Source: Proteobacteria bacterium UBA6156
GTDB lineage: Bacteria > Pseudomonadota > Alphaproteobacteria > UBA2136 > UBA6156
Assembly (NCBI GenBank): GCA_002422365.1
Contig: DIUO01000010.1
Span: 2,739 to 66,738 of the forward strand
Direction of reading: 5' to 3'
DNA length: 64,000 nt
This document shows positions 1 through 64,000 of this stretch, piece after piece (position 1 is the stretch's first letter; every line of letters starts with the position of its first letter). Made by a program: the position numbers and the translations under genes. The notes below the pieces were generated by a model, which ran no database searches, was not told where the DNA came from, and worked only from the letters and a program-made list of their open reading frames with translations.

Positions 1-1
1 C

Positions 2-343
2 ATTCACCAAAACGTGCGTGTTGGCACCCACGCCATCATCGGCGGCCACACGGCGGTCGACCACGACGTGCCGCCCTTCGCCTCCGTCTCCGGCCGCCGC
101 GCCACCCTCAAGGGCCTCAATCTGGTCGGCCTGCGCCGCCGCGGGTTCGACAAATCCCTGATCCGCGAGCTCGACACCGCCTACGACTTCCTCTTCGACG
201 AATCGCCGGAAAACGAAGACATGCCCCTCACCGAGCGCGCCGAAAAACTCAAACGCCGCAGCAAAATCGCCGAAGTCAAAGCCCTCGCCACCTTCGTCCT
301 CACCACCCACCGCGGCGTCACCGCCTACGAAGACGACGAATAA
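2..343 (+). CDS. lpxA: UDP-N-acetylglucosamine O-acyltransferase LpxA, C-terminal part (5' end outside window)
   Basis: Frame is open from the window edge to TAA at 341-343. Hexapeptide tail plus C-terminal helical region (LKGLNLVGLRRRGF). Followed by lpxI and lpxB. Confidence 0.8.
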   Translation: MHQNVRVGTHAIIGGHTAVDHDVPPFASVSGRRATLKGLNLVGLRRRGFDKSLIRELDTAYDFLFDESPENEDMPLTERAEKLKRRSKIAEVKALATFVLTTHRGVTAYEDDE

Positions 344-385
344 ACCAAAAGAGATGTAAGCATGAGGCTTGAGTAAAGCTTTAAA

Positions 386-509
386 TACGGAATGCCAGAG
401 AGAAGAGGGAAGCACCGCGCCAGCCGGATGGTTTCCCCAAAAATCGCATTTTTGGAGGAAACCACCGTGCCGGCGCAACCCCTACCGTAGGCAAGCACTT
501 CCTGTAAAT
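386..509 (+). repeat. Family B composite intergenic repeat (copy B1), ends in GCACTTCCTGTAAAT
   Basis: Shares TACGGAATGCCAGAGAGAAGAGGGAA, CACCGTGCC, an internal hairpin (GGTTTCCCCAAAAATCGCATTTTTGGAGGAAACC) and CACTTCCTGTAAAT with copies at 4301, 9689, 55822 and 58205. Confidence 0.6.
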
Positions 510-575
510 CGAAGTAAAATTCTTAAAAACCTAAAAAATGTCACTCGTATTTACGAAATCTGCTAAATTCTCCCC

Positions 576-1388
576 ATGACAACCCTCGCCATCCTCGCCG
601 GAGGAGACCCGCTCCCCACCACCATCGCCCAAGTGGCGCTCGGCAACGGCTGGGCGGTGCATGTGGTCACCTTCGCGGGCCAGCCGCAGCCCAAGGCGCT
701 GCCAGCCGTCGCCAGCATCACCCAGTTTCCGCTGGGCCAAATCGGCCATATTCTCGCGCACCTCAAGGCCCACAAGGTCAGCCACGTCGCCCTGGCCGGG
801 CACCTGCACAAGCCCTCCATTCTCAGCTTAAAGCCGGACGCCACCGGCCTCAAACTCCTCGCCCGCGCCGTCATCAAACACGACGACGCCCTGCTGCGCG
901 TGGTGACCGACTTCCTGCAAGAAGAAGGCTTTAACCTGGTCACCATCCAAGACCTCGCCCCCAACCTGCTCGCCCCCAAAGGCATCCTCACCAAAGCCAA
1001 ACCGAATGCCGAAGAGCAAGAAGACATCGCCCTGGCCCGCAGCACCTTGGCAGTTATAGGAGACCTCGACATCGGCCAGGCCTGCATCGTCCACAACGGC
1101 GCCATTTTGGGGGTCGAAGCGGTGGAAGGCACCGACACCTTAATCGAGCGCTGCGCGACCCTGCGCGATGGCGGTGCGCAAGGTAAAGGCGGCATCCTCG
1201 TCAAACGCGCGAAGGACATGCAAACCGACCTCGCAGACCTCCCCACCGTCGGCTTGCAAACCGTCCAGCTTCTGGCTCAGCACCACTACCGTGGCCTCTG
1301 CATCCAGCCCGGCCGCACGCTGTTCCTCAACCAGAGCGAAACTCTCGCCCACGCCAACGCCCACAACCTGTTTGTGGTGTCGGAGTAA
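576..1388 (+). CDS. lpxI: UDP-2,3-diacylglucosamine pyrophosphatase LpxI (DUF1009)
   Basis: 270 aa, ATG at 576. GQACIVHNGAILGVEAVEGTDTLIERC and the C-terminal domain are typical of LpxI. Sits between lpxA and lpxB. Confidence 0.85.
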   Translation: MTTLAILAGGDPLPTTIAQVALGNGWAVHVVTFAGQPQPKALPAVASITQFPLGQIGHILAHLKAHKVSHVALAGHLHKPSILSLKPDATGLKLLARAVIKHDDALLRVVTDFLQEEGFNLVTIQDLAPNLLAPKGILTKAKPNAEEQEDIALARSTLAVIGDLDIGQACIVHNGAILGVEAVEGTDTLIERCATLRDGGAQGKGGILVKRAKDMQTDLADLPTVGLQTVQLLAQHHYRGLCIQPGRTLFLNQSETLAHANAHNLFVVSE

Positions 1389-1392
1389 CCTC

Positions 1393-2577
1393 ATGGCTGC
1401 CCCTACCATAACCCCTACCGCCCCCACCATCCTCATCCTTGCCGGAGAACCCTCCGGAGACCGCCTCGGCGGCGCCCTCATGGCCGCCATTCGGGCTCAG
1501 CAGCCGCAAACCCGCTTCATCGGCGTGGGCGGAGACAGCATGACCGCCCAAGGCCTCGCCCCTGTCTTCCCGATGTCCGACCTCTCCGTCATGGGCCTGT
1601 TCGAGGTCATCCCTGCCATCCCCCGCGCGCTGCGCCACCTCAAAACCCTTGCCCAGCTTGCCCAAACCGCCAAACCCGACCTCATAATTACCATCGATAG
1701 CCAAGACTTCGCCATCCGCCTCGCCACCCGCACCCACCATTTGGGCATCCCCCATGTGCATTATGTCGCCCCCAAAGTGTGGGCCTGGCGGCAGGGCAGG
1801 GCGGCCAAGCTCGGCCAAGCCTACAGCCATTTATTAACCATTCTCCCCTTCGAGAAAGCCTTTTTCCAAAAATTTGGCCTGAAAAGCACCTACGTCGGCC
1901 ACCCCGCCGTCACCACACTGGCGCCGCACATCCAGCCGCAGCCGCAAATCCCATCTCCCGCACCCGTTTTGGCGCTGTTGCCTGGCTCCCGCAGCGGAGA
2001 ACTCAAGCGCCACTGGCCCATCTTCCTGCAAACCTACCGCCAGCTCCGCCAAACCGCCCCCGGCCTTACCGCCGTGCTGGCCCTGCCGTCGGAAAAAGCT
2101 CTAAACACCTGCCGCACCCTGGCGGACTGGACCGACGCCGACGCCATAACCCCAGTTTACGGCGAAGCCCGCTTCACTCACTTGGCCACCGCCACCGCCG
2201 CCCTCACCAAATCCGGCACGAACAATCTGGAGCTCGCACTCCTCGGCATCCCCGCTTTAGTCACCTACCGCATGAACGCACTCACCTTCCAAATCGCCAA
2301 GCGCCTGGTCAAAGTGCCGTTTATCAGCCTGCCCAACCTCATCCTCCACTACGCCGGGCGGCCTGTTGTGTACCCAGAGCTTATCCAGCACGCCGTCACC
2401 CCCTCAGCATTGCAACAAGCCCTCACGCCACTGCTCACCGCCAGCCCCGCCCGCAGCGCGCAGCTCAAGGCGCTCTCCAGCCTCGGCAGCCTTATGCACA
2501 CCCCCCAACCCCCCGCCACACTCGCTGCCCAAGCCGCCCTGGCCTGCCTCAAACCCAACCCTAACCCCAAACCCTAA
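1393..2577 (+). CDS. lpxB: lipid-A-disaccharide synthase LpxB
   Basis: In-frame ATG at 1393, 5 nt after the lpxI stop. ILILAGEPSGDRLGG N-terminus and full-length LpxB-like sequence. The track ORF start at 1168 overlaps lpxI and is unlikely. Confidence 0.9.
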   Translation: MAAPTITPTAPTILILAGEPSGDRLGGALMAAIRAQQPQTRFIGVGGDSMTAQGLAPVFPMSDLSVMGLFEVIPAIPRALRHLKTLAQLAQTAKPDLIITIDSQDFAIRLATRTHHLGIPHVHYVAPKVWAWRQGRAAKLGQAYSHLLTILPFEKAFFQKFGLKSTYVGHPAVTTLAPHIQPQPQIPSPAPVLALLPGSRSGELKRHWPIFLQTYRQLRQTAPGLTAVLALPSEKALNTCRTLADWTDADAITPVYGEARFTHLATATAALTKSGTNNLELALLGIPALVTYRMNALTFQIAKRLVKVPFISLPNLILHYAGRPVVYPELIQHAVTPSALQQALTPLLTASPARSAQLKALSSLGSLMHTPQPPATLAAQAALACLKPNPNPKP

Positions 2578-2664
2578 AGCCGAACGCCCAAAACCCTACC
2601 TTTTCCGCCTTGCCAATCAATTTGGCATACAGTATGCATATATCCTCGCAGAAGGAGACATGCC

Positions 2665-3309
2665 ATGAAGCCCCACACCACCACCAAGCGCTGGCCCGCC
2701 GCCCACGGCACCCCCACGTTCAGCTTTGTGCCCGCCCCCACCGAGCTCACGCAGCTGCGCACCAACATCACCACATTAGAAGACCGCCTCTCCCGCCAGG
2801 CCGCCATCATCGAGAACCTGACCGAGAAAGCCAACCACGACAGCCTCACCGGCCTGCTCAACCGCCGGGGTATGGAATCCGCACTCACCCACGCCCTGGC
2901 GGCCTATCACCGCCACGGCCACATGGGCGCGCTCATGATGTTCGACCTCAACGGCTTCAAACAGATCAACGACACCTTCGGCCACGCTGCCGGAGACACC
3001 CTGCTGGCCCACGTTGCCGCCGCGCTGCGGGCTTCCACCCGCCAAACCGACCACCTCTGCCGCCTGGGCGGAGACGAATTCATGGTGTTTCTCTCCGGCG
3101 CGGGCCTCAGCCAGGCGCTTGTCATGGCGCGCCGCCTGCGCCGTGCGTTGCAGGCCAGCCCGGTTAATTACGAGGGCTCCAGCCTCATCGCCCACATCAG
3201 CGTCGGCATCGCCACGTTAGAAGAAGCCCCCTCGCTTCCCGCGCTGATCGAGCTCGCCGACGCCCGCATGTACCGCCTCAAGCAAGCCCTCAAATCCCTC
3301 CAACGCTAA
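2665..3309 (+). CDS. diguanylate cyclase (GGDEF domain, canonical GGDEF)
   Basis: GAAGGAGA RBS at 2651-2658. LTGLLNRRG, FDLNGFKQINDTFGHAAGD and RLGGDEFMVFL motifs. Confidence 0.85.
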   Translation: MKPHTTTKRWPAAHGTPTFSFVPAPTELTQLRTNITTLEDRLSRQAAIIENLTEKANHDSLTGLLNRRGMESALTHALAAYHRHGHMGALMMFDLNGFKQINDTFGHAAGDTLLAHVAAALRASTRQTDHLCRLGGDEFMVFLSGAGLSQALVMARRLRRALQASPVNYEGSSLIAHISVGIATLEEAPSLPALIELADARMYRLKQALKSLQR

Positions 3310-3329
3310 GCAGGGCAGGGGGCATTTTC

Positions 3330-3415
3330 GCACGGTTTCCCGGGCGGCGGTGGGGTCAAATGTGGAACACATTTGGGGCCCCCACCCCGACCCGGGATCT
3401 CGAATATACAGGCAC
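3330..3415 (+). repeat. Family A hairpin element, copy A1
   Basis: GCACGGTTTCCCGGG...GGGGTCAAATGTGGAACACATTTGGGGCCCCC...CCCGGGATCTCGAATATACAGGCAC. Begins 21 nt after the stop of 2665-3309. Confidence 0.8.
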
Positions 3416-3507
3416 GAATAAATTCCAGATATAAGTGCACCAGGCACGTCTTTACCTTACGAGCCATAAACCTTGTCAATCGGCAAGTTTCAGCCAATAC
3501 TAAACTC

Positions 3508-4158
3508 ATGGCCAAACTCAAAGACTCCCTCCAGAACATGATGCGCCGCCGCGAAGCGGATATGGAATCCGGCCGCGAACCGGCATCCGACTACGACACT
3601 CTCCTGTCAGACTACCAAGAACTGCAACGCATGTTCGAAGACCAAGCCCAGCTCATCAACGCGCTGCAGAGAGACTCCGGCGCCGACCCCCTCACCAGCC
3701 TCGCCAACCACCGTACTCTGGGGGCCGAGCTCGAGCGCTCCCTCGCCACCGCCCGCCGCTATGGCCGCCGCCATGGCCTCATTCTGCTGCGGATAGTCGA
3801 CTTCACCAACCTCTCCAACCAGCTCGGAGAAGCCGCCACCGACGCCATCCTCCGCCACATGGCCAGCCTCATCCGCCAGAACATCCGCCCGACCGACATC
3901 GCCGCCCACCCCCACTTCGGAGAATTCGCGATTATCCTGAACGAGCTCCGCGCGGTCGAAAACGCCACCCAGCGGGCCGAAGAAATCTGCGCCATCGCCG
4001 CCAGCACCCCCTGCGTGGTCGGTGGGCGCAGCCTGCACTGCATGGTGGTGCACGGCCTCACGGTGTTCGGGCAAGACGACGAAGCGACAGACATACTGGC
4101 CCGCACCCGCAAAGCCCTGGCCGACGCCGCCCCCGCCGGCTCCGTCCTCTCTTCGTAA
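3508..4158 (+). CDS. GGDEF-domain protein with degenerate active site (HFGEF)
   Basis: In-frame ATG at 3508 lies downstream of repeat A1. Coiled-coil N-terminus, DPLTSLANHRTL, and HFGEFAIIL in place of GGDEF. Confidence 0.7.
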   Translation: MAKLKDSLQNMMRRREADMESGREPASDYDTLLSDYQELQRMFEDQAQLINALQRDSGADPLTSLANHRTLGAELERSLATARRYGRRHGLILLRIVDFTNLSNQLGEAATDAILRHMASLIRQNIRPTDIAAHPHFGEFAIILNELRAVENATQRAEEICAIAASTPCVVGGRSLHCMVVHGLTVFGQDDEATDILARTRKALADAAPAGSVLSS

Positions 4159-4179
4159 AAAGCAAAAAATCCCTCTCTT

Positions 4180-4265
4180 GCACCGTTTCCCGGAACGCGG
4201 CGGGGTGCGATTTGGAACAAATCGCGGGCCCCCGCCCGTATCCGGGATCTGGAAAATACAAGCAC
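4180..4265 (+). repeat. Family A hairpin element, copy A2
   Basis: GCACCGTTTCCCGGAACGCGGCGGGGTGCGATTTGGAACAAATCGCGGGCCCCCGCCCGTATCCGGGATCTGGAAAATACAAGCAC. Starts 22 nt after the stop at 4158. Confidence 0.85.
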
Positions 4266-4300
4266 AAAAACCCAAACCTAACCCACCCCCCACCGCTCAC

Positions 4301-4394
4301 TACGGAATGCCAGAGAGAAGAGGGAACCACCGTGCCTTGGCGCAAACCTCCCACCAGGCACCACCCCTAACCATCCACGGCATTTCCTGTAAAT
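4301..4394 (+). repeat. Family B repeat, copy B2 (lacks the internal hairpin)
   Basis: TACGGAATGCCAGAGAGAAGAGGGAACCACCGTGCC...CCTCCCACCAGGCACCACCCCTAACC...CATTTCCTGTAAAT. Alignable to B1 and B5. Confidence 0.6.
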
Positions 4395-4451
4395 GCGTCT
4401 CATATCCAAGGTTTTAAAATACGTTTTCTACCTGTCCAGCCCTGCATTTTC

Positions 4452-5120
4452 ATGTTAGCAAACCACATGATTTCGCCGCAATCCCACCTCGCAGGCACCC
4501 AGTGCACCCAATGCGGCTACCCCTCCTGCAACGCCTACGCCCAAGCCCTTACCCAAGGCGCCCCCACCACTCTCTGCCGCCCGGGCGGAGCACGCGTGGC
4601 CCAGGCCTTGGCTCAAGCCCTCAACCAACCTTACCAACCGCCCGCCCAACCCCCACTCCCACCCCAAATCGCTTTTGTTACAGAAGCCGACTGCATCGGC
4701 TGCACCCTCTGCCTGCAAAAATGCCCCACCGCCGCCATCGTCGGCGCACCCAAGCAGCTTCATACCGTGCTGAATGACCTCTGCACCGGCTGCAACCTCT
4801 GCGTCCCCGTCTGCCCCACCCAATGCATTAGTTTACACCCCGCACCCGCCGAGCATAAACTCACCGAACAACTGCCAAACGCCTCCCAAACCCCCGCCGC
4901 CCAAGCCGCCACCTGGGCCCTCGTCAAAGCCGCCGCCCAACGCGCTGCCACCCCCGCCACCCGCACCACCCACACCAAGGCGCAAGCTGCCCCAGTCGAG
5001 CTGAATCCCCTCCAACCCAACCTCACCGCCAAAATCGCCGCCGCCCGCCACAAATCCGCTACAAAATACGCCGCCAAAGGCCCCCTCAAAACCCCCAAAG
5101 CCCTCAAGCCCAATAAATAA
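4452..5120 (+). CDS. RnfB/RsxB-like ferredoxin (N-terminal Fe-S domain plus 2x[4Fe-4S]) with Ala/Lys/Pro-rich tail
   Basis: CTQCGYPSCNAYAQAL..CRPGG and two CxxCxxCxxxCP motifs (CIGCTLCLQKCP, CTGCNLCVPVCP). Confidence 0.7.
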   Translation: MLANHMISPQSHLAGTQCTQCGYPSCNAYAQALTQGAPTTLCRPGGARVAQALAQALNQPYQPPAQPPLPPQIAFVTEADCIGCTLCLQKCPTAAIVGAPKQLHTVLNDLCTGCNLCVPVCPTQCISLHPAPAEHKLTEQLPNASQTPAAQAATWALVKAAAQRAATPATRTTHTKAQAAPVELNPLQPNLTAKIAAARHKSATKYAAKGPLKTPKALKPNK

Positions 5121-5178
5121 CCGGCCCCTCGCAGGGCCGGTATCGCGCCCAACGGCACGTAATCGTACTAATATCCGT

Positions 5179-5601
5179 CTATCGCGAGCAAATCGCGGCT
5201 AAAGCCTCCTCCTGGGTAAAAACCCGCATCGTGTTCTGAATATAAGCGTTGGCGCTCTGCCGCATCTGCAAATAAAGCGCCATTGCATTGAACATCGAGA
5301 GGTCAGAAGCCAGCGTGCCCGTAGCCCGCTTCTCGCGCTGACAGATATGAAGAATAGTATCAGCGTCATCAAACATGAGGATGAGAAGGTAGTTATTCTC
5401 GTTCTTCGTATGGAAAAGAAGGAAAGGATTCTCCTCTTTCGACGGTCGCCCGACAGTGAGATTCACATGCTCATGAAGGCAACAAATATGCTCACCCGGT
5501 TCAATGACGCGAGACTTGATATCCAGCCCAACAGCCTGAAACATGACCCGGATAACCGCATAACTGCTTTCCGGGGTGAAAAGACGAGGTTCGTTCTTCA
5601 A
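5179..5601 (-). CDS. hypothetical protein (AT-rich orphan)
   Basis: 140-aa ORF in a low-GC patch. TTG start at 5601 is preceded by AGGAGG 5 nt upstream on the minus strand. No family recognised. Confidence 0.55.
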   Translation of the reverse strand: MKNEPRLFTPESSYAVIRVMFQAVGLDIKSRVIEPGEHICCLHEHVNLTVGRPSKEENPFLLFHTKNENNYLLILMFDDADTILHICQREKRATGTLASDLSMFNAMALYLQMRQSANAYIQNTMRVFTQEEALAAICSR

Positions 5602-5680
5602 AGTAGCCTCCTGCTAGAAGAAAACGCATTGTATGCATACATCCCCTTCACCCCGCGCGCAACCCCTGCTATAACAGGTT

Positions 5681-6841
5681 ATGTCACACCCTGCTTCGCT
5701 TGTTCCCGTCGCCGCCCTGCATCAGGGCGTCTTAACCGACTCCGACTTCCACCACCTCCACACCACCGGCGCGTTCACCAGCGCTACCCCGCTGGCGCAG
5801 GGCCAAATCCAGCCCGCCAGTGCCGACCTCCGCCTCGGCACCGTCGCCTACCGCATCCAGGCAGGCTTCCTCCCCGGCAAGGGCCGCAAGGTGAGCGACT
5901 GCCTGCCCAGCCTCACCATGACCGAGCTCGATCTCACCCAACCCCAACTGTTCGAGCGCGGCGCCGTCTACCTCGTCCCCCTGCAAGAAAGCCTGAACCT
6001 CCCCCCCCAAACCGAAGGCACCGCGAGCCCCAAAAGCAGCACGGGCAGGCTCGATATTTTCGTGCGCCTCATCACCGACCACGCCACGGTCTACGACACC
6101 ATCACCCCCGGCTACAGCGGCCCGCTGTTCCTGGAAATCTCGCCCTTAACCTTCCCCATCATCCTCCGCGCCGGAGACCGCCTCAACCAGCTCCGCCTCC
6201 GCCAGGGCGATGTCCGCGTCTCCGATGCCGACCTCACCGAACTCCACAAGCAAGTCCCACTCCTCCGCCAGCAAGGTGGCAGTAAGGAGGAGTTGATGAA
6301 CCAGGGCCTCTGGATAAGCATCGACCTGCACGGCGAACAGAAAAACAGCACGGGCCACAACCCGGTGGTGGGCTACCGCGCCAAACACCACACTCAACCG
6401 ATAGACCTCGCGCGCATCGGCAGCTACCCCTGGAGCCACTTCTGGGAACCCATCACCCGCACCAACTCCAAACCGCTTATTTTGTACCCAGAGGAATTCT
6501 ACATCTTCGCGTCATCCGAGGGCATCTGCGTCCCCCCCACCCACGCGGCCGAGCTTGTGGCGTACGACACCCGCGTCGGCGAAATCCGCGTCCACTACGC
6601 CGGCTTCTTCGACCCCGGCTTTGGCTATGTCGCCGCAGGCTCGCCAGACAACGGCACCACGGCGGTATTAGAAGTCCGCGCCCACGACGTCCCCTGTGTA
6701 TTAGAACACGGCCAGCCCATCGGCCGCTTCATCTACGAAAAACTCCTCCAGCCGCCCCAAACCACCTACGGCGCAGGCATCGGCTCCAACTACGCCGGGC
6801 AGGGGCTCAAACTTGCCAAACAGTTCCAAATGGATCAATAA
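5681..6841 (+). CDS. dcd: 2'-deoxycytidine 5'-triphosphate deaminase (long DCD form)
   Basis: 386 aa. ASADLRLG, GRLDIFVRLI and a C-terminal dUTPase-like half, typical of the long dCTP deaminase family common in alphaproteobacteria. Confidence 0.8.
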   Translation: MSHPASLVPVAALHQGVLTDSDFHHLHTTGAFTSATPLAQGQIQPASADLRLGTVAYRIQAGFLPGKGRKVSDCLPSLTMTELDLTQPQLFERGAVYLVPLQESLNLPPQTEGTASPKSSTGRLDIFVRLITDHATVYDTITPGYSGPLFLEISPLTFPIILRAGDRLNQLRLRQGDVRVSDADLTELHKQVPLLRQQGGSKEELMNQGLWISIDLHGEQKNSTGHNPVVGYRAKHHTQPIDLARIGSYPWSHFWEPITRTNSKPLILYPEEFYIFASSEGICVPPTHAAELVAYDTRVGEIRVHYAGFFDPGFGYVAAGSPDNGTTAVLEVRAHDVPCVLEHGQPIGRFIYEKLLQPPQTTYGAGIGSNYAGQGLKLAKQFQMDQ

Positions 6842-6847
6842 CGGCGC

Positions 6848-7438
6848 ATGTCCCACCCGCCCCTCATCCTCGCCAGCCAGTCCACCACCCGCAAAGCGCT
6901 GCTGGAAAAACTCGGCATCCCCTTCACCGTCCAACCCGCCCATGTCGATGAAACACCCCTCAAGCACGAAGCGCCACTAGCCTACGTCAAACGCATCGCC
7001 CTGGCCAAAGCCCAAGCCGTCAGCACGCAAAACCCCGGCAGCGTGGTGCTGGCTGCCGACACCCCCGTCATCGTCGGCCGCCGCATCCTCCAAAAACCAG
7101 AAAGTTATGAAGAAGCATTAACTATGCTTAAACTTCATTCCGGACGCCGAATTAGCATACCCACAGTCGTCGTTGTAGTAGACGCAACTGGCAAATCCCA
7201 TCATAAGGTTTCCGTTAGCTGGGTTAAGTTTAAACGCTTCTCTCAAGCCGAAATTGAAGTATTTTTGGCGGCAACGAAATGGCGTGAATTTTCAGGTTCA
7301 ATTCATATTGAACTTATGGAGCCGTGGTTGCAAACCACCCACGGAAGCATAAGCGGTATCATGGGCCTCCCTTTGTACGAAACCACCCGCCTCCTCGCCC
7401 GCGCAGGCCTCACCCCAAAACCGTTCAAAATTGCATGA
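6848..7438 (+). CDS. maf: Maf-like nucleoside triphosphate pyrophosphatase
   Basis: LILASQSTTRKALLEKLGIPF N-terminus and LAADTPV motif. 196 aa. Confidence 0.85.
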   Translation: MSHPPLILASQSTTRKALLEKLGIPFTVQPAHVDETPLKHEAPLAYVKRIALAKAQAVSTQNPGSVVLAADTPVIVGRRILQKPESYEEALTMLKLHSGRRISIPTVVVVVDATGKSHHKVSVSWVKFKRFSQAEIEVFLAATKWREFSGSIHIELMEPWLQTTHGSISGIMGLPLYETTRLLARAGLTPKPFKIA

Positions 7439-7444
7439 AAAAGA

Positions 7445-7529
7445 GCACCGTTTCCCGGAACGCGGCGGGGTGCGATTTGGAACAAATCGCGGGCCCCCGA
7501 CCGTATCCGGGATCTCGTCGCATAAGCAG
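7445..7529 (+). repeat. Family A hairpin element, copy A3 (divergent 3' tail)
   Basis: Identical to A2 through the hairpin, but the tail reads CGTCGCATAAGCAG. Starts 7 nt after the maf stop. Confidence 0.8.
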
Positions 7530-7583
7530 AGACTCAAAAGACCCAACCCCCGGCACGTCCCGTAAATCAGAGGCCCAACCCCA

Positions 7584-8753
7584 ATGACGTATCATATCCT
7601 CTACGAATCAACCCCCTGGCACACCCGCTGCGCCCTCTTCGACGACCACGCGCGCCTCCTCACTCTCCGCTACGACGAATGCACCCGCCGCCATATCGAA
7701 GGCGCACTTGTCTACGGCCGCGTCCGCCAGGTCGTCCCCAGCCTGGGCGCCGCATTTGTAAGTGTCGGCGACCTCAACGACGCGCTCCTCCCGTTCAACA
7801 CCCTGCCAGAAGGCACCAAACTGACCGAAGGGCAGGGGATAGTCGCCCGCATCACCCGTGGCGGGTTTTACGAGAAAGGCCCCCGGCTGGATGCCCGCAC
7901 GGCCATCAAACCACCCTCGGCCGATACCCCATGCCCCAGCATCATCTCCCCGCCGCCATCAGCCCTCACGCGGGCGCTGCACGACGCTGGCTCCAACCCC
8001 GTCACGGTCTGGATCCTCAACGGCGCCCACCGCGACGCCGTCACCCGCCACGTGCCGGAGCGTCAGGTCAAACAGCTCGACCTCGACGGCTCGCACGAAG
8101 GCCTGCCCTCCCTCACCGACCTTCTCGATGACCACCTCGACGCCATGGTCAGCCCCCGCCCCACCTTTCCCTTCAAAGGCAAGGGGATAGAAGGCAACCT
8201 CATCATCGAGCTCACCTCAGCCGTAGCCACCATCGATGTCAACGCCAGCCCCACCACCCATATGCAAAAGGCCGACGCCACCATGGCCGTCAACCTCCGC
8301 GCGGCAGAAGAAGTCGCCCGCCTCTGCCGCCTGCTCGACCTCGGCGGCAGCGTGATTGTCGACTTCATCACCCCCAAAAGCAAAAACCACCGGGGCATCG
8401 TGGCCGAGCATCTCGGCGCCACCTTCAATGTCACCGACGACCGCTTTGTCGAACTCCGCCCCATGTCGCGCCATGGGCTATTAGAGCTCACGCGCGAACG
8501 CTCCGGCCCCTCCCTCTCGCTGCTGCTGAAAACGCCGGAGTACATCGCAGGCCGCGTCGGCCTCACCCTCTGGCGCACTCCAGCAGGCGCCAACCCCGCC
8601 TTGCGGCAGCAAACCATCACCGCCCACCCGGATGTCATCTACGTCCTCCAAAAACACCTCAGCCAAAGCATCTGCCTGGCCGCACTGGGCCGCAGCGTGG
8701 CACTGGTGCCCAACGCCTCACTGCCCTATACTCATGTGCAAATCACTGGCTAA
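7584..8753 (+). CDS. Rne/Rng-family ribonuclease (RNase E/G-like, short form)
   Basis: 389 aa. S1-like N-terminus (GALVYGRVRQVVPSLGAAFVSVG), catalytic region ending IVDFI, and a position after maf. Confidence 0.7.
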   Translation: MTYHILYESTPWHTRCALFDDHARLLTLRYDECTRRHIEGALVYGRVRQVVPSLGAAFVSVGDLNDALLPFNTLPEGTKLTEGQGIVARITRGGFYEKGPRLDARTAIKPPSADTPCPSIISPPPSALTRALHDAGSNPVTVWILNGAHRDAVTRHVPERQVKQLDLDGSHEGLPSLTDLLDDHLDAMVSPRPTFPFKGKGIEGNLIIELTSAVATIDVNASPTTHMQKADATMAVNLRAAEEVARLCRLLDLGGSVIVDFITPKSKNHRGIVAEHLGATFNVTDDRFVELRPMSRHGLLELTRERSGPSLSLLLKTPEYIAGRVGLTLWRTPAGANPALRQQTITAHPDVIYVLQKHLSQSICLAALGRSVALVPNASLPYTHVQITG

Positions 8754-8768
8754 GTTAAGGTAATCCTC

Positions 8769-9410
8769 ATGCTCTTCTCCTCCGCGCCGCGCTATGACAT
8801 CACCACCCCCGCCGAGTCCAGCGACGTCGACAGCGTCATCTACCTGGCGCGGGAAGCCTTCAACGACAGCACCATCAATGCGACAACGGTGTACGACTCC
8901 TACCGCAAAAACCCCTACTGCCATCTGATTGCGAAAGACAGCGCCAACAACATCGTCGGCTATACCGACTTCTTCCTGCTTCGCCCCGCCACGTTCGATG
9001 CCTTCCTGCAAGGCCGCATTACCGAAAGTCATTTCGTCTCCGACGACATCCTCCCCTTCGGCAGCCCAGAGGCCCACAACCGCATTTATCTCGGCGGCAT
9101 CGCCGTCTTCACGCCCTTCGGCAGCGAGCGTGGCCGCATCCTGCAAGTCCTCCTCCACGCCTTCACCCAGCTGATGCTGGCCAAATACATTACGCCAGAG
9201 ACCCCCGAATACACCGCCTACGCCACCGGCTACTCTCAAGATGGCCTGAACCTGCTGAACCGCCTCGGCTTTACCCTCATGGCACCCGGAGAAGGCCGCG
9301 AAGATAACCAACCCCTCTACAGCGGCAAACTCAACCAAGCCTCACTCACCGCCATGGCCAACCATTTCGCCCGCGCCCAACGCCACTACACGCTCGAACT
9401 CCGCAGCTAG
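8769..9410 (+). CDS. hypothetical protein, possible GNAT-fold acyltransferase
   Basis: 213 aa. YLGGIAVFTPFGSERGRILQVLLHAF resembles a GNAT beta4-alpha3 segment. The assignment is weak. Confidence 0.5.
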   Translation: MLFSSAPRYDITTPAESSDVDSVIYLAREAFNDSTINATTVYDSYRKNPYCHLIAKDSANNIVGYTDFFLLRPATFDAFLQGRITESHFVSDDILPFGSPEAHNRIYLGGIAVFTPFGSERGRILQVLLHAFTQLMLAKYITPETPEYTAYATGYSQDGLNLLNRLGFTLMAPGEGREDNQPLYSGKLNQASLTAMANHFARAQRHYTLELRS

Positions 9411-9495
9411 CACCTTTTCCCGGAACGCGGCGAGGTGCGATTTGGAACAAATCGCAGGCCCCCGCCCGTATCCGGGATCTCGAATATACAAGCAC
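9410..9495 (+). repeat. Family A hairpin element, copy A4
   Basis: Starts on the last base of the TAG stop at 9408-9410. Same architecture as A2 with a few substitutions. Confidence 0.8.
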
Positions 9496-9540
9496 AACCC
9501 ACCACTAACTGGGCCTCAAACCAACAAAGCCGCACGACAC

Positions 9541-9630
9541 CGGGGGTTAAGGGGGCCTTAGCCCCCTTAAAGAGGCTTTGCCTCCATTCCCGCCATTCCG
9601 GCGCAGGCCGGAACGAAGGCCGGAACCCAC
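9541..9630. repeat. Family C-like GC-rich hairpin cluster (C1)
   Basis: TTAAGGGGGCCTTAGCCCCCTTAA and ATTCCGGCGCAGGCCGGAA hairpins. The second motif recurs as an insert within A7 (46125-46150). Confidence 0.4.
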
Positions 9631-9688
9631 GTATGACCAAACTTTAATCCGGCACCCCTCCAGCCCATAGCCATCTTCAGTTCATAAA

Positions 9689-9721
9689 CACCCCTACCCA
9701 TCCCCAGCACTTCCTGTAAAT
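9689..9721 (+). repeat. Family B repeat, partial copy B3 (3' end only)
   Basis: CACCCCTACCCATCCCCAGCACTTCCTGTAAAT matches the 3' ends of B1 and B5. Confidence 0.45.
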
Positions 9722-9769
9722 GAAGAAGCATCCTCACTCAAATATGTAATCGCCAATTATCAACACCCC

Positions 9770-12199
9770 CTACCGTGGCGCCAACATCCCATCCCGCACC
9801 ACCGCAGGCTTAACACTGGCGGCCGAGACCGCAGCCTGCAACCCCACCACCGCAGGCTGATACCCCGGCTGTATCGCCAGCGCGCGGCGGAACATCCACA
9901 TCGCCTCCTCCGGCTGGCCCTGCAAATTACGCAGCGCCCCGCCCACACCCCAGGTGTAGTGGCTAAAATCGGCATTTTGTTTCAGGCGCTCAAACATAGT
10001 CTCGGCTTTGGCCAGATAATCTTCAAACGCCGCCCGGTTTCCCAGGCTGCGGTTTTGCTCGGCTTTTTGCAAGTATTGCCCGGCCAGGTTAATCATGTGG
10101 TTAGCGCCCCAGGGGTCGCCGTCCAGCGCCCATTCCAGCTTGGCAATGCGCGTGTCCAGCCGCATCGGCATCAGGCCGTTATAGTTGGCATAGGCCACCG
10201 CAATGTGCTCCTGTATCCGCTGGTCATAGGGGTAAATATCCCATGCTTTTTCCAGCACTTTAATCGTGGTGTCGTCGTTTATGCCACTGTAAATGCGTAT
10301 CATTCCCTGCTTCAGCAACACGTTGCTTTGCCTAAAAAGGTACGCATCCCACAGCGCCCACACGCCCGCCACCAGCACCAGCACCAACGCCCCGGCGTAT
10401 CCCGCACGGTTCAGTTTCAGTTTGTCCGGCAACCAACGCTTCAACGGCGCGGTGGCTTCCTGCGGGTAATAGCGCATATACAGCGCGGCAATAATCCCAA
10501 TCATCATCAGGCACGCCGCAGGCGCCGTGGGCAATTGCATCGGGAAGTCAAACAACGCATTAATGCAAATCGTCAGCACCCCAATGCCGGTCATCAGGCC
10601 CAGCAGCTGCACGTCGTCGGCGGCGTGGGTCTCTTTCTGGGCCGCACGCCAGCTCGCATAGGCTCCGGCCAGCAGGGCGGCCAGCAGCCCAAGCTGCACC
10701 GCCACCAGCACATAGTGCCACAGGCCCGGCAGCGCCAGCATGCCTTGGTATTCCAAAAACACCGTCAACCCGGTCATCATCGTCAGCAACCCGGCCCCAA
10801 TCAAATATCCGCCCATCGCACCGGCCCGGCGCCCGGCCATGCGCAGCGCCATGGCAATGCCTGTTATAAACAGCCCGGCATAAAGTATCCCGCCGGGTAG
10901 GCCCATTTCCGTAAACGCCTGCATCAGGTCGGTGTGGGTGCGCTGCGGCCGCGCCATCACGTTATAACTGTTGCTGGGTGTAACCACTATCTCATTGTAA
11001 TACGGCGGGTATATCGTATAAAAATTTCCAAGCCCCACGCCATTCAGCGGGTAATCCTTGGTAATCACCAAACTGTTCAGGTTATAGGCCAGCCGCCCGC
11101 CAATCTCATTCCAGCTGCTGTTCACCAACGCGCCCACCTGCTGGCCGGGCGTGCGGTCTACCGCATAGGTGCCCTGCAAAGGCGATGTATCCCCCCCCCA
11201 CCGCAGCAAACACACCACCGGCACCAGCAACCACACGCCGTGGCTCCAGTCCAGGTGGCGGGCAATGGCTTTGCGCCAGGCGGGCACCAGCACCAGCAGC
11301 GCGGCTAATGTTACCAGCCCGCAAAACAGCGCCACCCAGCTGGCGCGCGCGCGGCTATACACCAAAAACACACTGCCCAGCGTCAGCAACAGGCTGGCAA
11401 AGGCCTGCGCGGGCCAGCGCTTGGCGGTTATCAGCAAATACAATGCAATCGGCAGCATCATCGCCGTCCAGCTGCCGGCCAGGTTTTTGTTGGCAAAGGT
11501 GCTGCCGGGGGCGGCACTTTGTAAATAATAACTCGTCGCCAAGCCCACCAGCCCAAGCTGGCGCTCGCCCCAGCCCATCCATCCGGCAATCGTTCCGGCC
11601 ACACCATCCAGCACCCACATCAGCGGCTTCAGGGCAAAAAACAGCCAGCTGCTGTCCATCATGGCCGCAAAACTGGAATCATTCATGCCCTTAAACTGCC
11701 AAATACCCACCAAACTGGTGCCCAGCAGCGGTATAACTAGCGCCCACAGCAGCTTGCGGCCAAATTCAGGCGTCATAATGTTATACACCACCACCATCAA
11801 TATCATCTGGGCATACAGGGCCTTAATCAGAATAATCCCCCGGCTCGGGTTCAGCGCATCCAGCATGCTAATCGCGGCCCAAATCGCGAGTCCCAGCGCA
11901 AACCACATCACGGGCGGCCAGCGCAACGGCAGGTGGGCAGGGGGGCGGGCTACGGCTTGCACCAGCAACAGCGTGGCACACAGCATGGCAAAGGCGCTGG
12001 TGGCCATCCACCGAATATCCCCGCTCACCTCCGGCACACCCAAATCAAAATAAAACGGCAACGTGGCGGCAAAAAACAGCACAATCGCGCGCACGGCACG
12101 GGTCAGCAGGGGGGCACCTTCGGCTTCAGCCGTGGTGGGTTGGGTGGGGGCAGCGGGGGCGGTGGCCCGGCGGGTGGCTTTTTGGCGAGCAGTGGTCAT
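9770..12199 (-). CDS. O-antigen ligase (Wzy_C)-like polytopic membrane protein with C-terminal TPR domain
   Basis: About 810 aa from the ATG at 12199. Many TM segments, then a TPR-like C-terminus (AYANYNGL..., AEQNRSLGNRAAFEDYLAKAE, ALAIQPGYQPA). Confidence 0.7.
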   Translation of the reverse strand: MTTARQKATRRATAPAAPTQPTTAEAEGAPLLTRAVRAIVLFFAATLPFYFDLGVPEVSGDIRWMATSAFAMLCATLLLVQAVARPPAHLPLRWPPVMWFALGLAIWAAISMLDALNPSRGIILIKALYAQMILMVVVYNIMTPEFGRKLLWALVIPLLGTSLVGIWQFKGMNDSSFAAMMDSSWLFFALKPLMWVLDGVAGTIAGWMGWGERQLGLVGLATSYYLQSAAPGSTFANKNLAGSWTAMMLPIALYLLITAKRWPAQAFASLLLTLGSVFLVYSRARASWVALFCGLVTLAALLVLVPAWRKAIARHLDWSHGVWLLVPVVCLLRWGGDTSPLQGTYAVDRTPGQQVGALVNSSWNEIGGRLAYNLNSLVITKDYPLNGVGLGNFYTIYPPYYNEIVVTPSNSYNVMARPQRTHTDLMQAFTEMGLPGGILYAGLFITGIAMALRMAGRRAGAMGGYLIGAGLLTMMTGLTVFLEYQGMLALPGLWHYVLVAVQLGLLAALLAGAYASWRAAQKETHAADDVQLLGLMTGIGVLTICINALFDFPMQLPTAPAACLMMIGIIAALYMRYYPQEATAPLKRWLPDKLKLNRAGYAGALVLVLVAGVWALWDAYLFRQSNVLLKQGMIRIYSGINDDTTIKVLEKAWDIYPYDQRIQEHIAVAYANYNGLMPMRLDTRIAKLEWALDGDPWGANHMINLAGQYLQKAEQNRSLGNRAAFEDYLAKAETMFERLKQNADFSHYTWGVGGALRNLQGQPEEAMWMFRRALAIQPGYQPAVVGLQAAVSAASVKPAVVRDGMLAPR

Positions 12200-12275
12200 G
12201 GCCGCTACCCTAAGCACCTGCCGCAGTGGCAACAAGGCACCTGCACAGCGGCAGGGCAATAAAATCAATTCCTCG

Positions 12276-12620
12276 TCAGGCTTCTGTGCCGTGGGGGTTT
12301 AGTGCCCACACCATGCCATCGGCCACCACCCAAATCTCGCGCCAGGGCATCAGCGTAAAGGCTTGCTCAGGGGGCAAATACTCCCGCTGATTATAATAAA
12401 AGCCGCTTTCCAGCGCCTGGGCCTGGAGCATACTTGCCCGGCTCAGCCCACTAATCATCGTCACGTCCGGAGTCGCCATAAAGCGCTTCATCAAGGTGCG
12501 CAACGCATTGCGACTTGCGTCGGTCAGGCTGTGTTCCAAAATCAGCACCAACCGGCCTTGCAAGCCTTGGTGGGCGTTCCCATAATCAGCATAGGCGCGT
12601 GTGTTGGAGCGTGTGTGCAT
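12276..12620 (-). CDS. hypothetical protein upstream of the O-antigen-ligase-like gene
   Basis: ATG at 12620 is preceded by AAGGAAGAGAG. The track start at 12659 has no RBS. No family recognised. Confidence 0.45.
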   Translation of the reverse strand: MHTRSNTRAYADYGNAHQGLQGRLVLILEHSLTDASRNALRTLMKRFMATPDVTMISGLSRASMLQAQALESGFYYNQREYLPPEQAFTLMPWREIWVVADGMVWALNPHGTEA

Positions 12621-12755
12621 GGTCGGTCTCTCTTCCTTGGGGGCTTCCTTGGGGGGCATTGTCCAACAGCATATTGCCCTGCATACCCCTTAAGGTGTCC
12701 ACGTAATAAGCTGAAAAATCACAAAAGATACATTTTATCCCCAGATACCTCAAAA

Positions 12756-12827
12756 AGTCTCTTGTATATGAGAGACTCTCGTTGTAATGTCTCTCGTATA
12801 CGATTGACATCAACAGAGGAGTCTCTC
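12756..12827. promoter_or_regulatory. Candidate operator region: four copies of (A)GTCTCT(C), including a perfect 7-bp inverted repeat
   Basis: AGTCTCT at 12756-12762 and AGAGACT at 12771-12777 (8-nt spacer), GTCTCTC at 12789-12795, AGTCTCTC at 12820-12827 next to the RBS of 12832. Lies in a divergent AT-rich intergenic region. Confidence 0.35.
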
Positions 12828-12831
12828 ACAA

Positions 12832-13269
12832 ATGATAGACACAGCCCAAAAAGCCTACTTCGACACCTCCTTCGAAGAGCGCCTTGCCCGTATCGACCTC
12901 ACCGCAGTGATGAAGCATGTCGAAAAAGACACTGGCCTTCCGGCTGCCGACCTCGAGCGCGCCGAAGATCTCTACCGCAAATTCCTCACCCTCTGCGCCA
13001 AATTCCCGCAAACATCGTTTGTGCCCCCGCGCTTGGTAGACCACGTCTGGCACGCCCACATCACCTTCACCCGCCAATACATGGCCGACTGCGAACTGCT
13101 GTTTGGTGGCTATTTCCACCACAACCCGGCAGCAGAAGGTGAAGACACCACCACTGATTTTGAAGCGGTAACTTTACCTGCCTATAAATCAGAGTACGGA
13201 GTCAACCTGAAGGCTTATGGTATTTCAAACGAAATGGCCTTGGCTGCGGGTTGTCGTGGTGCCGCTTAG
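12832..13269 (+). CDS. DUF1399/GRDP-like protein (glycine-rich-domain-containing-protein-like)
   Basis: 145 aa. RLVDHVWHAHITFTRQYMADCELLFGGYFHH resembles the D..WH.H.L.T..Y..DC signature. AGAGGA RBS at 12815-12820. Confidence 0.5.
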   Translation: MIDTAQKAYFDTSFEERLARIDLTAVMKHVEKDTGLPAADLERAEDLYRKFLTLCAKFPQTSFVPPRLVDHVWHAHITFTRQYMADCELLFGGYFHHNPAAEGEDTTTDFEAVTLPAYKSEYGVNLKAYGISNEMALAAGCRGAA

Positions 13270-13293
13270 GTATTCATTTAAAAAAGGGGGCTC

Positions 13294-14580
13294 TTAAGCC
13301 CTCTTTTTTAATGTAATATTTAGGAATCGGTAGTGATTAATGCGAACACTGCTTGGCATAGTCGTAGAGTCCTTATTCTTCTCTGGCTGCTGGTCTATTT
13401 CAAGCTCAACCAATACAACGTCGAAACCAAATTTATGCGCAAGGGTATCAACAAGTGGTTGAGTCAAACATTGAGCAGGATAAGAATAATGAAGCCAATT
13501 CCCCTCTGGAAAAATCATATTAACGGTGCCCCGAGGACGAAGCACACGCGAAATTTCTCCAATGGCTTCTTCTAATCCTAAGCCTGTCTCTGGTAAATAA
13601 GGCAAGCCATAAAGACTAAGGTTGGCATAAACAACATCAAACGACTGATTGCTGAAAGGGAGTTTTCGAGCATCCCCATTAATTACACAATCCTGCGGCA
13701 GCTTTTCTGCATTCATAAGGTCTTTACAATAAGAAAGACCAAGCAAAGACGGTTCAATCCCCTTAATCCGAACATTCGGCATATGTTTGGCAATATGGGC
13801 AAGATGACGGCCATTGCCGCACCCAATATCAAGCCAGTCAATGTCGTTGCGCTGAAAAACTTGGCAGGCGTTAACGACAAGATTTTGTAAAGACAAAACG
13901 ACATTGGAATCCAATTGTCCCCCACTCGTTCTCTCAAAATAGACCTGACCAGGATAACTTGAGTAAAATCCTTTCATGCCGCGAACAATCAAGTTAATGA
14001 AAGTACGCAATAAATCTAGCTGATCTTTTGTAAGTTGCTGAGGATCACGATGCCCATACTCAATAAGATTTAAGGCGTTAGTTAAGATTTCAAGTTCTTC
14101 CTCTGTCCGTAACTCCGCCAAAAAGTTGATATATTTCAACATATCAAACTTTGTCGGCGTATATTCAATCCCCCGCGTCGTCTCCTCATGCCGCAAAGCA
14201 TTGTAAAGGAAGGTAATCGCCCGCGCCCGCTGGCGTGGGTTAAACGGCTTTTCAAATTCCACCAGCAGTTCTTCTAAAAGTTGAGTAATTTGCGTAAGCA
14301 ACTCCCCCCTAAAAGCAGGCCGCTTATCCGCCACCACACCGCTCTCCATATCGCCGTTGCCGGTCAGCAGCCATCCGGCGTCCACGCGGGCGGCGCGGGC
14401 AATGGCCAGCAGCTTGTCGGTGGGCATGTCGGTTTCGGCGTTCAGGTACCTAAAAAGCTGTGCTTCGCTCACCAGGGCCGCGGTGGCCATGGCGCGTTTG
14501 TTGCCCACACGCTCTACGCAAAGCCGCAAACGCGCAGCTAGCGGAGAAGGGGGCACATCATTGTTCTTATGCAAAAGCAT
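13294..14580 (-). CDS. HTH (XRE-like) domain fused to a class I SAM-dependent methyltransferase
   Basis: N-terminus VGNKRAMATAALVSEAQLFRYLNAETDMPTDKLLAIARAARVDAGWLLTG. C-terminus WLDIGCGNGRHLAHIA...FDVVYANLSLYG...VLRPRGTV. Confidence 0.75.
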   Translation of the reverse strand: MLLHKNNDVPPSPLAARLRLCVERVGNKRAMATAALVSEAQLFRYLNAETDMPTDKLLAIARAARVDAGWLLTGNGDMESGVVADKRPAFRGELLTQITQLLEELLVEFEKPFNPRQRARAITFLYNALRHEETTRGIEYTPTKFDMLKYINFLAELRTEEELEILTNALNLIEYGHRDPQQLTKDQLDLLRTFINLIVRGMKGFYSSYPGQVYFERTSGGQLDSNVVLSLQNLVVNACQVFQRNDIDWLDIGCGNGRHLAHIAKHMPNVRIKGIEPSLLGLSYCKDLMNAEKLPQDCVINGDARKLPFSNQSFDVVYANLSLYGLPYLPETGLGLEEAIGEISRVLRPRGTVNMIFPEGNWLHYSYPAQCLTQPLVDTLAHKFGFDVVLVELEIDQQPEKNKDSTTMPSSVRINHYRFLNITLKKRA

Positions 14581-14655
14581 GCCTATCTATGTACATAGGC
14601 ACAACTCTTAAACTGACATACCGGCCAAGCCCCTCACATCACCCCACCAATCCCC

Positions 14656-14694
14656 AAACACAAAACACTAAGTACTAAATACTAAACACTAAAT
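14656..14694 (+). repeat. Family D CA-rich 7-mer microsatellite (D1)
   Basis: AAACACAAAACACTAAGTACTAAATACTAAACACTAAAT abutting the DUF1223 stop codon. Confidence 0.5.
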
Positions 14695-15378
14695 CCGCCC
14701 CATCCCCAGCACAGCCCCAGGCCCGCGCTCCTGCACAATCACCAGCGTTTGGGTGCCTTTGGGGCGCATGGGCTTGGGCAGGCGGGCGGTGTTGCCCTTA
14801 ATTTCAGCCTCCACCAACCCGGTGGTGCGCCACACCTTGGTGTCATCCACCGGGTCCAGGCCCATCACCCACACCACGGCATCGCGGCCGCGCAGGGCAG
14901 GGGGTATGTCGACCGTCAAGGCCCCGTCAGCGCCCACCTGCGGCGCCAGCACGTGCTTGGCGGGCAGGGCGCGGCCTTGCTCCAGCGCACTGCCCCAGCT
15001 GAACATCAGCGGCGGGTTCACCAAAATCTGCCCGTCTATCAGCGGCATAGGCGTAAACACCTGCCCGGCGCGCTTGCCTAATGTGTTGGAGTAATCATAT
15101 TGCCGCTGCGTCACCTCCGCCAACCCATGCGGGTCGCGCTGGGTGGGGCTGCGGTCCCAATAATCCACATGTTCAAACACCACCAGCAGGTCGGGGTTGG
15201 CGGCGGCCACACCTTTCATTTTGGCTTCGGCCATGGGGCAGCTGGGGCAGTATTTGCTGGTGAACATCTCCACCAGCACCGGCGGCCGGGCAGGGGTAGC
15301 AGGCGTGGCTGGCTCGGCCGCATAGCCCTGTGCCGCCACCAGCATACTCCAACTTAAAATCGCCACACGCCAACGCAT
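14689..15378 (-). CDS. DUF1223 thioredoxin-fold secreted protein
   Basis: Signal peptide, then VLVEMFTSKYCPSCPMAE (CxxC) and HVDYWD. Typical DUF1223 pattern. Confidence 0.7.
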   Translation of the reverse strand: MRWRVAILSWSMLVAAQGYAAEPATPATPARPPVLVEMFTSKYCPSCPMAEAKMKGVAAANPDLLVVFEHVDYWDRSPTQRDPHGLAEVTQRQYDYSNTLGKRAGQVFTPMPLIDGQILVNPPLMFSWGSALEQGRALPAKHVLAPQVGADGALTVDIPPALRGRDAVVWVMGLDPVDDTKVWRTTGLVEAEIKGNTARLPKPMRPKGTQTLVIVQERGPGAVLGMGRI

Positions 15379-15382
15379 TTGC

Positions 15383-16390
15383 TTACCCTTTCGGTTTCGG
15401 TGTTACCTTACCAGCCTTTGCAACGGGTGCGCCAGCCTTGCTGCCTTTTCGTTCACGTTTTAACCGTTGAGCCTCGCTGGCCGGGGCTTTGGCGGGTTTT
15501 TTGTCTTGGTAGGCCATACGGATGTCCTCCTCCCGCAACGCATCCATCACATCCAGCAGCAGGGTGCTGCGCAGCACTTTGCGGTCTTCGGTGCGCACCC
15601 ATGCTTCCAGGGTGCACATCACGCCGTGTTCGGTCAGGGTGTCCACGGCCAGGTGGGGCTCGGGGGTTTTCAGCACCAGCGGGTTGGCCACCATGGCGCG
15701 CTTAATAATGCCAAAGGCGCGCCAAATATCCACTTCGTGCCCCAAGCCAAATTCCACTTTCACCATGCGCATGCGGTTATAGGTGTGGTTGCGCAGGTTG
15801 TTTTCCCACAGCAAGCCATTGGGTATAAAAACGCGTATAAATTCAATGGTATTTACTTCTGTCGAAAACAACCCAATCCGCTTCACCGTCCCGCTCACCG
15901 TGGTGTTTTCCACCCAGTCGCCCACTTTCAGGGGCCGGTGCACCATCAGCATCAGCCCTCCGGCAATGTTTCCCAGCGTGCCGCGCAGGGCAAAGGCCAC
16001 GGCCAAACCCAGCGCACCCACCAGGGCGGCCAGAGTGGTGCTGCCAATGCCAAACAGAGACAACGCCAGCATAAAAATAGTAAAAAACAGCACAAACCGC
16101 GCGGTGCTGGCCAAAAAGGCCGCCAACGTCTCTTCCACATGGGCCTTTACCAGCACGGTGTTCAGGCGGGTGGCCAGCCAGCCGCAGGCCAACCAGCCCA
16201 CCACAATCAGGGCCAGCCCGGCCAGCACGCTCACCATCACTATCGGCAGTTGGTCAATCAGCTTCACGGCGGCCTGGTCTATCACTTGCAGGTCTTTGTT
16301 GGCCTGCAAATTGGCTTGCAGGTTAGATATCGCAGGTATGTTCAGTTTCAGGTTTTCCAGCAAACCGGGGGCAGGGGCGGGGGTGGCCAT
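15383..16390 (-). CDS. MscS-family mechanosensitive ion channel
   Basis: TM3-like GLAVAFALRGTLGNIAGGLMLMVHRPLKVGDWV motif followed by a beta-domain. Its stop is 4 nt from the start of the downstream DUF1223 gene. Confidence 0.85.
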   Translation of the reverse strand: MATPAPAPGLLENLKLNIPAISNLQANLQANKDLQVIDQAAVKLIDQLPIVMVSVLAGLALIVVGWLACGWLATRLNTVLVKAHVEETLAAFLASTARFVLFFTIFMLALSLFGIGSTTLAALVGALGLAVAFALRGTLGNIAGGLMLMVHRPLKVGDWVENTTVSGTVKRIGLFSTEVNTIEFIRVFIPNGLLWENNLRNHTYNRMRMVKVEFGLGHEVDIWRAFGIIKRAMVANPLVLKTPEPHLAVDTLTEHGVMCTLEAWVRTEDRKVLRSTLLLDVMDALREEDIRMAYQDKKPAKAPASEAQRLKRERKGSKAGAPVAKAGKVTPKPKG

Positions 16391-16553
16391 GGCAAAGGCT
16401 CTTTAATAGGTTAAACGAGACGACAAAAGCACGCGCAGCTCTCATCCATAGCCTCTGTTGTGGCGCAGCCGCCACCATGGCGTCAAGCGAATCCACACCC
16501 GCCGTAAGCAAACCTTGACCCCCTCGTCGCATCTCCGCCAATCTGCATTCATT

Positions 16554-17756
16554 ATGAGTGCTCTCCGTCACAATCCCCCACAATTCGGCCCCGTGGCCGT
16601 GCCTCCCGAGAACAAGAACACCCTCCCCATGGCCAAAAAACAATCCAAATCCGCCGATATCTTCACCGCCTACCAGCAGCGCCTGGCCACCGGCTGGCAG
16701 GCCGATGTCTCTCAGGCCCGCGCCGCCATGCGCCTGCAAAACCTGGCGCGGGCTCTGGGGTCCGACCTCTCCTCCCCCCCGCAAGGCCTCTGGCTCTATG
16801 GCCCGCCGGGGCGCGGCAAATCGCAACTGCTCGATATGTTCATGGCCTCGCTGCCCATGCCCAACAAGCGCCGCGTGCATTTTCATGCCTTTATGGCCGA
16901 GCTCCACCGCCGCATGAACGCCATGCCCCCGGCGCCCGAAACAACCACCAAAGGCCTCCGCAAAAAGCCAGATATGGTCGAACGCCTGGCCGACGAAATC
17001 GCCGCCGAGGCCGCCGTGCTGGGCTTCGATGAATTTTACCTGACCAACCTGCCAGACGCCATGTTCCTGGGCCGCCTGATGCAAGCGCTCTTCAAGCGCG
17101 GCACGGTGGTGGTGGCCACCAGCAACTGGCCGCTGCCGGAGCTTTTTCAGGGCGGCCTGAACCGCGACCGCTTCATGCCGCTGCTCAACCTGCTGGAAAA
17201 ACACCTCGAAACCATCAATCTGTCCGAAGGCCAAGACTACCGCCTCACAGCCGCCGCCAAGCCCCAGGCCTCCACCTACATCCTGCTCAAGCAGGGAGAA
17301 TCCGCCGAAGCCCACCTCAAAGTGCTGTTCGAAGACTACGCAAGCGGCCCCACCGTCAAAAAACCCTCCTTTATCAAGGCGCGCCGCACAGGCGGCAGCA
17401 CGCTGTGGGCCACGTTTGCCGAGCTCTGCGACCAACCCCTCGGCCGCCAAGAATATCAACACCTTGCCGAAACCTACCAAACCATCATTATCGAAGCCAT
17501 CCCCCAGCTTACGGCGCCAGAGGCCGACCGCGCCCTGCGCCTGGCCACGCTTATCGATATCTTGTACGAGCGTAACCGCCGCCTGGTGGTCAGCGCCGCC
17601 GTGCCCCCCCACCGTATTTGCACGCAGGGCGCCGCCGCGCAGGTGTTCCAGCGCACGGCCTCGCGCATTGTGCAGCTCACCCACTCGCAGGGCCAATTTG
17701 GCCAGCAAGGTGCCGCTTCGCTTGAAGTTCCTGGCGCGGGCACCTATATAGTTTAG
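16554..17756 (+). CDS. zapE: AFG1/ZapE-family ATPase
   Basis: ATG at 16554. Walker A GPPGRGKSQLLD, FHAFMAELH, and Walker B VLGFDEFYL. Confidence 0.85.
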   Translation: MSALRHNPPQFGPVAVPPENKNTLPMAKKQSKSADIFTAYQQRLATGWQADVSQARAAMRLQNLARALGSDLSSPPQGLWLYGPPGRGKSQLLDMFMASLPMPNKRRVHFHAFMAELHRRMNAMPPAPETTTKGLRKKPDMVERLADEIAAEAAVLGFDEFYLTNLPDAMFLGRLMQALFKRGTVVVATSNWPLPELFQGGLNRDRFMPLLNLLEKHLETINLSEGQDYRLTAAAKPQASTYILLKQGESAEAHLKVLFEDYASGPTVKKPSFIKARRTGGSTLWATFAELCDQPLGRQEYQHLAETYQTIIIEAIPQLTAPEADRALRLATLIDILYERNRRLVVSAAVPPHRICTQGAAAQVFQRTASRIVQLTHSQGQFGQQGAASLEVPGAGTYIV

Positions 17757-17774
17757 ACAGAGTTAGGAAACACC

Positions 17775-18737
17775 ATGCGCTTCATTATTCTCACCCGGTT
17801 CCACTCCCAGCACGCACAGGGAGAATTCGTGGTGAGGCTCGCCGCCGCCGCCACCCAACTCGGCCACACCTTCAGCATCATTAACCCCGCCGATATTTAC
17901 CTCGACTTCGCCCAGGCCCCCAACCCCGCCCGTGGCAGTGCCAGCCTGCCAGAAAGCCCCGTCCGCTGGCGCGACCTTCCTTTCCCCGCCTCGGACCTCA
18001 TCCTCCCCATCGCCCGCTGGGACGACGAATTCACCTGGCAGATTGTCGAAACCCTCCGCGCCTGGGGCCAGCGCGTTTACCCCCACAACCGCGTCCCGCT
18101 AGGAGACCACGTCACCATGGCGCGCCTCTTTGCCCGCCGCAACATTCCCACCCCCCGCAGCTGGGTGCTGAACAATGCCGAGCAATTTACGGTCATCATG
18201 CCGGAGCTCAATTTTCCCTGCCTCATCCGCAGCCGCCACGGTGGCCGTGGCCGCCAGTTCAACATCGCCCAACACTCGGGCGAGGGGCTGGAGCTCGCCT
18301 CCAAATTCAGCCAGGTCGGCCAACCGTTTGTGGTGCAAGACCTCCCCCAACCCTGGGGAGAAGACGTCCGCATCATGCTCATCGGCAGCCAGGTGGCGGC
18401 ATCCGTGCTGCGCCGCGCCCCCGTGGGCTTTGTCCGGCCGAGGGAATCCGGCAACCTCAGCGCCACGCCCACCGAACTCTCCCCGCAAGAAAAAGAACTC
18501 GCCATGCAGGCCGCCTCCATCTACGGCGCGCCGTTCAGCGCCGTCAGCCTGCTGCGCACAACCTCAGGCCCCATTTTGCTCGAGCTCGCCCGGGCCCCGG
18601 TCTTATCCGAAATGGAAACCGCCACCGGCGTCAACCTCGCCCTGCCGATTATCGAACATCTGGCCGCCCTGGCAGGCATCACCCCCACTGCTGGCGGAGA
18701 AAACGTCATCCCCCTGGCCGCCCGCCAAGCCGAATAA
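17775..18737 (+). CDS. RimK-like ATP-grasp ligase
   Basis: 320 aa. ATP-grasp layout (FPCLIRSRHGGRGRQF, FVVQDL, EDVRIMLIG, LELARAP). Confidence 0.7.
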   Translation: MRFIILTRFHSQHAQGEFVVRLAAAATQLGHTFSIINPADIYLDFAQAPNPARGSASLPESPVRWRDLPFPASDLILPIARWDDEFTWQIVETLRAWGQRVYPHNRVPLGDHVTMARLFARRNIPTPRSWVLNNAEQFTVIMPELNFPCLIRSRHGGRGRQFNIAQHSGEGLELASKFSQVGQPFVVQDLPQPWGEDVRIMLIGSQVAASVLRRAPVGFVRPRESGNLSATPTELSPQEKELAMQAASIYGAPFSAVSLLRTTSGPILLELARAPVLSEMETATGVNLALPIIEHLAALAGITPTAGGENVIPLAARQAE

Positions 18738-18866
18738 ACCCCCGCAGTCTCCCACTGCCCGTAAAACTGCCACACCCGCCGCCGCTCCGGCGCATTTTCG
18801 CACAGCCATCCTTGCCCAACACCCCGTATCCCGCTAATCTAGTGCGGTCATTAGTAAGAAAAAGCC

Positions 18867-19247
18867 ATGGAAACTCTCACCAATCTCATCGTCCCGCACC
18901 CCTACCTCGCCATTCTGCTGTTTGCGGGCGTGGCCTTGGGTTTGGCGGCGGTGTTGCAGGCCATTCCGTTCCTCACCCACCCCATGCGCCGTGGTAAGGA
19001 GAAAATCTCCGCCTACGAATCCGGCTTCGAAGCCTTCGACACCGCCCGCCGCACGTTCGATGTCCGCTTCTACCTCGTCGCCATCCTCTTCATCATCTTC
19101 GACCTCGAAGTCGCCTTCCTCTTCCCCTTCGCCATGGTCATCCAAGACATCTCCTGGTTCGGCTTCGGCAGCGTGATGCTGTTCCTCACCGTCCTCACCA
19201 TTGGGTTTGTGTATGAATGGAAACAAGGCGCATTAGAGTGGGAATAA
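18867..19247 (+). CDS. nuoA: NADH-quinone oxidoreductase subunit A
   Basis: 126 aa. YESGFEAFDTARRTFDVRFYLVAILFIIFDLEVAFLFP is canonical NuoA. Confidence 0.92.
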   Translation: METLTNLIVPHPYLAILLFAGVALGLAAVLQAIPFLTHPMRRGKEKISAYESGFEAFDTARRTFDVRFYLVAILFIIFDLEVAFLFPFAMVIQDISWFGFGSVMLFLTVLTIGFVYEWKQGALEWE

Positions 19248-19696
19248 GCGTTCGACTCGTCACGAGAGATTTTTTGCCAAAAGTGCATGCTTTTTTGAGA
19301 GCCACAAACAATGGCAAAGAAGCTGATATTGCAGATGCAAATCTTGCAGTTGCTGCTGCAGATATTCCGCGTAAGCCTCGTTTTGTAATGGCAACCACGC
19401 CCAACGATGAGATTGTTGGCGCTATGTGCTTTAATGAGGAATTTTTCTCGATAGATACATGGGGAATAAGCTGGTTAAATGTTCATGAAAATTATCGTTT
19501 GCAAGGTATAGCTTCACAAATGATTAAACTAGCTGTTAGCGAAATTCAAAAATGTTTGAATGGCAAAAAAGGTACTTTAATTTTGGTAACCTACCCGCAA
19601 AATACAAAGCTGTATGAAAAATTCGGTTTTGAAGTAATCGGACAAGACCACGAGAATGACAGTATTATGACAAAAGTTCTGGAGCCTTTATCATGA
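19217..19696 (+). CDS. GNAT-family N-acetyltransferase inserted between nuoA and nuoB (start uncertain)
   Basis: AT-rich. [22 protein letters not shown]...[10 protein letters not shown] is a GNAT core. Its stop overlaps the nuoB start (ATGA at 19693-19696). The ATG at 19217 overlaps the nuoA 3' end, and a GTG at 19238 is an alternative. Confidence 0.65.
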
Positions 19697-20283
19697 CCGA
19701 CCCCGCATCCATCCGCCAAGCCGGCGAAGCCCAAATGCAAGCCCAACTCCGCGACGAAGGCTTCCTCATCACCAAAGTCGAAGACGTCGTCAACTGGGCC
19801 CGCGCAGGTAGCCTCTGGCCGATGACCTTCGGCCTCGCCTGCTGCGCCGTAGAAATGATGCACAGCGCGGCCTCGCGGTACGACCTCGACCGCTTCGGCA
19901 CCATGTTCCGCCCGTCCCCCCGCCAGAGCGACCTCATGATCATCGCCGGCACCCTCACCAACAAAATGGCCCCGGCCCTGCGCAAGCTGTACGACCAAAT
20001 GCCCGAGCCCCGCTACGTCATTTCCATGGGCAGCTGCGCCAACGGCGGCGGCTACTACCACTTCTCCTACGCCGTGGTGCGCGGTGCCGACCGCATCGTG
20101 CCGGTGGATATTTATGTCCCCGGCTGCCCCCCCACAGCGGAAGCCTTGGTCTACGGCATCCTCCAACTGCAAAAGAAAATCCAGCGCCAACCCGTCTTCG
20201 TGCAACGGCCAGAATCCGCCCCCTACGCCTACGCCCCCGGCGAACCGCGCCCCTACAGCAAAGATGAAATGCACATCGGTTAA
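19693..20283 (+). CDS. nuoB: NADH-quinone oxidoreductase subunit B
   Basis: [16 protein letters not shown] and [17 protein letters not shown] motifs (N2 cluster ligands). Confidence 0.95.
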
Positions 20284-20293
20284 ACCCGAAGTC

Positions 20294-20327
20294 AAAAAAA
20301 AACACGAAACACGAAACACGAAAACAC
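20294..20327 (+). repeat. Family D CA-rich microsatellite (D2)
   Basis: AAAAAAAAACACGAAACACGAAACACGAAAACAC ends 6 nt before the nuoC ATG. Confidence 0.7.
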
Positions 20328-20333
20328 TCGGGC

Positions 20334-21041
20334 ATGACCACCACCCCCCACATCGACACCCACCTAGACCTCAAAGGCCTGCACACCATGGCCGACTATC
20401 TGGCCAAAAAGCTACCCCAAGCACAGCTGAGCATTGCCGTGAGAGAACTCACTCTCACCATCGCCCCAGAGCACATCCCCGCCGCCATCGCCCTCCTGAA
20501 GGACGACAAAAAACTGCAATTCACCCAGTTGATAGACCTCTGCGGAGTCGACTACCTCGGCACCAAACACCCGCACCCCACACGCTTTGCCGTGGTTTAC
20601 CAGCTGCTGTCTATGGCCCACAACCAGCGCCTCCGCGTCAAAACCTACGTTGCCGAAGCCAACCCCGACACCCGACACCCGATACCCGATACCCTCTCCG
20701 TGCCCACCGTAACCCACCTTCACGCCAGCGCGGGCTGGTACGAGCGCGAAACCTACGACATGTACGGCATCAATTTCGTGGGCCACCCAGACCTCCGCCG
20801 CCTGCTCACCGACTACGACTTCGTCGGCCACCCTCTGCGGAAGGACTTCCCCCTGGAAGGCCACGTCGAAGTCTACTACGACGCGAAGGAAAAGCGCGTC
20901 GCCTACAAACCGGTCGACCTTCCTCAGGAACTTCGGCGCTTCGACAACGTTAGTGAATGGCAAGGCGCCACCGGCAATGCCGGGCGCGCTGCTGCCGACA
21001 ATACATTCACCAACTCGTACAATCCCGACGAGTTCAAATAA
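20334..21041 (+). CDS. nuoC: NADH-quinone oxidoreductase subunit C
   Basis: AGWYERETYDMYGINFVGHPDLRRLLTDY and LRKDFPL motifs. Confidence 0.92.
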   Translation: MTTTPHIDTHLDLKGLHTMADYLAKKLPQAQLSIAVRELTLTIAPEHIPAAIALLKDDKKLQFTQLIDLCGVDYLGTKHPHPTRFAVVYQLLSMAHNQRLRVKTYVAEANPDTRHPIPDTLSVPTVTHLHASAGWYERETYDMYGINFVGHPDLRRLLTDYDFVGHPLRKDFPLEGHVEVYYDAKEKRVAYKPVDLPQELRRFDNVSEWQGATGNAGRAAADNTFTNSYNPDEFK

Positions 21042-21062
21042 GCGACTTGAGGAGACCGAACT

Positions 21063-21272
21063 ATGACGTTTTTGACCGCACCCGACCCCGCCGACACCGA
21101 AGCCCACGCCGAACGTATGAAAGAAGAAATGGAAGCCAAACGCGCGGCCGAGCTCGAAGCCGAGCACGAAAACATGATGGAGTTTGCCCGCCGCGCCGCC
21201 CGCAAGCGAGAAGCTGTCGACGAACAACCTTACATTGAAGACAAAGACCTCGCATTCCTGAAAGGCAAATAG
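21063..21272 (+). CDS. small charged hypothetical protein (69 aa)
   Basis: ATG ORF 21 nt after nuoC. Glu/Lys/Ala-rich and helical. No family recognised. Confidence 0.4.
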   Translation: MTFLTAPDPADTEAHAERMKEEMEAKRAAELEAEHENMMEFARRAARKREAVDEQPYIEDKDLAFLKGK

Positions 21273-21306
21273 TCCCAGCCAAAAGTCCTAGCTAAAAGTC
21301 CTAGTT
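21267..21306 (+). repeat. Three tandem ~13-bp units (AAAAGTCCTAGCT-like)
   Basis: AAATAGTCCCAGCC, AAAAGTCCTAGCT and AAAAGTCCTAGTT read directly from the sequence. Confidence 0.6.
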
Positions 21307-21361
21307 AAGAGGACAAAGCAAAGAGCGAGACAACACCCCCAACCTGGGTTAGCATAGCCTT

Positions 21362-21547
21362 ATGGGTATGTTCTGGAATCTCTATAAACGAATGCTGCCG
21401 GGCGATGCACAGACCATGCTGGCCTGGATAGAAAAAGAAGTGAAAGCAGGCCGCATGAGCGAGGCCGAAGCCGAGCGCCAACGCGCCGAGCTGGAGCAAA
21501 GCCTCCACAAGGTGCTAAGTGCCGAAGAGGACAAGGACAAGTCCTAA
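21362..21547 (+). CDS. small hypothetical protein (61 aa)
   Basis: Its stop overlaps the next ATG (TAATG at 21545-21549), which suggests translational coupling with the MazG-like gene. Confidence 0.4.
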   Translation: MGMFWNLYKRMLPGDAQTMLAWIEKEVKAGRMSEAEAERQRAELEQSLHKVLSAEEDKDKS

Positions 21548-21939
21548 TGCCGCGCTTCCGCACCAACCTGCTCATTCGGGATAACCGCCCGCAGCTGTTT
21601 GCAGCTGCGGGCGCAACGGTGCACACCCGTACCCTTACCGATGCCGAATTTGCAGCCGAGCTGCGTAACAAGCTGATAGAAGAAGCCCAAGAAGCCGCCA
21701 CAGCCCCCACCGAAAACCTGACCAAAGAGCTGGCCGACGTGCTGGAAATCCTGCAAACTCTTGCCGCCCACCATGGTATAAGCATGCAAGATGTCGAGGC
21801 CCAGATGCACGCCACCCGTGCCAAACTTGGCGGGTTCGAACATCGGATCTTCTCCGAAAGCATTGAAGCACCAGAAGATAACGAAACCACAACCTACCAC
21901 CGCCAATACCCGCATAAATACCCGGAAATACAAGAATAA
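21547..21939 (+). CDS. all-alpha NTP pyrophosphohydrolase (MazG/PRA-PH-like)
   Basis: [10 protein letters not shown]..., [28 protein letters not shown] and [12 protein letters not shown] match the KLVRD..EE..E..ElaDvlEv...RGgF pattern. Confidence 0.6.
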
Positions 21940-21953
21940 GCGAAACCTCCCCC

Positions 21954-23249
21954 ATGTCCGCCACCCCCGCCCAAGCCGCCCCCAAAACAGTGCTCGAAAC
22001 CACCCTGCCGCAAAGCCCCATCAGCGCCCAGCGCAGTATGGATAGCCAACCCCATGGCGCCCCCGGCGCCAATACTCCATTCACCCTCAACTTCGGCCCC
22101 CAACACCCCTCCGCCCACGGCGTGCTGCGCCTGGTGCTAGAGATGGAAGGCGAGGTAATTACCCGCGCCGACCCCCACATCGGCCTCCTCCACCGTGGCA
22201 CCGAGAAACTCATCGAACACAAAACCTACATTCAGGCGCTCCCATATTTCGACCGCCTCGATTACGTCAGCATGATGTGCCAAGAGCACGTCTGGTGCCT
22301 CGCCACCGAAAAACTGCTGGGGATCGAAATTCCCAAACGCGCCCAATATATCCGCGTGTTGTTCTCCGAGCTCACGCGCATCGCCAACCACCTCCTCTGG
22401 CTCGGCTGCCACGCGCTAGATATCGGCGCTATGGCCGTGATGTTGTATAGCTTTAAGGAACGTGAATATCTCTATGACTTCTCAGAAGAAGTATCCGGCG
22501 CCCGCATGCACGCCAACTACTTCCGCCCGGGCGGCGTCAACCGAGACCTCCCCGAAGGCCTCACCACCAAAATCGCCAAATGGAACGATAATTTCGAGAA
22601 AAACATCATCGGGATGCTCGAAACCCTGCTCGACGATAACCGCATCTGGAAGCAACGCACCGTCGGCATCGGCGTGGTCACACCGGATGAAGCGCAAGAG
22701 TGGGGCTTCACCGGCCCCATGCTGCGCGGCAGCGGCATAGAGTGGGACCTCCGCAAGTCCCAACCGTATGAATGCTACCCCGAACTCGACTTTGCCGTCC
22801 CCGTCGGCCAGAACGGCGACTGCTACGACCGCTACCTCATCCGCATGGAAGAAATGAAGCAATCGGTGCACCTCATCCGCCAGTGCCTGGCTAAACTGGA
22901 GGGCGAACTCAAAGGCCAACCCTGCAAAATCCAGAACTTCAAAATCTCGCCTCCCGCGCGCAATGGCATGAAGTCCAGCATGGAAGACCTCATCCACCAC
23001 TTCAAATACTACACCGAGGGCTTCCACGTCCCGGCGGGAGAAGTCTATGCGGCCATAGAAGCCCCCAAAGGCGAAATGGGCGTGTTTTTGGTGTCCGATG
23101 ACGGCCCCAAACCCTGGCGCGTCAAAATCCGCGCCCCCGGCTACGCCCACCTTCAGGGGCTAGACTTCATGTCCAAAGGCCACCTGTTAGCCGACGTCAC
23201 AACCCTCATCGGCACCACCGACATCGTCTTCGGAGACATCGACCGCTAA
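21954..23249 (+). CDS. nuoD: NADH-quinone oxidoreductase subunit D
   Basis: [23 protein letters not shown]...[10 protein letters not shown] start at 22038 (MDSQPH) is an alternative that would remove a ~28-aa extension. Confidence 0.95.
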
Positions 23250-23794
23250 TGTCCACCATCATCCTCCACGGCGGCCGCACGTCAATCAGCAATCCTTCTA
23301 ATCAGGCTTTCTACAAACTCATGGCCAGCCATGTGCCTCCCGGCGGCACTTGGCTGGGCTGCTACTTTGCCCGGCTGGAAGAAACGGAAGCGCTAAAATT
23401 CCCAGAAGATGCCGCCAAACTCCGCGCCGCCGCCGACCATGAAGTGAATATCGAACTCGCAACCGCCGATAATTTTATTCAACAGCTTCAGTCGGCCAGC
23501 GTCGTCTATTTCGCAGGCGGTAGTACCGAAGGTCTGCTCAACCAACTCTCCCATTGGCCAAATGTGCGCGAACATCTCCTGAAAGTCCCCGTCCTCGCTG
23601 GCTCCTCGGCGGGGATGATCATGCTCGGCCTCAGCGGGGTCGGCAACAAGGGCATTTACCAGGGCCTCGGTATCGTGCCGTTCCATATGCGCGTCCATCA
23701 CGGGCACCCAGACTACGCCCTGGCCGATGCCACCCCGCTCCCCACCCCAACCCTGGCGCTGGAAGAATCCCAATTCATCCAAATCTCAATCTAA
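23249..23794 (+). CDS. peptidase S51 (dipeptidase E)-like protein
   Basis: Its start overlaps the nuoD stop (TAATG). VVYFAGGSTEGLLNQL and VLAGSSAGMIMLG resemble the S51 GGNT and SAG motifs. Confidence 0.6.
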   Translation: MSTIILHGGRTSISNPSNQAFYKLMASHVPPGGTWLGCYFARLEETEALKFPEDAAKLRAAADHEVNIELATADNFIQQLQSASVVYFAGGSTEGLLNQLSHWPNVREHLLKVPVLAGSSAGMIMLGLSGVGNKGIYQGLGIVPFHMRVHHGHPDYALADATPLPTPTLALEESQFIQISI

Positions 23795-23809
23795 ATCGAG
23801 CTATTCTTC

Positions 23810-24562
23810 ATGACCGAAACCACCTGGACCCTCCCCACACCCGACGGCAAAACCATCTACGGCGTCACCAACAGCAGCGGGGCAGGGGCCACAGCCGCCA
23901 TCTTCATGGTGCACGGCTTCACCGGCAACATGTATCAATATCCTTTTAAGCGTGCTGCCGATTTCCTCAGCGCAAAGGGTTACGATGTTTATCGGTTCAA
24001 TCTGTACGATGGGCGAAAGGGAGGCCGCAACCTGATTGACTGCACGTTACTGACTCACGCTGAAGATTTGAATACGATTATGGCAAAATTTGGTCCGGGC
24101 TATACCCAAAACTTTGTAATTGGCCACAGCTATGGCGGCCCCACTATCATGTTGGCTAACCCCCAAAACATCACAGCGGCTAGTCTTTGGGATCCTTCCT
24201 ATAACATCACGCAAATGAATAAGGATTTACCCGACTCTATCACCAAGATAGGCGGCCATCTCATTCTAAATGTGGGCATATCCTATGTGCTCAGTTCATC
24301 TATGGAAGAACATGCCGGAACCCTCGACGAACCCGCCTGCATTAAACTAGCCGAAGCCTTCAACGCCCCCGTCCAAGTCGTGCTGGCCGGAGACGGCTAC
24401 TACGTCAAGCAATCACACAGCTACCACTCCCACGGCAAGCCCGAAAACCTCGCCAAAAACCGCCAAGACGTCGTCCCCGGCACCACCCATTGCTTCCACG
24501 AAGCCGACACCTGCGAAGTGCTCCTCGCCAAAACCCACGCCTTCTTCCAGCAATTCCTCTAA
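23810..24562 (+). CDS. alpha/beta-fold hydrolase
   Basis: Nucleophile elbow GHSYGG, an upstream HGFTGN, and a C-terminal HCFHE. The middle of the gene is AT-rich. Confidence 0.75.
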   Translation: MTETTWTLPTPDGKTIYGVTNSSGAGATAAIFMVHGFTGNMYQYPFKRAADFLSAKGYDVYRFNLYDGRKGGRNLIDCTLLTHAEDLNTIMAKFGPGYTQNFVIGHSYGGPTIMLANPQNITAASLWDPSYNITQMNKDLPDSITKIGGHLILNVGISYVLSSSMEEHAGTLDEPACIKLAEAFNAPVQVVLAGDGYYVKQSHSYHSHGKPENLAKNRQDVVPGTTHCFHEADTCEVLLAKTHAFFQQFL

Positions 24563-24569
24563 GCTCAAT

Positions 24570-24603
24570 CCTGTTCACTGTTACCTGTTCTCTGTTCACT
24601 AAC
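24570..24603 (-). repeat. Family D-like 7-mer microsatellite in reverse orientation (D12)
   Basis: CCTGTTCACTGTTACCTGTTCTCTGTTCACTAAC (CTGTTNN units). Its complement resembles the TGAACAC units at 62040. Confidence 0.4.
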
Positions 24604-24687
24604 TTGCCACACCCGCAGGCACCATAACGCGCAAAACAGGGCAGGGGGGCTGCCAAAAGCCCCCATTTGGTTTAAGAATTCTCCATC

Positions 24688-25191
24688 ATGAAGCTCACAT
24701 TCCTGCTCAGCTCAGCCTTGGCGCTTGCGGCGTTCGCAACCTCGTTGGCGTATGCCGAAAAACAGGCCATATGCAAAAAATTTTGCGGAGAAGAAGGCGC
24801 GCTCGTCTGTTGCCCAGGTGAATTTGGTTTCACCGATGACATTACCTCCAGCTATGAAACCCCCGCCCAGCGCTGCCAAACCATCCTGAATCAACCGGCG
24901 GTAGACCTCGACTCCTCGCTGTTAGACGAATTGAAAACCTGCAAGAATGTCGCGAAGCAGGAGAAAGAAGCCGCCGACGCCGAAGCCAAAGCCCTGGCCG
25001 AGCTGGAGGCCGAAAAAGCCAAACTGCGCAAAGAGAAAGCCCAGGCACAGGCCCAGCAGCAACCCCAACCCCAGCCACCCGCACAACCCGCCCCGGCCCA
25101 ACCGGCGCCCAATTTTGTCAACTTCACCAACTTCGGCGCCCAACCCGGAGAAATGCCGCTCATCCAAGACCCCTACAGCCAAAGCCAGTAA
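24688..25191 (+). CDS. secreted protein: Cys-rich N-domain, coiled coil, Gln/Pro-rich tail
   Basis: Signal peptide MKLTFLLSSALALAAFATSLAYA. EAKALAELEAEKAKLRKEKAQAQAQQQPQPQPPAQPAPAQPAP. Confidence 0.6.
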   Translation: MKLTFLLSSALALAAFATSLAYAEKQAICKKFCGEEGALVCCPGEFGFTDDITSSYETPAQRCQTILNQPAVDLDSSLLDELKTCKNVAKQEKEAADAEAKALAELEAEKAKLRKEKAQAQAQQQPQPQPPAQPAPAQPAPNFVNFTNFGAQPGEMPLIQDPYSQSQ

Positions 25192-25196
25192 CCCCC

Positions 25197-25850
25197 ATGC
25201 CCACCATCCGCCAGGTTAAAATCGAACCCAACGCCACCGAAGTCGGCCAAACCCCGCACACCCTGGGGCTTAACCTGGGCTGGAGCAAAACCGAGCAAGA
25301 GGCCGTAGAGCGTACCCTCGCCAAATACCCCGCCACCCAGCAGCGCAGCGCGGTTATTCCGCTGTTGCATCTGGCCCAGCGTAAGTGCGGCGGCTGGCTG
25401 CCGGTAGACGCCATGCAACTGGTCGCCGATACCCTCAGCCTCCCTTACATCCGCGTGTACGAGGTCGCCACTTTCTACACCATGTTCAACCTCCAACCCG
25501 TCGGCACCCACCACGTGCAGGTCTGCACCAACTGCGCCTGCCTCATTCGCGGTAGCGACGCCATTGTCAGCGCCGTCAAACACACCACTGGGGTCGCCCA
25601 TAACGGAGAAACCTCCGCCGACGGCCAATTCACCCTGACAGAAGTCGAATGCCTCGGCGCCTGCGTCGCCGCCCCCATGATGCAAATTAGTATAGGCACG
25701 GGGGGCACCCACTACTACACCCACCTCACGCCGGAAAAAACTACCGAAATCCTCACTCACCTCGCCAACGGCGGCGACCCCGCAAAATACGCCGACACCG
25801 CCCCCACAGCCGAGTCCGACCCCATCCACAACGGCAAATACGGGGCCTAA
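25197..25850 (+). CDS. nuoE: NADH-quinone oxidoreductase subunit E
   Basis: VYEVATFYTMFNLQPVG, HVQVCTNCACLIRG and ECLGACVAAPM (2Fe-2S ligands). Confidence 0.92.
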   Translation: MPTIRQVKIEPNATEVGQTPHTLGLNLGWSKTEQEAVERTLAKYPATQQRSAVIPLLHLAQRKCGGWLPVDAMQLVADTLSLPYIRVYEVATFYTMFNLQPVGTHHVQVCTNCACLIRGSDAIVSAVKHTTGVAHNGETSADGQFTLTEVECLGACVAAPMMQISIGTGGTHYYTHLTPEKTTEILTHLANGGDPAKYADTAPTAESDPIHNGKYGA

Positions 25851-25855
25851 ATCTC

Positions 25856-26173
25856 ATGAAAAACTTGCAGCAAGCCACCCTCGCACAACTTCAGGCCTAT
25901 GTGGCGGAAGTCGAGCTGCGCCGTGGCTTTGCCGCCGAAACGGTGCAAGATAAATGCCTGCTGCTGGCCGAAGAAGTCGGCGAACTCTGCAAAGCTATCC
26001 GCAAACATCATACCAGCATCACCACCGCCACCGATGCCAAGCCGCAAAATGTGGCCGAAGAACTGGCCGATGTGCTGATGTACGTCCTTGCCATCGCCAA
26101 CAAAACCGAAATCAACCTTGCCGAAGCGCTCATCGCCAAAGAAACCAAAAACGAACAGCGGAAGTGGGCATAG
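25856..26173 (+). CDS. MazG-domain nucleotide pyrophosphohydrolase (small)
   Basis: 105 aa. LLLAEEVGELCKAIRK and VAEELADVLMYVLAIAN (EExxE/ExxD metal motifs). Confidence 0.75.
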   Translation: MKNLQQATLAQLQAYVAEVELRRGFAAETVQDKCLLLAEEVGELCKAIRKHHTSITTATDAKPQNVAEELADVLMYVLAIANKTEINLAEALIAKETKNEQRKWA

Positions 26174-26175
26174 CG

Positions 26176-26586
26176 ATGCGTATCGAATATCTCGACACTC
26201 ACGACGAACGCAGCGATGAGTTGTTGTTGGGGCTGCGTCAATGGAACAAGGATCGTGGATTCGAAGCCAAACCCAGCAAGTTCAGTGTAATGGCTTTTGA
26301 AGGTGATGTTCTTAAAGGTGGTGCCAGAGGCATTATTGAATTTAACTGGATGTTTATCCAGACAATGTATGTAAAAGAGCGGCTTAACGGGCTCGGCACC
26401 CGTATCTTGAAAGAAGTCGAAACCCATGCTCGTGCGCAGGGTATAACTGGAATTTCATTACTTACTGTCGATAAACAGGCTCCAGGTTTTTACCAAAAAA
26501 CCGGTTTTAAAAATTTTGCTACAATACCTGATTTTATAGATGGCCAAACCCGATATTATTTCATGAAGCGGCTGGATGGAAAATAA
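26176..26586 (+). CDS. GNAT-family N-acetyltransferase
   Basis: ATG at 26176, 2 nt after the MazG stop. MYVKERLNGLGTRILKEVETHARAQG...FYQKTGFKNF. AT-rich. Confidence 0.8.
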   Translation: MRIEYLDTHDERSDELLLGLRQWNKDRGFEAKPSKFSVMAFEGDVLKGGARGIIEFNWMFIQTMYVKERLNGLGTRILKEVETHARAQGITGISLLTVDKQAPGFYQKTGFKNFATIPDFIDGQTRYYFMKRLDGK

Positions 26587-26589
26587 GCC

Positions 26590-26871
26590 ATGAAACCCTT
26601 CATATCCTCATACCCTCTTATCCTCATATCCTGCGCCTTGGCGCTCGCCTCATGTGCCCAGTTCGGCGGCCGCATTGTTCAAACCGGCCCGGGCACCTAC
26701 CAAATCACCCACGTCATGTACGCCAACTCCCCCGTCAAAGGCGTGCGGCAGGGCGTAATCGACCGCGCCACCGCCAAATGCGAAAAACAGGGCCAAACCT
26801 ACCAAAAAATCCGCGAAGAAATGGGCACCGCCGGCGCCCTCAGCTACACCCTCATGTTCACCTGCAAGTAA
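26590..26871 (+). CDS. small lipoprotein
   Basis: Lipobox LALASC after a hydrophobic signal. 93 aa. Confidence 0.6.
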   Translation: MKPFISSYPLILISCALALASCAQFGGRIVQTGPGTYQITHVMYANSPVKGVRQGVIDRATAKCEKQGQTYQKIREEMGTAGALSYTLMFTCK

Positions 26872-26886
26872 CCAACAGTCCCCGTC

Positions 26887-28203
26887 ATGTCCACACTCCC
26901 TCGCCTCAAACCCGAAGACAAATGCTTCCCCAACCTGTGCGGCACAGCCGACTGGGGCATTAAGGGATACGAACAACGCGGCGGCTACAAAGGCCTCAAA
27001 AAACTCCTCCAAACCCCGCAAACCGAACATATCGAAAAACTCAAGCAATCCGGCCTGCGCGGGCGCGGCGGCGCGGGCTTCCCTACGGGGATGAAATGGT
27101 CGTTCATGCCCCAACCGAAGCTGGACGAACGCGGCAAACCCATCCCGCTCGCCAAGCCCAGCTACCTGGTGTGCAATGCCGACGAAGGCGAACCCGGAAC
27201 GTGTAAAGACAGAGACATCCTCCGCTTCGACCCCCACACGCTGGTCGAGGGCATGATCGTCGGCTGCTACACCCTCAACGCCAAAGTGGGCTACATTTAT
27301 GTGCGCGGAGAGTACTACGACGAAAGCAGCCACCTCCAGCAAGCCATTAACGAGGCCTACAAAGCAGGCTACCTCGGCAAAAACATCCTCGGCACGGGGG
27401 TCGATTGCGACATCCACGTCCACTTGGGGGCAGGGGCCTACATTTGCGGAGAAGAAACCGCACTGCTGGAGAGCTTGGAAGGCAAAAAAGGCCAGCCCCG
27501 CCTCAAGCCGCCGTTCCCTGCCGGGTTCGGCCTTTACGGCTGCCCCACCACCATTAACAATGTGGAAACCATTGCCCAAGTCCCTCCCATCCTCAAAAAT
27601 CCGCTGGAATGGTTCACCCGCTGGGGCCGCCCGGGCAACAGCGGCACCAAAATTTTCAGCATTTCCGGCAGCGTGCACAAGCCCTGTAATATCGAGGCCC
27701 CCATGTCCATCCCGCTGCGCGAACTGATCGATGAATACTGCGGCGGCGTCATCGGCGGCTGGGAGAACCTCCAAGCCATCATCCCCGGCGGCAGCAGCAC
27801 GCCCATGCTGAATGCCGAAACCGCCAGCCGCGTGTTAATGGACTTCGACGCCCTGAAGGCCGAAGGCACCGGCCTCGGCACCGCCGCCGTGGTGGTCATG
27901 AACAAGCAAGTCGATGTCCTCCGCGTCATGACCCGCATCGCCGCCTTCTACCACCACGAATCCTGCGGTCAGTGCACACCGTGCCGCGAGGGCGTTGGCT
28001 GGGTCCACCGCCTCATGGAGCGCCTCACCCACGGCGAAGGCACTCTGGCCGAAATCGACCAACTCTACGCCCTCACCAAAAAAATCGAAGGCCGCACCAT
28101 CTGCGCCTTTGCCGACGGCGCCATGTGGCCCACCCAAGGCACCCTCAAGCACTTCCGGCACCTCATAGAAGAACGCATCAAAACCAAACAGCCCGCCGCC
28201 TAA
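26887..28203 (+). CDS. nuoF: NADH-quinone oxidoreductase subunit F
   Basis: [26 protein letters not shown] and [12 protein letters not shown] motifs. Confidence 0.96.
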
Positions 28204-28877
28204 TGCCCCGCACCCTCGCCCTCACGCTCCTCCTGGCCACCCTCGTGGGTGCTTGGGCCAGCGGCGCATGGGCGCAAGCCGCCACCCCCAGCCCCACCTT
28301 GGTTTCGGCGCTAGAATCCCGCCGCTATATCAACATGGATACCATCAACACCACCTTCCTATTGGCGGTCGTCAGCGGGGCGGGCGGCGCTCCCTCGCCC
28401 GAGGTCACACTCATGTACCGCGCCCAAATGGGCTTCATCGCCGCCCATCTCACTAAAGATCCCACCATCCCCGTGCCGAACTACGCCGCCTGCCTCCGCC
28501 CGTTTAACGGAGAAGAAAAATCCGTCACCTCCATCTGCAAAATCACTATGGACAAAATCATGCAGCGCCTCGCGGTCGCCCGCTCCACCAACCCAGAGTT
28601 TGTGGACTTCCTCCGCGTCTTCACCCTCTCCCAGCGCACCATTCTCGGCATCGGCCGCTATCTCAACCAGCAGTTTACGCCCGACGAACTCAACACCATC
28701 GCCTCCTACCACGCCTTCCGCCTCACGCAAGAAAAATCACCCCAGTGGCTCAAAACCTACCGCACGTGTATCGAAAGTAACTCCCAAACCATCACCTGCA
28801 AAAACCTGCGGCTAGAGAACCTCAGCGCCATGCTCACCCTCGATTACCTCAAAGCCATGAACGGAGTAACCCCGTAA
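28203..28877 (+). CDS. secreted hypothetical protein wedged between nuoF and nuoG
   Basis: ATG overlaps the nuoF stop (TAATG at 28201-28205) and its own stop overlaps the nuoG ATG (TAATG at 28875-28879). Signal peptide [26 protein letters not shown] is like the host genes. Confidence 0.6.
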   Translation: MPRTLALTLLLATLVGAWASGAWAQAATPSPTLVSALESRRYINMDTINTTFLLAVVSGAGGAPSPEVTLMYRAQMGFIAAHLTKDPTIPVPNYAACLRPFNGEEKSVTSICKITMDKIMQRLAVARSTNPEFVDFLRVFTLSQRTILGIGRYLNQQFTPDELNTIASYHAFRLTQEKSPQWLKTYRTCIESNSQTITCKNLRLENLSAMLTLDYLKAMNGVTP

Positions 28878-31156
28878 TGCCCACCCGCCCCGCCACGCCC
28901 AAAACCAAAGCCGCCCCCACCGCCAAGGCAGGCGCACCCGCCCAAGTGGTCACTTCCAACGTGCCGCCTGCCGCGCCCAGCCCCGCATCCCAAGCGGCTC
29001 CCGCACCGCTCCCCCCGGCACCAGAAGGCTTCCTCAACGTCTTCGTCAACGGCAATCTCATTCACGTCAAACGCGGCAGCACCGTCATGCAGGCCTGCAC
29101 CCAGGCGGGGGCCGAGGTTCCGTTCTTCTGCTACCACGAGCGCCTCTCCATCGCCGGCAACTGCCGCATGTGTTTGGTCGAGGTCGAAGGCATGCCCAAA
29201 CCCATCGCCTCCTGCCACTGGCCGATTGCCGAAGGCATGAAAGTCAAAACCGACAGCCCCCTCACCACCGAGGCCCGCAAAGGCACCATGGAAATGCTGC
29301 TCATCAACCACCCGCTAGACTGCCCCATCTGCGACCAAGGCGGCGAATGCACCCTGCAAGACCTCTCGGTGGCCTATGGGTCGGATAGATCCGCCTACCA
29401 CGAATTCAAACGCGCCGTAGACGACAAAGACATCGGCAGCAAAATCAAAACCGTGATGACCCGCTGCATCCACTGCACGCGCTGCATCCGCTTCGCCACA
29501 GAGATCGCCGGAGTCGAAGAAATGGGCGCCACCGGGCGCGGAGAAAACATGCAAGTCGGCACCTATGTCGAGCACGCCCTTCAAAGCGAGCTTTCCGGCA
29601 ACATGATCGACCTCTGCCCCGTCGGCGCACTCACATCGCGCCCCTACGCCTTCACCGCCCGCCCGTGGGAGCTTGTGCGCACCACCTCCATCGACATCCT
29701 CGACGCGGTGGGCACCCCGATAACGGTCGACAACCGCCACGGCCAGGTCATGCGCACCCAACCGCAAGAAAACGCCGCCATTAACGAAGAATGGATGACC
29801 GACGCCGCGCGCTTCAGTTACGACGCTTTGCACACCAACCGCCTCACCACCCCGCTCATCCGCCGGGGAGGCGAACTTCAGCCCTGCGGCTGGCCAGAAG
29901 CCTTCACCTCCGCCAAAACCGCGCTGGCCCAACCCGTGGGCGGTATCCTCGGTGCCATGGCCAGTGCCGAAGACGCCCTCAGCTTCAAAATGTTCTTCGA
30001 AAATACACTCACTAGTAAGATGTACGACTGCCGCCCCGCAGGCAGCCAACTCGAAGGCTTTTACACCTTCAACACCCCGCTGATAGAATTTGAAAACGTC
30101 GACGCCGTCCTCCTCGTCGGCTGCAACCCGCGCTTAGAAGCCCCGCTGCTCAACGTCCGCCTGCGCCGCGCCGTAATCCGCCGCCGCGTGCCCGTTGCCG
30201 CCATCGGGCCGGATATGGACCTCACCTACCCCCACCAGAACCTCGGCAACGCACCGGATGCCCTCGAATCCCTCGCCAAATCCAAATTTGCCGAAGTCCT
30301 GAAATCCGCGCAAAAACCCGCCATCATCCTCTCCGCCAGCGTGCTTACCCGGCCCGACGGCCCCGCCATTCTGGCAACTCTCGAAAAACTCGCCAAAAAG
30401 TTCGGAGTCCAAAAAGTACTACAGAACGGAGAAGGCTGGAACGGCCTCAACATCCTCGCCGCCACCGCAGGCCGCATCACCGCGCTGGATATGCAAGCCA
30501 AAGCCACCCCCACCGCCGCCATCCTCAAATCCTACCAAACCGGCAAAACCGAAACGCTGATAGTCTACGGAGAAGACACAATTCTGCCGGAAGACATCGA
30601 ACCCGACACCAAAACACGAAACACGAAACACCAAACACTTATTTATATCGGCACCCACTTAACCCCCTTGGCGCAAATGGCCGACCTCGTCCTCCCCGCC
30701 GCCGCCTGGACCGAAAAATCCGGCCTCTATGCAAACTGCGAAGGCCGCGTGCAACTGGCCCACGCCGCCGTGCCCGCACCCTTAAACGCTAAGGAAGACT
30801 GGAAAATCTTCCGCGCCTTGAGCGAAGAACTCGGCACCCCGCTGCCCTTCAACACCCTCGCTCAACTCCGCAGCCTGGTGGCCAACCAACACCCCGCCTA
30901 CCAAGCCGAAAACTGGAACCGCATAACCCGGCGCACCCAAACCCCAACGCCCAACGCCCAAAACCCAACACCCATCACCTCCAAACCCTTCCAACCCGTC
31001 ATAACTGATTACTATCTGCGCCTCGAATACCTCCGCCAATCGCCCACCATGCATAAGTGCCAGAGCGAGGTCGCCACCGCCAAACTCGGCACAACCGCCA
31101 CACCACCTACACCGCTGCTCCCCGGCAAAACCAAATCCTCCCGCAAGGCCGCGTAA
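28877..31156 (+). CDS. nuoG: NADH-quinone oxidoreductase subunit G (with ~50-aa Pro/Ala-rich N-terminal extension)
   Basis: CYHERLSIAGNCRMCLVEV, HPLDCPICDQGGEC, CIHCTRCIRF and CPVGALT. No alternative start lies near the 2Fe-2S domain. Confidence 0.95.
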   Translation: MPTRPATPKTKAAPTAKAGAPAQVVTSNVPPAAPSPASQAAPAPLPPAPEGFLNVFVNGNLIHVKRGSTVMQACTQAGAEVPFFCYHERLSIAGNCRMCLVEVEGMPKPIASCHWPIAEGMKVKTDSPLTTEARKGTMEMLLINHPLDCPICDQGGECTLQDLSVAYGSDRSAYHEFKRAVDDKDIGSKIKTVMTRCIHCTRCIRFATEIAGVEEMGATGRGENMQVGTYVEHALQSELSGNMIDLCPVGALTSRPYAFTARPWELVRTTSIDILDAVGTPITVDNRHGQVMRTQPQENAAINEEWMTDAARFSYDALHTNRLTTPLIRRGGELQPCGWPEAFTSAKTALAQPVGGILGAMASAEDALSFKMFFENTLTSKMYDCRPAGSQLEGFYTFNTPLIEFENVDAVLLVGCNPRLEAPLLNVRLRRAVIRRRVPVAAIGPDMDLTYPHQNLGNAPDALESLAKSKFAEVLKSAQKPAIILSASVLTRPDGPAILATLEKLAKKFGVQKVLQNGEGWNGLNILAATAGRITALDMQAKATPTAAILKSYQTGKTETLIVYGEDTILPEDIEPDTKTRNTKHQTLIYIGTHLTPLAQMADLVLPAAAWTEKSGLYANCEGRVQLAHAAVPAPLNAKEDWKIFRALSEELGTPLPFNTLAQLRSLVANQHPAYQAENWNRITRRTQTPTPNAQNPTPITSKPFQPVITDYYLRLEYLRQSPTMHKCQSEVATAKLGTTATPPTPLLPGKTKSSRKAA
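30607..30638 (+). repeat. Family D CA-rich microsatellite inside nuoG (D3)
   Basis: CACCAAAACACGAAACACGAAACACCAAACAC, read in frame as TKTRNTKHQT. Confidence 0.7.
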
Positions 31157-31159
31157 ACC

Positions 31160-31843
31160 ATGGAAAATCGCACCCCGCCGTATTACCAAAATTTTAGCAA
31201 TTCGCATTGTTTACAATGCTCGCTGCGTTCGGCGTTAGAATACTTTAAGCCGGAAAAGCTATGGACTTGGAAAGAGTTGGAAGATGTGTCGTTCAAGCGA
31301 GAAGGCCACGGTACTTGGCACATGGGTTTCCTCTCCCAACTGGGTAAACATGGATACGACGTCGTATGTATAGAAGATTTTAATCTGAAGGAATTTGTAG
31401 CCTCGCCCTCCGAGTACATGAAGACAACGCAATCGCCGGAATCCTTCGAATACGCGATGCAGGATATGGATATCGCGCACGAAGTGAAATGTTCCAAATT
31501 ATTGTTGGAAGCCGAAGAGCAGGGGCTTGCCGAACTTCATTATCGCAACTCAACCGCCGAAGATGTTCGTCATTATCTTAAAAACGGTTACCTCATTGTT
31601 TTAAATGTAAACAGTTCGGCATTATGGCGTCATGAAGGTTTTACAGGCCACTTCGTACTTATTTATAAACTGCTCGATGAAAATACGCTCTTAATTCACG
31701 ATAACGGCGGCATGAACGGCGACCAACCTACCGGGATGAATGCCATGAAAATGGAAATCGATTTTCTTATCCGCTGCGGCACCAGCGGAGATAAAACCAC
31801 CGGCTTCTATGCCATCCGTCCCAAACAGACTAAAAACAAGTAA
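31160..31843 (+). CDS. papain-fold / peptidase C39-like protein
   Basis: AT-rich. Q-x6-C (QNFSNSHC), a later GHFVLIY and IHDNG fit a Gln/Cys/His/Asp arrangement. The assignment is tentative. Confidence 0.5.
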
Positions 31844-31848
31844 GCCCC

Positions 31849-32898
31849 ATGGACCTCCTCACCCCCTACCTCTCCCTCCTCACCACGGAGAACCTCCTGA
31901 TGCTCGCCACCACCCTCGGCGTCATCCTCCTCATCGCCATTCCCGTTCTGCTCGGCATGGCCTACACCACGTGGTTTGAGCGTAAAATCCTCGGCTGGAT
32001 GCACCTCCGCCACGGCCCCATGTACGTCGGCCCCTTCGGCCTGCTGCAACCCATAGCCGACGCCGTCAAGCTGATGTTCAAAGAACCCTTCATCCCCGGC
32101 TCCGCCAACAAGGTCATGTTCCTGGTCGCGCCCATGATGGTCTTCATCCCCGCACTCCTCGCCTGGGCGGTCATACCTTTCGGAGAAAACCCGTTTACCG
32201 GCAGCCTCATGGTGCTGGCGAACGTCAACCTCGGCGTCCTCTTCATCCTCGCCATCACCTCAATAGAGGTCTACGGCATCCTCCTCGCAGGCTGGGCCTC
32301 CAACTCCAAATACCCGTTCCTCGGCGCCGTCCGCAGCGGCGCACAAATGGTATCCTACGAAGTCTCCATGGGCCTCATCGTCCTCGCCGTCATCCTGCTC
32401 GCGGGCTCCATGAACCTCGCCGAAATCGTCGCGGCCCAGCAAACCGTCTGGTTCTTCATCCCGGCCTTCCCGGCCTTCGTCATGTTCCTCATCAGCATTT
32501 TGGCCGAGTGCAACCGCCACCCATTCGACCTCCCCGAAGCCGAAGCCGAGCTCGTCGCCGGTTACAATACCGAATACTCGGCCATGGGCTTCGCGCTCTT
32601 TTTCCTCGGCGAATACGTCGCGATGATCACCATGTCTGCCTTCACCGCCATCCTCTTCCTCGGCGGCTGGCTGCCCCCGTTCAACATCGCGCCGTTTACC
32701 TGGATTCCCGGCCCCATCTGGCTGCTCCTCAAAATCGTCGCCGTCCTCTTCTTCATGGTCTGGGCACGCGGCACACTCCCCCGCTACCGGTATGACCAAC
32801 TCATGCGCCTCGGCTGGAAAATCTTCCTCCCGCTCAGCTTCGCCTGGCTGATAATTACAGCAATCGCCGTCAAACTTCTCGGTAACTTTGCGGCGTAA
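31849..32898 (+). CDS. nuoH: NADH-quinone oxidoreductase subunit H
   Basis: [40 protein letters not shown] and [13 protein letters not shown]. Confidence 0.96.
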
Positions 32899-32929
32899 TG
32901 GATAGAATTGAGGTATAAAAGAACCGACC

Positions 32930-33418
32930 ATGAAAACCACCGTCCGCATCGCTCGCCAATACCTCCTGATCGACATGATCAAAGGCTTCGCGCTCACTTT
33001 CCGTATGCTCTTCGCCAAAAAGTTCACCATCCTCTATCCCTTCGCCAGCACGCCCATCAGCCCCCGCTTCCGTGGCGAGCACGCCCTGCGCCGCTACCCG
33101 AACGGAGAAGAACGCTGCATCGCCTGCAAGCTCTGCGAGGCCGTCTGCCCCGCCCAGGCCATCACGATAGAGGCCGAACCCCGCGCCGACGGCTCCCGCC
33201 GCACCACACGATACGACATCGATATGGTCAAATGCATCTACTGCGGCCTGTGCGAAGAAGCCTGCCCGGTCGACGCGATTGTGGAAGGCCCCAACATGGA
33301 ATTCAGCGTGGAAAACCGCAAAAACCTCATCTACACCAAAGACATCCTCCTCGCCAACGGCGACAAACTGGAACCCACACTAGCCGAGCGCCTCAAGCGC
33401 GACGCCCCCTACCGTTAA
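32930..33418 (+). CDS. nuoI: NADH-quinone oxidoreductase subunit I
   Basis: Two 4Fe-4S motifs, [12 protein letters not shown] and [12 protein letters not shown]. Confidence 0.96.
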
Positions 33419-33432
33419 GCCTCTCTAAACTC

Positions 33433-33518
33433 GCACCGTTTCCCGGGCTGCGGCGGGGTAAGTTTTGGAACAAAACTTGGGCCCCCGCCCAGACCCGGGA
33501 TCTGGAAAATACCAGCAC
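33433..33518 (+). repeat. Family A hairpin element, copy A5
   Basis: Central stem AAGTTTT-GGAAC-AAAACTT (compensated relative to A2). Starts 15 nt after the nuoI stop. Confidence 0.8.
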
Positions 33519-33582
33519 GACCAATCAAATCCAAATTGAAGCATCCAACCTAGAAAGCAAGAAACCAAAAATATAAAATCAA

Positions 33583-33668
33583 GCACGGATTCCCGGACGG
33601 TGATGGGGTGCGATTTGGAACAAATCGCGGGCCCCCATCCCGATCCGGGATCTGGAAAATATAAGCAC
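33583..33668 (+). repeat. Family A hairpin element, copy A6
   Basis: Outer stem GATGGGG/CCCCATC (compensated relative to GGCGGGG/CCCCGCC). Second tandem copy in the nuoI-nuoJ gap. Confidence 0.8.
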
Positions 33669-33695
33669 GAATATAACTATCAAAACAGTGCGACC

Positions 33696-33990
33696 ATGGC
33701 CAACCCCCACTATGTCTACATCCTCACCAATCAGCGCCATACCGTATTTTACGTCGGAGAAACCGCCGACCTTCCCCAACGTCTTTTCCGCCACAACAGC
33801 GGCTTTTACCCCAACGCGTTCACTAAAAAGTACAATGTAAACATATTGGGTATATTATGAAGAACATCTCAATCTCCATACCGCCAAAGAACGTGAGCAA
33901 AAACTTAAACGCTGGCAGCAAGCCTGGAAAGCACAGTTAGTGACCGACTTTAACCCAGGCTGGCATGACTTAGGCGCCGATTTGGGTTAA
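33696..33990 (+). pseudogene. GIY-YIG nuclease family gene with +1 frameshift
   Basis: Frame 1 gives MANPHYVYILTNQRHTVFYVGETADLPQRL...KKYNVNIL, then stops at 33858. The +1 frame from 33850 gives VYYEEHLNLHTAKEREQKLKRWQQAWKAQLVTDFNPGWHDL. An extra G lies in the GGG run at 33848-33850. Confidence 0.7.
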
Positions 33991-33998
33991 AAACAACC

Positions 33999-34367
33999 AT
34001 GCCCACCAACTTCGCCCTCATCCAAGCCTTCCACCAACGGTTCGACCCGGTGAACGAGCACGGCGAAGCACTGGAATCCCTCCTCACGCGCCGCATGGCC
34101 TATATAACGGAAGAAGTCCGCGAAGCCGCCGCCGCCACCGAAGCCCTGCGCACCAACCCCACCAACCCCCAAGCCAAGGCAAACCTTGCCAAAGAGCTTA
34201 CCGACATCCTCCACGTCACCTACGGCTACCTGCACCTCCTGAACATCGACGCCGACGCCGCCTTCGCCGAAGTCCACCGCTCCAACATGTCCAAAACGCC
34301 CAACCCCCAGGGCAAAGCCATTAAAGGAGAAACCTACACCCCCGCCAACATGGAGAAATTTGTATGA
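33999..34367 (+). CDS. MazG-like/dimeric-dUTPase-like all-alpha NTP pyrophosphohydrolase
   Basis: RRMAYITEEVREAAAA, AKELTDILHVTYGYLHL and EVHRSNMSK. Its stop overlaps the next gene's start (ATGA). Confidence 0.6.
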   Translation: MPTNFALIQAFHQRFDPVNEHGEALESLLTRRMAYITEEVREAAAATEALRTNPTNPQAKANLAKELTDILHVTYGYLHLLNIDADAAFAEVHRSNMSKTPNPQGKAIKGETYTPANMEKFV

Positions 34368-34927
34368 TCTACATTATCTCCGGTGTCACGCGCAGCGGCA
34401 AATCAATACTCACGCGAAGGCTCCACCATAAATACGGGATTCCGTTTTTTCATCTGGATCACATGATGTTCGGCATGGTCAAAGCCTTCCCGGACTGCGG
34501 CTTCCAAGGCGACACCGACGATCTCGTCAAAGCCAAAATCCTCGGTCCAATGGTGGTAGGTATGTTGGAAGAAATGCACACCGATGGCGTTAGAGACTAC
34601 CTTGTAGATGGCGTGGCTTTGCTGCCAGCACACGTTACGCAGCTCACCACCCACTATCCCAGCGCTTTCAAAGCCTGCTGGCTGGGCTACCCGTCCGCTC
34701 AACAAGAGCAAAAATTCACCGACATCCGCAGCAATACCGCATCAGACGACTGGTTGAACCGCTACCCGGATGACTACGTGCGGAAAATCGTTGCTTACGG
34801 TATCGAAAAAAGTCTCACGCTCCAACAGCAATGCCAAAACGAAAATATCCGCTTTTTCGATACCGCCCAGAATTTCGAAACAACCCTTCAAGAGGCAGAA
34901 ACCTATTTATTGGAGGCAATTCAATGA
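34364..34927 (+). CDS. P-loop NTPase/kinase-like protein
   Basis: Walker A GVTRSGKS at the N-terminus. 187 aa. Its stop overlaps the NUDIX start (ATGA at 34924-34927). Confidence 0.6.
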   Translation: MIYIISGVTRSGKSILTRRLHHKYGIPFFHLDHMMFGMVKAFPDCGFQGDTDDLVKAKILGPMVVGMLEEMHTDGVRDYLVDGVALLPAHVTQLTTHYPSAFKACWLGYPSAQQEQKFTDIRSNTASDDWLNRYPDDYVRKIVAYGIEKSLTLQQQCQNENIRFFDTAQNFETTLQEAETYLLEAIQ

Positions 34928-35358
34928 CCGTCACCCCCACCGTCCGCGTCGGTGTCGGCGTTTGGATAATCCACGACGGAAAAGTGCTGATGAATTATCG
35001 CATCAAGCCCCACGGCGGCGGCACCTGGGCGCCTCCCGGCGGTCACTTGGAAATGAACGAAAGCTGGGAAGACTGCGCGAAGCGGGAAGCCATGGAAGAA
35101 GCAGGACTTCAAATTACCAATATTGAGCTTTTCGCCGTCACGAATGATATCTTCCCGGAATCCGGAAAACATTATGTTACCCTCCACATGCAGGCACACA
35201 GCAGCACCAGCGAATTTACCAATATGGAACCCGATAAGTATCAGCAATACGGCTGGTACAAGTGGGAAGAACTCCCTCAGCCCTCTTTGCCATCGGTAGC
35301 CAACCTGCTCCAGCAAAACAAAAAACCACCCTATCTCAACGAAAACACCAAACACTAA
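34924..35358 (+). CDS. NUDIX hydrolase
   Basis: NUDIX box GGHLEMNESWEDCAKREAMEEAGL. The last codons (ENTKH) are encoded by the D4 microsatellite. Confidence 0.85.
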   Translation: MTVTPTVRVGVGVWIIHDGKVLMNYRIKPHGGGTWAPPGGHLEMNESWEDCAKREAMEEAGLQITNIELFAVTNDIFPESGKHYVTLHMQAHSSTSEFTNMEPDKYQQYGWYKWEELPQPSLPSVANLLQQNKKPPYLNENTKH

Positions 35359-35380
35359 AAACTAAACACGAAAACACTAA
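35341..35380 (+). repeat. Family D CA-rich microsatellite (D4)
   Basis: GAAAACACCAAACACTAAAAACTAAACACGAAAACACTAA spans the NUDIX stop and ends 4 nt before the nuoJ ATG. Confidence 0.7.
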
Positions 35381-35384
35381 ACCC

Positions 35385-36026
35385 ATGCTCCCCGACCTCA
35401 TCTTCGCTCTCTTCGCCACCGGCATCCTCGTCGGCGCCGGCCTCATCATCGCCGCCCGCAACCCCATGCTCGGCATGCTCGGCATGCTGGTCACCTTCGT
35501 CAACGCGGCGGGGCTGTTTATCCTGTTCGGAGCCGAATTCCTCGGCCTCCTCCTCATCATGGTCTACCTCGGCGCCATCGCCGTCATGTTCTTGTTTGTA
35601 TTAATGACCATCGACCAGGAATTCTTCCAATTAAAGGACAAAGGCCGCGCCTATCTCCCCCTCGGCCTCATCACCGTGGGCGTTCTGGCGGCCGAGTTCA
35701 TCCTCGCCGCCAACTTCGGCCTCTTCAGCACCAACATCACCGTGCTCCCGGCAACCGAGCAACCCCAGAACATCGTCCAAATCGGCACCGTCCTCTTCAC
35801 CACCTACGCGCTGCCGTTCCAGCTCTCCGGGCTGGTGCTGCTCACCGCCATGGTGGGCGCCATTGTGCTCACCCACCGCCCGCGCCCGGGCGTGCGCCGC
35901 CAAAGCATTACGCAACAGGTGCTACGCACTAAGAATGAAGGCCTCACCATGACCAAACCCAAAACAGGGCAGGGCCTCGGCACCCAAACCGCCAAACACT
36001 GGAAACCCAAATCGGTGAGCAAATAG
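35385..36026 (+). CDS. nuoJ: NADH-quinone oxidoreductase subunit J
   Basis: ATG at 35385. [26 protein letters not shown] is canonical NuoJ. Confidence 0.9.
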
Positions 36027-36036
36027 GAGCCCAACC

Positions 36037-36351
36037 ATGTTTTATATGCTGACGCTTTCCCACGTTTTAACGTTCTCCGCCCTCCTCTTCACGCTGGGCC
36101 TGGCGGGCATCGTCCTCAACCGCCGCAACATCATCGCTATTTTAATGTGTATCGAGCTCATGCTCCTCGCCGTCTCCATCAACCTCGTCGGCACCTCCTA
36201 CTTCAGGGCCGATATCGCGGGCCAAATCGTCAGCATGTTCATTCTTACTGTTGCAGCGGCCGAGCTCGCCATCGGCCTCGCCATCGTCACCCTGTTCTTC
36301 CGTAACCGCGGCACAATCGAGATCGACGCCGCCGACCTGATGAAAGGCTAA
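36037..36351 (+). CDS. nuoK: NADH-quinone oxidoreductase subunit K
   Basis: [23 protein letters not shown]...[15 protein letters not shown]. Confidence 0.92.
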
Positions 36352-36355
36352 ACCC

Positions 36356-36667
36356 ATGAGCAACCACTCTGTCCTCACCACAACATGCCAAACGTCAAAC
36401 GACCGCGACGCACTCATCAAAGTCGCGCTATCAACTAAACTTGCGGCCTGTGTGCAAGTGTCGCAGGTCACAAGCCACTATGTCTGGCAAAACGAGCAAC
36501 AGCAGTCCGAAGAATATCTCCTCACATTTAAAACCCGCACCGCTTTAATCGAGAAACTCATTACAGAACTTAAAGCTGTGCATAGTTATAAAGTGCCAGA
36601 AATCATCGTGACGCCCATCACCGGCCTACCAGCTTATCTTCAATGGATCGACGAAAGCACCCAGTAA
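36356..36667 (+). CDS. cutA: divalent-cation tolerance protein CutA
   Basis: 103 aa. LAACVQV..., YVWQNE..., HSYKVPEIIVTPI is typical CutA1. Confidence 0.75.
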   Translation: MSNHSVLTTTCQTSNDRDALIKVALSTKLAACVQVSQVTSHYVWQNEQQQSEEYLLTFKTRTALIEKLITELKAVHSYKVPEIIVTPITGLPAYLQWIDESTQ

Positions 36668-36668
36668 C

Positions 36669-37106
36669 ATGATCACCTTCCTCAAATACCTCGGCGCCTT
36701 CTGCCTCTTTACCATCGCGGCCTCGCTGGCATTTTGCAGCGTGGGTGTCTATCAGGGCGTGCAAACCGCCAACCGTTACCTTGCGGGGGCCGACAACTAC
36801 ACCTGCCGCCAGTTTGTGTATGACCTCGAAAACCCCACCACCGACAAATTCGCCCCCCTCGCCATCGCCGCCATAGCCTATGGGGTAATGCCGAGGGAGG
36901 ACGGCGTTATCGACGACAACCAAACCGAAATGGAACACAAAGGTATCGAACCCGCCGTGCAAAAAGTGCTGGCACTCTGCAAAGGCAAGCCAGAGGCTCT
37001 TGTGCTCAACGTCTACGCCGCCAGCATCGCCAGCCCTACGGCCAGCCTCACCCAGCCTGTTGCGCCCGAACCCATCACTCCCGATACTCAAAACACTCAA
37101 AACTAA
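36669..37106 (+). CDS. hypothetical membrane-anchored/secreted protein
   Basis: N-terminal hydrophobic segment. Its C-terminal PDTQNTQN is encoded by microsatellite D5. Confidence 0.45.
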   Translation: MITFLKYLGAFCLFTIAASLAFCSVGVYQGVQTANRYLAGADNYTCRQFVYDLENPTTDKFAPLAIAAIAYGVMPREDGVIDDNQTEMEHKGIEPAVQKVLALCKGKPEALVLNVYAASIASPTASLTQPVAPEPITPDTQNTQN

Positions 37107-37125
37107 ACACGAAAAACAAAACAAG
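37086..37125 (+). repeat. Family D CA-rich microsatellite (D5)
   Basis: ACTCAAAACACTCAAAACTAAACACGAAAAACAAAACAAG. Confidence 0.6.
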
Positions 37126-37140
37126 AATAAAGGCACCCCC

Positions 37141-37677
37141 ATGCTCACCACACTCATCCGCTTCAACATCGCATTCATGCTCTCGCTCCTCTCCCTCGCT
37201 ATCGTTGGCTTTATCGGGCTGGTGTGCTGGCTCTATGCCTCCCAGCTTCTCAAGGCAAAATCCACCGTAACCTTCTTCACAACCACCACCTGCGCCCAAT
37301 TCCTCGCCGATGTAAAATCCCAGAATTCCACAAAAATCGAGCCCTACGTCACTCATTTCGAGACTCTCGACACCGAAGAAGTCGCCACGTTCGACAAACC
37401 CCTGTCCGAATCCGAAGCCGGATTCACCACCCTCATGCGGGGCTGCTACAAGCAACCAAACCACACCCTGCGGCAGATAATGCTGGAAGGCGAGGGGCGC
37501 AGCCTTGCGGCTCAGCTGACCGACCTGTACAACACCATCGATGGTGAACTGAAAACCCCCAACCCCATGGCGCCGGAGTTTTACATCAGCCCCACCGAAG
37601 TCATAAGCCCCACTCTCATGACACCTCCTTCCGAAGGCGCCGACGCAACCTCCAAGCCCGAAAAAACAAAAAACTAA
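37141..37677 (+). CDS. hypothetical membrane-anchored protein
   Basis: ATG at 37141. TM segment FMLSLLSLAIVGFIGLVCWLYA. Its C-terminal EKTKN is encoded by D6. Confidence 0.45.
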   Translation: MLTTLIRFNIAFMLSLLSLAIVGFIGLVCWLYASQLLKAKSTVTFFTTTTCAQFLADVKSQNSTKIEPYVTHFETLDTEEVATFDKPLSESEAGFTTLMRGCYKQPNHTLRQIMLEGEGRSLAAQLTDLYNTIDGELKTPNPMAPEFYISPTEVISPTLMTPPSEGADATSKPEKTKN

Positions 37678-37725
37678 ACACAAAAAACTAAACACCAAAC
37701 ACGAAACACTAAACACTAAAACACT
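37661..37725 (+). repeat. Family D CA-rich microsatellite (D6, longest copy)
   Basis: AAAAAACAAAAAACTAAACACAAAAAACTAAACACCAAACACGAAACACTAAACACTAAAACAC ends 8 nt before the nuoL ATG. Confidence 0.75.
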
Positions 37726-37733
37726 CCAAAACC

Positions 37734-39809
37734 ATGTCCCCTCTCGCGCCCCACATCGTTGCCCAACTCACCGCACTTGCAGTGCTGCTGCCTGCCATGG
37801 GCGCGCTGCTGGGGGCGTTCACGTTCCTGCTCTGGCCCACGCTTAAGGCTAAATTAGAGGCCCACGACGCCCACACCCACCACGAGCCCGAATCCCCCAC
37901 CGCACCCCCCATCGCCCACCACGCCGCCATGGCCCTCACCACCGGCAGCGTGCTGGCGGCGGCGGCCCTCAGCTGGTGGCTGTTTGTGGGGCTTAATACC
38001 GGCACCATCAGCCCCGCCACCACCCACTGGTTCACCTGGTTCAGCGCGGGCAGCTGGTCGGTAACGTTTGGCACCATGCTCGACAAACTCTCCGCCACCA
38101 TGCTCATCGTCGTCACCACCGTCTCGGCCTGCGTGCACGTCTACAGCTGGGGCTATATGGCCGACGACGTTGCAAAACGCCGCTTCTTCATCTACCTCTC
38201 CGCCTTCACCTTCGCCATGCTCATGCTGGTCACCGCGCCCAACCTCGCGCAAATGTTTTTGGGGTGGGAAGGGGTCGGCGTCTGCTCCTATCTCCTCATA
38301 GGCTTCTGGTATCACAAAGCCACCGCCAACGCCGCCGCCATCAAGGCCTTTATCGTCAACCGGGTGGCCGACGCCGCCATGCTCATCGGCCTCTTCATCC
38401 TCGTCCAAACCTTCGGCACACTCACCTATACCGAAATTTTCACTCAATTAGAGAACCAAACCCCCACCAGCCTCGCCACCTCCAGCCCCATTAGCCTGGC
38501 GGCCTTGCTGCTCTTCATCGGTGCTATGGGCAAATCCGCCCAGTTCGGGCTGCACACCTGGTTGCCGGACGCCATGGAAGGCCCCACCCCCGTCTCCGCC
38601 CTCATCCACGCCGCCACCATGGTCACCGCAGGCGTGTTCCTGCTCTGCCGTATGTCGCCACTGTACGAGGCCGCGCCGGATGTCCTGACTATCGTCGGCT
38701 GGGTCGGCGCCATCACCGCCCTGTTCGCCGCCACGGTGGGCCTCACCCAAACCGATATCAAACGCGTCATCGCCTACTCCACCTGCTCGCAACTGGGCTA
38801 CATGTTCTTCGCCATCGGCGTGTCGGCCTACCCCGCCGCCATGTTCCACCTCACCACCCACGCGTTCTTCAAGGCGCTGCTGTTCTTGGGCGCGGGCTCG
38901 GTCATCCATGGCATGCACCACGAGCAAAACATCTTCAAATACGCTTCCTCCGGTTACATCCTGCGCAAACTCCTCCCCGTCACCTATGTCCTCATGTGGC
39001 TGGGCAGCTTGGCGCTCGCCGGTATCCCGCCGTTTGCAGGGTTTTTCAGTAAAGACCTCATCATAGAATCCGCCTTCGCCGCCCCCGGCAACACCGGCAT
39101 CCCGCTCTATATCATTGGCACGCTGGCCGCCGCGCTCACCGCCATCTACGGCTTCCGCATCATCTTCATGAGCTTCCACAACCCCGCAAAAACCTCCGAA
39201 ATCGTCCACACCAAAACACCCAACACGAAACACCAAAACACGAAACACGAACACACCAGTACCCCCCACGAATCCCCCTGGACCATGCTCGCCCCCATGC
39301 TCCCTCTGGCCCTGGGTGCCGTGCTGGGCGGCTACCTGCTTAAAAATATGGGCACATTAGAATGGTGGAACGGCGCCATCGTCATCCACCACGCGCACAC
39401 GGCCCTGCATAACGCCCACCACATTCCCGGCTGGGCCAAGGCATTGCCGCTGGTGCTGGCTGTCTCCGGCATTGCGCTGGCGTTCTACCTCTTTGTGCGC
39501 CACCGCAACATTCCGCAGCGCATTGCGCAGGCCGTGCCCGCCGCCTACGCCTTCAGCTATCATAAATGGTATATCGACGAAGCCTATCAAGTCCTCTGGG
39601 TCAACCCCACCGCCAGCATCGCCGCCTTCTTTGCCGAGTGGGGAGACAAACGCAGCATAGATGCCCTCCTTAACGGCGGCGCCTCCACCGTCGCAGGCTT
39701 CGGCCAGTGGCTCCGCCAGGCCCAAACCGGCTACGTCACCCACTACGCCTTCGCCATGCTGTTGGCTCTCACCCTAGGCCTCGGCTATCTCCTCTGGAAA
39801 GTCATGTAA
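37734..39809 (+). CDS. nuoL: NADH-quinone oxidoreductase subunit L
   Basis: 691 aa. WEGVGVCSYLLIGFWY, GKSAQFGLHTWLPDAMEGPTPVSALIHAATMVTAG. Confidence 0.96.
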   Translation: MSPLAPHIVAQLTALAVLLPAMGALLGAFTFLLWPTLKAKLEAHDAHTHHEPESPTAPPIAHHAAMALTTGSVLAAAALSWWLFVGLNTGTISPATTHWFTWFSAGSWSVTFGTMLDKLSATMLIVVTTVSACVHVYSWGYMADDVAKRRFFIYLSAFTFAMLMLVTAPNLAQMFLGWEGVGVCSYLLIGFWYHKATANAAAIKAFIVNRVADAAMLIGLFILVQTFGTLTYTEIFTQLENQTPTSLATSSPISLAALLLFIGAMGKSAQFGLHTWLPDAMEGPTPVSALIHAATMVTAGVFLLCRMSPLYEAAPDVLTIVGWVGAITALFAATVGLTQTDIKRVIAYSTCSQLGYMFFAIGVSAYPAAMFHLTTHAFFKALLFLGAGSVIHGMHHEQNIFKYASSGYILRKLLPVTYVLMWLGSLALAGIPPFAGFFSKDLIIESAFAAPGNTGIPLYIIGTLAAALTAIYGFRIIFMSFHNPAKTSEIVHTKTPNTKHQNTKHEHTSTPHESPWTMLAPMLPLALGAVLGGYLLKNMGTLEWWNGAIVIHHAHTALHNAHHIPGWAKALPLVLAVSGIALAFYLFVRHRNIPQRIAQAVPAAYAFSYHKWYIDEAYQVLWVNPTASIAAFFAEWGDKRSIDALLNGGASTVAGFGQWLRQAQTGYVTHYAFAMLLALTLGLGYLLWKVM
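39207..39257 (+). repeat. Family D CA-rich microsatellite inside nuoL (D7)
   Basis: CACACCAAAACACCCAACACGAAACACCAAAACACGAAACACGAACACACC, read in frame as HTKTPNTKHQNTKHEHT. Confidence 0.7.
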
Positions 39810-41408
39810 ATGAATCATCTCCTCACCCTCCTCATCGCCCTCCCGCTGGCCAGCGCGCTGTTCACCTACGCCGCGCCCACGCGCTACACCAGGCAACTCG
39901 CCCTGGCCCTCAGCCTCATCCCGCTGGCCCTGTGCGTGCCCTTGTTCCAGCACTTCAACCCGGCCCAGCCTGGCTTACAGTTTACCGAGTCCCACGCCTG
40001 GCTCCCCGCCTTCAACATCACCTATGCACTGGGGATAGACGGCCTCTCCCTCCCGCTCATCGCCCTCACAGCGCTCCTCACCCCGCTTTGCCTCCTCGCC
40101 AGCTGGGGCGTCCAAAAAAATCCGCAGGGCTTTTTCGCCAGTTTTCTGGCATTAGAGGCCTTTGTCATCGGCGTCTTCGCCGCGCAAGATTTCATCCTGT
40201 TCTATCTGTTCTGGGAGGCCATGCTCATCCCCATGTTCCTCCTCATCGGCCTGTGGGGAGGCGAAAACCGCGTCTACGCCGCCCTCAAATTCTTCCTCTA
40301 CACCTTTGTGGGCTCCGTGCTTATGCTCATCGCGGGCCTCTGGCTTTACAGCATCACGGGTAGCTTTAGTCTGGAGCTCTGGCAAAACACCACCCTCACA
40401 CTCGGTGCCCAAAAGTGGCTGTTCCTCGCCTTCTTCGCCGCCTTCGCGGTCAAGGTTCCCATGTGGCCGTTCCATACTTGGCTGCCGGATGCCCACGTCC
40501 AAGCCCCCACCGCAGGTTCCGTCATCCTGGCGGGCGTGCTGCTCAAAATGGGGGCCTACGGCTTCCTGCGCTTTTGTTTGCCGATGTTCCCCGAGGGCTC
40601 CGCCTACTTCGCCCCCATGGTCTTCACCCTTTCCGCCGTCGCCGTGGTCTACGCCGCGCTGGTGGCCTATGTGCAAACCGATATTAAGAAGATGATCGCC
40701 TACTCCTCCGTCTCCCACATGGGCTTCGTCACGCTGGCTGCCTTTTCCGGCACGGTCACCGGCCTGCACGGCAGTCTGCTGGTCATGGTCAACCACGGCA
40801 TCGTCTCCGCCGGGTTGTTTTTGGGGGTAGGGGTCATTTACGAGCGCCTGCACACCCGCCAACTCGCCCACTTCGGCGGCCTCGCCAAAATCATGCCCGC
40901 CTATGCTTTTGCCATGATGCTCCTCACCCTCGCCGCCGTAGCCTTGCCGGGCACGAATAGCTTTGTCGGAGAATTCCTCGCCCTCATGGGCAGCTGGCCC
41001 ACCGCCCCCGTCTACACCGCCATCGCCACCTCCGGCGTGGTCTTCGGCGCGCTCTACATGCTCCACCTCTACCGTGGCATGTTCTTCGGCACGCCGTCCG
41101 AGACTGTCCACCACCATGTGAATGACCTCAAAGACCTCACCCCGCGCGAGTGGCTCACCTTCGCGCCCCTCCTCGCCCTCATCCCGCTGCTGGGCCTCAT
41201 GCCCTCACTGGTGCAAAACCTCTGGCAACAGCCGGTGCAGGCCATTTCGCAAGAATACCTCCCCGCCCTCCAAGCCCGCATCGCCCACCAACCCGGCATG
41301 CCGATAATTCTGCCCGAAGCCGAACCAGCCCCCGAGCCCGCCTCGACACCCCTAGCAACCCCCATCGTCTCGCAAACCCTAACCCCCACACCAACCACCA
41401 CTTACTAA
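39810..41408 (+). CDS. nuoM: NADH-quinone oxidoreductase subunit M
   Basis: Starts 1 nt after the nuoL TAA. FAVKVPMWPFHTWLPDAHVQAPTAGSVILAGVLLKMG. Confidence 0.96.
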   Translation: MNHLLTLLIALPLASALFTYAAPTRYTRQLALALSLIPLALCVPLFQHFNPAQPGLQFTESHAWLPAFNITYALGIDGLSLPLIALTALLTPLCLLASWGVQKNPQGFFASFLALEAFVIGVFAAQDFILFYLFWEAMLIPMFLLIGLWGGENRVYAALKFFLYTFVGSVLMLIAGLWLYSITGSFSLELWQNTTLTLGAQKWLFLAFFAAFAVKVPMWPFHTWLPDAHVQAPTAGSVILAGVLLKMGAYGFLRFCLPMFPEGSAYFAPMVFTLSAVAVVYAALVAYVQTDIKKMIAYSSVSHMGFVTLAAFSGTVTGLHGSLLVMVNHGIVSAGLFLGVGVIYERLHTRQLAHFGGLAKIMPAYAFAMMLLTLAAVALPGTNSFVGEFLALMGSWPTAPVYTAIATSGVVFGALYMLHLYRGMFFGTPSETVHHHVNDLKDLTPREWLTFAPLLALIPLLGLMPSLVQNLWQQPVQAISQEYLPALQARIAHQPGMPIILPEAEPAPEPASTPLATPIVSQTLTPTPTTTY

Positions 41409-41428
41409 ACACAAAACACAAAACACGA
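41406..41428 (+). repeat. Family D CA-rich microsatellite (D8)
   Basis: TAAACACAAAACACAAAACACGA begins at the nuoM stop codon (41406-41408) and ends 7 nt before the nuoN start. Confidence 0.6.
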
Positions 41429-41435
41429 GCAATCC

Positions 41436-42905
41436 ATGACCTCCCTCGACCTCCTCCTCACCACCCCGCTGCTCGTTCTCGGCGGCGGCAGCCTGTTGCT
41501 CCTCATGCTGGGGGCCTTCACCCAGTCGGCGCGCGCCACCGCCATCGGCGCGGCGGTGGTCATTCTGGCGGCCATGGCACAGCTGGTCATCGCGCCCGCC
41601 AGCGGCCCGGTGTTTCCGCTAGAATCCGGGGCAGGGGCCTCTCAAGTCAGCAACTTGGCCGGCCACCTCATGCACGTCTCGCCCTTCACCAACATCGCCA
41701 CTCTCATCCTCCTCGGCATCAGTCTTCTCTGCATGCCTCTTGTCGGGCCCTATTTCCGGGCCGCCAAGGCCCACCGGCCCGAGGTTTACGTCCTCCTCAC
41801 ATTGTCGCTGACAGGCATGGTCGCCCTCATCACCTCCGCCCACCTCCTCACGCTTTATGTGGCGCTCGAGCTCATGACCTTCCCCCTCTACATCCTCGCC
41901 GCCTTTTTAAGGGACGACGCGAAAAGCTCCGAATCCGGCCTCAAATACTACGTCCTCGGCAGCATGGCCTCGGGGCTGATGCTCTACGGCATCTCGCTCC
42001 TCTACGCGGGCCTCGGCACCCTCAGCTACACGGGCGTGTTCACCGCACTCAACACGGCCGTGGCAAGCGGCGGGGTCACGCCCATTCTGCTGGTGGGCAT
42101 GGTGCTGGTGCTCACTGCCGCACTCTTCAAGCTCTCAGTGGCCCCGTTCCATATGTGGACACCCGACGTCTACGAAGGCGCCCCCACCCCAGTCACCGCC
42201 ATCATGGGCAGCCTACCCAAAATCGCCGCCGTGGCGCTGCTCATCCGCCTGCTGGCAGGGCCTTTCGATGCCCTCGCCTCCCTCTGGCAACCCACCCTGG
42301 CCTGGCTGGCCGTGGCCTCCATGCTGGTGGGCGCGGTGCTGGCCATTGCGCAAACCAACCTTAAGCGCTTGCTCGCCTATTCCACCATCGCCAACATCGG
42401 CTTCATTCTGGTGGGGGTGGTGGCGGCCAACCCGCAGGGGGCTTCGGGCGCCATGCTTTACCTCGCCATCTATGCCTTTACCACCCTGGGCCTCTTTGCC
42501 GCGCTTATGGCCAGCGGCGCCAACAATGTGTCCGACCTCAAAGGCCTCGCCACCCGCAACCCCTACCTCGCGGGCACCTTTTTGCTGTTGTTGTTCAGCC
42601 TCGCGGGCATCCCCCCGCTGGCGGGCTTCATGGCCAAGTTTGCAGTGTTCACTGCCGCCGTGCAGGCCGGGCTCATGCCGCTGGCCATTGCGGGCGTGCT
42701 CTCCAGCGTGCTCGCGCTGTTCTACAGCCTCTGGCTCATCAAGGTGATGATCTTCGACCACCCCGAAACCCTCACCCCCACCCCCGCCATCCCCCTAAGC
42801 CTGGCCTACATTATGCTCCTCAGCGCCATGGCCACCCTCATCCTCGGCATCTTCCCCAGCCTGCTCGGCAACCTCACCCTCGCCGCCGCCACCGCCATTT
42901 TCTAG
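41436..42905 (+). CDS. nuoN: NADH-quinone oxidoreductase subunit N
   Basis: LFKLSVAPFHMWTPDVYEGAPTPVTA, KRLLAYSTIANIGF. Confidence 0.95.
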   Translation: MTSLDLLLTTPLLVLGGGSLLLLMLGAFTQSARATAIGAAVVILAAMAQLVIAPASGPVFPLESGAGASQVSNLAGHLMHVSPFTNIATLILLGISLLCMPLVGPYFRAAKAHRPEVYVLLTLSLTGMVALITSAHLLTLYVALELMTFPLYILAAFLRDDAKSSESGLKYYVLGSMASGLMLYGISLLYAGLGTLSYTGVFTALNTAVASGGVTPILLVGMVLVLTAALFKLSVAPFHMWTPDVYEGAPTPVTAIMGSLPKIAAVALLIRLLAGPFDALASLWQPTLAWLAVASMLVGAVLAIAQTNLKRLLAYSTIANIGFILVGVVAANPQGASGAMLYLAIYAFTTLGLFAALMASGANNVSDLKGLATRNPYLAGTFLLLLFSLAGIPPLAGFMAKFAVFTAAVQAGLMPLAIAGVLSSVLALFYSLWLIKVMIFDHPETLTPTPAIPLSLAYIMLLSAMATLILGIFPSLLGNLTLAAATAIF

Positions 42906-42993
42906 GCACCCTTTACCAGTCCATAAGGGCAGGGGCCCTTGCCATGCACATATAACATGCGTATACATGGCGTACTTCCCGTCCCTTTAACAC

Positions 42994-43368
42994 ATGATGG
43001 AGCAAATCATGTACATCGAGAATCCCACTTCGACCTTCCAGAACATTGCCGATGCTTATGAAGCTTCGGCCTACATGCTCGACGCAACCAAGCAGCTTTC
43101 CTATCTGTACGAGCAGCTCTTCGCTGAGCTGCAAGCGAACGCGAATCTCCGAAAGGAGATCTACCGCGCTATGAAGGGCGAGTACGTGCCTTACATCATC
43201 CCGAAAATCCTGCATGTTTGCGGCCTGGTGGCGCAGTTGCGGCTCATCGCACCGCATGTGAGTATGGCTGGAGATCCAAACCTTCAGGATCTCATCCGCG
43301 TTTTCGACGGCGATATGGCCTTTTTTAACGAGGCACTCAGTCGCCTTACCGACATCACCTCTACCTGA
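42994..43368 (+). CDS. hypothetical protein (lower GC) after nuoN
   Basis: 124-aa ORF followed by an intrinsic terminator. No family recognised. Confidence 0.45.
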   Translation: MMEQIMYIENPTSTFQNIADAYEASAYMLDATKQLSYLYEQLFAELQANANLRKEIYRAMKGEYVPYIIPKILHVCGLVAQLRLIAPHVSMAGDPNLQDLIRVFDGDMAFFNEALSRLTDITST

Positions 43369-43395
43369 GGCAACCGCCCCCCCCAACAATCGAAA

Positions 43396-43419
43396 GCCGC
43401 CCTCCGGGGCGGCATTTTT
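43396..43419 (+). terminator. Rho-independent terminator
   Basis: GCCGCCC-TCCG-GGGCGGC followed by ATTTTT. The T-tract runs into the annotated birA ATG. Confidence 0.6.
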
Positions 43420-44157
43420 ATGGTATATAGAAATATGCTCCTCCACCTCCCCACCACCACCTCCACCATGGATGTCGCCCGCGCCGCCGTGCAGCAAGGC
43501 GACACCACCAGCATTGTGCTGGCCGATGAGCAAACCTCCGGCCGTGGCCGCCTTAACCGCCCCTGGCTCACATTCCCGGCCCCCTACGGCATGGCCGCCA
43601 CCTTTATTGTCCCCGGCGGGCCCTATCCACACTTGCCCCTCATCGCCGCCCTGGCCCTCCACCAAGCAGTCCTCGGCCTTCAACCCGAAACCCAGAACCC
43701 GACACCCGAAATCCTCATCAAATGGCCAAACGACCTCCTGCTAAGCGGCAAAAAAGCCGCAGGTATCCTGTGCGAAACCATATCCAGCGGGGCAGGGGCC
43801 CCCGCCGCGCTGGTGGGCATCGGCTGCAATATAGCAGCGCCTGCCTATGTGCCAGAGTCCTTCCAGGGCACCTTCCTCGGCCTCTCTACCACGCCAGAGG
43901 CCCTGGCCCGCGCAATTAGCACTTGCATGCAGGCCTTGCTTACCCTATATCAACAGCAAGGTTGGAGCGATACGCTACACAACAGCTACCTCCAAAGCTG
44001 CGCCACACTGGGCCAAAACCTAACCTGGCAGCGCGGCACACCACAACAGCTTACCGGCTACGCCCGTAGCCTTACCAAAGACGGGCACCTCGAACTGGTG
44101 GCAGAAGACGGCACGGTGCACGTCATCCACAGCGGAGAAATCTTCGACACGCGGTAG
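43420..44157 (+). CDS. birA: biotin-[acetyl-CoA-carboxylase] ligase (group I, no HTH)
   Basis: TSGRGRLNRPW and KWPNDLLLSGKKAAGILCE motifs. The start may instead be 43435. Confidence 0.85.
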   Translation: MVYRNMLLHLPTTTSTMDVARAAVQQGDTTSIVLADEQTSGRGRLNRPWLTFPAPYGMAATFIVPGGPYPHLPLIAALALHQAVLGLQPETQNPTPEILIKWPNDLLLSGKKAAGILCETISSGAGAPAALVGIGCNIAAPAYVPESFQGTFLGLSTTPEALARAISTCMQALLTLYQQQGWSDTLHNSYLQSCATLGQNLTWQRGTPQQLTGYARSLTKDGHLELVAEDGTVHVIHSGEIFDTR

Positions 44158-44303
44158 AAAACATATCCGTCGAAGCCCGCCCACCCCAATATCAATCGCA
44201 CCGTAGCGCGTCACGCGTCCGCAACCGGTAGGTAAGCCTCACACACGTGAGGAAATCCGGGAGCCGTGGCCCCACCAACACGTGGGTAGATAAAGGTAAA
44301 ACT

Positions 44304-46052
44304 ATGACAAACAAACAAAAGCACTTGGCTGCACTTCCGCTCGGCGGCGTGGGTATCATCGGTACCAACATGATGGTCTACGATTGCGACGGCGACCTGA
44401 TCGTGGTCGACTGCGGCGTCAGCTTCCCCGACGAAGCCGCCCCAGGCACAGACGTAGTCGTGCCCGACACCCGCTTCCTGCGCGACCACGCCAAGCAAAT
44501 CAAAGCCATTTTCATCACCCATGCCCACGAAGACCACATCGGCGCCGTCGGCTATTTGTGGGATGACTTCGCCGGCGCCCCCGTCTACGCCAGCCCGCTC
44601 AGCCAATTGGTCATTCAGGGCAAACTGCAAGAACTCGGCATCCAGCCCAAAAAAGGCCAACTGGTCACGGTTACCACGCGCGAGCAATATCAGGCGGGTC
44701 ACTTCAGCGTCGAGTACATCCCCGTCTCGCACAGCATCCCAGAGGCTTTCGCCCTCGCCATCCGCACGCACTACGGCACCATCGTGCACACCGGAGACTA
44801 TAAATTCGACGACGCCGCCCCCTTCGGCCAAATCACCGACGAAAAACGCCTTGCCGAAATCGGCAAAGAAGGCGTGCTGGCCGTCTTCGGAGACAGCACC
44901 AACGTGCTCAACCCGAACGCCACCGGCTCCGAAGCTCCGGTCATCGCCCACGTCTCCAAATTGGTGACCGAAGCCAAGGGCCGCGTGTTCTTTGCCGCCT
45001 TCGCCAGCCACTTTGGCCGCACGTTCGAGATCGCTAAAGTCGCCACCCAAAATGGCCGCAAAGTGTGCTTTTTGGGCCGCACCATCAACAAATTCATCGC
45101 ACACAGCAAGGTGCTGGGCTACTGGCCGAAAGAACTGAACAACTGGGTGATCGATGCCGAAGAAGCCGCAGGCCTCCCCGCCGAGAAAGTCTTCGTCTTC
45201 GCCTCCGGCACGCAGGGAGAACCCGGCGCCAGCCTCACCCGCCTCAGCACGGGTGCCGATGTCCGCGGCCTGAAGATGCGCGGCGGCGATACCGTCATCA
45301 TGTCGTCCAAAATGATCCCCGGCAACGAGAAGGGCATCATCAACGTCATCAACGGCTTTGCCATGCTGGGCGTGAACATCATTTCCGAGATCACCGACAA
45401 AGCCACCCACGTCTCCGGCCACCCCGGCGCACCGGATGTCAAACGCATGTACAAGCACCTCAAGCCCACCTACGTGGTGCCGGTGCACGGCGAACCCCTT
45501 ATGTTCAAGGGCCATGCCGACCTTGCCCGTGCCGAAGGCTACGCCCCCGCGCTGCTGAAAAACGGCCACAAACTGGTGCTGGCTGAGCCCGAACAGGCCC
45601 CGAGCGTCGAAGTGGTAGAGAAATCCGGCAAAGAAGCCCCCAAAGGCGCCAAACCCTTCCGCCCTTACCACACCAAACACAGCTACCCCTACGGCTTTAA
45701 CTACATCGATGGTTTGAACATCCTGGAAAACGACCCGCTCATCCTCAAGGAGCGTAAAAAACTCGGCTACGAAGGCCTGGTGGTCGCCTCGCTCGCCATC
45801 ACAACCACGACAGGCGAATGGCAGGGCGACATCTCCCTCACCACCCGTGGCCTGCTCGATGAAGTCATCCAGGCCGATATCATGCGCGACGGCATCGCCA
45901 AAACCGGCCAGGCGCTAGAGGCCGTGTTTCAGAACGGCCGGATAGACGACCGCACCCGTGCCGCCGAAGTGATAAGCCAGTCGCTCCGCCGCCACTTCAA
46001 GCAGCAACGCGGCAAGCAACCCACCTGCGTCGTCAACTTCGTCGACGTCTAA
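44304..46052 (+). CDS. rnj: ribonuclease J
   Basis: ATG at 44304. Metallo-beta-lactamase motif ITHAHEDHIG, beta-CASP region, HVSGHPG. Confidence 0.9.
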   Translation: MTNKQKHLAALPLGGVGIIGTNMMVYDCDGDLIVVDCGVSFPDEAAPGTDVVVPDTRFLRDHAKQIKAIFITHAHEDHIGAVGYLWDDFAGAPVYASPLSQLVIQGKLQELGIQPKKGQLVTVTTREQYQAGHFSVEYIPVSHSIPEAFALAIRTHYGTIVHTGDYKFDDAAPFGQITDEKRLAEIGKEGVLAVFGDSTNVLNPNATGSEAPVIAHVSKLVTEAKGRVFFAAFASHFGRTFEIAKVATQNGRKVCFLGRTINKFIAHSKVLGYWPKELNNWVIDAEEAAGLPAEKVFVFASGTQGEPGASLTRLSTGADVRGLKMRGGDTVIMSSKMIPGNEKGIINVINGFAMLGVNIISEITDKATHVSGHPGAPDVKRMYKHLKPTYVVPVHGEPLMFKGHADLARAEGYAPALLKNGHKLVLAEPEQAPSVEVVEKSGKEAPKGAKPFRPYHTKHSYPYGFNYIDGLNILENDPLILKERKKLGYEGLVVASLAITTTTGEWQGDISLTTRGLLDEVIQADIMRDGIAKTGQALEAVFQNGRIDDRTRAAEVISQSLRRHFKQQRGKQPTCVVNFVDV

Positions 46053-46068
46053 AACCAAAACGGAAGCA

Positions 46069-46174
46069 GCACCGTTTCCCGGGGTGGCAGGGTCACATTT
46101 GGTAACAAATGTGGGGCCCCCGCCCACACCATTCCGGCGGAGGCCGGAACCCGGGATCTGGAAAATACAAGCAC
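46069..46174 (+). repeat. Family A hairpin element, copy A7 (carries a nested 24-nt hairpin insert)
   Basis: Central stem CACATTT-GGTAAC-AAATGTG. Extra ACACCATTCCGGCGGAGGCCGGAA sits before CCCGGGATCT. Starts 17 nt after the rnj stop. Confidence 0.75.
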
Positions 46175-46212
46175 CGCCCCCAAAGCAAAAGCCCGGCAAC
46201 CGCCGGGCTTCG

Positions 46213-46620
46213 CTAATCCGCTGCCATGTTGGCGGTCTTGTAGGCATGCATCAACGCCAACATCGCCGCCATCAGGGCCTGCTCGGGCGTGCAGTTCAGC
46301 ACGGCAGCGGCATTTTTGAGGGTCAGCTCATATCTCCGCCGCAAGACGCTGTCGCGCAGAAAGGTGCGAGTCTGGCCCTTCGTGGCCGTTTCACGCGCTA
46401 TCTGCACAAACGTCAGCATAGATATGTCTTCCATGCCGATTTCCGACTCTAACCTAAGCTGATATGCCATCAGCGGGTCAGTCTCGGCGTTACCTGCCGA
46501 CTGCATAAATGCCAACAGCTCGCATGCTGATTCATGCAGAGGGGTACCGCGACGCAGTATGAAATCGCGGTTAATCCTCGAAAAATCTCTCTCAAACTCT
46601 GGAGAGACAAACATACGCAT
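46213..46620 (-). CDS. hypothetical protein
   Basis: ATG at 46620 is preceded by GGAGGA 5 nt upstream (minus strand). 135 aa. No family recognised. Confidence 0.5.
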   Translation of the reverse strand: MRMFVSPEFERDFSRINRDFILRRGTPLHESACELLAFMQSAGNAETDPLMAYQLRLESEIGMEDISMLTFVQIARETATKGQTRTFLRDSVLRRRYELTLKNAAAVLNCTPEQALMAAMLALMHAYKTANMAAD

Positions 46621-46777
46621 GGTGTCCTCCATTATCTGAGGGGGGAAAAGGTCAGGGGCAAGCCCCATTTGGCTGCGGTTGTACCCATAAAATATTGTTT
46701 TGTACACAAAAAACTGCCCCGGCACAAAGCCGGGGCGGTCGTCGCGTTGGGTGCGGGCAGTGGGCAGCTAAGGGGGC

Positions 46778-47293
46778 CTAAGCCTCATACCCCATACCTG
46801 CCAGCCTGACGCTGATGAGGTACGTCTTCCATTGCACGGAATACGTCATCAGCATGTTCCAGGCGCCCTGGGTGTCAAACCACTGCTGCGGCACCCCAAA
46901 AATCGGTTCAGGGGTATGTAGGCGCCTCGGACCAACCTCCTGGACGATCACGTCCATGTCTGCCGGAGACACACTCACGGTGTCGAAGGGATCGCCGCCG
47001 ATAAAAGACGCCATGGTGCCGCCAGACTGCGTGCCGGGCAAGACGCACTCAATGCCGTCATACCAGACCGCCTCGTGGCAACCCACGTTGGGCAGCAACG
47101 CCCGCATAATCTCGTCTTGCGACGGCAAAAATGCATGCCGCCGCAGAAAGATACCGTCGACATTGCTGCCGACCCGCTGGGCCATAACGCGGGCCGAAGG
47201 CTCCAGCCGGGCCGACTTTGCGGCCCACAGGTCGCTTGCACCCAGTCCGAAGATGTGCAGAGTCATGAGAAATACGCGAATGTACCTTTCCAT
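46778..47293 (-). CDS. hypothetical secreted protein
   Basis: ATG at 47293 with AAGGGGA RBS. Signal-like MERYIRVFLMTLHIFGLGASDLWA. Confidence 0.5.
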   Translation of the reverse strand: MERYIRVFLMTLHIFGLGASDLWAAKSARLEPSARVMAQRVGSNVDGIFLRRHAFLPSQDEIMRALLPNVGCHEAVWYDGIECVLPGTQSGGTMASFIGGDPFDTVSVSPADMDVIVQEVGPRRLHTPEPIFGVPQQWFDTQGAWNMLMTYSVQWKTYLISVRLAGMGYEA

Positions 47294-47587
47294 TTGAGAT
47301 CCCCTTATCTGGAAAGAAGAAAGAGAGTTCAAGAAAAACGCAACTTACAAGCAGATGACCCATCTCACACCCAAACGCGCCCACCGGCAATACAATTCAT
47401 ACGTATAAACCACATTTTTCCCTTTACAGCCGTCATATTCCTATCTATAAGGCGCACAACCCCGGATGGCGAAGGGGCTGGTCACCGCACCGATATTCCC
47501 CCTGCGGCCCGTGCGCCCAACCTGAAAAGGTTGTTGTATTACGTCAAGTAATTGTCGTAATACCTTCATAGTATTAAAGGTACTACA

Positions 47588-48046
47588 ATGAACATCACCC
47601 ACAGCATCAAGGCGAGCGACGCCAAGCACGAGTGGTTCGTGGTCGACGCCAACGGCATCCCGCTGGGCCGCCTTGCCACCACCATCGCTCTGCGCCTGCG
47701 CGGCAAGCACAAGCCTAACTACACTCCCCATGTCGACAACGGCGACCATATCGTTGTTATCAATGCCGAGAAAGTGAAGCTCACCGGCAACAAAGCCCGC
47801 AACATGGAATTTCACTACCACACCGGTTACGTGGGCGGCCTCAAAACCATCATCGCCGGAGACGAACTGGCCGGCAAACACCCCGAGCGCGTCATTCAGC
47901 GCGCCGTGGAGCGTATGATGCCCAAGGACAGCCCGCTCTCCCGCCAAATGTTCACCAAGCTGCATGTTTACAAGGGTGAAGCCCACCCCCACAGCGGCCA
48001 GCAACCGCAAGAGCTCAAACTGGGCGCCAAAGAAGGGGTACGCTAA
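47588..48046 (+). CDS. rplM: 50S ribosomal protein L13
   Basis: [38 protein letters not shown] is canonical L13. Confidence 0.97.
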
Positions 48047-48471
48047 TGTCTATCGCCGCGAATATCGAAGCCGCCAACAAAAAGGCAGGCAAGTTCTACG
48101 CCACCGGCAAACGCAAAACCTCGGTTGCCCGTGTGTGGGTTACCAAGGGCACCGGTACCATCACCATCAACGGCCGCACGCTGGAAGACTACTTCGGCCG
48201 CCCCGTGCTGCAGATGATTGCCAACCAGCCGTTCTTCGCCATCGACATGGCCGGTAAGTTCAACGTGGTGGCCCGCTGCCACGGCGGCGGTCTCTCCGGC
48301 CAGGCCGGTGCGCTGCGCCACGGCATCGCTAAGGCGCTGAACGACTACGACGCCGCCAACCGCCCGGCACTGAAGAAGCTCGGCTACCTCACGCGCGACT
48401 CCCGCGTGGTGGAAAGCAAAAAGTACGGCAAGCACAAAGCCCGCCGTTCCACCCAGTTCAGCAAGCGCTAA
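48046..48471 (+). CDS. rpsI: 30S ribosomal protein S9
   Basis: TAATG overlap with rpl[20 protein letters not shown]..., and the C-terminus ends in [11 protein letters not shown]. Confidence 0.97.
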
Positions 48472-48487
48472 GCCTGCTGCAACACAA

Positions 48488-48521
48488 CCACAAGCGCCCC
48501 AACCGGGGCGCTTGTGGTTTT
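48488..48521 (+). terminator. Rho-independent terminator of rplM-rpsI
   Basis: 13-bp perfect stem CCACAAGCGCCCC-AACC-GGGGCGCTTGTGG followed by TTTT. Confidence 0.85.
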
Positions 48522-48564
48522 AGCGTCAACAAAAAAACCGCCCCATCACAGGGCGGGCCGTCGT

Positions 48565-49020
48565 TCATCCTACGAGAAGGGTTCTATGCTCCAGCATAAG
48601 ATAGGCCTGCCCCGGCCGCCAGTAGGCAAGAACACGGGTTCCAAGCTTGCGGCCCAAGGTCTGGCCGTAGGCAAACTGGAAGGTAAGCCTTGCCTCGTCG
48701 TTATCCAGCCGAAGCAGCGCATCAGGGACCGTCACCCGATGGGAAAACACCGACGTTTCAACCGCCAACCCGGTGCAGATATCCCGGATATCCAGGGCGG
48801 TTGCCGCCGCCACACCGGCTTCCCAGGCCAGCAACCTGGCTTGAGAGGTTTTCAGACGCGCATCAGCCTCCTTCGAAGGCAGAAGCCGGGCCACCCACCA
48901 GTCAAACTGGTACTGCTGGTGTAAGCTGAGTGCGCGATTCAAACCTAATCGCAGGTACAAAAGAACGCTTACACCCAACGCAAGCATAGTTGCCAATACG
49001 GCCAGTATAAATTCAACCAT
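48565..49020 (-). CDS. hypothetical membrane-anchored protein
   Basis: ATG at 49020 with GAGGAACA RBS. N-terminal TM segment MVEFILAVLATMLALGVSVLLYL. Confidence 0.5.
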   Translation of the reverse strand: MVEFILAVLATMLALGVSVLLYLRLGLNRALSLHQQYQFDWWVARLLPSKEADARLKTSQARLLAWEAGVAAATALDIRDICTGLAVETSVFSHRVTVPDALLRLDNDEARLTFQFAYGQTLGRKLGTRVLAYWRPGQAYLMLEHRTLLVG

Positions 49021-49167
49021 TGTTCCTCGGCTTTCGCCGCTCCCTAAAAGAGAAAAATTGTACAAGCCGAACGGCTTCAACACATAAGTATACTAAAAAC
49101 TCTTACCGTCAAACAAAAAGTAGCCGCCCCAAAAAGGGCGGCTCATCGTCAGGGCAGGGGGGTGGTG

Positions 49168-49611
49168 CTACCACCAGAGAGACATCTCAGCGCGTTGGTC
49201 GGTGCACTTCCATACCGAAGGATGGATAGGCACTCTCTTCACCTCCTCGCAGCGCTGGGCAAGGGCGGTGGCGAACGCCTCCCAGTAGAGCTCGGCGTGC
49301 TCGGCGTGCAGCTCGCGCGGCACCGAAACAACGAATGTCAGGTACCCATCGGGCTTCGTCAGAGCAGCATCCAACGCAGGAATGTCCTCAAAGTGGAACT
49401 TTGCGACATCAGAGGTTGCTTGCCGCATCACGTCGAGAGCTTTCTCGCTCACCTGCGAAGCTTTTTTGAGCTTGCCGAGCGACGTGAATCTCTCATAGCC
49501 CCAGTGCTGCAAAGGCTGCGGCAATTTGCCGAAAGCCCAAGCGGTGCCACCGCATACCAGCAGCAGCAGAAGTGCAAAAACCGTCATTTCAGGCATGATT
49601 TTACGGCCCAT
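49168..49611 (-). CDS. hypothetical secreted protein
   Basis: GGGAGA RBS upstream of the ATG at 49611. Signal-like MTVFALLLLLVCGGTAWA. Confidence 0.5.
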   Translation of the reverse strand: MGRKIMPEMTVFALLLLLVCGGTAWAFGKLPQPLQHWGYERFTSLGKLKKASQVSEKALDVMRQATSDVAKFHFEDIPALDAALTKPDGYLTFVVSVPRELHAEHAELYWEAFATALAQRCEEVKRVPIHPSVWKCTDQRAEMSLWW

Positions 49612-49656
49612 GGCCGTCTCCCTAAGTGGTGAATTTGGCTCACGCGAAAACGAAGA

Positions 49657-49800
49657 CTAAGACCCACTCACCGGCGCCACCGGCGCCGAACTCTGCAGCT
49701 CGATGCTGCTCTGCCCAGACTGTAAAGCCGAAAGCACCACTATCAAGAACGCCAAGCCGACAAGCGACTTCGCGCAGATTCTCCAGACCGAATTATCCAT
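49657..49800 (-). CDS. possible small secreted/membrane peptide (47 aa)
   Basis: Hand translation gives MDNSVWRICAKSLVGLAFLIVVLSALQSGQSSIELQSSAPVAPVSGS. Only a weak AAGGA lies upstream. Below the ORF-track length cutoff. Confidence 0.3.
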   Translation of the reverse strand: MDNSVWRICAKSLVGLAFLIVVLSALQSGQSSIELQSSAPVAPVSGS

Positions 49801-49953
49801 GGTATGAGCGGTCCTTGGCCGCTAAAGAAACGTAAGGGAAAACTCAAGTGACGCCCACCCTACGCCCGAAAATCGAGTAAGGCAATCGTAAGAAACGAAT
49901 ATTTTTGACGCTCAGCTTCGCTTTGAACCAATTAACCCACACCCCATAAACAC

Positions 49954-49988
49954 AAAAAAAGGAGAGGGCAGCCACCGCCGCCCTCCCA
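49954..49988 (-). terminator. Rho-independent terminator (minus strand) after the small ORF at 50002-50133
   Basis: The minus strand reads GGGAGGGC-GGCGGTGGCT-GCCCTCTCC followed by TTTTTTT. Confidence 0.6.
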
Positions 49989-50001
49989 CCATCTTTCAGC
50001 C

Positions 50002-50133
50002 CTACTCACTCTGGGCCAGCAGCTCCGCCGGGGGCAGGGCCACAAACGGGCTTCCCGGAAGCGCCTTCCAGAAAACCCAGCCCGGCCACACCAGCACAGC
50101 CACCAAAAATAAAACAGTCATGAAAGATTTCAT
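50002..50133 (-). CDS. small hydrophobic peptide (43 aa)
   Basis: Hand translation gives MKSFMTVLFLVAVLVWPGWVFWKALPGSPFVALPPAELLAQSE. AGAGGAG RBS 7 nt upstream and an intrinsic terminator 14 nt downstream. Confidence 0.5.
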   Translation of the reverse strand: MKSFMTVLFLVAVLVWPGWVFWKALPGSPFVALPPAELLAQSE

Positions 50134-50324
50134 GCGCCTACTCCTCTAAACCTCCAGCGAGTATTTGCCCAACCATCCTACGCCTCTCACCCAATCCTAC
50201 AACCCCCTTGTCTGTATACCGCTGGCATGGTAAACACGCCTCATGTCACACCCCCACCGCCAAAGCGGCCCCCAGGCGTAATTCCTCATATCCTCACACC
50301 CTATATCCTCATATCCTAGCGTCC

Positions 50325-51101
50325 ATGCCGTCCTATACTGTCCTCCTCATGCGCCAAGACCGCACCGACCTGCGCCCGTTCCGCATGCACATCGGCGTCA
50401 AAATGTTCTGGTTTTTGGTGTTGCTCGCCATCGGCTTGCCCATTGGCGGCTTTTTGCTGTCGGTCGGCATTCTGGCGCCTGCCTGGCTTAAGCTGGATTT
50501 CCAAAGCATGCAGCAGAGCGTCGAAGAAGCCCAACACAGCCTCCAACCTCTCCAGCAACAAAATGCCGAGCTCGCGGCCAAAAAGCAGCAGCTGGAAGAA
50601 CAGCTTCAGCAAACGCGCGAGGCTCACGCCAAAGCCGAAACCGAAATTACCATGGCCCGCACCGCCCGCACCGAGGCCGCCAGCCGCATTGCCGACATGG
50701 AAGGCGAGCTGATAACCCTGAAAAAAAGCCTCGCCAGTTACGAGAAAATGCTCAAACCGAAGCTCGACCGCGAGCTGGTGGAATGTGTCGACTTCACCGC
50801 CACCCTCAACGATGGTGCCGTGGCCTATAAAACCAGCTTCGTCAAAGTCGCGCAGTCGGCCACCATGCCCGCGCGCCTCACCGCCCGCGCGCGCGTATCG
50901 GTAGGAGACAACGCCATGATGATGGAGCAAGGCCATTCCGGCGCTACCGTGGTTAACCACACGCTGGAGATGTCCAAAGCCCCCAACCTTAAAGGCAGCA
51001 TCCCGCTCGGCCAGGCCCAAAGCAGCGGCGCCACCCGCGTGCTAGATATCAAAATCTTCGATGGTTCCCGCGCCGTCGGCTACTGCTGGAAGACATTCTA
51101 A
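50325..51101 (+). CDS. membrane-anchored coiled-coil protein
   Basis: ATG at 50325. TM segment FWFLVLLAIGLPIGGFLLSVGIL, then a long Gln/Glu/Ala coiled coil. The start is uncertain. Confidence 0.55.
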   Translation: MPSYTVLLMRQDRTDLRPFRMHIGVKMFWFLVLLAIGLPIGGFLLSVGILAPAWLKLDFQSMQQSVEEAQHSLQPLQQQNAELAAKKQQLEEQLQQTREAHAKAETEITMARTARTEAASRIADMEGELITLKKSLASYEKMLKPKLDRELVECVDFTATLNDGAVAYKTSFVKVAQSATMPARLTARARVSVGDNAMMMEQGHSGATVVNHTLEMSKAPNLKGSIPLGQAQSSGATRVLDIKIFDGSRAVGYCWKTF

Positions 51102-51115
51102 ACGTAGCCGAAAAA

Positions 51116-51200
51116 GCGCCGATTCCCGGGTTGCGGCGGGGTACGGTTGGGTTACAAATCGCGGGCCCACAGCCCAACCCGGGGTCTCGATGAGACAAGC
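51116..51200 (+). repeat. Family A hairpin element, degenerate copy A8
   Basis: GCGCCGATTCCCGGGTTGCGGCGGGGTACGGTTGGGTTACAAATCGCGGGCCCAC...GGGGTCTCGA. Starts 15 nt after the stop at 51101. Confidence 0.5.
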
Positions 51201-51440
51201 CCCTTTGCAAACCCTCCAACTTCTCCTGCCATCCGTAAGGGCATCGTAACGTGTATTTTCACCCGTTTCGCTTAAGTATCTGTAAGCGCATGCCTAGCTC
51301 CTGTAACATAAAAACCATGCACAGCGTCCCATTCGCCACGGGCGCTTTTCAGGCAGGCTGTTTTCGGCTACTGTGGGCTTTAACAGGGCAGGGGTGCCGC
51401 ATCGGCGGCATGCCTTGCAAATCAAGGAGAATACACAACC

Positions 51441-51941
51441 ATGTTATGGTTTCTGGGCGGTAAAAAGGGCGGCAACAAGGCCGAGAGCGTCTCGCTCGAC
51501 GTCGTCGACCCCCGCGACATCGACGGCCACTGCCTCATCACCGGCAACCTGCAAATCCGTGGCGATGTCTACTTCAGCGGCCAACTGCGTGTCGATGGCC
51601 GCATCGACGGCAAAGTGAGCGTGTTCGAAGGCGGCAAAGGCCAGCTTATCGTCAGCAAAGGCGCCGTCATCAACGGCCCCATTTTCGCCAATACGGTGCT
51701 GGTCGATGGCACCATCAACGGCCCCATGGATGTCGAAGAAAAGCTTGAATGCCGCCCCAACGCCATAATCCGTGGCCGGGTCATCTACGGCAGCATCCAC
51801 ATTTCCGATGGCGCCAAAATCGAGGCCCAGTGCCAGCAACGCACCACCATCAGCCAAACCTCGCAAGCGTCAGAAGAAGCACCCTTCACCACCCCCATCC
51901 TCGCCACGCGCGATGTCACCAGCAAGCTCTCCAACGGCTAA
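51441..51941 (+). CDS. bactofilin (polymer-forming cytoskeletal protein)
   Basis: AAGGAGA RBS. Repetitive beta-helix pattern (GNLQIRGDVYFSGQLRVDGRIDGKV..., VINGPIFANTVLVDGTINGPM). Confidence 0.85.
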   Translation: MLWFLGGKKGGNKAESVSLDVVDPRDIDGHCLITGNLQIRGDVYFSGQLRVDGRIDGKVSVFEGGKGQLIVSKGAVINGPIFANTVLVDGTINGPMDVEEKLECRPNAIIRGRVIYGSIHISDGAKIEAQCQQRTTISQTSQASEEAPFTTPILATRDVTSKLSNG

Positions 51942-51946
51942 CCCCC

Positions 51947-52465
51947 ATGCTGCTGCCTCAAAATTTTCTGCCGTTTAAGGGTGTCACGCCGCAAATCCAC
52001 CCGCAGGCGTGGCTCGCACCCAATTGTACTATTATCGGAGACACCCACATCGGCGCCCACAGCAACGTCTGGTTCGGCGCGGTGGTGAGGGGAGACGTCC
52101 ACCACATCCGCATCGGAGACTACACCAACGTGCAAGACAACGCCGTCATCCACGTCACCACCAACAAATTCCCCACTCTCATCGGCAACCGCGTCACCAT
52201 CGGCCACAGCGCCGTTGTGCATGCCTGTACATTAGAAGACGAATGCCTGGTGGGCATGAACAGCACGGTGCTCGATGGCGCCGTGGTACAAACCCGCAGC
52301 ATGGTCGCCGCTGGCGCCGTGGTGGCACCGGGCAAGGTGGTGGAATCCGGCTGGCTCTGGGCAGGCGTCCCCGCCAAACCGATGCGCAAACTCACCGAAG
52401 ACGAACTCACCTATCTCGCATGGTCGGCCACGCACTACGCCGCTCTCTCCGCACTCTACCGCTAA
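51947..52465 (+). CDS. gamma-class carbonic anhydrase family / hexapeptide-repeat protein
   Basis: ATG at 51947. IHPQAWLAPNCTIIGDTHIG, NVWFGAVVRGDVHHIRIGDYTNVQDN, IGHSAVVHAC. Confidence 0.85.
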   Translation: MLLPQNFLPFKGVTPQIHPQAWLAPNCTIIGDTHIGAHSNVWFGAVVRGDVHHIRIGDYTNVQDNAVIHVTTNKFPTLIGNRVTIGHSAVVHACTLEDECLVGMNSTVLDGAVVQTRSMVAAGAVVAPGKVVESGWLWAGVPAKPMRKLTEDELTYLAWSATHYAALSALYR

Positions 52466-52567
52466 TCATTTTATCTTCAATCACCTCAAACAAGGCCTTA
52501 ACCTATTAAGTTAAGGTGCCTGGGCGCACCAGTGTGTGGCCAATACCCCACAAGTGCCTGTTTATAT

Positions 52568-52586
52568 TGCTTACAAAGTGCTTACA
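52568..52586 (+). promoter_or_regulatory. Direct repeat TGCTTACA-N3-TGCTTACA (11-bp phasing), candidate regulator binding site
   Basis: Exact 8-mers at 52568-52575 and 52579-52586, about 210 nt upstream of the Met-rich protein gene. Confidence 0.3.
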
Positions 52587-52797
52587 TGGCCAAGCGGTTG
52601 TTGACAACACGACCCTTCGCTCCGTAAACCTATCCTTAGGTTTCGTAGGGGCCACGGCTTGGGTGTAAAACCCCGAGGTCGTTAGGTGCAGGCGGCGGCT
52701 GGCAACAGCTGGCTTCCGTCCGGCGAAACCAAATGGCCCCGTAAGCGTTAGCCTACGGCAGGCCCCTGAGATAACAAAGATGAAAAGGATCACTCTA

Positions 52798-53079
52798 ATG
52801 AACAAGGCTCCCTTGATTATCGCCGGTATCGCCGTTTTGGCTGTTGCTGCTTACCTGGTGTACAACAACAACAACGCAACCCCGGTCGAAGAAGCCGCTC
52901 CCGCTCCCATGGAAGCTCCTATGCCGATGGAAGCCCCCATGCCGATGGAAGCACCCGCTCCGATGGACGCTCCCGCCCCGATGGACGCTCCGGCTCCGAT
53001 GGAAGCCCCCATGCCGATGGACGGCGCCGCTCCTGAAGCCGCTCCGGCTCCCGAAGCTGCCCCGGCCGCTGCTCAGTAA
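52798..53079 (+). CDS. membrane-anchored Met/Pro/Ala-rich hexapeptide-repeat protein (candidate Cu(I)/metal-binding)
   Basis: AAGGA sits 8 nt before the ATG at 52798. TM segment LIIAGIAVLAVAAYLVY, then (MEAPMP/MDAPAP) x7. Confidence 0.6.
   Translation: MNKAPLIIAGIAVLAVAAYLVYNNNNATPVEEAAPAPMEAPMPMEAPMPMEAPAPMDAPAPMDAPAPMEAPMPMDGAAPEAAPAPEAAPAAAQ
52909..53034 (+). repeat. 18-bp in-frame tandem repeat x7 (ATGGAAGCNCCNNNNCCG)
   Basis: Units start at 52909, 52927, 52945, 52963, 52981, 52999 and 53017 (the last is degenerate). Confidence 0.85.
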
Positions 53080-53092
53080 GCAGGCCGCTGCC

Positions 53093-53118
53093 AAAAAGCC
53101 CCCACATGGGGGCTTTTT
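53093..53118. terminator. Bidirectional Rho-independent terminator between convergent genes
   Basis: AAAAAGCCCCC-ACAT-GGGGGCTTTTT. An A-tract and a T-tract flank the stem. Confidence 0.8.
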
Positions 53119-53166
53119 GGTGCGGCATCAGCTCACGTTATCGTCAAAATATACCGAGAAACGCCT

Positions 53167-54372
53167 TTAAATCTTCATCACCTGCCGGAACGGGTAAGGC
53201 TTACCCGCCAACCCATGCACCAGCGCGGCACTGCCGGTGGTAATGGCGCGCAGCTTGGTGGTCAGGCCTTCCTGGGCTATCAGCGGCAGCAGCGCTTCGC
53301 CGCCCACCAGGCTAAAGTCGCTGTGCCCGTCCAGGGCTTTCAGCAGGCCGCGCGTGGCGCGTTGCCCCTCGTCGTGCTCCACCACACCCAGGCTGCCCAG
53401 CATCAGCACTTTACTGGCACTGCGGGCTATTTTCGTCCACATCTCCAGCGTGTTGGGGCCAATGTCCACCACACTTTCGTTGCTGCCAATCAGGTGGGTG
53501 GCCACCGGTTTGGCGCCGTCCGCACCTTTCACCCACACATCTTGCGGCAGGTGCAGGCGGCAGCCCACCACACCGGCTTCGGTCAGCAGCTCGCGGGCTT
53601 TGTCCACGTGGGTGGGCGCCAGGCTGCTGCGGCCCATGCCCAGGTCGCGGGCCGCCAAAAAGGTATTGGCCAGCGTGCCCCCCAGCATAATCACATCCAC
53701 GTGCCCCAGCATATGCCGCAGCAGGTCCAGCTTTTCTTCCACCCCGCTGCCACCCAGTATCAATAAAGAGCCTTTCCCCATCGGCATCCCCAACATCCGC
53801 ATGTTGTCCAGTTCCTGTAACATCAGCTCGCCCACTACGGCCTGCGGCATGGCGGCCATCAGGCCGCTGGTGCTGGCGTGGGCCCGGTGGGCGGTGGCAA
53901 AGGCATCGTTCACAAACACATCCGCAAGGCGGCACAACTGCTCCACAAACACGCTCTGGTTCAGCTGTTCACCTAAATGAAACCGCACATTCTCCAGCAT
54001 CACCACATGGCCGGGTTCCAGGCTGTTCATGGCATTTTCGGCCACGCGGCCAATGCAGTCGGGCACATGCGGCACGCTTTGGCCTAACAGCTCGCTTAAA
54101 AGCTCGGCCAGCGGCTGGGTGCTCAGCGCGGGCACCACGCGCCCGCCGGGGCGGCCCCAGTGGGTCAAAATCCCCACCCGCGCGCCATCGCGCAGCAGGC
54201 GCTTCAGGGTCGGTAAAATGGCGCTAATCCTAAACGTATCCAGCGGTATACCCGCCTCATCGCGCAGCACATTCAGGTCTACCCGCAGCAGCACGCGCTT
54301 ACCGCGCAGGTCAAGTCCATTCAGCGTGGGCAAGGGTGCGGTGCTAAGAGTTTGGGCGCTCGATGCAGTCAT
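53167..54372 (-). CDS. pgk: phosphoglycerate kinase
   Basis: ATG at 54372. LDLRGKRVLLRVDLNV, FVNDAFATAHRAHAST and ILGGSGVEEKL motifs. Confidence 0.95.
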   Translation of the reverse strand: MTASSAQTLSTAPLPTLNGLDLRGKRVLLRVDLNVLRDEAGIPLDTFRISAILPTLKRLLRDGARVGILTHWGRPGGRVVPALSTQPLAELLSELLGQSVPHVPDCIGRVAENAMNSLEPGHVVMLENVRFHLGEQLNQSVFVEQLCRLADVFVNDAFATAHRAHASTSGLMAAMPQAVVGELMLQELDNMRMLGMPMGKGSLLILGGSGVEEKLDLLRHMLGHVDVIMLGGTLANTFLAARDLGMGRSSLAPTHVDKARELLTEAGVVGCRLHLPQDVWVKGADGAKPVATHLIGSNESVVDIGPNTLEMWTKIARSASKVLMLGSLGVVEHDEGQRATRGLLKALDGHSDFSLVGGEALLPLIAQEGLTTKLRAITTGSAALVHGLAGKPYPFRQVMKI

Positions 54373-54490
54373 AACGTTCGGTTCTTGTTGCAAGGTGTTG
54401 TCGCACATTTTAACTTAATCGGAAAGCCAAGAGCAAAAGGGGAGGGCACATACCATAAGCACACAGCTTCCCACCAGCCTGCCCGCTCAT

Positions 54491-54733
54491 ATGCCCGACA
54501 CCCGCACCGCCCAGCGCCTGCTCGACGTTCTGGCCACCCTGGAGCAAGCCCTGCGCAGCGGCCGCCACACCACCAGCGCAGCGCAAACGGGGCTGGAAGG
54601 CCGCATGGCAAATCTCGAATTTGAAAACCAGCGCCTCAAATCCACCCGCCAGCAAGCCGCAACGCGCCTAAATGCCCTGCTCGCCCGCCTCTCCGAGCAA
54701 CTGGAAAACCCCACAGAAGACTCGGCGGCATGA
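54491..54733 (+). CDS. small coiled-coil protein upstream of zapA (DUF4164-like)
   Basis: 80 aa. Its stop overlaps the zapA start (ATGA). Position and coiled-coil character match the gene that usually precedes zapA in alphaproteobacteria. Confidence 0.5.
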   Translation: MPDTRTAQRLLDVLATLEQALRSGRHTTSAAQTGLEGRMANLEFENQRLKSTRQQAATRLNALLARLSEQLENPTEDSAA

Positions 54734-55023
54734 GCACCCACATCGACCTCTCCATTGCAGGCCGCACCTACCGGGTGGTCACCGAGCAAGCGGAAGAAAC
54801 CCGCCTCAAAGCCCTGGCCGCCCGGGTCGATGCCATGCTGAACGAACTGAAACAGGCCGACCCGGACATCGACCGCGACCGCCAGCTTATCCTCACCTGC
54901 CTGCAACTCATGGCCGAACTCGCCGATTCCCATAACAAGCTCGACCTCCAAGCCTCCGCCGTCACCCATTTTCACCGCACCCTGGCCGAGCGTCTGGAAA
55001 ATCTCCTCCCCCCGGTTGCATAA
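54730..55023 (+). CDS. zapA: cell division protein ZapA
   Basis: IDLSIAGRTYRVVTEQAEETRLKALAARVD..., 97 aa. Confidence 0.8.
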   Translation: MSTHIDLSIAGRTYRVVTEQAEETRLKALAARVDAMLNELKQADPDIDRDRQLILTCLQLMAELADSHNKLDLQASAVTHFHRTLAERLENLLPPVA

Positions 55024-55051
55024 TCCCCCCCGCCGCCCCATCTAAGGGGGA

Positions 55052-55681
55052 ATGAACAGCGTCAACACCCCCGCCACCCAACCCGCCACCTTGCCCGTGG
55101 CCGAAAAAGCGCTCCTGCGCAGCATGTTCCGCCACCGCAGCCGGGTGATACCTGCCGACCTCGCCGCCACCACCAGCTTCAAAGCCGCCAACCTGGTGCG
55201 CACCGTGCTGGCCGGGCTGGGGCAGGGGGTCATCGCGCTCTATATTCCCCGTCGCGGAGAAGTCGACCTCACCCACCTCGCCGAAGACCTCTGGCAGGCA
55301 GGCCAAACCGTCTGCCTGCCGCGCGTGGTGCTGCGCGGCCACCCGCTGGTGTTTAATATATGGGAACCCCAAACCCGGCTGGAGCCCGACGCCCTCGGCC
55401 TGAAAGCCGCCACCGGAGACGAAATCACCCCTACCGTCATCGTCATGCCCATGGCGGGCTACAACCGGCAGGGCTACCGCCTGGGCAGCGGCGGCGGCTA
55501 TTACGACCACACCCTAGCCACCCTGCGCCAGCCCGTCACCACCATCGGCGTCAGCTATACCGAGCTTGAAATCCCCAGCTTCCCCGCTGAACCCCACGAC
55601 CACACGCTCTCCTACATCATCACGGGCAAAGAGGTCATCATCCCCACCCTCCTGGCCCCCGAAATCGTCCACACCATCTAA
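55052..55681 (+). CDS. 5-formyltetrahydrofolate cyclo-ligase
   Basis: AAGGGGG RBS. KALLRSMFRHR, and GYRLGSGGGYYD near the C-terminus. Confidence 0.85.
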   Translation: MNSVNTPATQPATLPVAEKALLRSMFRHRSRVIPADLAATTSFKAANLVRTVLAGLGQGVIALYIPRRGEVDLTHLAEDLWQAGQTVCLPRVVLRGHPLVFNIWEPQTRLEPDALGLKAATGDEITPTVIVMPMAGYNRQGYRLGSGGGYYDHTLATLRQPVTTIGVSYTELEIPSFPAEPHDHTLSYIITGKEVIIPTLLAPEIVHTI

Positions 55682-55699
55682 CTGCTCGAACCGAATCTC

Positions 55700-55786
55700 G
55701 CACCGTTTCCCGGGCTGCGGCGGGGTCAAATTTGGAACAAATTTGGGGCCCCCGCCCAGACCCGGGATCTCGAATATATAAGCACG
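55700..55786 (+). repeat. Family A hairpin element, copy A9
   Basis: Central stem CAAATTT-GGAAC-AAATTTG. Starts 19 nt after the stop at 55681. Confidence 0.8.
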
Positions 55787-55821
55787 ATCCCCCACCAACC
55801 CGGCCCCACCGCACTCACGGG

Positions 55822-55892
55822 CAACCGCGCCAGCCGGATGCTTTCCCCACATTTTAATGTGGTGGAAAGCACCGTGCCGGCGCAACCCTCCC
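55822..55892 (+). repeat. Family B repeat, copy B4 (internal hairpin module)
   Basis: CGCGCCAGCCGGATGCTTTCCCCACATTTTAATGTGGTGGAAAGCACCGTGCCGGCGCAACCC aligns with B1. The hairpin stem is compensated. Confidence 0.55.
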
Positions 55893-56011
55893 CAAAATGC
55901 TCGCACGTTGCTACGCCAGAATCTCAATAATCCATACACTTAACAACCCTAGGCAACCCCCGGTTGTCTTGGTAAAATACCGCAAATGTAAATCTTTCAT
56001 GGAGGAACCCC

Positions 56012-56176
56012 ATGACGCCCGTTCACGAGGACACGCCATCCAACAACGGTGGCGGCATCCTGAATATCCTGCTCATCCTCGTCACAGTGTTGCTGGTCTA
56101 TAAGGTCATCAACTATATCGACAAACCTTTGGCGACAGAAGACTTCCCAACGACGATTGAGGAACCGGCCAACTAA
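56012..56176 (+). CDS. small single-TM membrane protein (54 aa)
   Basis: GGAGGA sits 6 nt upstream. Hand translation gives MTPVHEDTPSNNGGGILNILLILVTVLLVYKVINYIDKPLATEDFPTTIEEPAN. Confidence 0.5.
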   Translation: MTPVHEDTPSNNGGGILNILLILVTVLLVYKVINYIDKPLATEDFPTTIEEPAN

Positions 56177-56221
56177 CCCCGTTCCTTGACAACCCATGGG
56201 GGGAGGCGACACACTCCCCCC

Positions 56222-57841
56222 ATGGCCGCCCCCCAAACACCCCGAAACGCACCTCTTCTCCAGGTTACCAACCTCACCGTAGCCACGGCCACCACGCCGC
56301 TGGTTCAGGGCGTCAGCTTTACCCTGAATAAGGGCGAAACGCTGGCGGTGGTCGGAGAATCCGGCAGCGGCAAAACCCTCACCGCCCTGGCCGTCATGGG
56401 GCTGCTGCCGCAGGGCCTCAGCATGCAGGCGCAGTCCCTCAGCTTCGCCGACAAAAACCTCCTCACCCTCACCACCCCCCAGCGCCGCGCTCTTCGTGGC
56501 AAACGCATGGCGATGATCTTCCAAGAACCCGCCACCGCCCTCAACCCCGTCCTCACATGCGGCTATCAGGTGGAAGAAGCCTTCCTCATTCACAGCCCCA
56601 AAATGACGAAAAAGCAGCGTAAAACCCGCGTCCTCAAACTCTTCGAGCAAGTCAAACTCCCCAACCCAGAAAGCATGTTCAGCGCCTATCCGCACCAAAT
56701 CTCCGGCGGCCAGCGCCAACGCGTGATGATCGCCATGGCCCTGGCCCACGGGCCAGAACTTCTGGTGGCCGACGAACCCACCACCGCACTCGATGTGACG
56801 GTGCAAGCCGAAATCATCAAATTGGTCAAAAGCCTGCAAAAAGAGCTCGGCATGGCCATGCTCTGGATAACCCACGACTTCGGCGTGGTGAAGCAACTGG
56901 CCGACACCACCATCGTCATGCAACAGGGCAAAATTGTCGAGGAAGGGCCCACCACCCAAATCCTCTCCAAGCCCAAACACGCCTACACCAAGCAACTCCT
57001 CGCCGCCACCCTCCAACTTAACCACCAACCTGTCTCACCTAAAACACCAAACTCCAAACCAGAAACACTCCTGCAAGCCACCAACCTCTCCCACACCTAC
57101 GCCGCCCGCAGCAGCTGGTTCAGCCGCACGCAGGGCACTCCCGCCCTCCAAAACGTCTCCTTCACCCTCAATGCCGGAGAAACCTTGGGCGTGGTCGGAG
57201 AATCCGGCAGCGGCAAATCCACTCTCGCCCGCGTCCTCACCCGCCTGAACGAAAGCAAGCACCCGCAAGGCAGCATCGTGTTTCTGGGTCAAAACGTATT
57301 GCACCTCAAAGGCGAAGCCCTCCGCCAAACCCGCAAAAATATGCAGATGGTCTTCCAAGACCCCGTCACTTCGCTCAACCCGCGCCTGCCCATCGGCCAG
57401 AGCATTTTAGAAGGGGTCGAGGCCCACAACACCCTGCCCAAAGCCCAACGCGCCGCCTATGTCGCCAAATTGCTGAAAGAAGTCGGCCTACCGTCCGACG
57501 CCGCCACCCGCCTGCCGCACCAGTTTTCCGGCGGCCAGCGCCAGCGCATCGCCATTGCCCGCGCCCTGGCCCTGCAACCCAAATTGGTGATTGCCGACGA
57601 ACCCGTCTCCGCGCTCGATGTCTCTGTCCAGTCCCAAATCCTCAAGCTGTTCCAAAGCATCCAAAAGGAGTACGCCACCGCCTTCGTCTTCATCAGCCAC
57701 GACCTCCGCGTCATCTCGCACCTCGCCCACAACGTGCTGGTCATGCACAACGGAGAAGTGGTCGAACAAGGCCCCACCACCCAAATCTTCAACACCCCCA
57801 AGCACCCCTACACCCAAAAACTCCTCAAAGCCGTCATCTAA
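56222..57841 (+). CDS. fused double ABC ATP-binding protein (oligopeptide/YejF-like)
   Basis: Two cassettes: Walker A GESGSGKT and GESGSGKS, signatures ISGGQRQR and [11 protein letters not shown] at 56222. Confidence 0.9.
57041..57069 (+). repeat. Family D-like CA-rich tract in the inter-cassette linker (D9)
   Basis: AAAACACCAAACTCCAAACCAGAAACACT, read in frame within [11 protein letters not shown]. Confidence 0.4.
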
Positions 57842-57846
57842 CCCAC

Positions 57847-57879
57847 AAAAAAAGCGGGCAGGGGCCGAAGCCCCTACCC
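57847..57879 (-). terminator. Rho-independent terminator (minus strand)
   Basis: The minus strand reads GGGTAGGGGC-TTCG-GCCCCTGCCC, then GCTTTTTTT. Confidence 0.55.
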
Positions 57880-57885
57880 AAGTCG

Positions 57886-58062
57886 TCAACCCGCCCGGAC
57901 GACGGCGCGGATGCGCCGCCCGTCCTGGTGCAGGAGGTGGGCCCCCTCCAGCAGGAGGAGTCCGAGCGCGGCCACCAAGGCCGCAAAAATTCCGTCCAGC
58001 GGCCATATGGCCGCGGTCAGGAATGCTGCTAAAATCGAGGCGGCAAAAAGGACGTACTTCAT
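57886..58062 (-). CDS. small two-TM membrane protein (58 aa)
   Basis: ATG at 58062 with GGGAG RBS. MKYVLFAASILAAFLTAAIWPLDGIFAALVAALGLLLLEG.... A terminator lies immediately downstream. Confidence 0.45.
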   Translation of the reverse strand: MKYVLFAASILAAFLTAAIWPLDGIFAALVAALGLLLLEGAHLLHQDGRRIRAVVRAG

Positions 58063-58204
58063 AAGAGTAACTCCCAACCCACGAAAGGCGCACAGCATTC
58101 AGGCCACCATTGGCCCGACCAAACGCGTAAAGTGCACCTTTCAGCTAACTCTTTATAACCTAACCCACCACCAGGGGGCCTGACACCCTAAATCTTCCCC
58201 AACA

Positions 58205-58327
58205 ACCCGGCCCCACAGCCCAAGCGGGAAACCGTGCCTTGGGGTCAGGTTTTCCAAAAAATCCCATTTTTTGAGAAAACCTCCCACCAGGCACCACCCC
58301 TACCCATCTCAAGCACTTCCTGTAAAT
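58205..58327 (+). repeat. Family B repeat, copy B5 (full length)
   Basis: ACCCGGCCCCA..., AAACCGTGCC, hairpin GGTTTTCCAAAAAATCCCATTTTTTGAGAAAACC, CCTCCCACCAGGCACCACCCCTACCC, GCACTTCCTGTAAAT. Confidence 0.6.
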
Positions 58328-58340
58328 CAAGGGTTAAAAC

Positions 58341-58658
58341 CTAAAACCCATCTGCAAGTTTCTTCTCAAGTTCCCACTGTAAGTCGCTCCATGCAGGGTT
58401 AAATCCTTCGACCAAAGCCACTTTCCATTCTCGTTTCCACCCTTTTATCTTCTCCTCTCGCACCCGCGCCGCCGTATAATCATCCCAAATTTCATAATAC
58501 ACCAAATGCCGCGCCTTATATTTTCTGGCCCATACAGAACCTCCGTCCCTCACCCCCGCGTGTTGCAAAGCCCGGCCTGGTATATCCCCGCTCATCCCCG
58601 TATAAATGGCTCCCTCCCTGGGCCTGCTGCACATCAGGTAAATGCCATAACGCTTCAT
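58341..58658 (-). CDS. GIY-YIG nuclease family protein (small, URI domain only)
   Basis: GIYLMCS...IYTGMSGDI, LVYYEIW, REEKIKGWKREWKVALVEGFNPAWSDL. Its start abuts the radC stop. Confidence 0.8.
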   Translation of the reverse strand: MKRYGIYLMCSRPREGAIYTGMSGDIPGRALQHAGVRDGGSVWARKYKARHLVYYEIWDDYTAARVREEKIKGWKREWKVALVEGFNPAWSDLQWELEKKLADGF

Positions 58659-59336
58659 TTATAATTTCCCAGACCCCCGGAAAGAATAGTGATTCTCCGC
58701 CCCCACAATCACATGGTCGTGCATTTCCACCCCCAGCGCCGCCGCAGCCTGCACCAGCTGCATCGTGAACATCTCATCCGCCGCACTCGGCGTGGGGTTG
58801 CCGCTGGGGTGGTTGTGCACCACCAGCACACCTGCGGCGTTCAGCTCCAGCGCGCGCTTTAAAATCTCGCGCGGGCTGGCGCTCACCTCGTTCAGCGTGC
58901 CCGCAAAAAGCATCTCGTCGGCCACCAGCTTCATTGTGTTGTCCACATACAGGGCATGGAATTCCTCGCGCCCGCAACTGGCAAACTTGGTGTAAAGGTA
59001 ATCCATCAGCTCCAGCCGCCCGGCCAGCACGGGCTGGCCCACCAGTTTCTCGCGCCGCACGCGCAGCGCCAGCTGCTGCACCACTTGTATAAACACCACC
59101 GACGACGGCCCCAACCCCTTAATCGCCAGCAACTGCTCCGGCGTGGCGGTCAGCACCCCACTCAAACTGCCGAATATCCGCAGCAATTCTTTGGCCAGGG
59201 GCTTCACGTCGCGGCGGGGGATGGCAAAGGTCAGCGCCAGCTCCAGCAGCTCATAATCGGCCACACCGGCCCCTTGCGTGCCGCTAAACCGCGCCTTCAA
59301 CCTCTCGCGGTGCCCACCGTTACCATGCTCATCCAT
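58659..59336 (-). CDS. radC: RadC-family JAMM-motif protein
   Basis: HhH N-terminus and HNHPSGNPTPSAADEMFT. Confidence 0.9.
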   Translation of the reverse strand: MDEHGNGGHRERLKARFSGTQGAGVADYELLELALTFAIPRRDVKPLAKELLRIFGSLSGVLTATPEQLLAIKGLGPSSVVFIQVVQQLALRVRREKLVGQPVLAGRLELMDYLYTKFASCGREEFHALYVDNTMKLVADEMLFAGTLNEVSASPREILKRALELNAAGVLVVHNHPSGNPTPSAADEMFTMQLVQAAAALGVEMHDHVIVGAENHYSFRGSGKL

Positions 59337-59418
59337 TAAGCGCAGCCTATCAGAAACAATCCATTCCCCAAGTAAAAAAAGAAGGGCGCAGCCCTCCTAA
59401 TCCCCAATCCCTAACCCC

Positions 59419-60204
59419 CTACACATAAGGCGGCTGCGTATACCCCATCGGCGAAAGCGTAAGTATCTCCACCCCATCCTCAGTCACCGCCACACTGTGC
59501 TCAAATTGGGCACTTAAACCGCCGTCCGCCGTCTTCACCGTCCAGCCGTCATCTTCGGTAAAGGTGCGCCAGGTGCCGGTGTTCACCATTGGCTCCACCG
59601 TAAAGGTCACGCCTTTACGCAGCAGCGGGGCTTTGGGGTTGTGGGTGGCGTAGTGCAGCACCATCGGGTCTTCATGGAAGCGCCTGCCCAGCCCATGCCC
59701 GCAATATTCCCGCACTACCCCATAGCCATAGGGGTTGGTGTGGGCTTCAATCGCGTTGCCAATCTCATTCAGCGGCAGGCCGCTCTTAATCACGTTTATC
59801 CCCGCCATCATCGCTTCATAGGTCACGCGGGTAAGCTTTTTGGCGGTTTCGCTCACATTCCCCACCCAATACATCCGGCTGGTGTCGCCATAAAAGCCGT
59901 CCACAATCACCGTCACGTCAATGTTCAGAATATCGCCGTCGGTCAAAACCGTCTTGGCGTCCGGTATGCCGTGGCACACCACGTCGTTGATACTGATACA
60001 GCTGCCGTGCCGATAGCCCTTATATCCAATGGTCGCGCTTTTCGCGCCGTTCTGAACAATAAACGCTTCAATTTTAGCGTTAATATCCAGCGTGTTGGCA
60101 CCTTCCACCACAAAGGGCGTAATATAATCCAGCACCATCGCCGCCATGCGCCCCGCCGCCCGCATTTTCTGCAGTTCAACACTGTTTTTAGGCACCATTT
60201 TCAT
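59419..60204 (-). CDS. map: type I methionine aminopeptidase
   Basis: VCHGIP, DIDVTVIVDGFYGDTS, HGLGRRFHE, EPMV, EHSVAVT. A GTG at 60207 is an alternative start. Confidence 0.95.
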   Translation of the reverse strand: MKMVPKNSVELQKMRAAGRMAAMVLDYITPFVVEGANTLDINAKIEAFIVQNGAKSATIGYKGYRHGSCISINDVVCHGIPDAKTVLTDGDILNIDVTVIVDGFYGDTSRMYWVGNVSETAKKLTRVTYEAMMAGINVIKSGLPLNEIGNAIEAHTNPYGYGVVREYCGHGLGRRFHEDPMVLHYATHNPKAPLLRKGVTFTVEPMVNTGTWRTFTEDDGWTVKTADGGLSAQFEHSVAVTEDGVEILTLSPMGYTQPPYV

Positions 60205-60261
60205 CACAAAATCCTAATATCAATCACTTATTCTGCCAACTACCTACTGACAACTCCCCAC

Positions 60262-60951
60262 TCAAACCACAACCGGCAGTGTCCGGTCAACCGTAATGCC
60301 ATGCGGGCTTAGGCTGCACCCCAGCGCCACCACCTGCACACCCGCCGCTACCGCCGCCCGCAGCGCGGTGCCATAGGCCGGGTCTATCTCATCCGCAGGC
60401 CGCACTTCGGTGCAATCCGCCCGCTGCACCATATACACCTGCATGGCGCTGCCACCGCGCTCCACAATCCCCTGCAACTCGCGCAAATGCTTGGCCCCGC
60501 GCTCGGTCACGGCGTCCGGGAACAACGCCACGCCCCCCTCTGCCAACGTCACATTCTTCACTTCAACCCACGTCTCCCCCACCTTCAGGTCAAACCGCGT
60601 CTTGGCGTCAAATTTCACCTCCATCCGGGCTTCACCTTCCATACCCGGCACAATACCGGCGGCAAAAGCCCCAAAAGCCAGCTTATTCGGCAACTGCGTA
60701 TTAATCCCCACCAGCGTGCCATCCGCCATTTCCAGCATTTCGGCACCAAACAACAACTTCCGCCCGCTGTCGGCAGGGTAGGGGGTCACCCATACGGCTT
60801 TGGCGTCCAGCAACCCGCGCATGCTGCCGGTGTTGGCGCAGTGGGCAATCTGCCCGTCTTGGCAGCCGTAAATAAAAAACCGCTTCTCGCGCCGCCCAAA
60901 ATCCCACCGCACCAGCGGCACCTTAAAATCCAATGTAAAAGCCTTGCTCAT
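60262..60951 (-). CDS. sfsA: sugar fermentation stimulation protein SfsA-like nuclease
   Basis: ATG at 60951. RFFIYGCQDGQIAHCANTGSM, EVKNVTL, FPDAVTERGAKHLREL. Confidence 0.85.
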   Translation of the reverse strand: MSKAFTLDFKVPLVRWDFGRREKRFFIYGCQDGQIAHCANTGSMRGLLDAKAVWVTPYPADSGRKLLFGAEMLEMADGTLVGINTQLPNKLAFGAFAAGIVPGMEGEARMEVKFDAKTRFDLKVGETWVEVKNVTLAEGGVALFPDAVTERGAKHLRELQGIVERGGSAMQVYMVQRADCTEVRPADEIDPAYGTALRAAVAAGVQVVALGCSLSPHGITVDRTLPVVV

Positions 60952-60963
60952 AGCCAACCCTAC

Positions 60964-61002
60964 CACAAAACACTAGACACTAAACACCAAACACGAAACA
61001 CT
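60964..61002 (+). repeat. Family D CA-rich microsatellite (D10)
   Basis: CACAAAACACTAGACACTAAACACCAAACACGAAACACT ends 5 nt before the ATG at 61008. Confidence 0.65.
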
Positions 61003-61007
61003 AGCGC

Positions 61008-61820
61008 ATGGCCCCCCGCAAACTCCTCGTCTTCGACCTCGAAACCGTGCCCGACATGGCCCTCGCGCGCCAACTCTGGCCAGAAGAAACCGCAGGTTTG
61101 TCCGACCTCGACACCGTCGAATTCATCTACGCGCACCACCGCAAGGCCAGCAGCACGGGGAGCGACTTCCCCCGCCCATCCTTCCACAAAATCGTCGCCA
61201 TCGGCTGTTTGTTGGCCGATATCGAATACGAAAACAACACCGAAACCTACCACTTCCGCAAAGTGGGGTGTATAGGAGAAGAAACCGACGACGAAGCCAC
61301 CCTGCTGCAAAAATTCTTCGACTTCGGCGCGCGCGAGCAACTACGCCTCGTCAGCTTCAACGGCCTGGGCTTCGACATCCCCGTGCTCAAGCTCCGCGCC
61401 CTCCGCCACCATATTCCGGCCAAATGGTTCATGAACCACCTGTTCAGCAAATGGGATAACTACCACACCAAAAACGCGCTTACCTACCATGCCGACCTCG
61501 CCGAAATGTTCGGCTCCTACCGCGCCATGCCGAAGCTGGACGAAGTCTGCACCCTCGCAGGCCTGCCGGGTAAACTCGATGTCTCCGGCGCCAAAGTCTA
61601 CGAAATGCACCTCAGCGGCAACATGCAGGGCATCCGCGACTACTGCGAAACCGACGTGCTCAACACCTACCTCCTCTACCTCTACCACCAGCACCTCGGC
61701 GGAATTCTCCCAACGGAAATCCTCCACGACGAGTTCGAAAAAGTCCGCGAGCGCCTCGCCACCGAAGGCCCCAAACGCCCCCACCTCACCCAATTCCTAG
61801 AAGCCTGGAATAAAGAATAA
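61008..61820 (+). CDS. DnaQ/PolB-exonuclease-like 3'-5' exonuclease (RNase H fold)
   Basis: LLVFDLETVPD (ExoI), LVSFNGLGFDIPVL (ExoII), YCETDVLNTYLLYL (ExoIII). Confidence 0.75.
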   Translation: MAPRKLLVFDLETVPDMALARQLWPEETAGLSDLDTVEFIYAHHRKASSTGSDFPRPSFHKIVAIGCLLADIEYENNTETYHFRKVGCIGEETDDEATLLQKFFDFGAREQLRLVSFNGLGFDIPVLKLRALRHHIPAKWFMNHLFSKWDNYHTKNALTYHADLAEMFGSYRAMPKLDEVCTLAGLPGKLDVSGAKVYEMHLSGNMQGIRDYCETDVLNTYLLYLYHQHLGGILPTEILHDEFEKVRERLATEGPKRPHLTQFLEAWNKE

Positions 61821-61849
61821 TGGTAAGATTAAGTTTCAAAATAAGCCAC

Positions 61850-61980
61850 CAAACAGTGGGGTTGTGTCACCCCGGAAGCTTAGCGGGTGGCTTAAATGGG
61901 GTAGGGGCCCCCTTTAAGCCGGGACCCGCTAGCTATCCGGGGCCCACCCCCGCCGGGAGGCCCGCCGGAGGCTTAATATC
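61850..61980. repeat. Family C GC-rich nested hairpin element (C2)
   Basis: TAGCGGGT[GGCTTAAATGGGGTAGGGGCCCCCTTTAAGCC]GGGACCCGCTA. The apical GGGGTAGGGGCCCCC is shared with C3 and C4. Confidence 0.5.
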
Positions 61981-62007
61981 CCTTGAATTGCACGACTATT
62001 GATAAAA

Positions 62008-62059
62008 TAAAAACAAACTCAACATTGAAAACAGACCACTGAACACGGAAACACTGAAC
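62008..62059 (+). repeat. Family D-like CA-rich tract (D11)
   Basis: TAAAAACAAACTCAACATTGAAAACAGACCACTGAACACGGAAACACTGAAC runs right up to the ATG at 62060. Confidence 0.5.
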
Positions 62060-62794
62060 ATGAACCCCACCGCCTCCATCCTCATCATCGGCAACGAAAT
62101 CCTCTCCGGCCGCACCGTCGACACCAACATCAACCACATCGCCCGCCGCCTGACCGACCTCGGCATCACCCTGACAGAAGTCCGCATCGTGCGCGACCGC
62201 GAAGCCGAAATCATCGCCGCCACCAACGCCCTGCGCAGCACTTACAGCTATGTGTTCACCACCGGCGGCATCGGCCCCACACACGACGACATCACCATCC
62301 CCAGCATCGCCAAAGCCTTTGGCGTGGCGGTGGAGCGTAACCTGCAGGTAGAGAGCAAACTACGCGAGTACTACGCCGCCCGCGCCACCGCCGCCAGTAT
62401 GCGGATGGCCGACTTCCCCGCAGGCGCCCGCGTGGTGTGGCACGGAGAACACTTCGCACCCGGCTGTATCATGGAGAACGTCATCATCCTCGCAGGCCAA
62501 CCGCGGAATATGCAAGTAATGCTCGAAGCCGCGCTCCCCATGCTCCAGCAAGGCCAGCCCATGCACAGCAGGCAAATAGATGCCTGGGTGTTCGAAAGCC
62601 AAATCGCCGAAGGCCTGGAATCCGTCCAGAACCGCTTCCCGGAGGTCGACATCGGCAGCTACCCCTACCGCATAGAAGGCCGCGCCGGCACCGCCCTGGT
62701 GGCCCGCGGAGCCGACGCCACCAAGGTCGAAGCCGCCTTCGCCGCCATCACCGCGCTCCTGGAAGACCAAGGAGCCGACATCCGCGCCGCGTAA
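62060..62794 (+). CDS. CinA-like molybdopterin-binding (MoCF_biosynth) domain protein
   Basis: ILIIGNEILSGRTVDTNINHIARRL, FTTGGIGPTHDDIT. Confidence 0.8.
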   Translation: MNPTASILIIGNEILSGRTVDTNINHIARRLTDLGITLTEVRIVRDREAEIIAATNALRSTYSYVFTTGGIGPTHDDITIPSIAKAFGVAVERNLQVESKLREYYAARATAASMRMADFPAGARVVWHGEHFAPGCIMENVIILAGQPRNMQVMLEAALPMLQQGQPMHSRQIDAWVFESQIAEGLESVQNRFPEVDIGSYPYRIEGRAGTALVARGADATKVEAAFAAITALLEDQGADIRAA

Positions 62795-62799
62795 GTAAA

Positions 62800-63096
62800 A
62801 TGGATTATCATTATATCGTCTATTTGCTTGCCAGCGGCCCGTGCGGCTACCTCTATGTGGGTATTACCGATAACATTCTACGCCGTATGCACGAACATCA
62901 AACCTTCGCGAATCCCCATTGCCATACAGCTCGCTATAATATTGTAAACTTGGTGTATTACGAAGTTTTCTCCAACGTAATGGAAGCCATAAAGCGAAAA
63001 AAACATCTCAAAAAATGGCGCCGTAACTGGAAGTTTAATCTGGTTGAAAAAACCAACCCAACCTGGCAAGACCTTACCCCATCGCTGCAAATCTAG
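62800..63096 (+). CDS. GIY-YIG nuclease family protein (small)
   Basis: ATG at 62800. YIVYLLAS...YLYVGITDNI, LVYYEVF, KRKKHLKKWRRNWKFNLVEKTNPTWQDL. AT-rich. Confidence 0.8.
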   Translation: MDYHYIVYLLASGPCGYLYVGITDNILRRMHEHQTFANPHCHTARYNIVNLVYYEVFSNVMEAIKRKKHLKKWRRNWKFNLVEKTNPTWQDLTPSLQI

Positions 63097-63117
63097 CCTC
63101 CTAACCCTTGGGCACCG

Positions 63118-63238
63118 GGGGGGCAGGGGGTCGCCAGACCCCCTGAAACAGCTTCGCTGTCATCCCGGAAGGTAGCAAAGCCAAAACGGGGTAGGGGCCC
63201 CCGTTTTGTGTCTTTGCTCCTGTCCGGGACAAGCCCTC
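63118..63238 (+). repeat. Family C element, copy C3 (first of a direct pair)
   Basis: GGGGGTCGCCAGACCCCC hairpin, then CATCCCGGAAGGTAGCAAAGCCAAAACGGGGTAGGGGCCCCCGTTTTGTGTCTTTGCTCCTGTCCGGGACAAGCCCTCT. Confidence 0.75.
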
Positions 63239-63307
63239 TACAAACTTAAACTTCAACTAAAGCGACACACTTCGCTTTATTCATTTTAACTCACCGTACA
63301 AAATTGC

Positions 63308-63428
63308 CAGGGGGCGAGGGGGTTTACCCCCTCATACAGCTCTGCTGTCATCCCGGAAGGTAGCAAAGCCAAAACGGGGTAGGAGCCCCCGTTTTGTGTC
63401 TTTGCTCCTGTCCGGGACAAGCCCTCTT
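63308..63428 (+). repeat. Family C element, copy C4 (second of the direct pair)
   Basis: Near-identical to the 3' ~95 nt of C3 (GCTGTCATCCCGGAAGG...GGGACAAGCCCTCT). The first hairpin is compensated (GGGGGTTTACCCCC). Confidence 0.75.
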
Positions 63429-63586
63429 CCAGCACAGCGTAGAAAACTGAAGCTATTTCACATAGCCAAATGAAAATCGAAGACCAAACCAAAATTCTGC
63501 CTCCATGGCGGCGAAGGCCGCCATCCACGAATGAAGACTCCAGCCGAACCAATCACCTCGCCCATTGCCTCTGCTCTCATACCCAT

Positions 63587-63613
63587 AAAAAATGAAGGCC
63601 CCAAAGGGCCTCC
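63587..63613 (-). terminator. Rho-independent terminator (minus strand)
   Basis: The minus strand reads GGAGGCCC-TTTG-GGGCCTTC, then ATTTTTT, 25 nt after the stop of 63638-63898. Confidence 0.5.
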
Positions 63614-63637
63614 ACATTCGCAAATCAGAGCAGGGGC

Positions 63638-63898
63638 CTAGTCCCGCAACTCCTCATGGTCCCACCCGCCGCGCGGTTCCGTCACAGCCACTTGAGATTC
63701 GGACTGCTTTTCCTCGTTATCTGTCGGCACAGGCGCAGGGAAATGCGAAAACCGCCCACTGCGCTCCGGCAAGTACACACTTGCAGCGCGAGGGCCTTCC
63801 GGCGCTTCAGCCTCCACCATGCCGTCATCCTCCTTGGCCGTCGGCGCTACAGTTTTGTCGCTGCCAAAAGCACGTTCACCGCTCACAAAGTAGCTCAT
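63638..63898 (-). CDS. hypothetical small acidic protein (86 aa)
   Basis: ATG at 63898 with GGAGAGG RBS. MSYFVSGERAFGSDKTVAPTAKEDDGMVEAEAPEG.... No family recognised. Confidence 0.5.
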   Translation of the reverse strand: MSYFVSGERAFGSDKTVAPTAKEDDGMVEAEAPEGPRAASVYLPERSGRFSHFPAPVPTDNEEKQSESQVAVTEPRGGWDHEELRD

Positions 63899-64000
63899 AG
63901 TCCTCTCCACAGGTTTCAGGTGGGTCTGGCCCACCGGTTACATTTTACTCTGGAAAATTTACTCAGAACTTAAACGCCGTGCACCAAACCAACCTGCTAA

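Follow-up and report, generated by a model that had tools for sequence, protein, structure and literature searches.

The nuoA-N operon for respiratory complex I in the window, that is, the whole 64,000-nucleotide stretch of DNA analysed here, which comes from an uncultured alphaproteobacterium, harbours 19 small non-nuo ORFs. We consider it fairly probable (about 0.6) that the nuo junctions constitute a permissive intra-operon hotspot, in which promoterless genes would be expressed by read-through and coupled translation and turned over by recombination. The set of 14 nuo genes is complete and canonically ordered; it lies on the + strand, like every feature described below, and spans positions 18867-42905 (24,039 bp), with 14,868 bp taken up by nuo genes and 8,244 bp by the non-nuo ORFs. 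Pfam searches identified nuoA (18867..19247, PF00507; 87% identity with the relatives L003/L004), nuoB (19693..20283, PF01058), nuoC (20334..21041, PF00329), nuoD (21954..23249, PF00346), nuoE (25197..25850, PF01257), nuoF (26887..28203, PF01512), nuoG (28877..31156), nuoH (31849..32898, PF00146), nuoI (32930..33418, Fer4 families), nuoJ (35385..36026, PF00499, E 1e-32), nuoK (36037..36351, PF00420), nuoL (37734..39809) and nuoM (39810..41408), and nuoN (41436..42905) was recognised by tblastn against relatives. The inserts, numbered i1 to i19, are all co-oriented with the nuo genes, 18 being intact and one a frameshifted GIY-YIG. They number one each at A|B, F|G and G|H, three each at C|D, D|E, E|F and K|L, and four at I|J; the insert-free junctions measure 50 nt (B|C), 31 nt (H|I), 10 nt (J|K), 0 nt (L|M) and 27 nt (M|N). 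The preliminary description had counted about 22 inserted ORFs at 8 of 13 junctions; gene calling returned the same junctions and upheld the insertions, but the figure of 22 includes repeats at I|J and the number of ORFs is 19. A 124-aa ORF (42994..43368), for which family searches found nothing, lies 3' of nuoN and upstream of an intrinsic-terminator-like hairpin of 7 GC pairs and a T run (43396..43413). This hairpin is the sole convincing terminator and is the probable end of the operon.

At least 11 related MAGs or contigs carry expanded nuo operons of differing content (L003-L011, L165, L169 and L170 are expanded and mutually different), and among relatives at 48% NuoG identity or less most operons are compact (about 14 kb). 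The A|B insert, i1 (19217..19696), encodes a GNAT acetyltransferase (Pfam E 2e-10) whose start overlaps the end of nuoA; its homologue was found only in L007, again at A|B (32% identity). At C|D, the 69-aa charged helical ORF i2 (21063..21272), which gave no match in Pfam search, is kept at the same junction in L003, L004 and L165. It is followed by the 61-aa ORF i3 (21362..21547; 62-63% identity in L003/L004 and 53% in L165; dN/dS 0.25) and by i4 (21547..21939), a MazG/PRA-PH-like NTP pyrophosphatase (PF01503, E 7e-6) with 73% identity in L004 and missing from L003 and L165. Junction D|E holds the S51-like peptidase i5 (23249..23794; PF03575, 27.0 bits vs a cutoff of 23.9), related to proteins at D|E in L165 (72%) and at F|G in L007 (40%); the alpha/beta hydrolase i6 (23810..24562; PF00561, E 1e-8; GHSYG motif), present in L165 (60%) and L007 (51%) and not in L003/L004; and i7 (24688..25191), a predicted secreted, Cys-rich coiled-coil, PQ-rich protein with a signal peptide in its sequence, at 38-40% identity in L004 and L165 and missing from L003. 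At E|F lie the MazG i8 (25856..26173; PF03819, E 3.5e-10; 86% identity in L003 and 82% in L165; dN/dS 0.10), the GNAT i9 (26176..26586; PF00583, E 2e-9), with homologues at H|I in L004 and D|E in L007, and the small lipoprotein i10 (26590..26871; lipobox in sequence), whose family sits at E|F in L003, L004, L006, L007, L010, L011 and L165.

The F|G insert, i11 (28203..28877), is a predicted secreted protein of 224 aa in which 4 Cys are invariant; its family comprised 9 clusters among 5.8e9 proteins and was located at F|G in all six contexts examined. The G|H insert, i12 (31160..31843), had been called papain/C39-like: the C39 match in Pfam is sub-cutoff (E 9e-4), but a papain fold is indicated by the AlphaFold model (pLDDT 80), which in the PDB matched papain-fold cysteine peptidases best (top PeiR, TM 0.51), and by conserved Cys17/His164/Asp181. 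Homologues of i12 are confined to L007 and L165, in both at G|H. Junction I|J begins with i13 (33696..33990; PF01541, E 4e-8, N-terminal half), correctly described earlier as a GIY-YIG pseudogene: one frameshift lies near 33840 and the C-terminal half continues in a different frame. Then come i14 (33999..34367), a DR2231-like all-alpha NTP pyrophosphatase (PRA-PH; PF01503, E 4e-13; PDB DR2231, E 2e-14) from a family of 23 members found at I|J in this clade and at G|H in Micavibrio-like loci; the P-loop NTPase i15 (34364..34927), with relatives at I|J in L005 (63%) and G|H in L009 (35%) and missing from L165; and the NUDIX hydrolase i16 (34924..35358; NUDT1/NUDT15/MutT-like; PF00293, E 1e-19; PDB 4kyx, E 6e-28). 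The earlier label of kinase for i15 is borne out as far as a Walker-A P-loop goes, but the other matches are weak and it is best termed kinase-like. At K|L, the CutA1 protein i17 (36356..36667; PF03091, E 1e-28; GC3 0.55) has homologues at K|L in L003/L004 and at L|M in L008, and i18 (36669..37106), predicted to be membrane-anchored or secreted and weakly HdeA-like, is kept at K|L in L003-L006 (49-79% identity). No homologue was found for i19 (37141..37677), a predicted membrane-anchored ORF, and L003-L006 hold another family, fam11, at that position.

The data support that the inserts are real genes, because they have Pfam domains (12 of the 19), intact catalytic motifs (the Nudix box of i16 among them, GxSxG, EExxE and the GNAT R/Q-x-x-G-x-G/A, as read from the sequence) and dN/dS values against orthologues of 0.10-0.55, which are 2-5x those of the nuo genes. 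The Pfam matches agree with the families named at the outset (two GNAT, three MazG, S51, alpha/beta hydrolase, NUDIX, CutA and GIY-YIG). The metagenomic source and the four inserts without an assigned family (i2, i3, i7 and i19) could suggest that the contig is a chimera or a mis-assembly, or that non-coding spacers were misread as ORFs. This explanation, the first part of which the preliminary description had named as what would undo it, is hardly credible and is effectively refuted: the same arrangement is present in independent assemblies (one contig each from ENA and Logan), the insert proteins occur in three to four sources (NCBI, JGI, Logan and ENA), many independent MAGs carry homologous expanded operons, and the orthologues, besides the Pfam domains, retain open frames with dN/dS below 1.

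The inserts also differ from the nuo genes in composition, with a mean GC3 of 0.63 as against 0.81 for nuo (p = 3e-6) and 0.73 for 47 other genes (p = 4e-4). The impression that several are AT-rich was accurate: GC/GC3 is 0.39/0.32 for i1, 0.43/0.41 for i9 and 0.45/0.51 for i12, and GC3 of the nuo genes is 0.76-0.87. Singleton inserts of relatives show GC3 of 0.35-0.56. Low GC3 does not appear to be a clean clock, and arrivals would not be dated reliably by composition, because the A|B GNAT stays low in GC3 (0.47 vs a nuo mean of 0.85) in the distant L007, where its position is identical. The synteny comparison proposed earlier for dating the insertions did reveal variable insert sets, but it also showed some inserts to be clade-conserved, and low GC3 is a poor guide to their age.

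Most inserts are packed tightly: their spacers measure -4 to +5 nt, mostly without a Shine-Dalgarno sequence; at 16 of the 27 junctions involving an insert the spacer is 5 nt or less or the genes overlap. The overlaps noticed earlier were confirmed by coordinates, namely ATGA at i1/nuoB and TAATG at nuoD/i5, nuoF/i11 and i11/nuoG, and further ones are TAATG at i3/i4 and ATGA at i14/i15 and i15/i16. Read-through transcription and coupled translation of the inserts are the natural expectation, since they are co-oriented and tightly packed. In the mechanism that we favour, promoterless co-oriented genes would lodge exactly between one stop codon and the following start codon, be transcribed from the nuo promoter, and probably be translated by stop-start coupling or re-initiation, given the short spacers and the scarcity of Shine-Dalgarno sequences. 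Terminator-like sites within the operon were not commoner than in shuffled sequence. The terminator-like scan nevertheless picked out a GC-rich stem-loop followed by ATTTGGTTTAAGA (24645..24664), upstream of i7, which is conserved at D|E in L003 and L004. It is uncertain whether a common transcript extends through I|J, since this junction contains two copies of a family-A hairpin repeat of about 118 nt (33424..33541, MFE -46 kcal/mol, z -4.4; 33574..33691, MFE -49.5 kcal/mol, z -6.2) and a promoter-like site. These elements, like the D|E stem-loop, could interrupt or modulate the transcript.

Three insertions, i1, i9 and i15, are ORF-precise against the empty sites of L003, L004 and L165, their boundaries falling within 2-3 nt of the ATG and stop. 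Relative to L003/L004, i1 fills exactly the interval from the nuoA stop to the nuoB start, and i9 sits precisely between i8 and i10 (boundaries vs L003 and L165). Such precision, together with the occurrence of shared families at differing junctions, might point to a dedicated mobility mechanism that puts ORF-sized units at stop-start junctions, an integrase-free cassette system driven by GIY-YIG double-strand breaks with homing-like repair copying neighbouring cargo, or by microhomology or template switching at TAA-N-ATG. In 11 loci spread over several lineages, nuo junctions (C|D, D|E, F|G, G|H, I|J or J|K) do contain GIY-YIG genes, intact or frameshifted, and two further copies in the window each lie only 0-5 nt from a gene's 3' end. 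As with free-standing homing endonuclease genes (T4 seg/mob; GIY-YIG/LAGLIDADG near mitochondrial nad), a small intergenic GIY-YIG lies between conserved genes and shows presence/absence polymorphism and pseudogene decay. However, the GIY-YIG proteins are about 100 aa long, consist solely of the catalytic domain, a DNA-binding domain not being recognisable, and are a minority of the inserts; the operon's own copy is a pseudogene; most insert-bearing junctions have none nearby; and nuo, with one copy in 24 kb, is no richer in them than the remainder of the window, with 2 in 40 kb. Neither terminal repeats nor target-site duplications were visible at the three clean insertions, and selection for preserved coupling can account for the precision. 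We therefore regard a dedicated mechanism as unlikely. Under the hotspot reading, only ORF-precise insertions would survive selection, because the downstream nuo genes rely on the translation relay. In one control, the frr-to-lpxB cluster of the same contig, 10 junctions had zero inserts.

The short, promoterless, co-oriented ORFs and the spectrum of GNAT, MazG, NUDIX and lipoprotein genes are also reminiscent of chromosomal integron cassette arrays, in which expression comes from an upstream promoter, as is presumed here, and phage counterparts of such genes exist. An integron-type array or an anti-phage defence island embedded in nuo is nevertheless very improbable. No integrase was found within the window, attC sites would not fit into spacers of -4 to +5 nt, the ORFs are interleaved with essential genes, and PADLOC returned nothing but a generic NUDIX match; with attC and intI missing, the integron reading is largely refuted.

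The insert set differs in every relative. Even L003 and L004, in which NuoH+I+J are 95% identical, differ at C|D, D|E, E|F, H|I and I|J, and S51, GNAT, P-loop, CutA, PRA-PH and GIY-YIG families occupy varying junctions between genomes. The relationships among inserts depart from those of the core genes. NUDIX of the window is 76-78% identical to that of L007/L165 and 51% to that of L003/L004 (L003 vs L004, 48%); i12 is 56% identical to its L007 homologue but 34% to that of the closer L165; and the dS of PRA-PH between L003 and L004 is 1.38, with flanks at 0.44-0.77. Content turns over fast by gain, loss and replacement, the likeliest route being homologous recombination via the highly conserved nuo flanks with occasional illegitimate insertion. 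The case for recombination is built on the discordant identities and the one raised dS, a pattern that saturation or rate variation could mimic. The proposal that the operon is a landing pad for acquired genes was right in that it is a hotspot of flux, with the qualification that not every insert arrived recently: i10, i11, i14 and i18 are clade-wide in position and have native GC3 (0.72-0.79). Some inserts are old and position-fixed (i11 at F|G, i10 at E|F, i14 at I|J), and others are patchy, low in GC3, discordant with the core phylogeny or junction-shifting. Chromosomal HGT hotspots with core-gene flanks likewise show variable accessory content, atypical composition and disagreement between cargo and flank phylogenies; here, in contrast, single intercistronic junctions inside an essential polycistronic operon receive ORF-sized units without promoters, terminators, integrases or tRNA anchors. 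No donor was found for any insert.

The cargo is a non-random gene sample, dominated by small enzymes with intact catalytic motifs that serve nucleotide-pool housekeeping (MazG/PRA-PH, NUDIX and P-loop) or are acetyltransferases, hydrolases and CutA, together with small envelope proteins. The 80 junction ORFs of relatives gave 8 PRA-PH, 4 MazG and 3 matches each to NUDIX, GNAT, CutA, DUF805 and GIY-YIG. Inserts of 300 bp or more were counted at D|E, E|F, F|G, G|H or I|J in 14-28% of 146 loci from Alphaproteobacteria, and A|B inserts are rare (1%). The strong functional bias of the cargo invites the tentative view that some or all inserts are partners of complex I, serving as accessory subunits particular to the lineage, as assembly factors or as protective enzymes, and kept for stoichiometric co-expression; NUDIX/MazG could sanitise nucleotides beside a major source of reactive oxygen species, and periplasmic proteins or lipoproteins could bind the membrane arm. 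The fixed place and invariant cysteines of i11, the clade-wide i10 family, the nuo-embedded DR2231-like PRA-PH (23 of the 146 loci, two separate lineages) and the GNATs recurring at F|G in Micavibrio-like loci all favour it. An alphaproteobacterial precedent for recruiting a lineage-specific enzyme-family protein is CI-PIMT, an enzyme-derived supernumerary subunit of P. denitrificans complex I that has lost its catalytic residues (PMC11522691). Unlike CI-PIMT, for which PMC11522691 gives no operon-embedded location, the inserts keep their catalytic motifs. Moreover, in Pfam searches no insert matched NDUFS4, NDUFS6, NDUFA12 or another Complex1 family, most are patchy or confined to a single genome so that close relatives live without them, one family may sit at differing junctions, and their dN/dS exceeds that of nuo. 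A partnership is thus possible but rather doubtful as a general explanation. Most inserts would instead be passengers that gain constitutive expression and are not parts of complex I, and the stable linkage of i10, i11, i14 and i18 to one junction would fit a complex-I-related role as well as hitch-hiking.

ORFs intermixed with nuo genes have been known since the 1990s; the nuo/nqo operons of Rhodobacter and Paracoccus contain about 6-7 extra ORFs, and those of the Paracoccus denitrificans nqo operon are intermixed in the same way. For Rhodobacter capsulatus, such intermixing is mentioned in a passage of PMC4758237, citing Dupuis et al. 1998. In both operons, as here, the 14 core genes are canonical and co-oriented ORFs lie between them. 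By gene arrangement, the present operon differs in having 19 extra ORFs at 8 junctions, including the rare A|B, with recognisable enzyme domains in most and content that varies among close relatives. The cargo had been described as unusual in density and in kind; the density is indeed unusual, but the kind is not, URFs being known in R. capsulatus, and the case is an extreme, fast-changing variant of the Paracoccus/Rhodobacter phenomenon and not a new category. Two of the core genes themselves carry in-frame repeats, a repeat insertion in nuoG (30612-30668) that alignment showed to be specific to the window and an AAACAC-type repeat in nuoL (39214-39270).

The nuoA to nuoN genes, 14 in canonical order, were located by gene calling and profile search of the window at 18867-42905 on the + strand. 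Nineteen non-nuo ORFs (i1-i19, numbered 5' to 3'), all on the + strand as well, are spread over 8 nuo junctions, thereby confirming the expanded operon and the eight occupied junctions claimed in a preliminary description of this DNA. The nuo genes account for 14,868 bp and the insert ORFs for 8,244 bp of an operon span of 24,039 bp. Domain calls of the inserts were backed by Pfam. Junction A|B (the gap between nuoA and nuoB; the others are named likewise) carries a GNAT gene (i1), and C|D carries two small charged ORFs (i2, i3) and a MazG/PRA-PH-like gene (i4). An S51-like peptidase (i5), an alpha/beta hydrolase (i6) and a secreted Cys-rich coiled-coil protein (i7) are encoded at D|E, a MazG (i8), a GNAT (i9) and a small lipoprotein (i10) at E|F, a secreted 224-aa protein (i11) at F|G and a predicted papain-fold protein (i12) at G|H. 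I|J harbours two hairpin repeats of ~118 nt each on the + strand, a frameshifted GIY-YIG gene (i13), a DR2231-like PRA-PH pyrophosphatase (i14), a P-loop protein (i15) and a NUDT1/15-like NUDIX hydrolase (i16), while K|L holds CutA1 (i17) and two membrane-anchored ORFs (i18, i19).

Comparison of i14 with PDB sequences revealed similarity to DR2231 (2yeu/5hva; E ~2e-14, residues 2-118), and EExxE / ExxD metal-binding motifs were present on inspection of its sequence. By whole-domain similarity and these motifs, i14 is predicted to be a DR2231-like MazG, an all-alpha NTP pyrophosphatase. A NUDIX match among PDB sequences was obtained for i16 (E 6e-28). The i12 protein fell under the Pfam cutoff; the best structural matches of its AlphaFold model (pLDDT 80, pTM 0.81) were papain-fold cysteine peptidases, PeiR (TM 0.51) followed by a Josephin-like clippase and cathepsins, and its Cys17/His164/Asp181 set is conserved. 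The AlphaFold model of i11, built with 9 sequences, was unusable (pLDDT 46.7). Curated cutoffs were reached by none of the inserts in an NCBIfam scan, so specific enzyme names are not assigned. Two of the nuo products carry extensions of their own: NuoG a Pro/Ala-rich N-terminal stretch of ~50 residues (28877-29030), present in shorter form in the related loci L003 and L004, and NuoD ~40 N-terminal residues as compared to distant relatives (21954-22080).

The preliminary description had named mis-assembly or chimerism as grounds for rejecting the expanded operon. A 103-kb ENA contig and a Logan assembly show the same gene arrangement, and homologous expanded operons are present in independent MAGs. 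Insert proteins are on record from NCBI, JGI, Logan and ENA. The dN/dS of inserts with orthologues is 0.10-0.55 as compared to 0.08-0.23 for nuo genes, and the catalytic motifs of the inserts are intact on sequence inspection.

With its 14 canonical nuo genes A-N on one strand and co-oriented non-nuo ORFs between them, the locus resembles the alphaproteobacterial nuo/nqo operons that contain interspersed URFs, and it is an extreme, unusually dynamic variant of this known phenomenon. The cargo favours enzymes of nucleotide housekeeping along with acetyltransferases and small proteins of the envelope; integron cassettes and the accessory genes of phages typically show this functional spectrum too. 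An integron cassette array was rejected, since the gene calls for the window and its flanks include no intI integrase and the spacers (mostly -4 to +5 nt) leave no room for attC sites, which are imperfect palindromes of ~60-140 nt. An anti-phage defence island was dropped on the negative PADLOC result: 9 of the 10 enzymes tested gave no match, and the NUDIX hydrolase matched a generic candidate model only.

The inserts are tightly packed. Of 27 junctions with an insert on at least one side, 16 have an overlap or a spacer of at most 5 nt, with TAATG at i3/i4, nuoD/i5, nuoF/i11 and i11/nuoG, and ATGA at i1/nuoB, i14/i15 and i15/i16; the overlaps reported earlier for GNAT-nuoB, nuoD-S51 and both ends of the ORF between nuoF and nuoG are thus present. 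Many further junctions read TAA-N(1-5)-CC-ATG. Starts at tight junctions mostly lack a Shine-Dalgarno motif. A genome free of such motifs was considered as the reason for the permissiveness of the clade and dropped, because an SD-like 4-mer is carried by 41% of 78 genes in the window (10% expected by chance).

Terminator-like and promoter-like matches within the operon were as frequent as in shuffled controls, and the sole convincing intrinsic terminator lies at 43396-43413. The tight spacing and the absence of surplus terminator-like sites are indirect indications that the inserts may share the nuo transcript. A 124-aa ORF is present 3' of nuoN. At I|J, the two strong hairpin repeats (MFE -46 and -49.5 kcal/mol) lie either side of a weak promoter-like site. 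A stem-loop at D|E (24645-24664), GC-rich and followed by ATTTGGTTTAAGA, is located 5' of i7 or nuoE and is conserved in the three closest genomes (also at L003 6247 and L004 6451); within the operon it could serve for attenuation, processing or stabilisation. Of the sigma-70-like matches in the operon, the best (19667-19694, ATGACA-16-TATCAT, 10/12) is situated in the AT-rich 3' end of i1, its -10 element overlapping the nuoB start, and may be a spurious promoter that arose with the AT-rich insert. Directly 5' of nuoA, separated by a 129-nt gap, are co-oriented genes for an AFG1-family ATPase and a RimK-like ATP-grasp protein (16554-18737). AFG1 is a mitochondrial-type protein.

Occupied and empty sites could be compared cleanly for three inserts. 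The nuoA stop and the nuoB start bracket i1 exactly; the empty junction in L003/L004 reads TAG-ACACATG. i9 separates the i8 stop from the i10 ATG (window TAG-CG-ATG...TAA-GCC-ATG; L003 TAG-TC-ATG), and i15 separates i14 from i16, joined to each by ATGA, the empty site in L165 being TAATG. No terminal repeats or target duplications were visible at these three insertions.

We determined GC3 for each ORF, a check suggested in the preliminary description. Mean GC3 was 0.63 for inserts (range 0.32-0.79), 0.81 for nuo genes and 0.73 for the 47 other window genes, inserts being lower than nuo (Mann-Whitney p 3e-6) and than the other genes (p 4e-4). As a caution, low GC3 can persist for long, since the A|B GNAT of L007, which has the same overlap with nuoA at the same site, is also low in GC3 (0.47). 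A co-directional cluster on the same contig, frr-uppS-rseP-bamA-ompH-lpxD-fabZ-lpxA-lpxI-lpxB, had no inserted ORF at its 10 junctions. Elsewhere in the window, a 428-aa methyltransferase-domain gene at 13294-14580 (- strand) forms a low-GC patch (GC 0.47, GC3 0.47; window GC ~0.60) and is probably a recent acquisition.

Relatives were found by a scan of one genome per species. NuoG identity to the window was 75-77% for L003-L006, 61% for L007, 58% for L008 and 54-56% for L009-L011, and all nine nuo operons are expanded (17-21 kb), whereas loci with at most 48% NuoG identity are mostly compact (~14 kb). The 24.0 kb of the window is the largest nuo span among those measured. Searching with the i11 family recovered three more clade contigs (L165, L169, L170), and the best hit of a metagenome scan for closer relatives was a 1.9-kb fragment with ~80% NuoG identity. 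In a census of 146 non-redundant alphaproteobacterial nuo loci, a gap of at least 300 bp was scored in 1% of loci at A|B, 2% at B|C, 8% at C|D, 14% at D|E, 17% at E|F, 28% at F|G, 20% at G|H, 6% at H|I, 16% at I|J, 7% at J|K, 11% at K|L and 6% at L|M. Inserted ORFs are therefore widespread in nuo operons, in agreement with a remark on inserted ORFs in R. capsulatus nuo (PMC4758237); beyond that remark, our search of the available literature found nothing specific on nuo with GIY-YIG or describing Paracoccus URFs.

F|G gaps of 4-6 kb in Micavibrio-like genomes were left out of the comparison, as they hold opposite-strand purL/purQ and represent an operon split, a different phenomenon. Here purL (~970 aa) and purQ (~273 aa) separate nuoF from nuoG (L068, L069, L070, L074, L076, L078, L080, L082, L052, L134, L140, L164), and these loci also have a DR2231-like PRA-PH gene at G|H. 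DUF805 membrane proteins are encoded at F|G in several clade members (L010/L011, L170); in L170 the gene (2407-2787) is inserted between nuoF and the i11 homologue.

Of the ORFs, whose universal conservation among relatives would have spoken against acquisition, only a part is stable in position. Seven relatives have the i10 lipoprotein family at E|F, all 6 contexts examined for i11 place it at F|G, and i18 occupies K|L in L003-L006; of the DR2231-like PRA-PH family (i14; 23 members), those of this clade are found at I|J and those of 15 Micavibrio-like loci at G|H. These position-stable inserts have native GC3 (0.72-0.79). It is possible that the stable families work with complex I as genuine functional partners: their conserved linkage is suggestive only, and an enzyme-derived subunit, CI-PIMT of Paracoccus complex I, provides a precedent (PMC11522691), but no insert resembles known accessory subunits (no Pfam/NCBIfam match to NDUFS4, NDUFS6, NDUFA12 or others) and the insert enzymes retain their catalytic residues.

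The other inserts are patchy or unique. i1, i5, i6 and i12 are common to the window and L007 and/or L165 and absent from L003-L006; i4 is common to the window and L004 only, i15 to the window and L005, and i19 had no counterpart in any relative compared. Singleton inserts, often with GC3 of 0.35-0.56, are present in every relative. Families also change place: S51 is at D|E in the window and L165 and at F|G in L007; the i9-type GNAT at E|F in the window, H|I in L004 and D|E in L007; the P-loop protein at I|J in the window and L005 and at G|H in L009; and CutA at K|L in the window and L|M in L008. Synteny comparison, proposed earlier, thus showed insert sets that differ across the clade, even between L003 and L004, which are 95% identical in NuoH+I+J yet differ at five junctions. 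The NUDIX genes of these two at I|J share no more than 48% identity. Discordance with the core tree was seen for NUDIX (window 76-78% identical to L007/L165, 51% to L003/L004), for i12 (56% to L007, 34% to the closer L165) and for PRA-PH (dS between L003 and L004 1.38 as compared to 0.44-0.77 in the flanks). Homologues of i1 and i12 among 5.8e9 proteins were confined to self and one relative, so no donor lineage can be named.

The data fit a permissive intra-operon hotspot at nuo junctions. Promoterless genes landing exactly in a stop-start junction would be transcribed along with nuo and join a translational relay; any insertion disrupting this relay would be purged, which would leave an ORF-precise architecture. 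The very conserved nuo flanks would offer homology for swapping junction contents among clade members, and such exchange would give rise to mosaic, discordant patterns. The "landing pad" proposed in the preliminary description is thereby supported in part: gene flux does occur and, as judged against one control cluster, is particular to nuo, but some of the cargo is old and loci of this kind were already known.

A cassette mechanism driven by the GIY-YIG nuclease is possible but unsupported. GIY-YIG genes clearly invade nuo junctions, where their presence is polymorphic (six different junctions over eleven loci), and i13 retains a recognisable catalytic domain (PF01541, E 4e-8). However, the gene is frameshifted, so that the nuo copy of the window has decayed; intact relatives (~98-111 aa) consist of the catalytic domain with no linked DNA-binding domain, and the density of GIY-YIG genes in nuo does not exceed that of the remaining window. 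We give about one chance in ten to a wider joint reading, in which nuo would be an integrase-free cassette platform with a junction-specific mechanism and some of its captured enzymes would be becoming lineage-specific complex I accessory components. As parts of that same improbable whole, ATG-to-stop units would pass from one stop-start junction to another, in the same genome or across genomes, by a route of GIY-YIG nuclease-triggered repair or of microhomology at the TAA-N-ATG relay. Were it true, the locus would be a bacterial re-run of the gain of supernumerary subunits by mitochondrial complex I.

Essential multi-subunit operons are usually regarded as the most frozen parts of genomes. 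For the hotspot, the significance is that a 14-gene respiratory operon here tolerates 55% extra coding DNA, swapped between relatives. If co-transcription and coupling hold, the locus would be a natural model for promoterless genes gaining expression inside an essential operon, and would test both how translational coupling limits survivable insertion sites and whether embedded passengers can turn into accessory subunits. The latter question is relevant to how the mitochondrial supernumerary subunits arose, seen in an alphaproteobacterial context. DR2231-like, MazG and NUDIX enzymes are repeatedly linked to nuo, which leads to the testable hypothesis that expression of complex I may be coupled to sanitation of the nucleotide pool.

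Two further GIY-YIG genes abut 3' ends of co-oriented genes in the window: 58341-58658 (- strand, 105 aa, GC3 0.56) follows RadC with a 0-nt gap, and 62800-63096 (+ strand, 98 aa, GC3 0.52) follows MoCF_biosynth with a 5-nt gap. Repeats lie just 3' of both, at 58270-58327 and as a 102-nt pair at 63138-63239 / 63326-63427 (95% identical). The I|J hairpins belong to a repeat (Family A) with a conserved hairpin core of ~85 nt in a unit of ~118 nt, present in 9 copies, all on the + strand (3321-3438, 4171-4288, 7436-7553, 9401-9518, 33424-33541, 33574-33691, ~46080-46200, ~51107-51230 and 55691-55808). Every copy begins directly behind the stop codon of a gene on that strand. Folding energies (MFE) range from -42 to -50 kcal/mol, with compensatory changes in the inner stem among copies, and there is no Rfam match; as an Rfam scan of the whole window matched no family, the hairpin repeats are left unclassified. 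Family A resembles either a REP/MITE-like or a 3'-end RNA element.

Short AAACAC-type repeats occur immediately 5' of the start codons of nuoC, nuoJ, i19, nuoL and nuoN (20293-20349, 35343-35399, 37091-37147, 37690-37746 and 41355-41423), in frame within nuoG (30612-30668) and nuoL (39214-39270), where they encode NTKHQ-like peptides, and elsewhere in the window (14663-14719, 57042-57098, 60937-61005). The copy in NuoG is an 8-residue loop insertion specific to the window as compared to all relatives. A second intergenic family, with the core CACCCCTACCCATC..AGCACTTCCTGTAAAT, has 4 copies (477-513, 4362-4398, 9689-9725, 58295-58331). Seven tandem 18-nt units at 52878-53057 encode an Ala/Pro/Met/Glu hexapeptide repeat in a 93-aa hypothetical protein (ORF 52798-53079). 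The + strand of the window is strongly and uniformly asymmetric (C 35.4% vs G 23.4%; A 23.1% vs T 18.1%). GC skew stays near -0.2 in nearly all 1-kb bins, and the majority of window genes are on this strand.

Follow-up and report, generated by a model that had tools for sequence, protein, structure and literature searches.

What is the chain of three small genes that lies between nuoI and nuoJ in the 64,000-nucleotide stretch of DNA analysed here (Proteobacteria bacterium UBA6156, an uncultivated alphaproteobacterium, contig DIUO01000010.1; hereafter the window), and how did it come to stand inside an operon for complex I? A preliminary description of this locus saw in it the cargo of a mobile insertion and proposed a dedicated nucleotide-processing pathway or a phage defence acting by nucleotide depletion. 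Our data point to a more ordinary answer. The best reading is that the triad represents an extreme case of the "URFs" known from alphaproteobacterial nuo operons, and the cassette probably consists of functional house-cleaning passengers and a kinase that are made constitutively together with complex I. The features on which the argument rests are the following (L006 is an identical metagenome contig):

18867-42905, plus strand: nuo operon for complex I, from nuoA to nuoN, delimited by Pfam on ORFs, junction distances and the called genes of L006
32930-33418, plus strand: nuoI, the upstream flank; the identical L006 gene matches 4Fe-4S Pfam families
33999-34367, plus strand: MazG3 gene, 122 aa, DR2231-type MazG-like NTP pyrophosphohydrolase, all-alpha
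34364-34927, plus strand: P-loop kinase gene, 187 aa, family uncharacterised
34924-35358, plus strand: NUDIX hydrolase gene, 144 aa, NUDT15/AtNUDX1/MutT type
35343-35384, plus strand: A/C-rich heptamer run, AAACACN repeated (repeat family D5), which runs from the final NUDIX codons through the nuoJ leader
35385-36026, plus strand: nuoJ, the downstream flank; the identical L006 gene matches Oxidored_q3

The three ORFs are chained as tightly as had been described, with ATGA stop/start overlaps at both internal junctions, at 34364-34367 between the MazG3 and kinase genes and at 34924-34927 between the kinase and NUDIX genes. Shine-Dalgarno-like GGAG/GGAGG motifs are found within the genes that precede the cassette starts, including a GGAGG located 8 nt 5' of the NUDIX start; an in-frame ATG is present further upstream, at 34831, yet the homologues and the gene callers place the start of the NUDIX gene at 34924. 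Comparison with a sister genome yielded dN/dS values of 0.31 for MazG3 and 0.14 for NUDIX, next to 0.15 for NuoJ. Thus these two are real genes and not chance ORFs, and they evolve under purifying selection. The flanks are well preserved as well: NuoI is 91-93% identical to the NuoI of relatives, and NuoJ is 78-88% identical to that of close relatives. The spacing of the genes suggests that the cassette is co-transcribed with nuo. The spacer between nuoI and MazG3 measures 580 nt; two hairpins in it are strong and one site (33551-33579) weakly resembles a promoter, so that a separate or attenuated cassette transcript is possible; promoter-like and terminator-like sites are not in excess in this spacer, and no convincing intrinsic terminator was detected at its hairpins.

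The first protein exceeds the curated profile thresholds of the all-alpha NTP pyrophosphohydrolases, with matches to PRA-PH (3.8e-13, 50.1 bits, cut-off 21.3) and MazG (1.1e-05, 26.1 bits, cut-off 22). It carries the acidic metal-binding motif EExxE...ExxD (E38, E39, E42, then E66 and D69), of which E39 and E42 are invariant and E38, E66 and D69 are conserved to at least 90% across 29 homologues. Its best solved relative is DR2231 of Deinococcus radiodurans, matched over the full length with an E-value of 1.7e-14. The two proteins share the acidic metal-binding residues and the size class; their identity is roughly 35-40% as judged by eye from the alignment rather than computed, and their specificity may differ. 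DR2231 is reported as dUTP-specific in titles cited in PMC10014863 and PMC5122711. MazG3 itself is embedded in nuo, in contrast to the family members of other phyla that we examined: those in Nitrospirota, actinomycete, marine single-cell alphaproteobacterial and other genomes had no nuo neighbours. In Nitrospira-type loci, panC-, folK- and rmuC-like ORFs adjoin the gene, which is a by-eye reading from one lineage and serves as a lead only.

The third protein is a NUDIX hydrolase by Pfam (1.1e-19) and possesses an intact Nudix box, GHLEMNESWEDCAKREAMEEAGL, which follows the consensus GX5EX7REUXEEXGU throughout (G40-HLEMN-E46-SWEDCAK-R54-E55-A-M-E58-E59-A-G61-L). It aligns end to end with NUDT15 (about 1e-22 to 1e-23), Arabidopsis NUDX1 (2.5e-27) and the MutT-type hydrolase of Rickettsia felis, with PDB 4kyx (6.2e-28) among the full-length matches, and source records label its bacterial homologues as NUDT15 or as 8-oxo-dGTP diphosphatase. 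It differs from these enzymes in that no NCBIfam equivalog was reached at cut-off and in its unusual operon context.

The middle protein has the Walker A motif GVTRSGKS and belongs to a family of at least 648 representative homologues, in which G7, G12, K13 and D32 are invariant and conservation, besides D32, extends to R10, K117 and W130. Its AF2 model is NMP-kinase-like (pLDDT 96.6), and the best folds found by Foldseek were adenylate, shikimate and gluconate kinases (TM about 0.55-0.6, probability 1.0), so that motif and fold both indicate a P-loop kinase of this kind and, with the homologues, a real gene. The Walker A motif is common to these kinases, to the 2-phosphoglycerate kinase/mevalonate-3-phosphate 5-kinase group and to the window kinase, as are a five-strand parallel core and helical inserts at the NMP-binding and LID positions; the solved structures, on the other hand, are merely 10-18% identical to it at the TM values given. 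No Pfam match at E <= 0.01 and no PADLOC match were obtained, and NCBIfam matches stayed sub-threshold. A Pfam/NCBIfam search over 74 family members added a few weak, sub-threshold matches to 2-PGK and mevalonate-3-phosphate 5-kinase models. Attempts to name the enzyme by profile comparison with PDB, Pfam, NCBIfam and Foldseek all stop at the superfamily level. It is best described as a small P-loop kinase whose fold resembles that of NMP kinases. Overall, the initial assignment of the three proteins was correct, by Pfam for MazG and NUDIX and by Walker A together with AF2/Foldseek for the kinase.

The composition of the three genes is not uniform. A lower GC than in the nuo flanks had been ascribed to the whole block. 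It applies to the kinase (GC 0.50, GC3 0.61) and NUDIX (GC 0.52, GC3 0.63) genes and does not apply to MazG3 (GC 0.60, GC3 0.78), since the nuo genes have GC3 values of 0.76-0.87. At least 10 other genomes of the clade furthermore had a MazG gene between nuoI and nuoJ (37-78% identity; loci L013, L015, L016, L017, L019, L098, L178, L179, L181, L182 and L183), a count from relatives that were mostly gathered with the cassette's own proteins as bait and from which no clade-wide frequency of MazG at this junction follows. In the four loci that were retrieved without MazG as bait (L178, L182, L183, L184), it occupied the junction in three. This native codon composition and the same junction in relatives argue that MazG3 is not an inserted scar, as the mobile-insertion proposal would have it for the whole block, but appears as a long-standing resident of the nuoI/nuoJ junction in the clade. 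No plasmid-borne MazG copies were found, and in 50,697 phage records no tblastn match to MazG exceeded 46% identity, and this over half of the protein.

The junction is occupied differently from genome to genome. The order nuoI-MazG-nuoJ is present in L013/L018, L017, L179, L181 and the distant L019 (NuoJ 45% and MazG 37% identical), whereas L015, L016, L098, L182 and L183 show nuoI-MazG-NUDIX-nuoJ. L178 has the order nuoI-MazG-71aa-kinase-nuoJ and no NUDIX gene; it is the only relative with this kinase in the nuo operon (64% identity). The NUDIX gene was also encountered at nuoH/nuoI (L017) and nuoG/nuoH (L184), that is, at three nuo junctions among the relatives, and these gene orders show it to be a recurrent guest of the nuo operon with a variable position. 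The complete triad was found solely in contigs of the window's species, L006 included, and always at the same site. The statement that this exact architecture is undescribed elsewhere was borne out, and at the same time the triad is no conserved unit, as relatives carry MazG alone, MazG with NUDIX or MazG with the kinase. Among the loci compared, only two lineages carry the kinase, and in the one context that we read for a more distant member of its family, MazG and NUDIX neighbours were missing. Phage copies of the kinase were found neither in the 50,697 phage records (tblastn) nor in PHROGs, and a Foldseek comparison with viral models returned nothing nearer than generic kinases. The AAA_18 kinase located at nuoG/nuoH in L179 was considered as the same gene moved to another junction; it has no detectable homology to the window kinase and is thus an independent recruit.

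The most telling comparison is that with the sister genome L015, which lacks the kinase. There the MazG stop and the NUDIX start form one common ATGA, and the boundary reads TTTGTATGACAACC; its counterpart in the window is TTTGTATGA-[kinase]-TTCAATGACCGTC. The kinase of the window sits precisely at the MazG/NUDIX ATGA of the sister genome. It was probably inserted at this overlap rather than lost from the relatives.

The stretch upstream of MazG3 also differs between the two genomes, since the spacer between nuoI and MazG in L015 contains a different ORF of 89 aa. In the window it is filled by these features:

33424-33541, plus strand: family A repeat copy 1, a long REP-type hairpin with no T-run after it
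33574-33691, plus strand: family A repeat copy 2, found by repeat search and hairpin consensus
33696-33990, plus strand: small frameshifted GIY-YIG nuclease pseudogene, recognised by three-frame translation

A decayed GIY-YIG gene and two family A repeats 5' of the cassette had already been reported, and both the frameshift and the repeat copies were seen again. The N-terminal 54 aa of the nuclease are encoded at 33696-33860 (Pfam GIY-YIG, 1.5e-08) and the C-terminal 42 aa in the next frame at 33862-33990, with the identical frameshift in six of six assemblies from different samples; the window has two more GIY-YIG-like copies, at 58380-58643 (minus strand) and 62809-63087 (plus strand). Family A corresponds to the repeat families D1/D4/D9/D10, its consensus hairpin has 26 pairs, of which 10 show compensatory changes among 8 copies, and it recurs at no fewer than seven further sites that are unrelated to the cassette. 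An Rfam scan of the window, hairpin repeats included, returned nothing at gathering score, and no tRNA was found as an integration site. Within the block, only the kinase and perhaps the GIY-YIG/repeat stretch are specific to the lineage.

The surroundings of the cassette are crowded in their own right. Within the 24 kb of the nuo operon, the 14 nuo genes are interrupted by about 16 intact guest ORFs as well as by the GIY-YIG pseudogene; genes for BirA and RNase J come after the operon. The guests are spread over about nine junctions, most of which are overlaps or gaps of no more than 15 nt, and besides the cassette they include CutA, a further pair of MazG-like genes, an alpha/beta hydrolase, two GNATs, an S51-like gene and several unknowns. 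Several of them recur at the same junctions in relatives, namely MazG2 (82%, 70% and 39%), X227, X145 and CutA, and nucleotide-related guests in the nuo operons of relatives include the AAA_18 kinase and a pyrophosphatase-like ORF (a fragment). Such interleaving has precedents from the 1990s, when URF1-6 of Paracoccus denitrificans and urf1-7 of Rhodobacter capsulatus were described within nuo/nqo operons. The window guests resemble these URFs as small same-strand non-nuo ORFs packed tightly between nuo genes, and the cassette fits the type, being composed of same-strand non-nuo ORFs between consecutive nuo genes that recur in relatives. The guests of the window are, however, roughly twice as numerous as in the classical Paracoccus/Rhodobacter cases and comprise three MazG-like paralogues, a NUDIX gene and a kinase. 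Our literature search for MazG genes within nuo operons, or for nuo operons with many interruptions, returned nothing relevant except a paper describing urf7 inside the Rhodobacter capsulatus nuo operon (PMC9036352).

Could the three enzymes nevertheless act in sequence, as a dedicated three-step pathway, on a non-canonical or signalling nucleotide, or defend against phages by depleting nucleotides? One would argue for it from the tight ATGA chaining, from the kinase following MazG in two lineages and from a NUDIX match to the candidate defence family PDC-S07. When the three proteins were scanned against PADLOC-DB 2.0 together with the nuoG/nuoH guest, this was the sole match; at 8e-12 it is weaker than the generic NUDIX Pfam match of the same protein, and neither MazG nor the kinase matched anything there. 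The NUDIX gene moves independently of MazG, and the kinase family has a member without both partners. The cassette is located in an essential housekeeping operon, with purifying selection like that on nuoJ and long-range synteny, and in this it is unlike defence islands; a known defence system was not matched. The distribution of MazG, kinase and NUDIX among the relatives largely refutes this reading, which we hold to be very improbable. Moreover, the families to which MazG3 and NUDIX belong (DR2231; NUDT15/AtNUDX1/MutT) are well characterised as house-cleaning enzymes. Such assignments, and a triad that is not conserved as a neighbourhood, had been named beforehand as the observations that speak against the proposal, and both were made. 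A recent phage origin was rejected as well, because PHROGs holds generic MazG and NUDIX families only and the tblastn searches of phages gave no close matches. The idea that the GIY-YIG gene and the repeats mark a homing- or MITE-type insertion that carried the whole block into nuo fares little better and is improbable. It would account for the frameshifted nuclease and the two hairpin repeats immediately 5', for the low GC3 of the kinase and NUDIX genes, for the presence/absence polymorphism of the kinase with its exact boundary, and for a T5orf172 nuclease-type gene in the nuo operon of L184. The MazG gene, on the other hand, is native in composition and syntenic in relatives that have neither GIY-YIG nor repeats there, one of which (L015) carries the 89-aa ORF in the spacer instead; the nuclease is of a short, multi-copy type and inactivated, and the repeats are scattered over unrelated sites. 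In none of the six assemblies is the nuclease intact, and no copies of the triad at a second site were found.

Two further possibilities keep the cassette more closely tied to complex I. That its products serve the complex as accessory subunits or in its assembly, rather than being soluble enzymes, would agree with the conserved position within a structural operon; but the catalytic motifs of the soluble NTP pyrophosphohydrolase and of NUDIX are intact, both families are widespread without linkage to nuo, and the nuo URFs of Rhodobacter capsulatus are reportedly dispensable for complex I, and to this possibility we attach the least credence. It is unlikely, though less so, that selection uses the nuo operon as an expression platform, so that MazG and NUDIX, and perhaps the kinase, scale with complex I as a source of ROS and would clear damaged or wrong (d)NTPs. 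Such coupling would explain why MazG3 is kept at nuoI/nuoJ even where NuoJ has diverged to 45% identity, why relatives retain a second MazG type behind nuoE and a third is found before nuoD, why NUDIX changes junction yet stays in the operon, and why the relatives add the AAA_18 kinase and the pyrophosphatase-like ORF. Against it stand the many unrelated guests (GNATs, CutA, DUF805, RidA, hydrolases, a methyltransferase), the MazG3-family members outside the clade, which in the genomes examined are not beside nuo, and the bait-biased sampling of the relatives. Its wider form, a clade-wide sanitation platform in which MazG is fixed, other MazG, NUDIX and kinase genes are recruited repeatedly and the MazG-kinase pair is a module, is to be doubted in the same measure.

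Two observations sit uneasily with the passenger reading and deserve to be recorded. The position of the kinase directly 3' of MazG in two lineages may reflect a functional link, and we treat it as coincidence or shared descent. The nucleotide-related guests are also many for pure hitch-hiking, with MazG in three types, a NUDIX enzyme, two P-loop kinases that are unrelated to each other, and the pyrophosphatase fragment.

How, then, would a cassette of passengers work? Most likely it is read through from the nuo promoter, and its translation would be coupled or re-initiated by means of the ATGA overlaps and the Shine-Dalgarno-like motifs. MazG3 is predicted to convert (d)NTPs to (d)NMPs and PPi, with dUTP as the best guess for its substrate by homology, and the NUDIX enzyme is expected to cleave oxidised or otherwise non-canonical (d)NTPs. 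Both may act independently in the house-cleaning of the nucleotide pool, and a single pathway for all three proteins would not be required.

If this ordinary reading is right, its main effect is to correct an over-interpretation: a striking cassette next to a nuclease scar does not amount to a new defence system or nucleotide pathway. What it puts on record is an unusually crowded complex I operon and a MazG-like gene that stays at nuoI/nuoJ across alphaproteobacterial MAGs, and we found no paper describing either this crowding or this residence. The kinase also draws attention to a family of at least 648 representative sequences in which a confident fold goes with no match to a curated family. 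A gene placed at the exact 4-nt stop/start overlap, with both neighbours undisturbed, is a natural example of how an operon accepts passengers. Should the coupling to respiration prove true instead, the stoichiometry of respiratory gene expression would be tied to the avoidance of mutations.

The three chained ORFs which the preliminary description placed between nuoI and nuoJ were confirmed in their coordinates and in both ATGA stop/start overlaps, at 34364-34367 (A/B) and 34924-34927 (B/C).

32930-33418, plus strand, nuoI, upstream flank
33999-34367, plus strand, ORF A, MazG-like, 122 aa
34364-34927, plus strand, ORF B, kinase, 187 aa
34924-35358, plus strand, ORF C, NUDIX, 144 aa
35385-36026, plus strand, nuoJ, downstream flank

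The kinase start is preceded at 9 nt by GGAG and the NUDIX start at 8 nt by GGAGG, both Shine-Dalgarno-like motifs. The lower GC ascribed to the whole cassette holds for the kinase (GC 0.50, GC3 0.61) and the NUDIX gene (0.52 and 0.63) but not for MazG (0.60 and 0.78), whose GC3 lies within the range of the nuo genes (0.76-0.87). Promoter- and terminator-like sites in 32800-35500 do not exceed the shuffled expectation. Compared with the sister genome (locus L015), dN/dS is 0.31 for MazG, 0.14 for NUDIX and 0.15 for NuoJ, which reflects purifying selection, and the kinase of a related locus, L178, is intact and 64% identical to that of the window. These data indicate that all three cassette genes evolve as working genes.

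The nuo operon (18867-42905, about 24 kb) contains 14 nuo genes, about 16 intact guests (non-nuo ORFs) and a GIY-YIG pseudogene, joined mostly by overlaps or gaps of at most 15 nt. The intact guests are:

19217-19696, GNAT acetyltransferase
21547-21939, MazG-like gene (MazG1)
23249-23794, S51-like gene
23810-24562, alpha/beta hydrolase
24688-25191, ORF without assigned family
25856-26173, second MazG (MazG2)
about 26179-26586, second GNAT
26590-26871, ORF without assigned family
28203-28877, ORF without assigned family
31160-31843, X227, a 227-aa protein
33999-35358, MazG/kinase/NUDIX cassette
36356-36667, CutA
36669-37106, X145, without assigned family
37141-37677, X178, without assigned family

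MazG2 (82%, 70% and 39% identity), X227, X145 and CutA occupy identical junctions in relatives, and the relatives have nuo guests of their own (DUF805, RidA, T5orf172, a methyltransferase, an AAA_18 kinase and a pyrophosphatase-like ORF). Given so many guests in the window and in related operons, the cassette is one case of a clade-wide habit and no singular island. Non-nuo "URFs" within alphaproteobacterial nuo/nqo operons (Paracoccus, Rhodobacter) have been known since the 1990s. PMC9036352 treats the urf7 of the R. capsulatus nuo operon, and no publication on MazG within nuo operons came up in our literature search.

The three MazG-like genes of the operon (21547-21939, 25856-26173 and 33999-34367) are very divergent from one another. 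The two GNAT guests have GC3 of 0.32 and 0.40, versus about 0.8 in nuo genes; values so low suggest that they arrived recently from a foreign source. In the relatives, the AAA_18 P-loop kinase lies between nuoG and nuoH (L179, 5872-6453) and is unrelated to the window kinase, the inorganic-pyrophosphatase-like short ORF (112 aa) lies between nuoJ and nuoK (L181, 9087-9425), and the T5orf172 nuclease-type gene lies between nuoE and nuoF (L184, 2767-3351).

Gene orders in related loci
nuoI-MazG-nuoJ: L013/L018 (MAG QFOU01), L179, L181, L019
nuoI-(x)-MazG-NUDIX-nuoJ: L015, L016, L098, L182, L183
nuoH-NUDIX-nuoI-MazG-nuoJ: L017
nuoG-NUDIX-nuoH, nuoI adjoining nuoJ: L184
nuoI-MazG-71aa-kinase-nuoJ, without NUDIX: L178

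Because of these arrangements we conclude that MazG is an old resident of the nuoI/nuoJ junction, consistent with its native GC3, that NUDIX is a recurrent guest shifting between nuo junctions, and that the kinase is apparently an addition restricted to the lineage. Most of the relatives were retrieved by searching with proteins of the cassette itself; of four loci retrieved by queries other than MazG (L178, L182, L183 and L184), three carry MazG at nuoI/nuoJ. The synteny is conserved as far as L019 ("Alphaproteobacteria bacterium" MAG), where NuoJ is 45% and MazG 37% identical to the window proteins. Identical copies of the kinase protein are encoded on 11 contigs, all of a single organism and with identical gene order throughout, and a 36% identical kinase in a planctomycete-like context has neither MazG nor NUDIX nearby. 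L015, which comes from a sample common to one of the window organism's contigs and encodes a NuoI 100% identical over 103 aa, has a single ATGA common to the MazG stop and the NUDIX start (…TTTGTATGACAACC…); the 560-nt kinase gene of the window stands exactly at this point, with ATGA at both ends. Beyond the clade, no MazG-family member was found next to nuo genes in about 150 loci, which bear the labels Nitrospirota, actinomycetes, marine single-cell alphaproteobacteria and others. Within about 2.5 kb on either side in Nitrospira-type loci (L021-L177), a homologue of the ORF A family stands beside ORFs named by eye as pantoate-beta-alanine ligase (panC)-like, RmuC-like and HPPK (folK)-like in 37-54 loci.

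The decayed GIY-YIG gene and the two family A repeats reported upstream of the cassette were both found:

33424-33541 and 33574-33691, family A dispersed hairpin repeats, about 118 nt each
ending at 33860, plus strand, GIY-YIG N-terminal 54 aa, profile match, frame split
33862-33990, plus strand, GIY-YIG C-terminal 42 aa, next frame

The frameshift that splits the gene is identical in six assemblies, each from other samples, and is thus not a read error. Two small GIY-YIG-like coding stretches resembling this pseudogene (33696-33990) also lie at 58380-58643 (minus strand) and 62809-63087 (plus strand), so this nuclease type is multi-copy in the genome. Further family A copies are found at 3321-3438, 4171-4288, 7436-7553, 9401-9518 and 55691-55808, with diverged ones near 46099-46172 and 51116-51200. 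The element (about 85-118 nt) folds as a single long hairpin. Of its 26 pairs, 10 carry compensatory double changes when eight copies are compared; all copies are intergenic and share one orientation, no T-run follows the hairpin and no Rfam family matches. Family A looks like a REP/MITE-like structured element, and the two spacer copies, though without a T-run, could modulate the transcript.

ORF A matches the PRA-PH (3.8e-13) and MazG (1.1e-05) profiles of Pfam, and among solved structures its closest relative is the Deinococcus radiodurans protein DR2231 (1.7e-14, full length). E39 and E42 do not vary among 29 homologues, and conservation is at least 90% at E38, E66 and D69; these residues form the EExxE...ExxD metal site of all-alpha NTP pyrophosphohydrolases. 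Reference titles and passages of PMC10014863 and PMC5122711 cite DR2231 as dUTP-acting, and after it we infer only that ORF A may act on dUTP. ORF C matches NUDIX at 1.1e-19 (Pfam), retains a complete Nudix box and aligns at full length with Rickettsia felis MutT (4kyx, 6e-28), Arabidopsis NUDX1 (2.5e-27) and human NUDT15 (about 1e-22); its database homologues bear the source names 8-oxo-dGTP diphosphatase or NUDT15. Since this NUDIX is closest to AtNUDX1-type enzymes, a pterin-branch role would be an alternative to dUTP cleavage.

ORF B has no Pfam match at E <= 0.01, no PADLOC match and only far sub-threshold NCBIfam matches. A word-indexed search returned one homologue; an exhaustive search yielded 648 representatives, most of which stand alone and are about 185 aa long. 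A Walker A motif is present, G7, G12, K13 and D32 are invariant and R10, K117 and W130 nearly so, AlphaFold gives a high-confidence model (pLDDT 96.6, pTM 0.91), and profile searches give superfamily-level matches only (AAA_33, AAA_18, CPT, Zeta_toxin). Therefore, ORF B is a genuine P-loop kinase. The nearest folds are adenylate, shikimate and gluconate kinases, at a TM of only about 0.55-0.6 and 10-18% identity, and 4-5 of 74 family members match 2-phosphoglycerate kinase and mevalonate-3-phosphate 5-kinase weakly. Motif, profile and fold evidence provide no specific tie to nucleotides.

Other repeats are present in the window. AAACACN heptamer runs lie at:

14663-14719, 20293-20349, 30612-30668
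35343-35399, 37091-37147, 37690-37746
39214-39270, 57042-57098, 60937-61005
1380-1436 of L015

These A/C-rich runs directly precede many start codons (nuoC, nuoJ, X178, nuoL) and are also found within coding regions, where they yield NTKHQ-like low-complexity inserts (NuoG ...DTKTRNTKHQTL..., NuoL ...NTKHQNTKHEHT...); they may represent a leader specific to the clade, or a microsatellite that is expanding. A tandem 18-nt repeat of about 10 units (52878-53057), whose in-frame reading would give a repeated PMEAPM-like peptide, lies just upstream of a 413-aa ORF (53167-54408, minus strand), and near the window end there are two direct repeats of 102 nt (63138-63239 and 63326-63427; 95% identical, separated by 188 nt). 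On the coding (plus) strand C is in strong and uniform excess over G: the GC skew lies at about -0.2 to -0.4 in almost all windows examined across 28000-41000 and in almost all genes between 18867 and 46052. The low-GC guests depart from this, with values near zero or positive.

Our preferred explanation, the passenger model, is fairly probable as a whole. The cassette genes would be transcribed together with nuo, ORFs A and C would act as independent house-cleaning pyrophosphohydrolases for non-canonical (d)NTPs, and ORF B would phosphorylate a small molecule or nucleotide. Its evolutionary anatomy is highly probable, whereas the biochemical roles could go either way. One could argue that selection has coupled nucleotide sanitation to respiration, an idea favoured by how many guests are MazG, NUDIX or kinase genes and by how deep the MazG synteny reaches; the many unrelated guests weaken it, and we find such coupling doubtful. 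A mobile cassette carried by the nuclease, close to the insertion scar proposed earlier, would account for the kinase and for the spacer with its GIY-YIG gene and repeats; it does not suit MazG, with its native GC3 and long residence, and is decidedly improbable.

The triad had also been read as one nucleotide pathway or a phage defence. A single three-step pathway or defence system is contradicted by relatives that carry the parts separately and by the absence of matches to defence models, and we regard it as very improbable. Since the soluble-enzyme motifs are intact, it is most unlikely that the products are accessory subunits of complex I. The preliminary interpretation is only partly supported, and both observations that it named as refuting were made: the triad is not kept as a unit, and ORFs A and C belong to well-characterised house-cleaning families. 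The locus itself is a nuo operon crowded to an unusual degree, in which the MazG slot is conserved.
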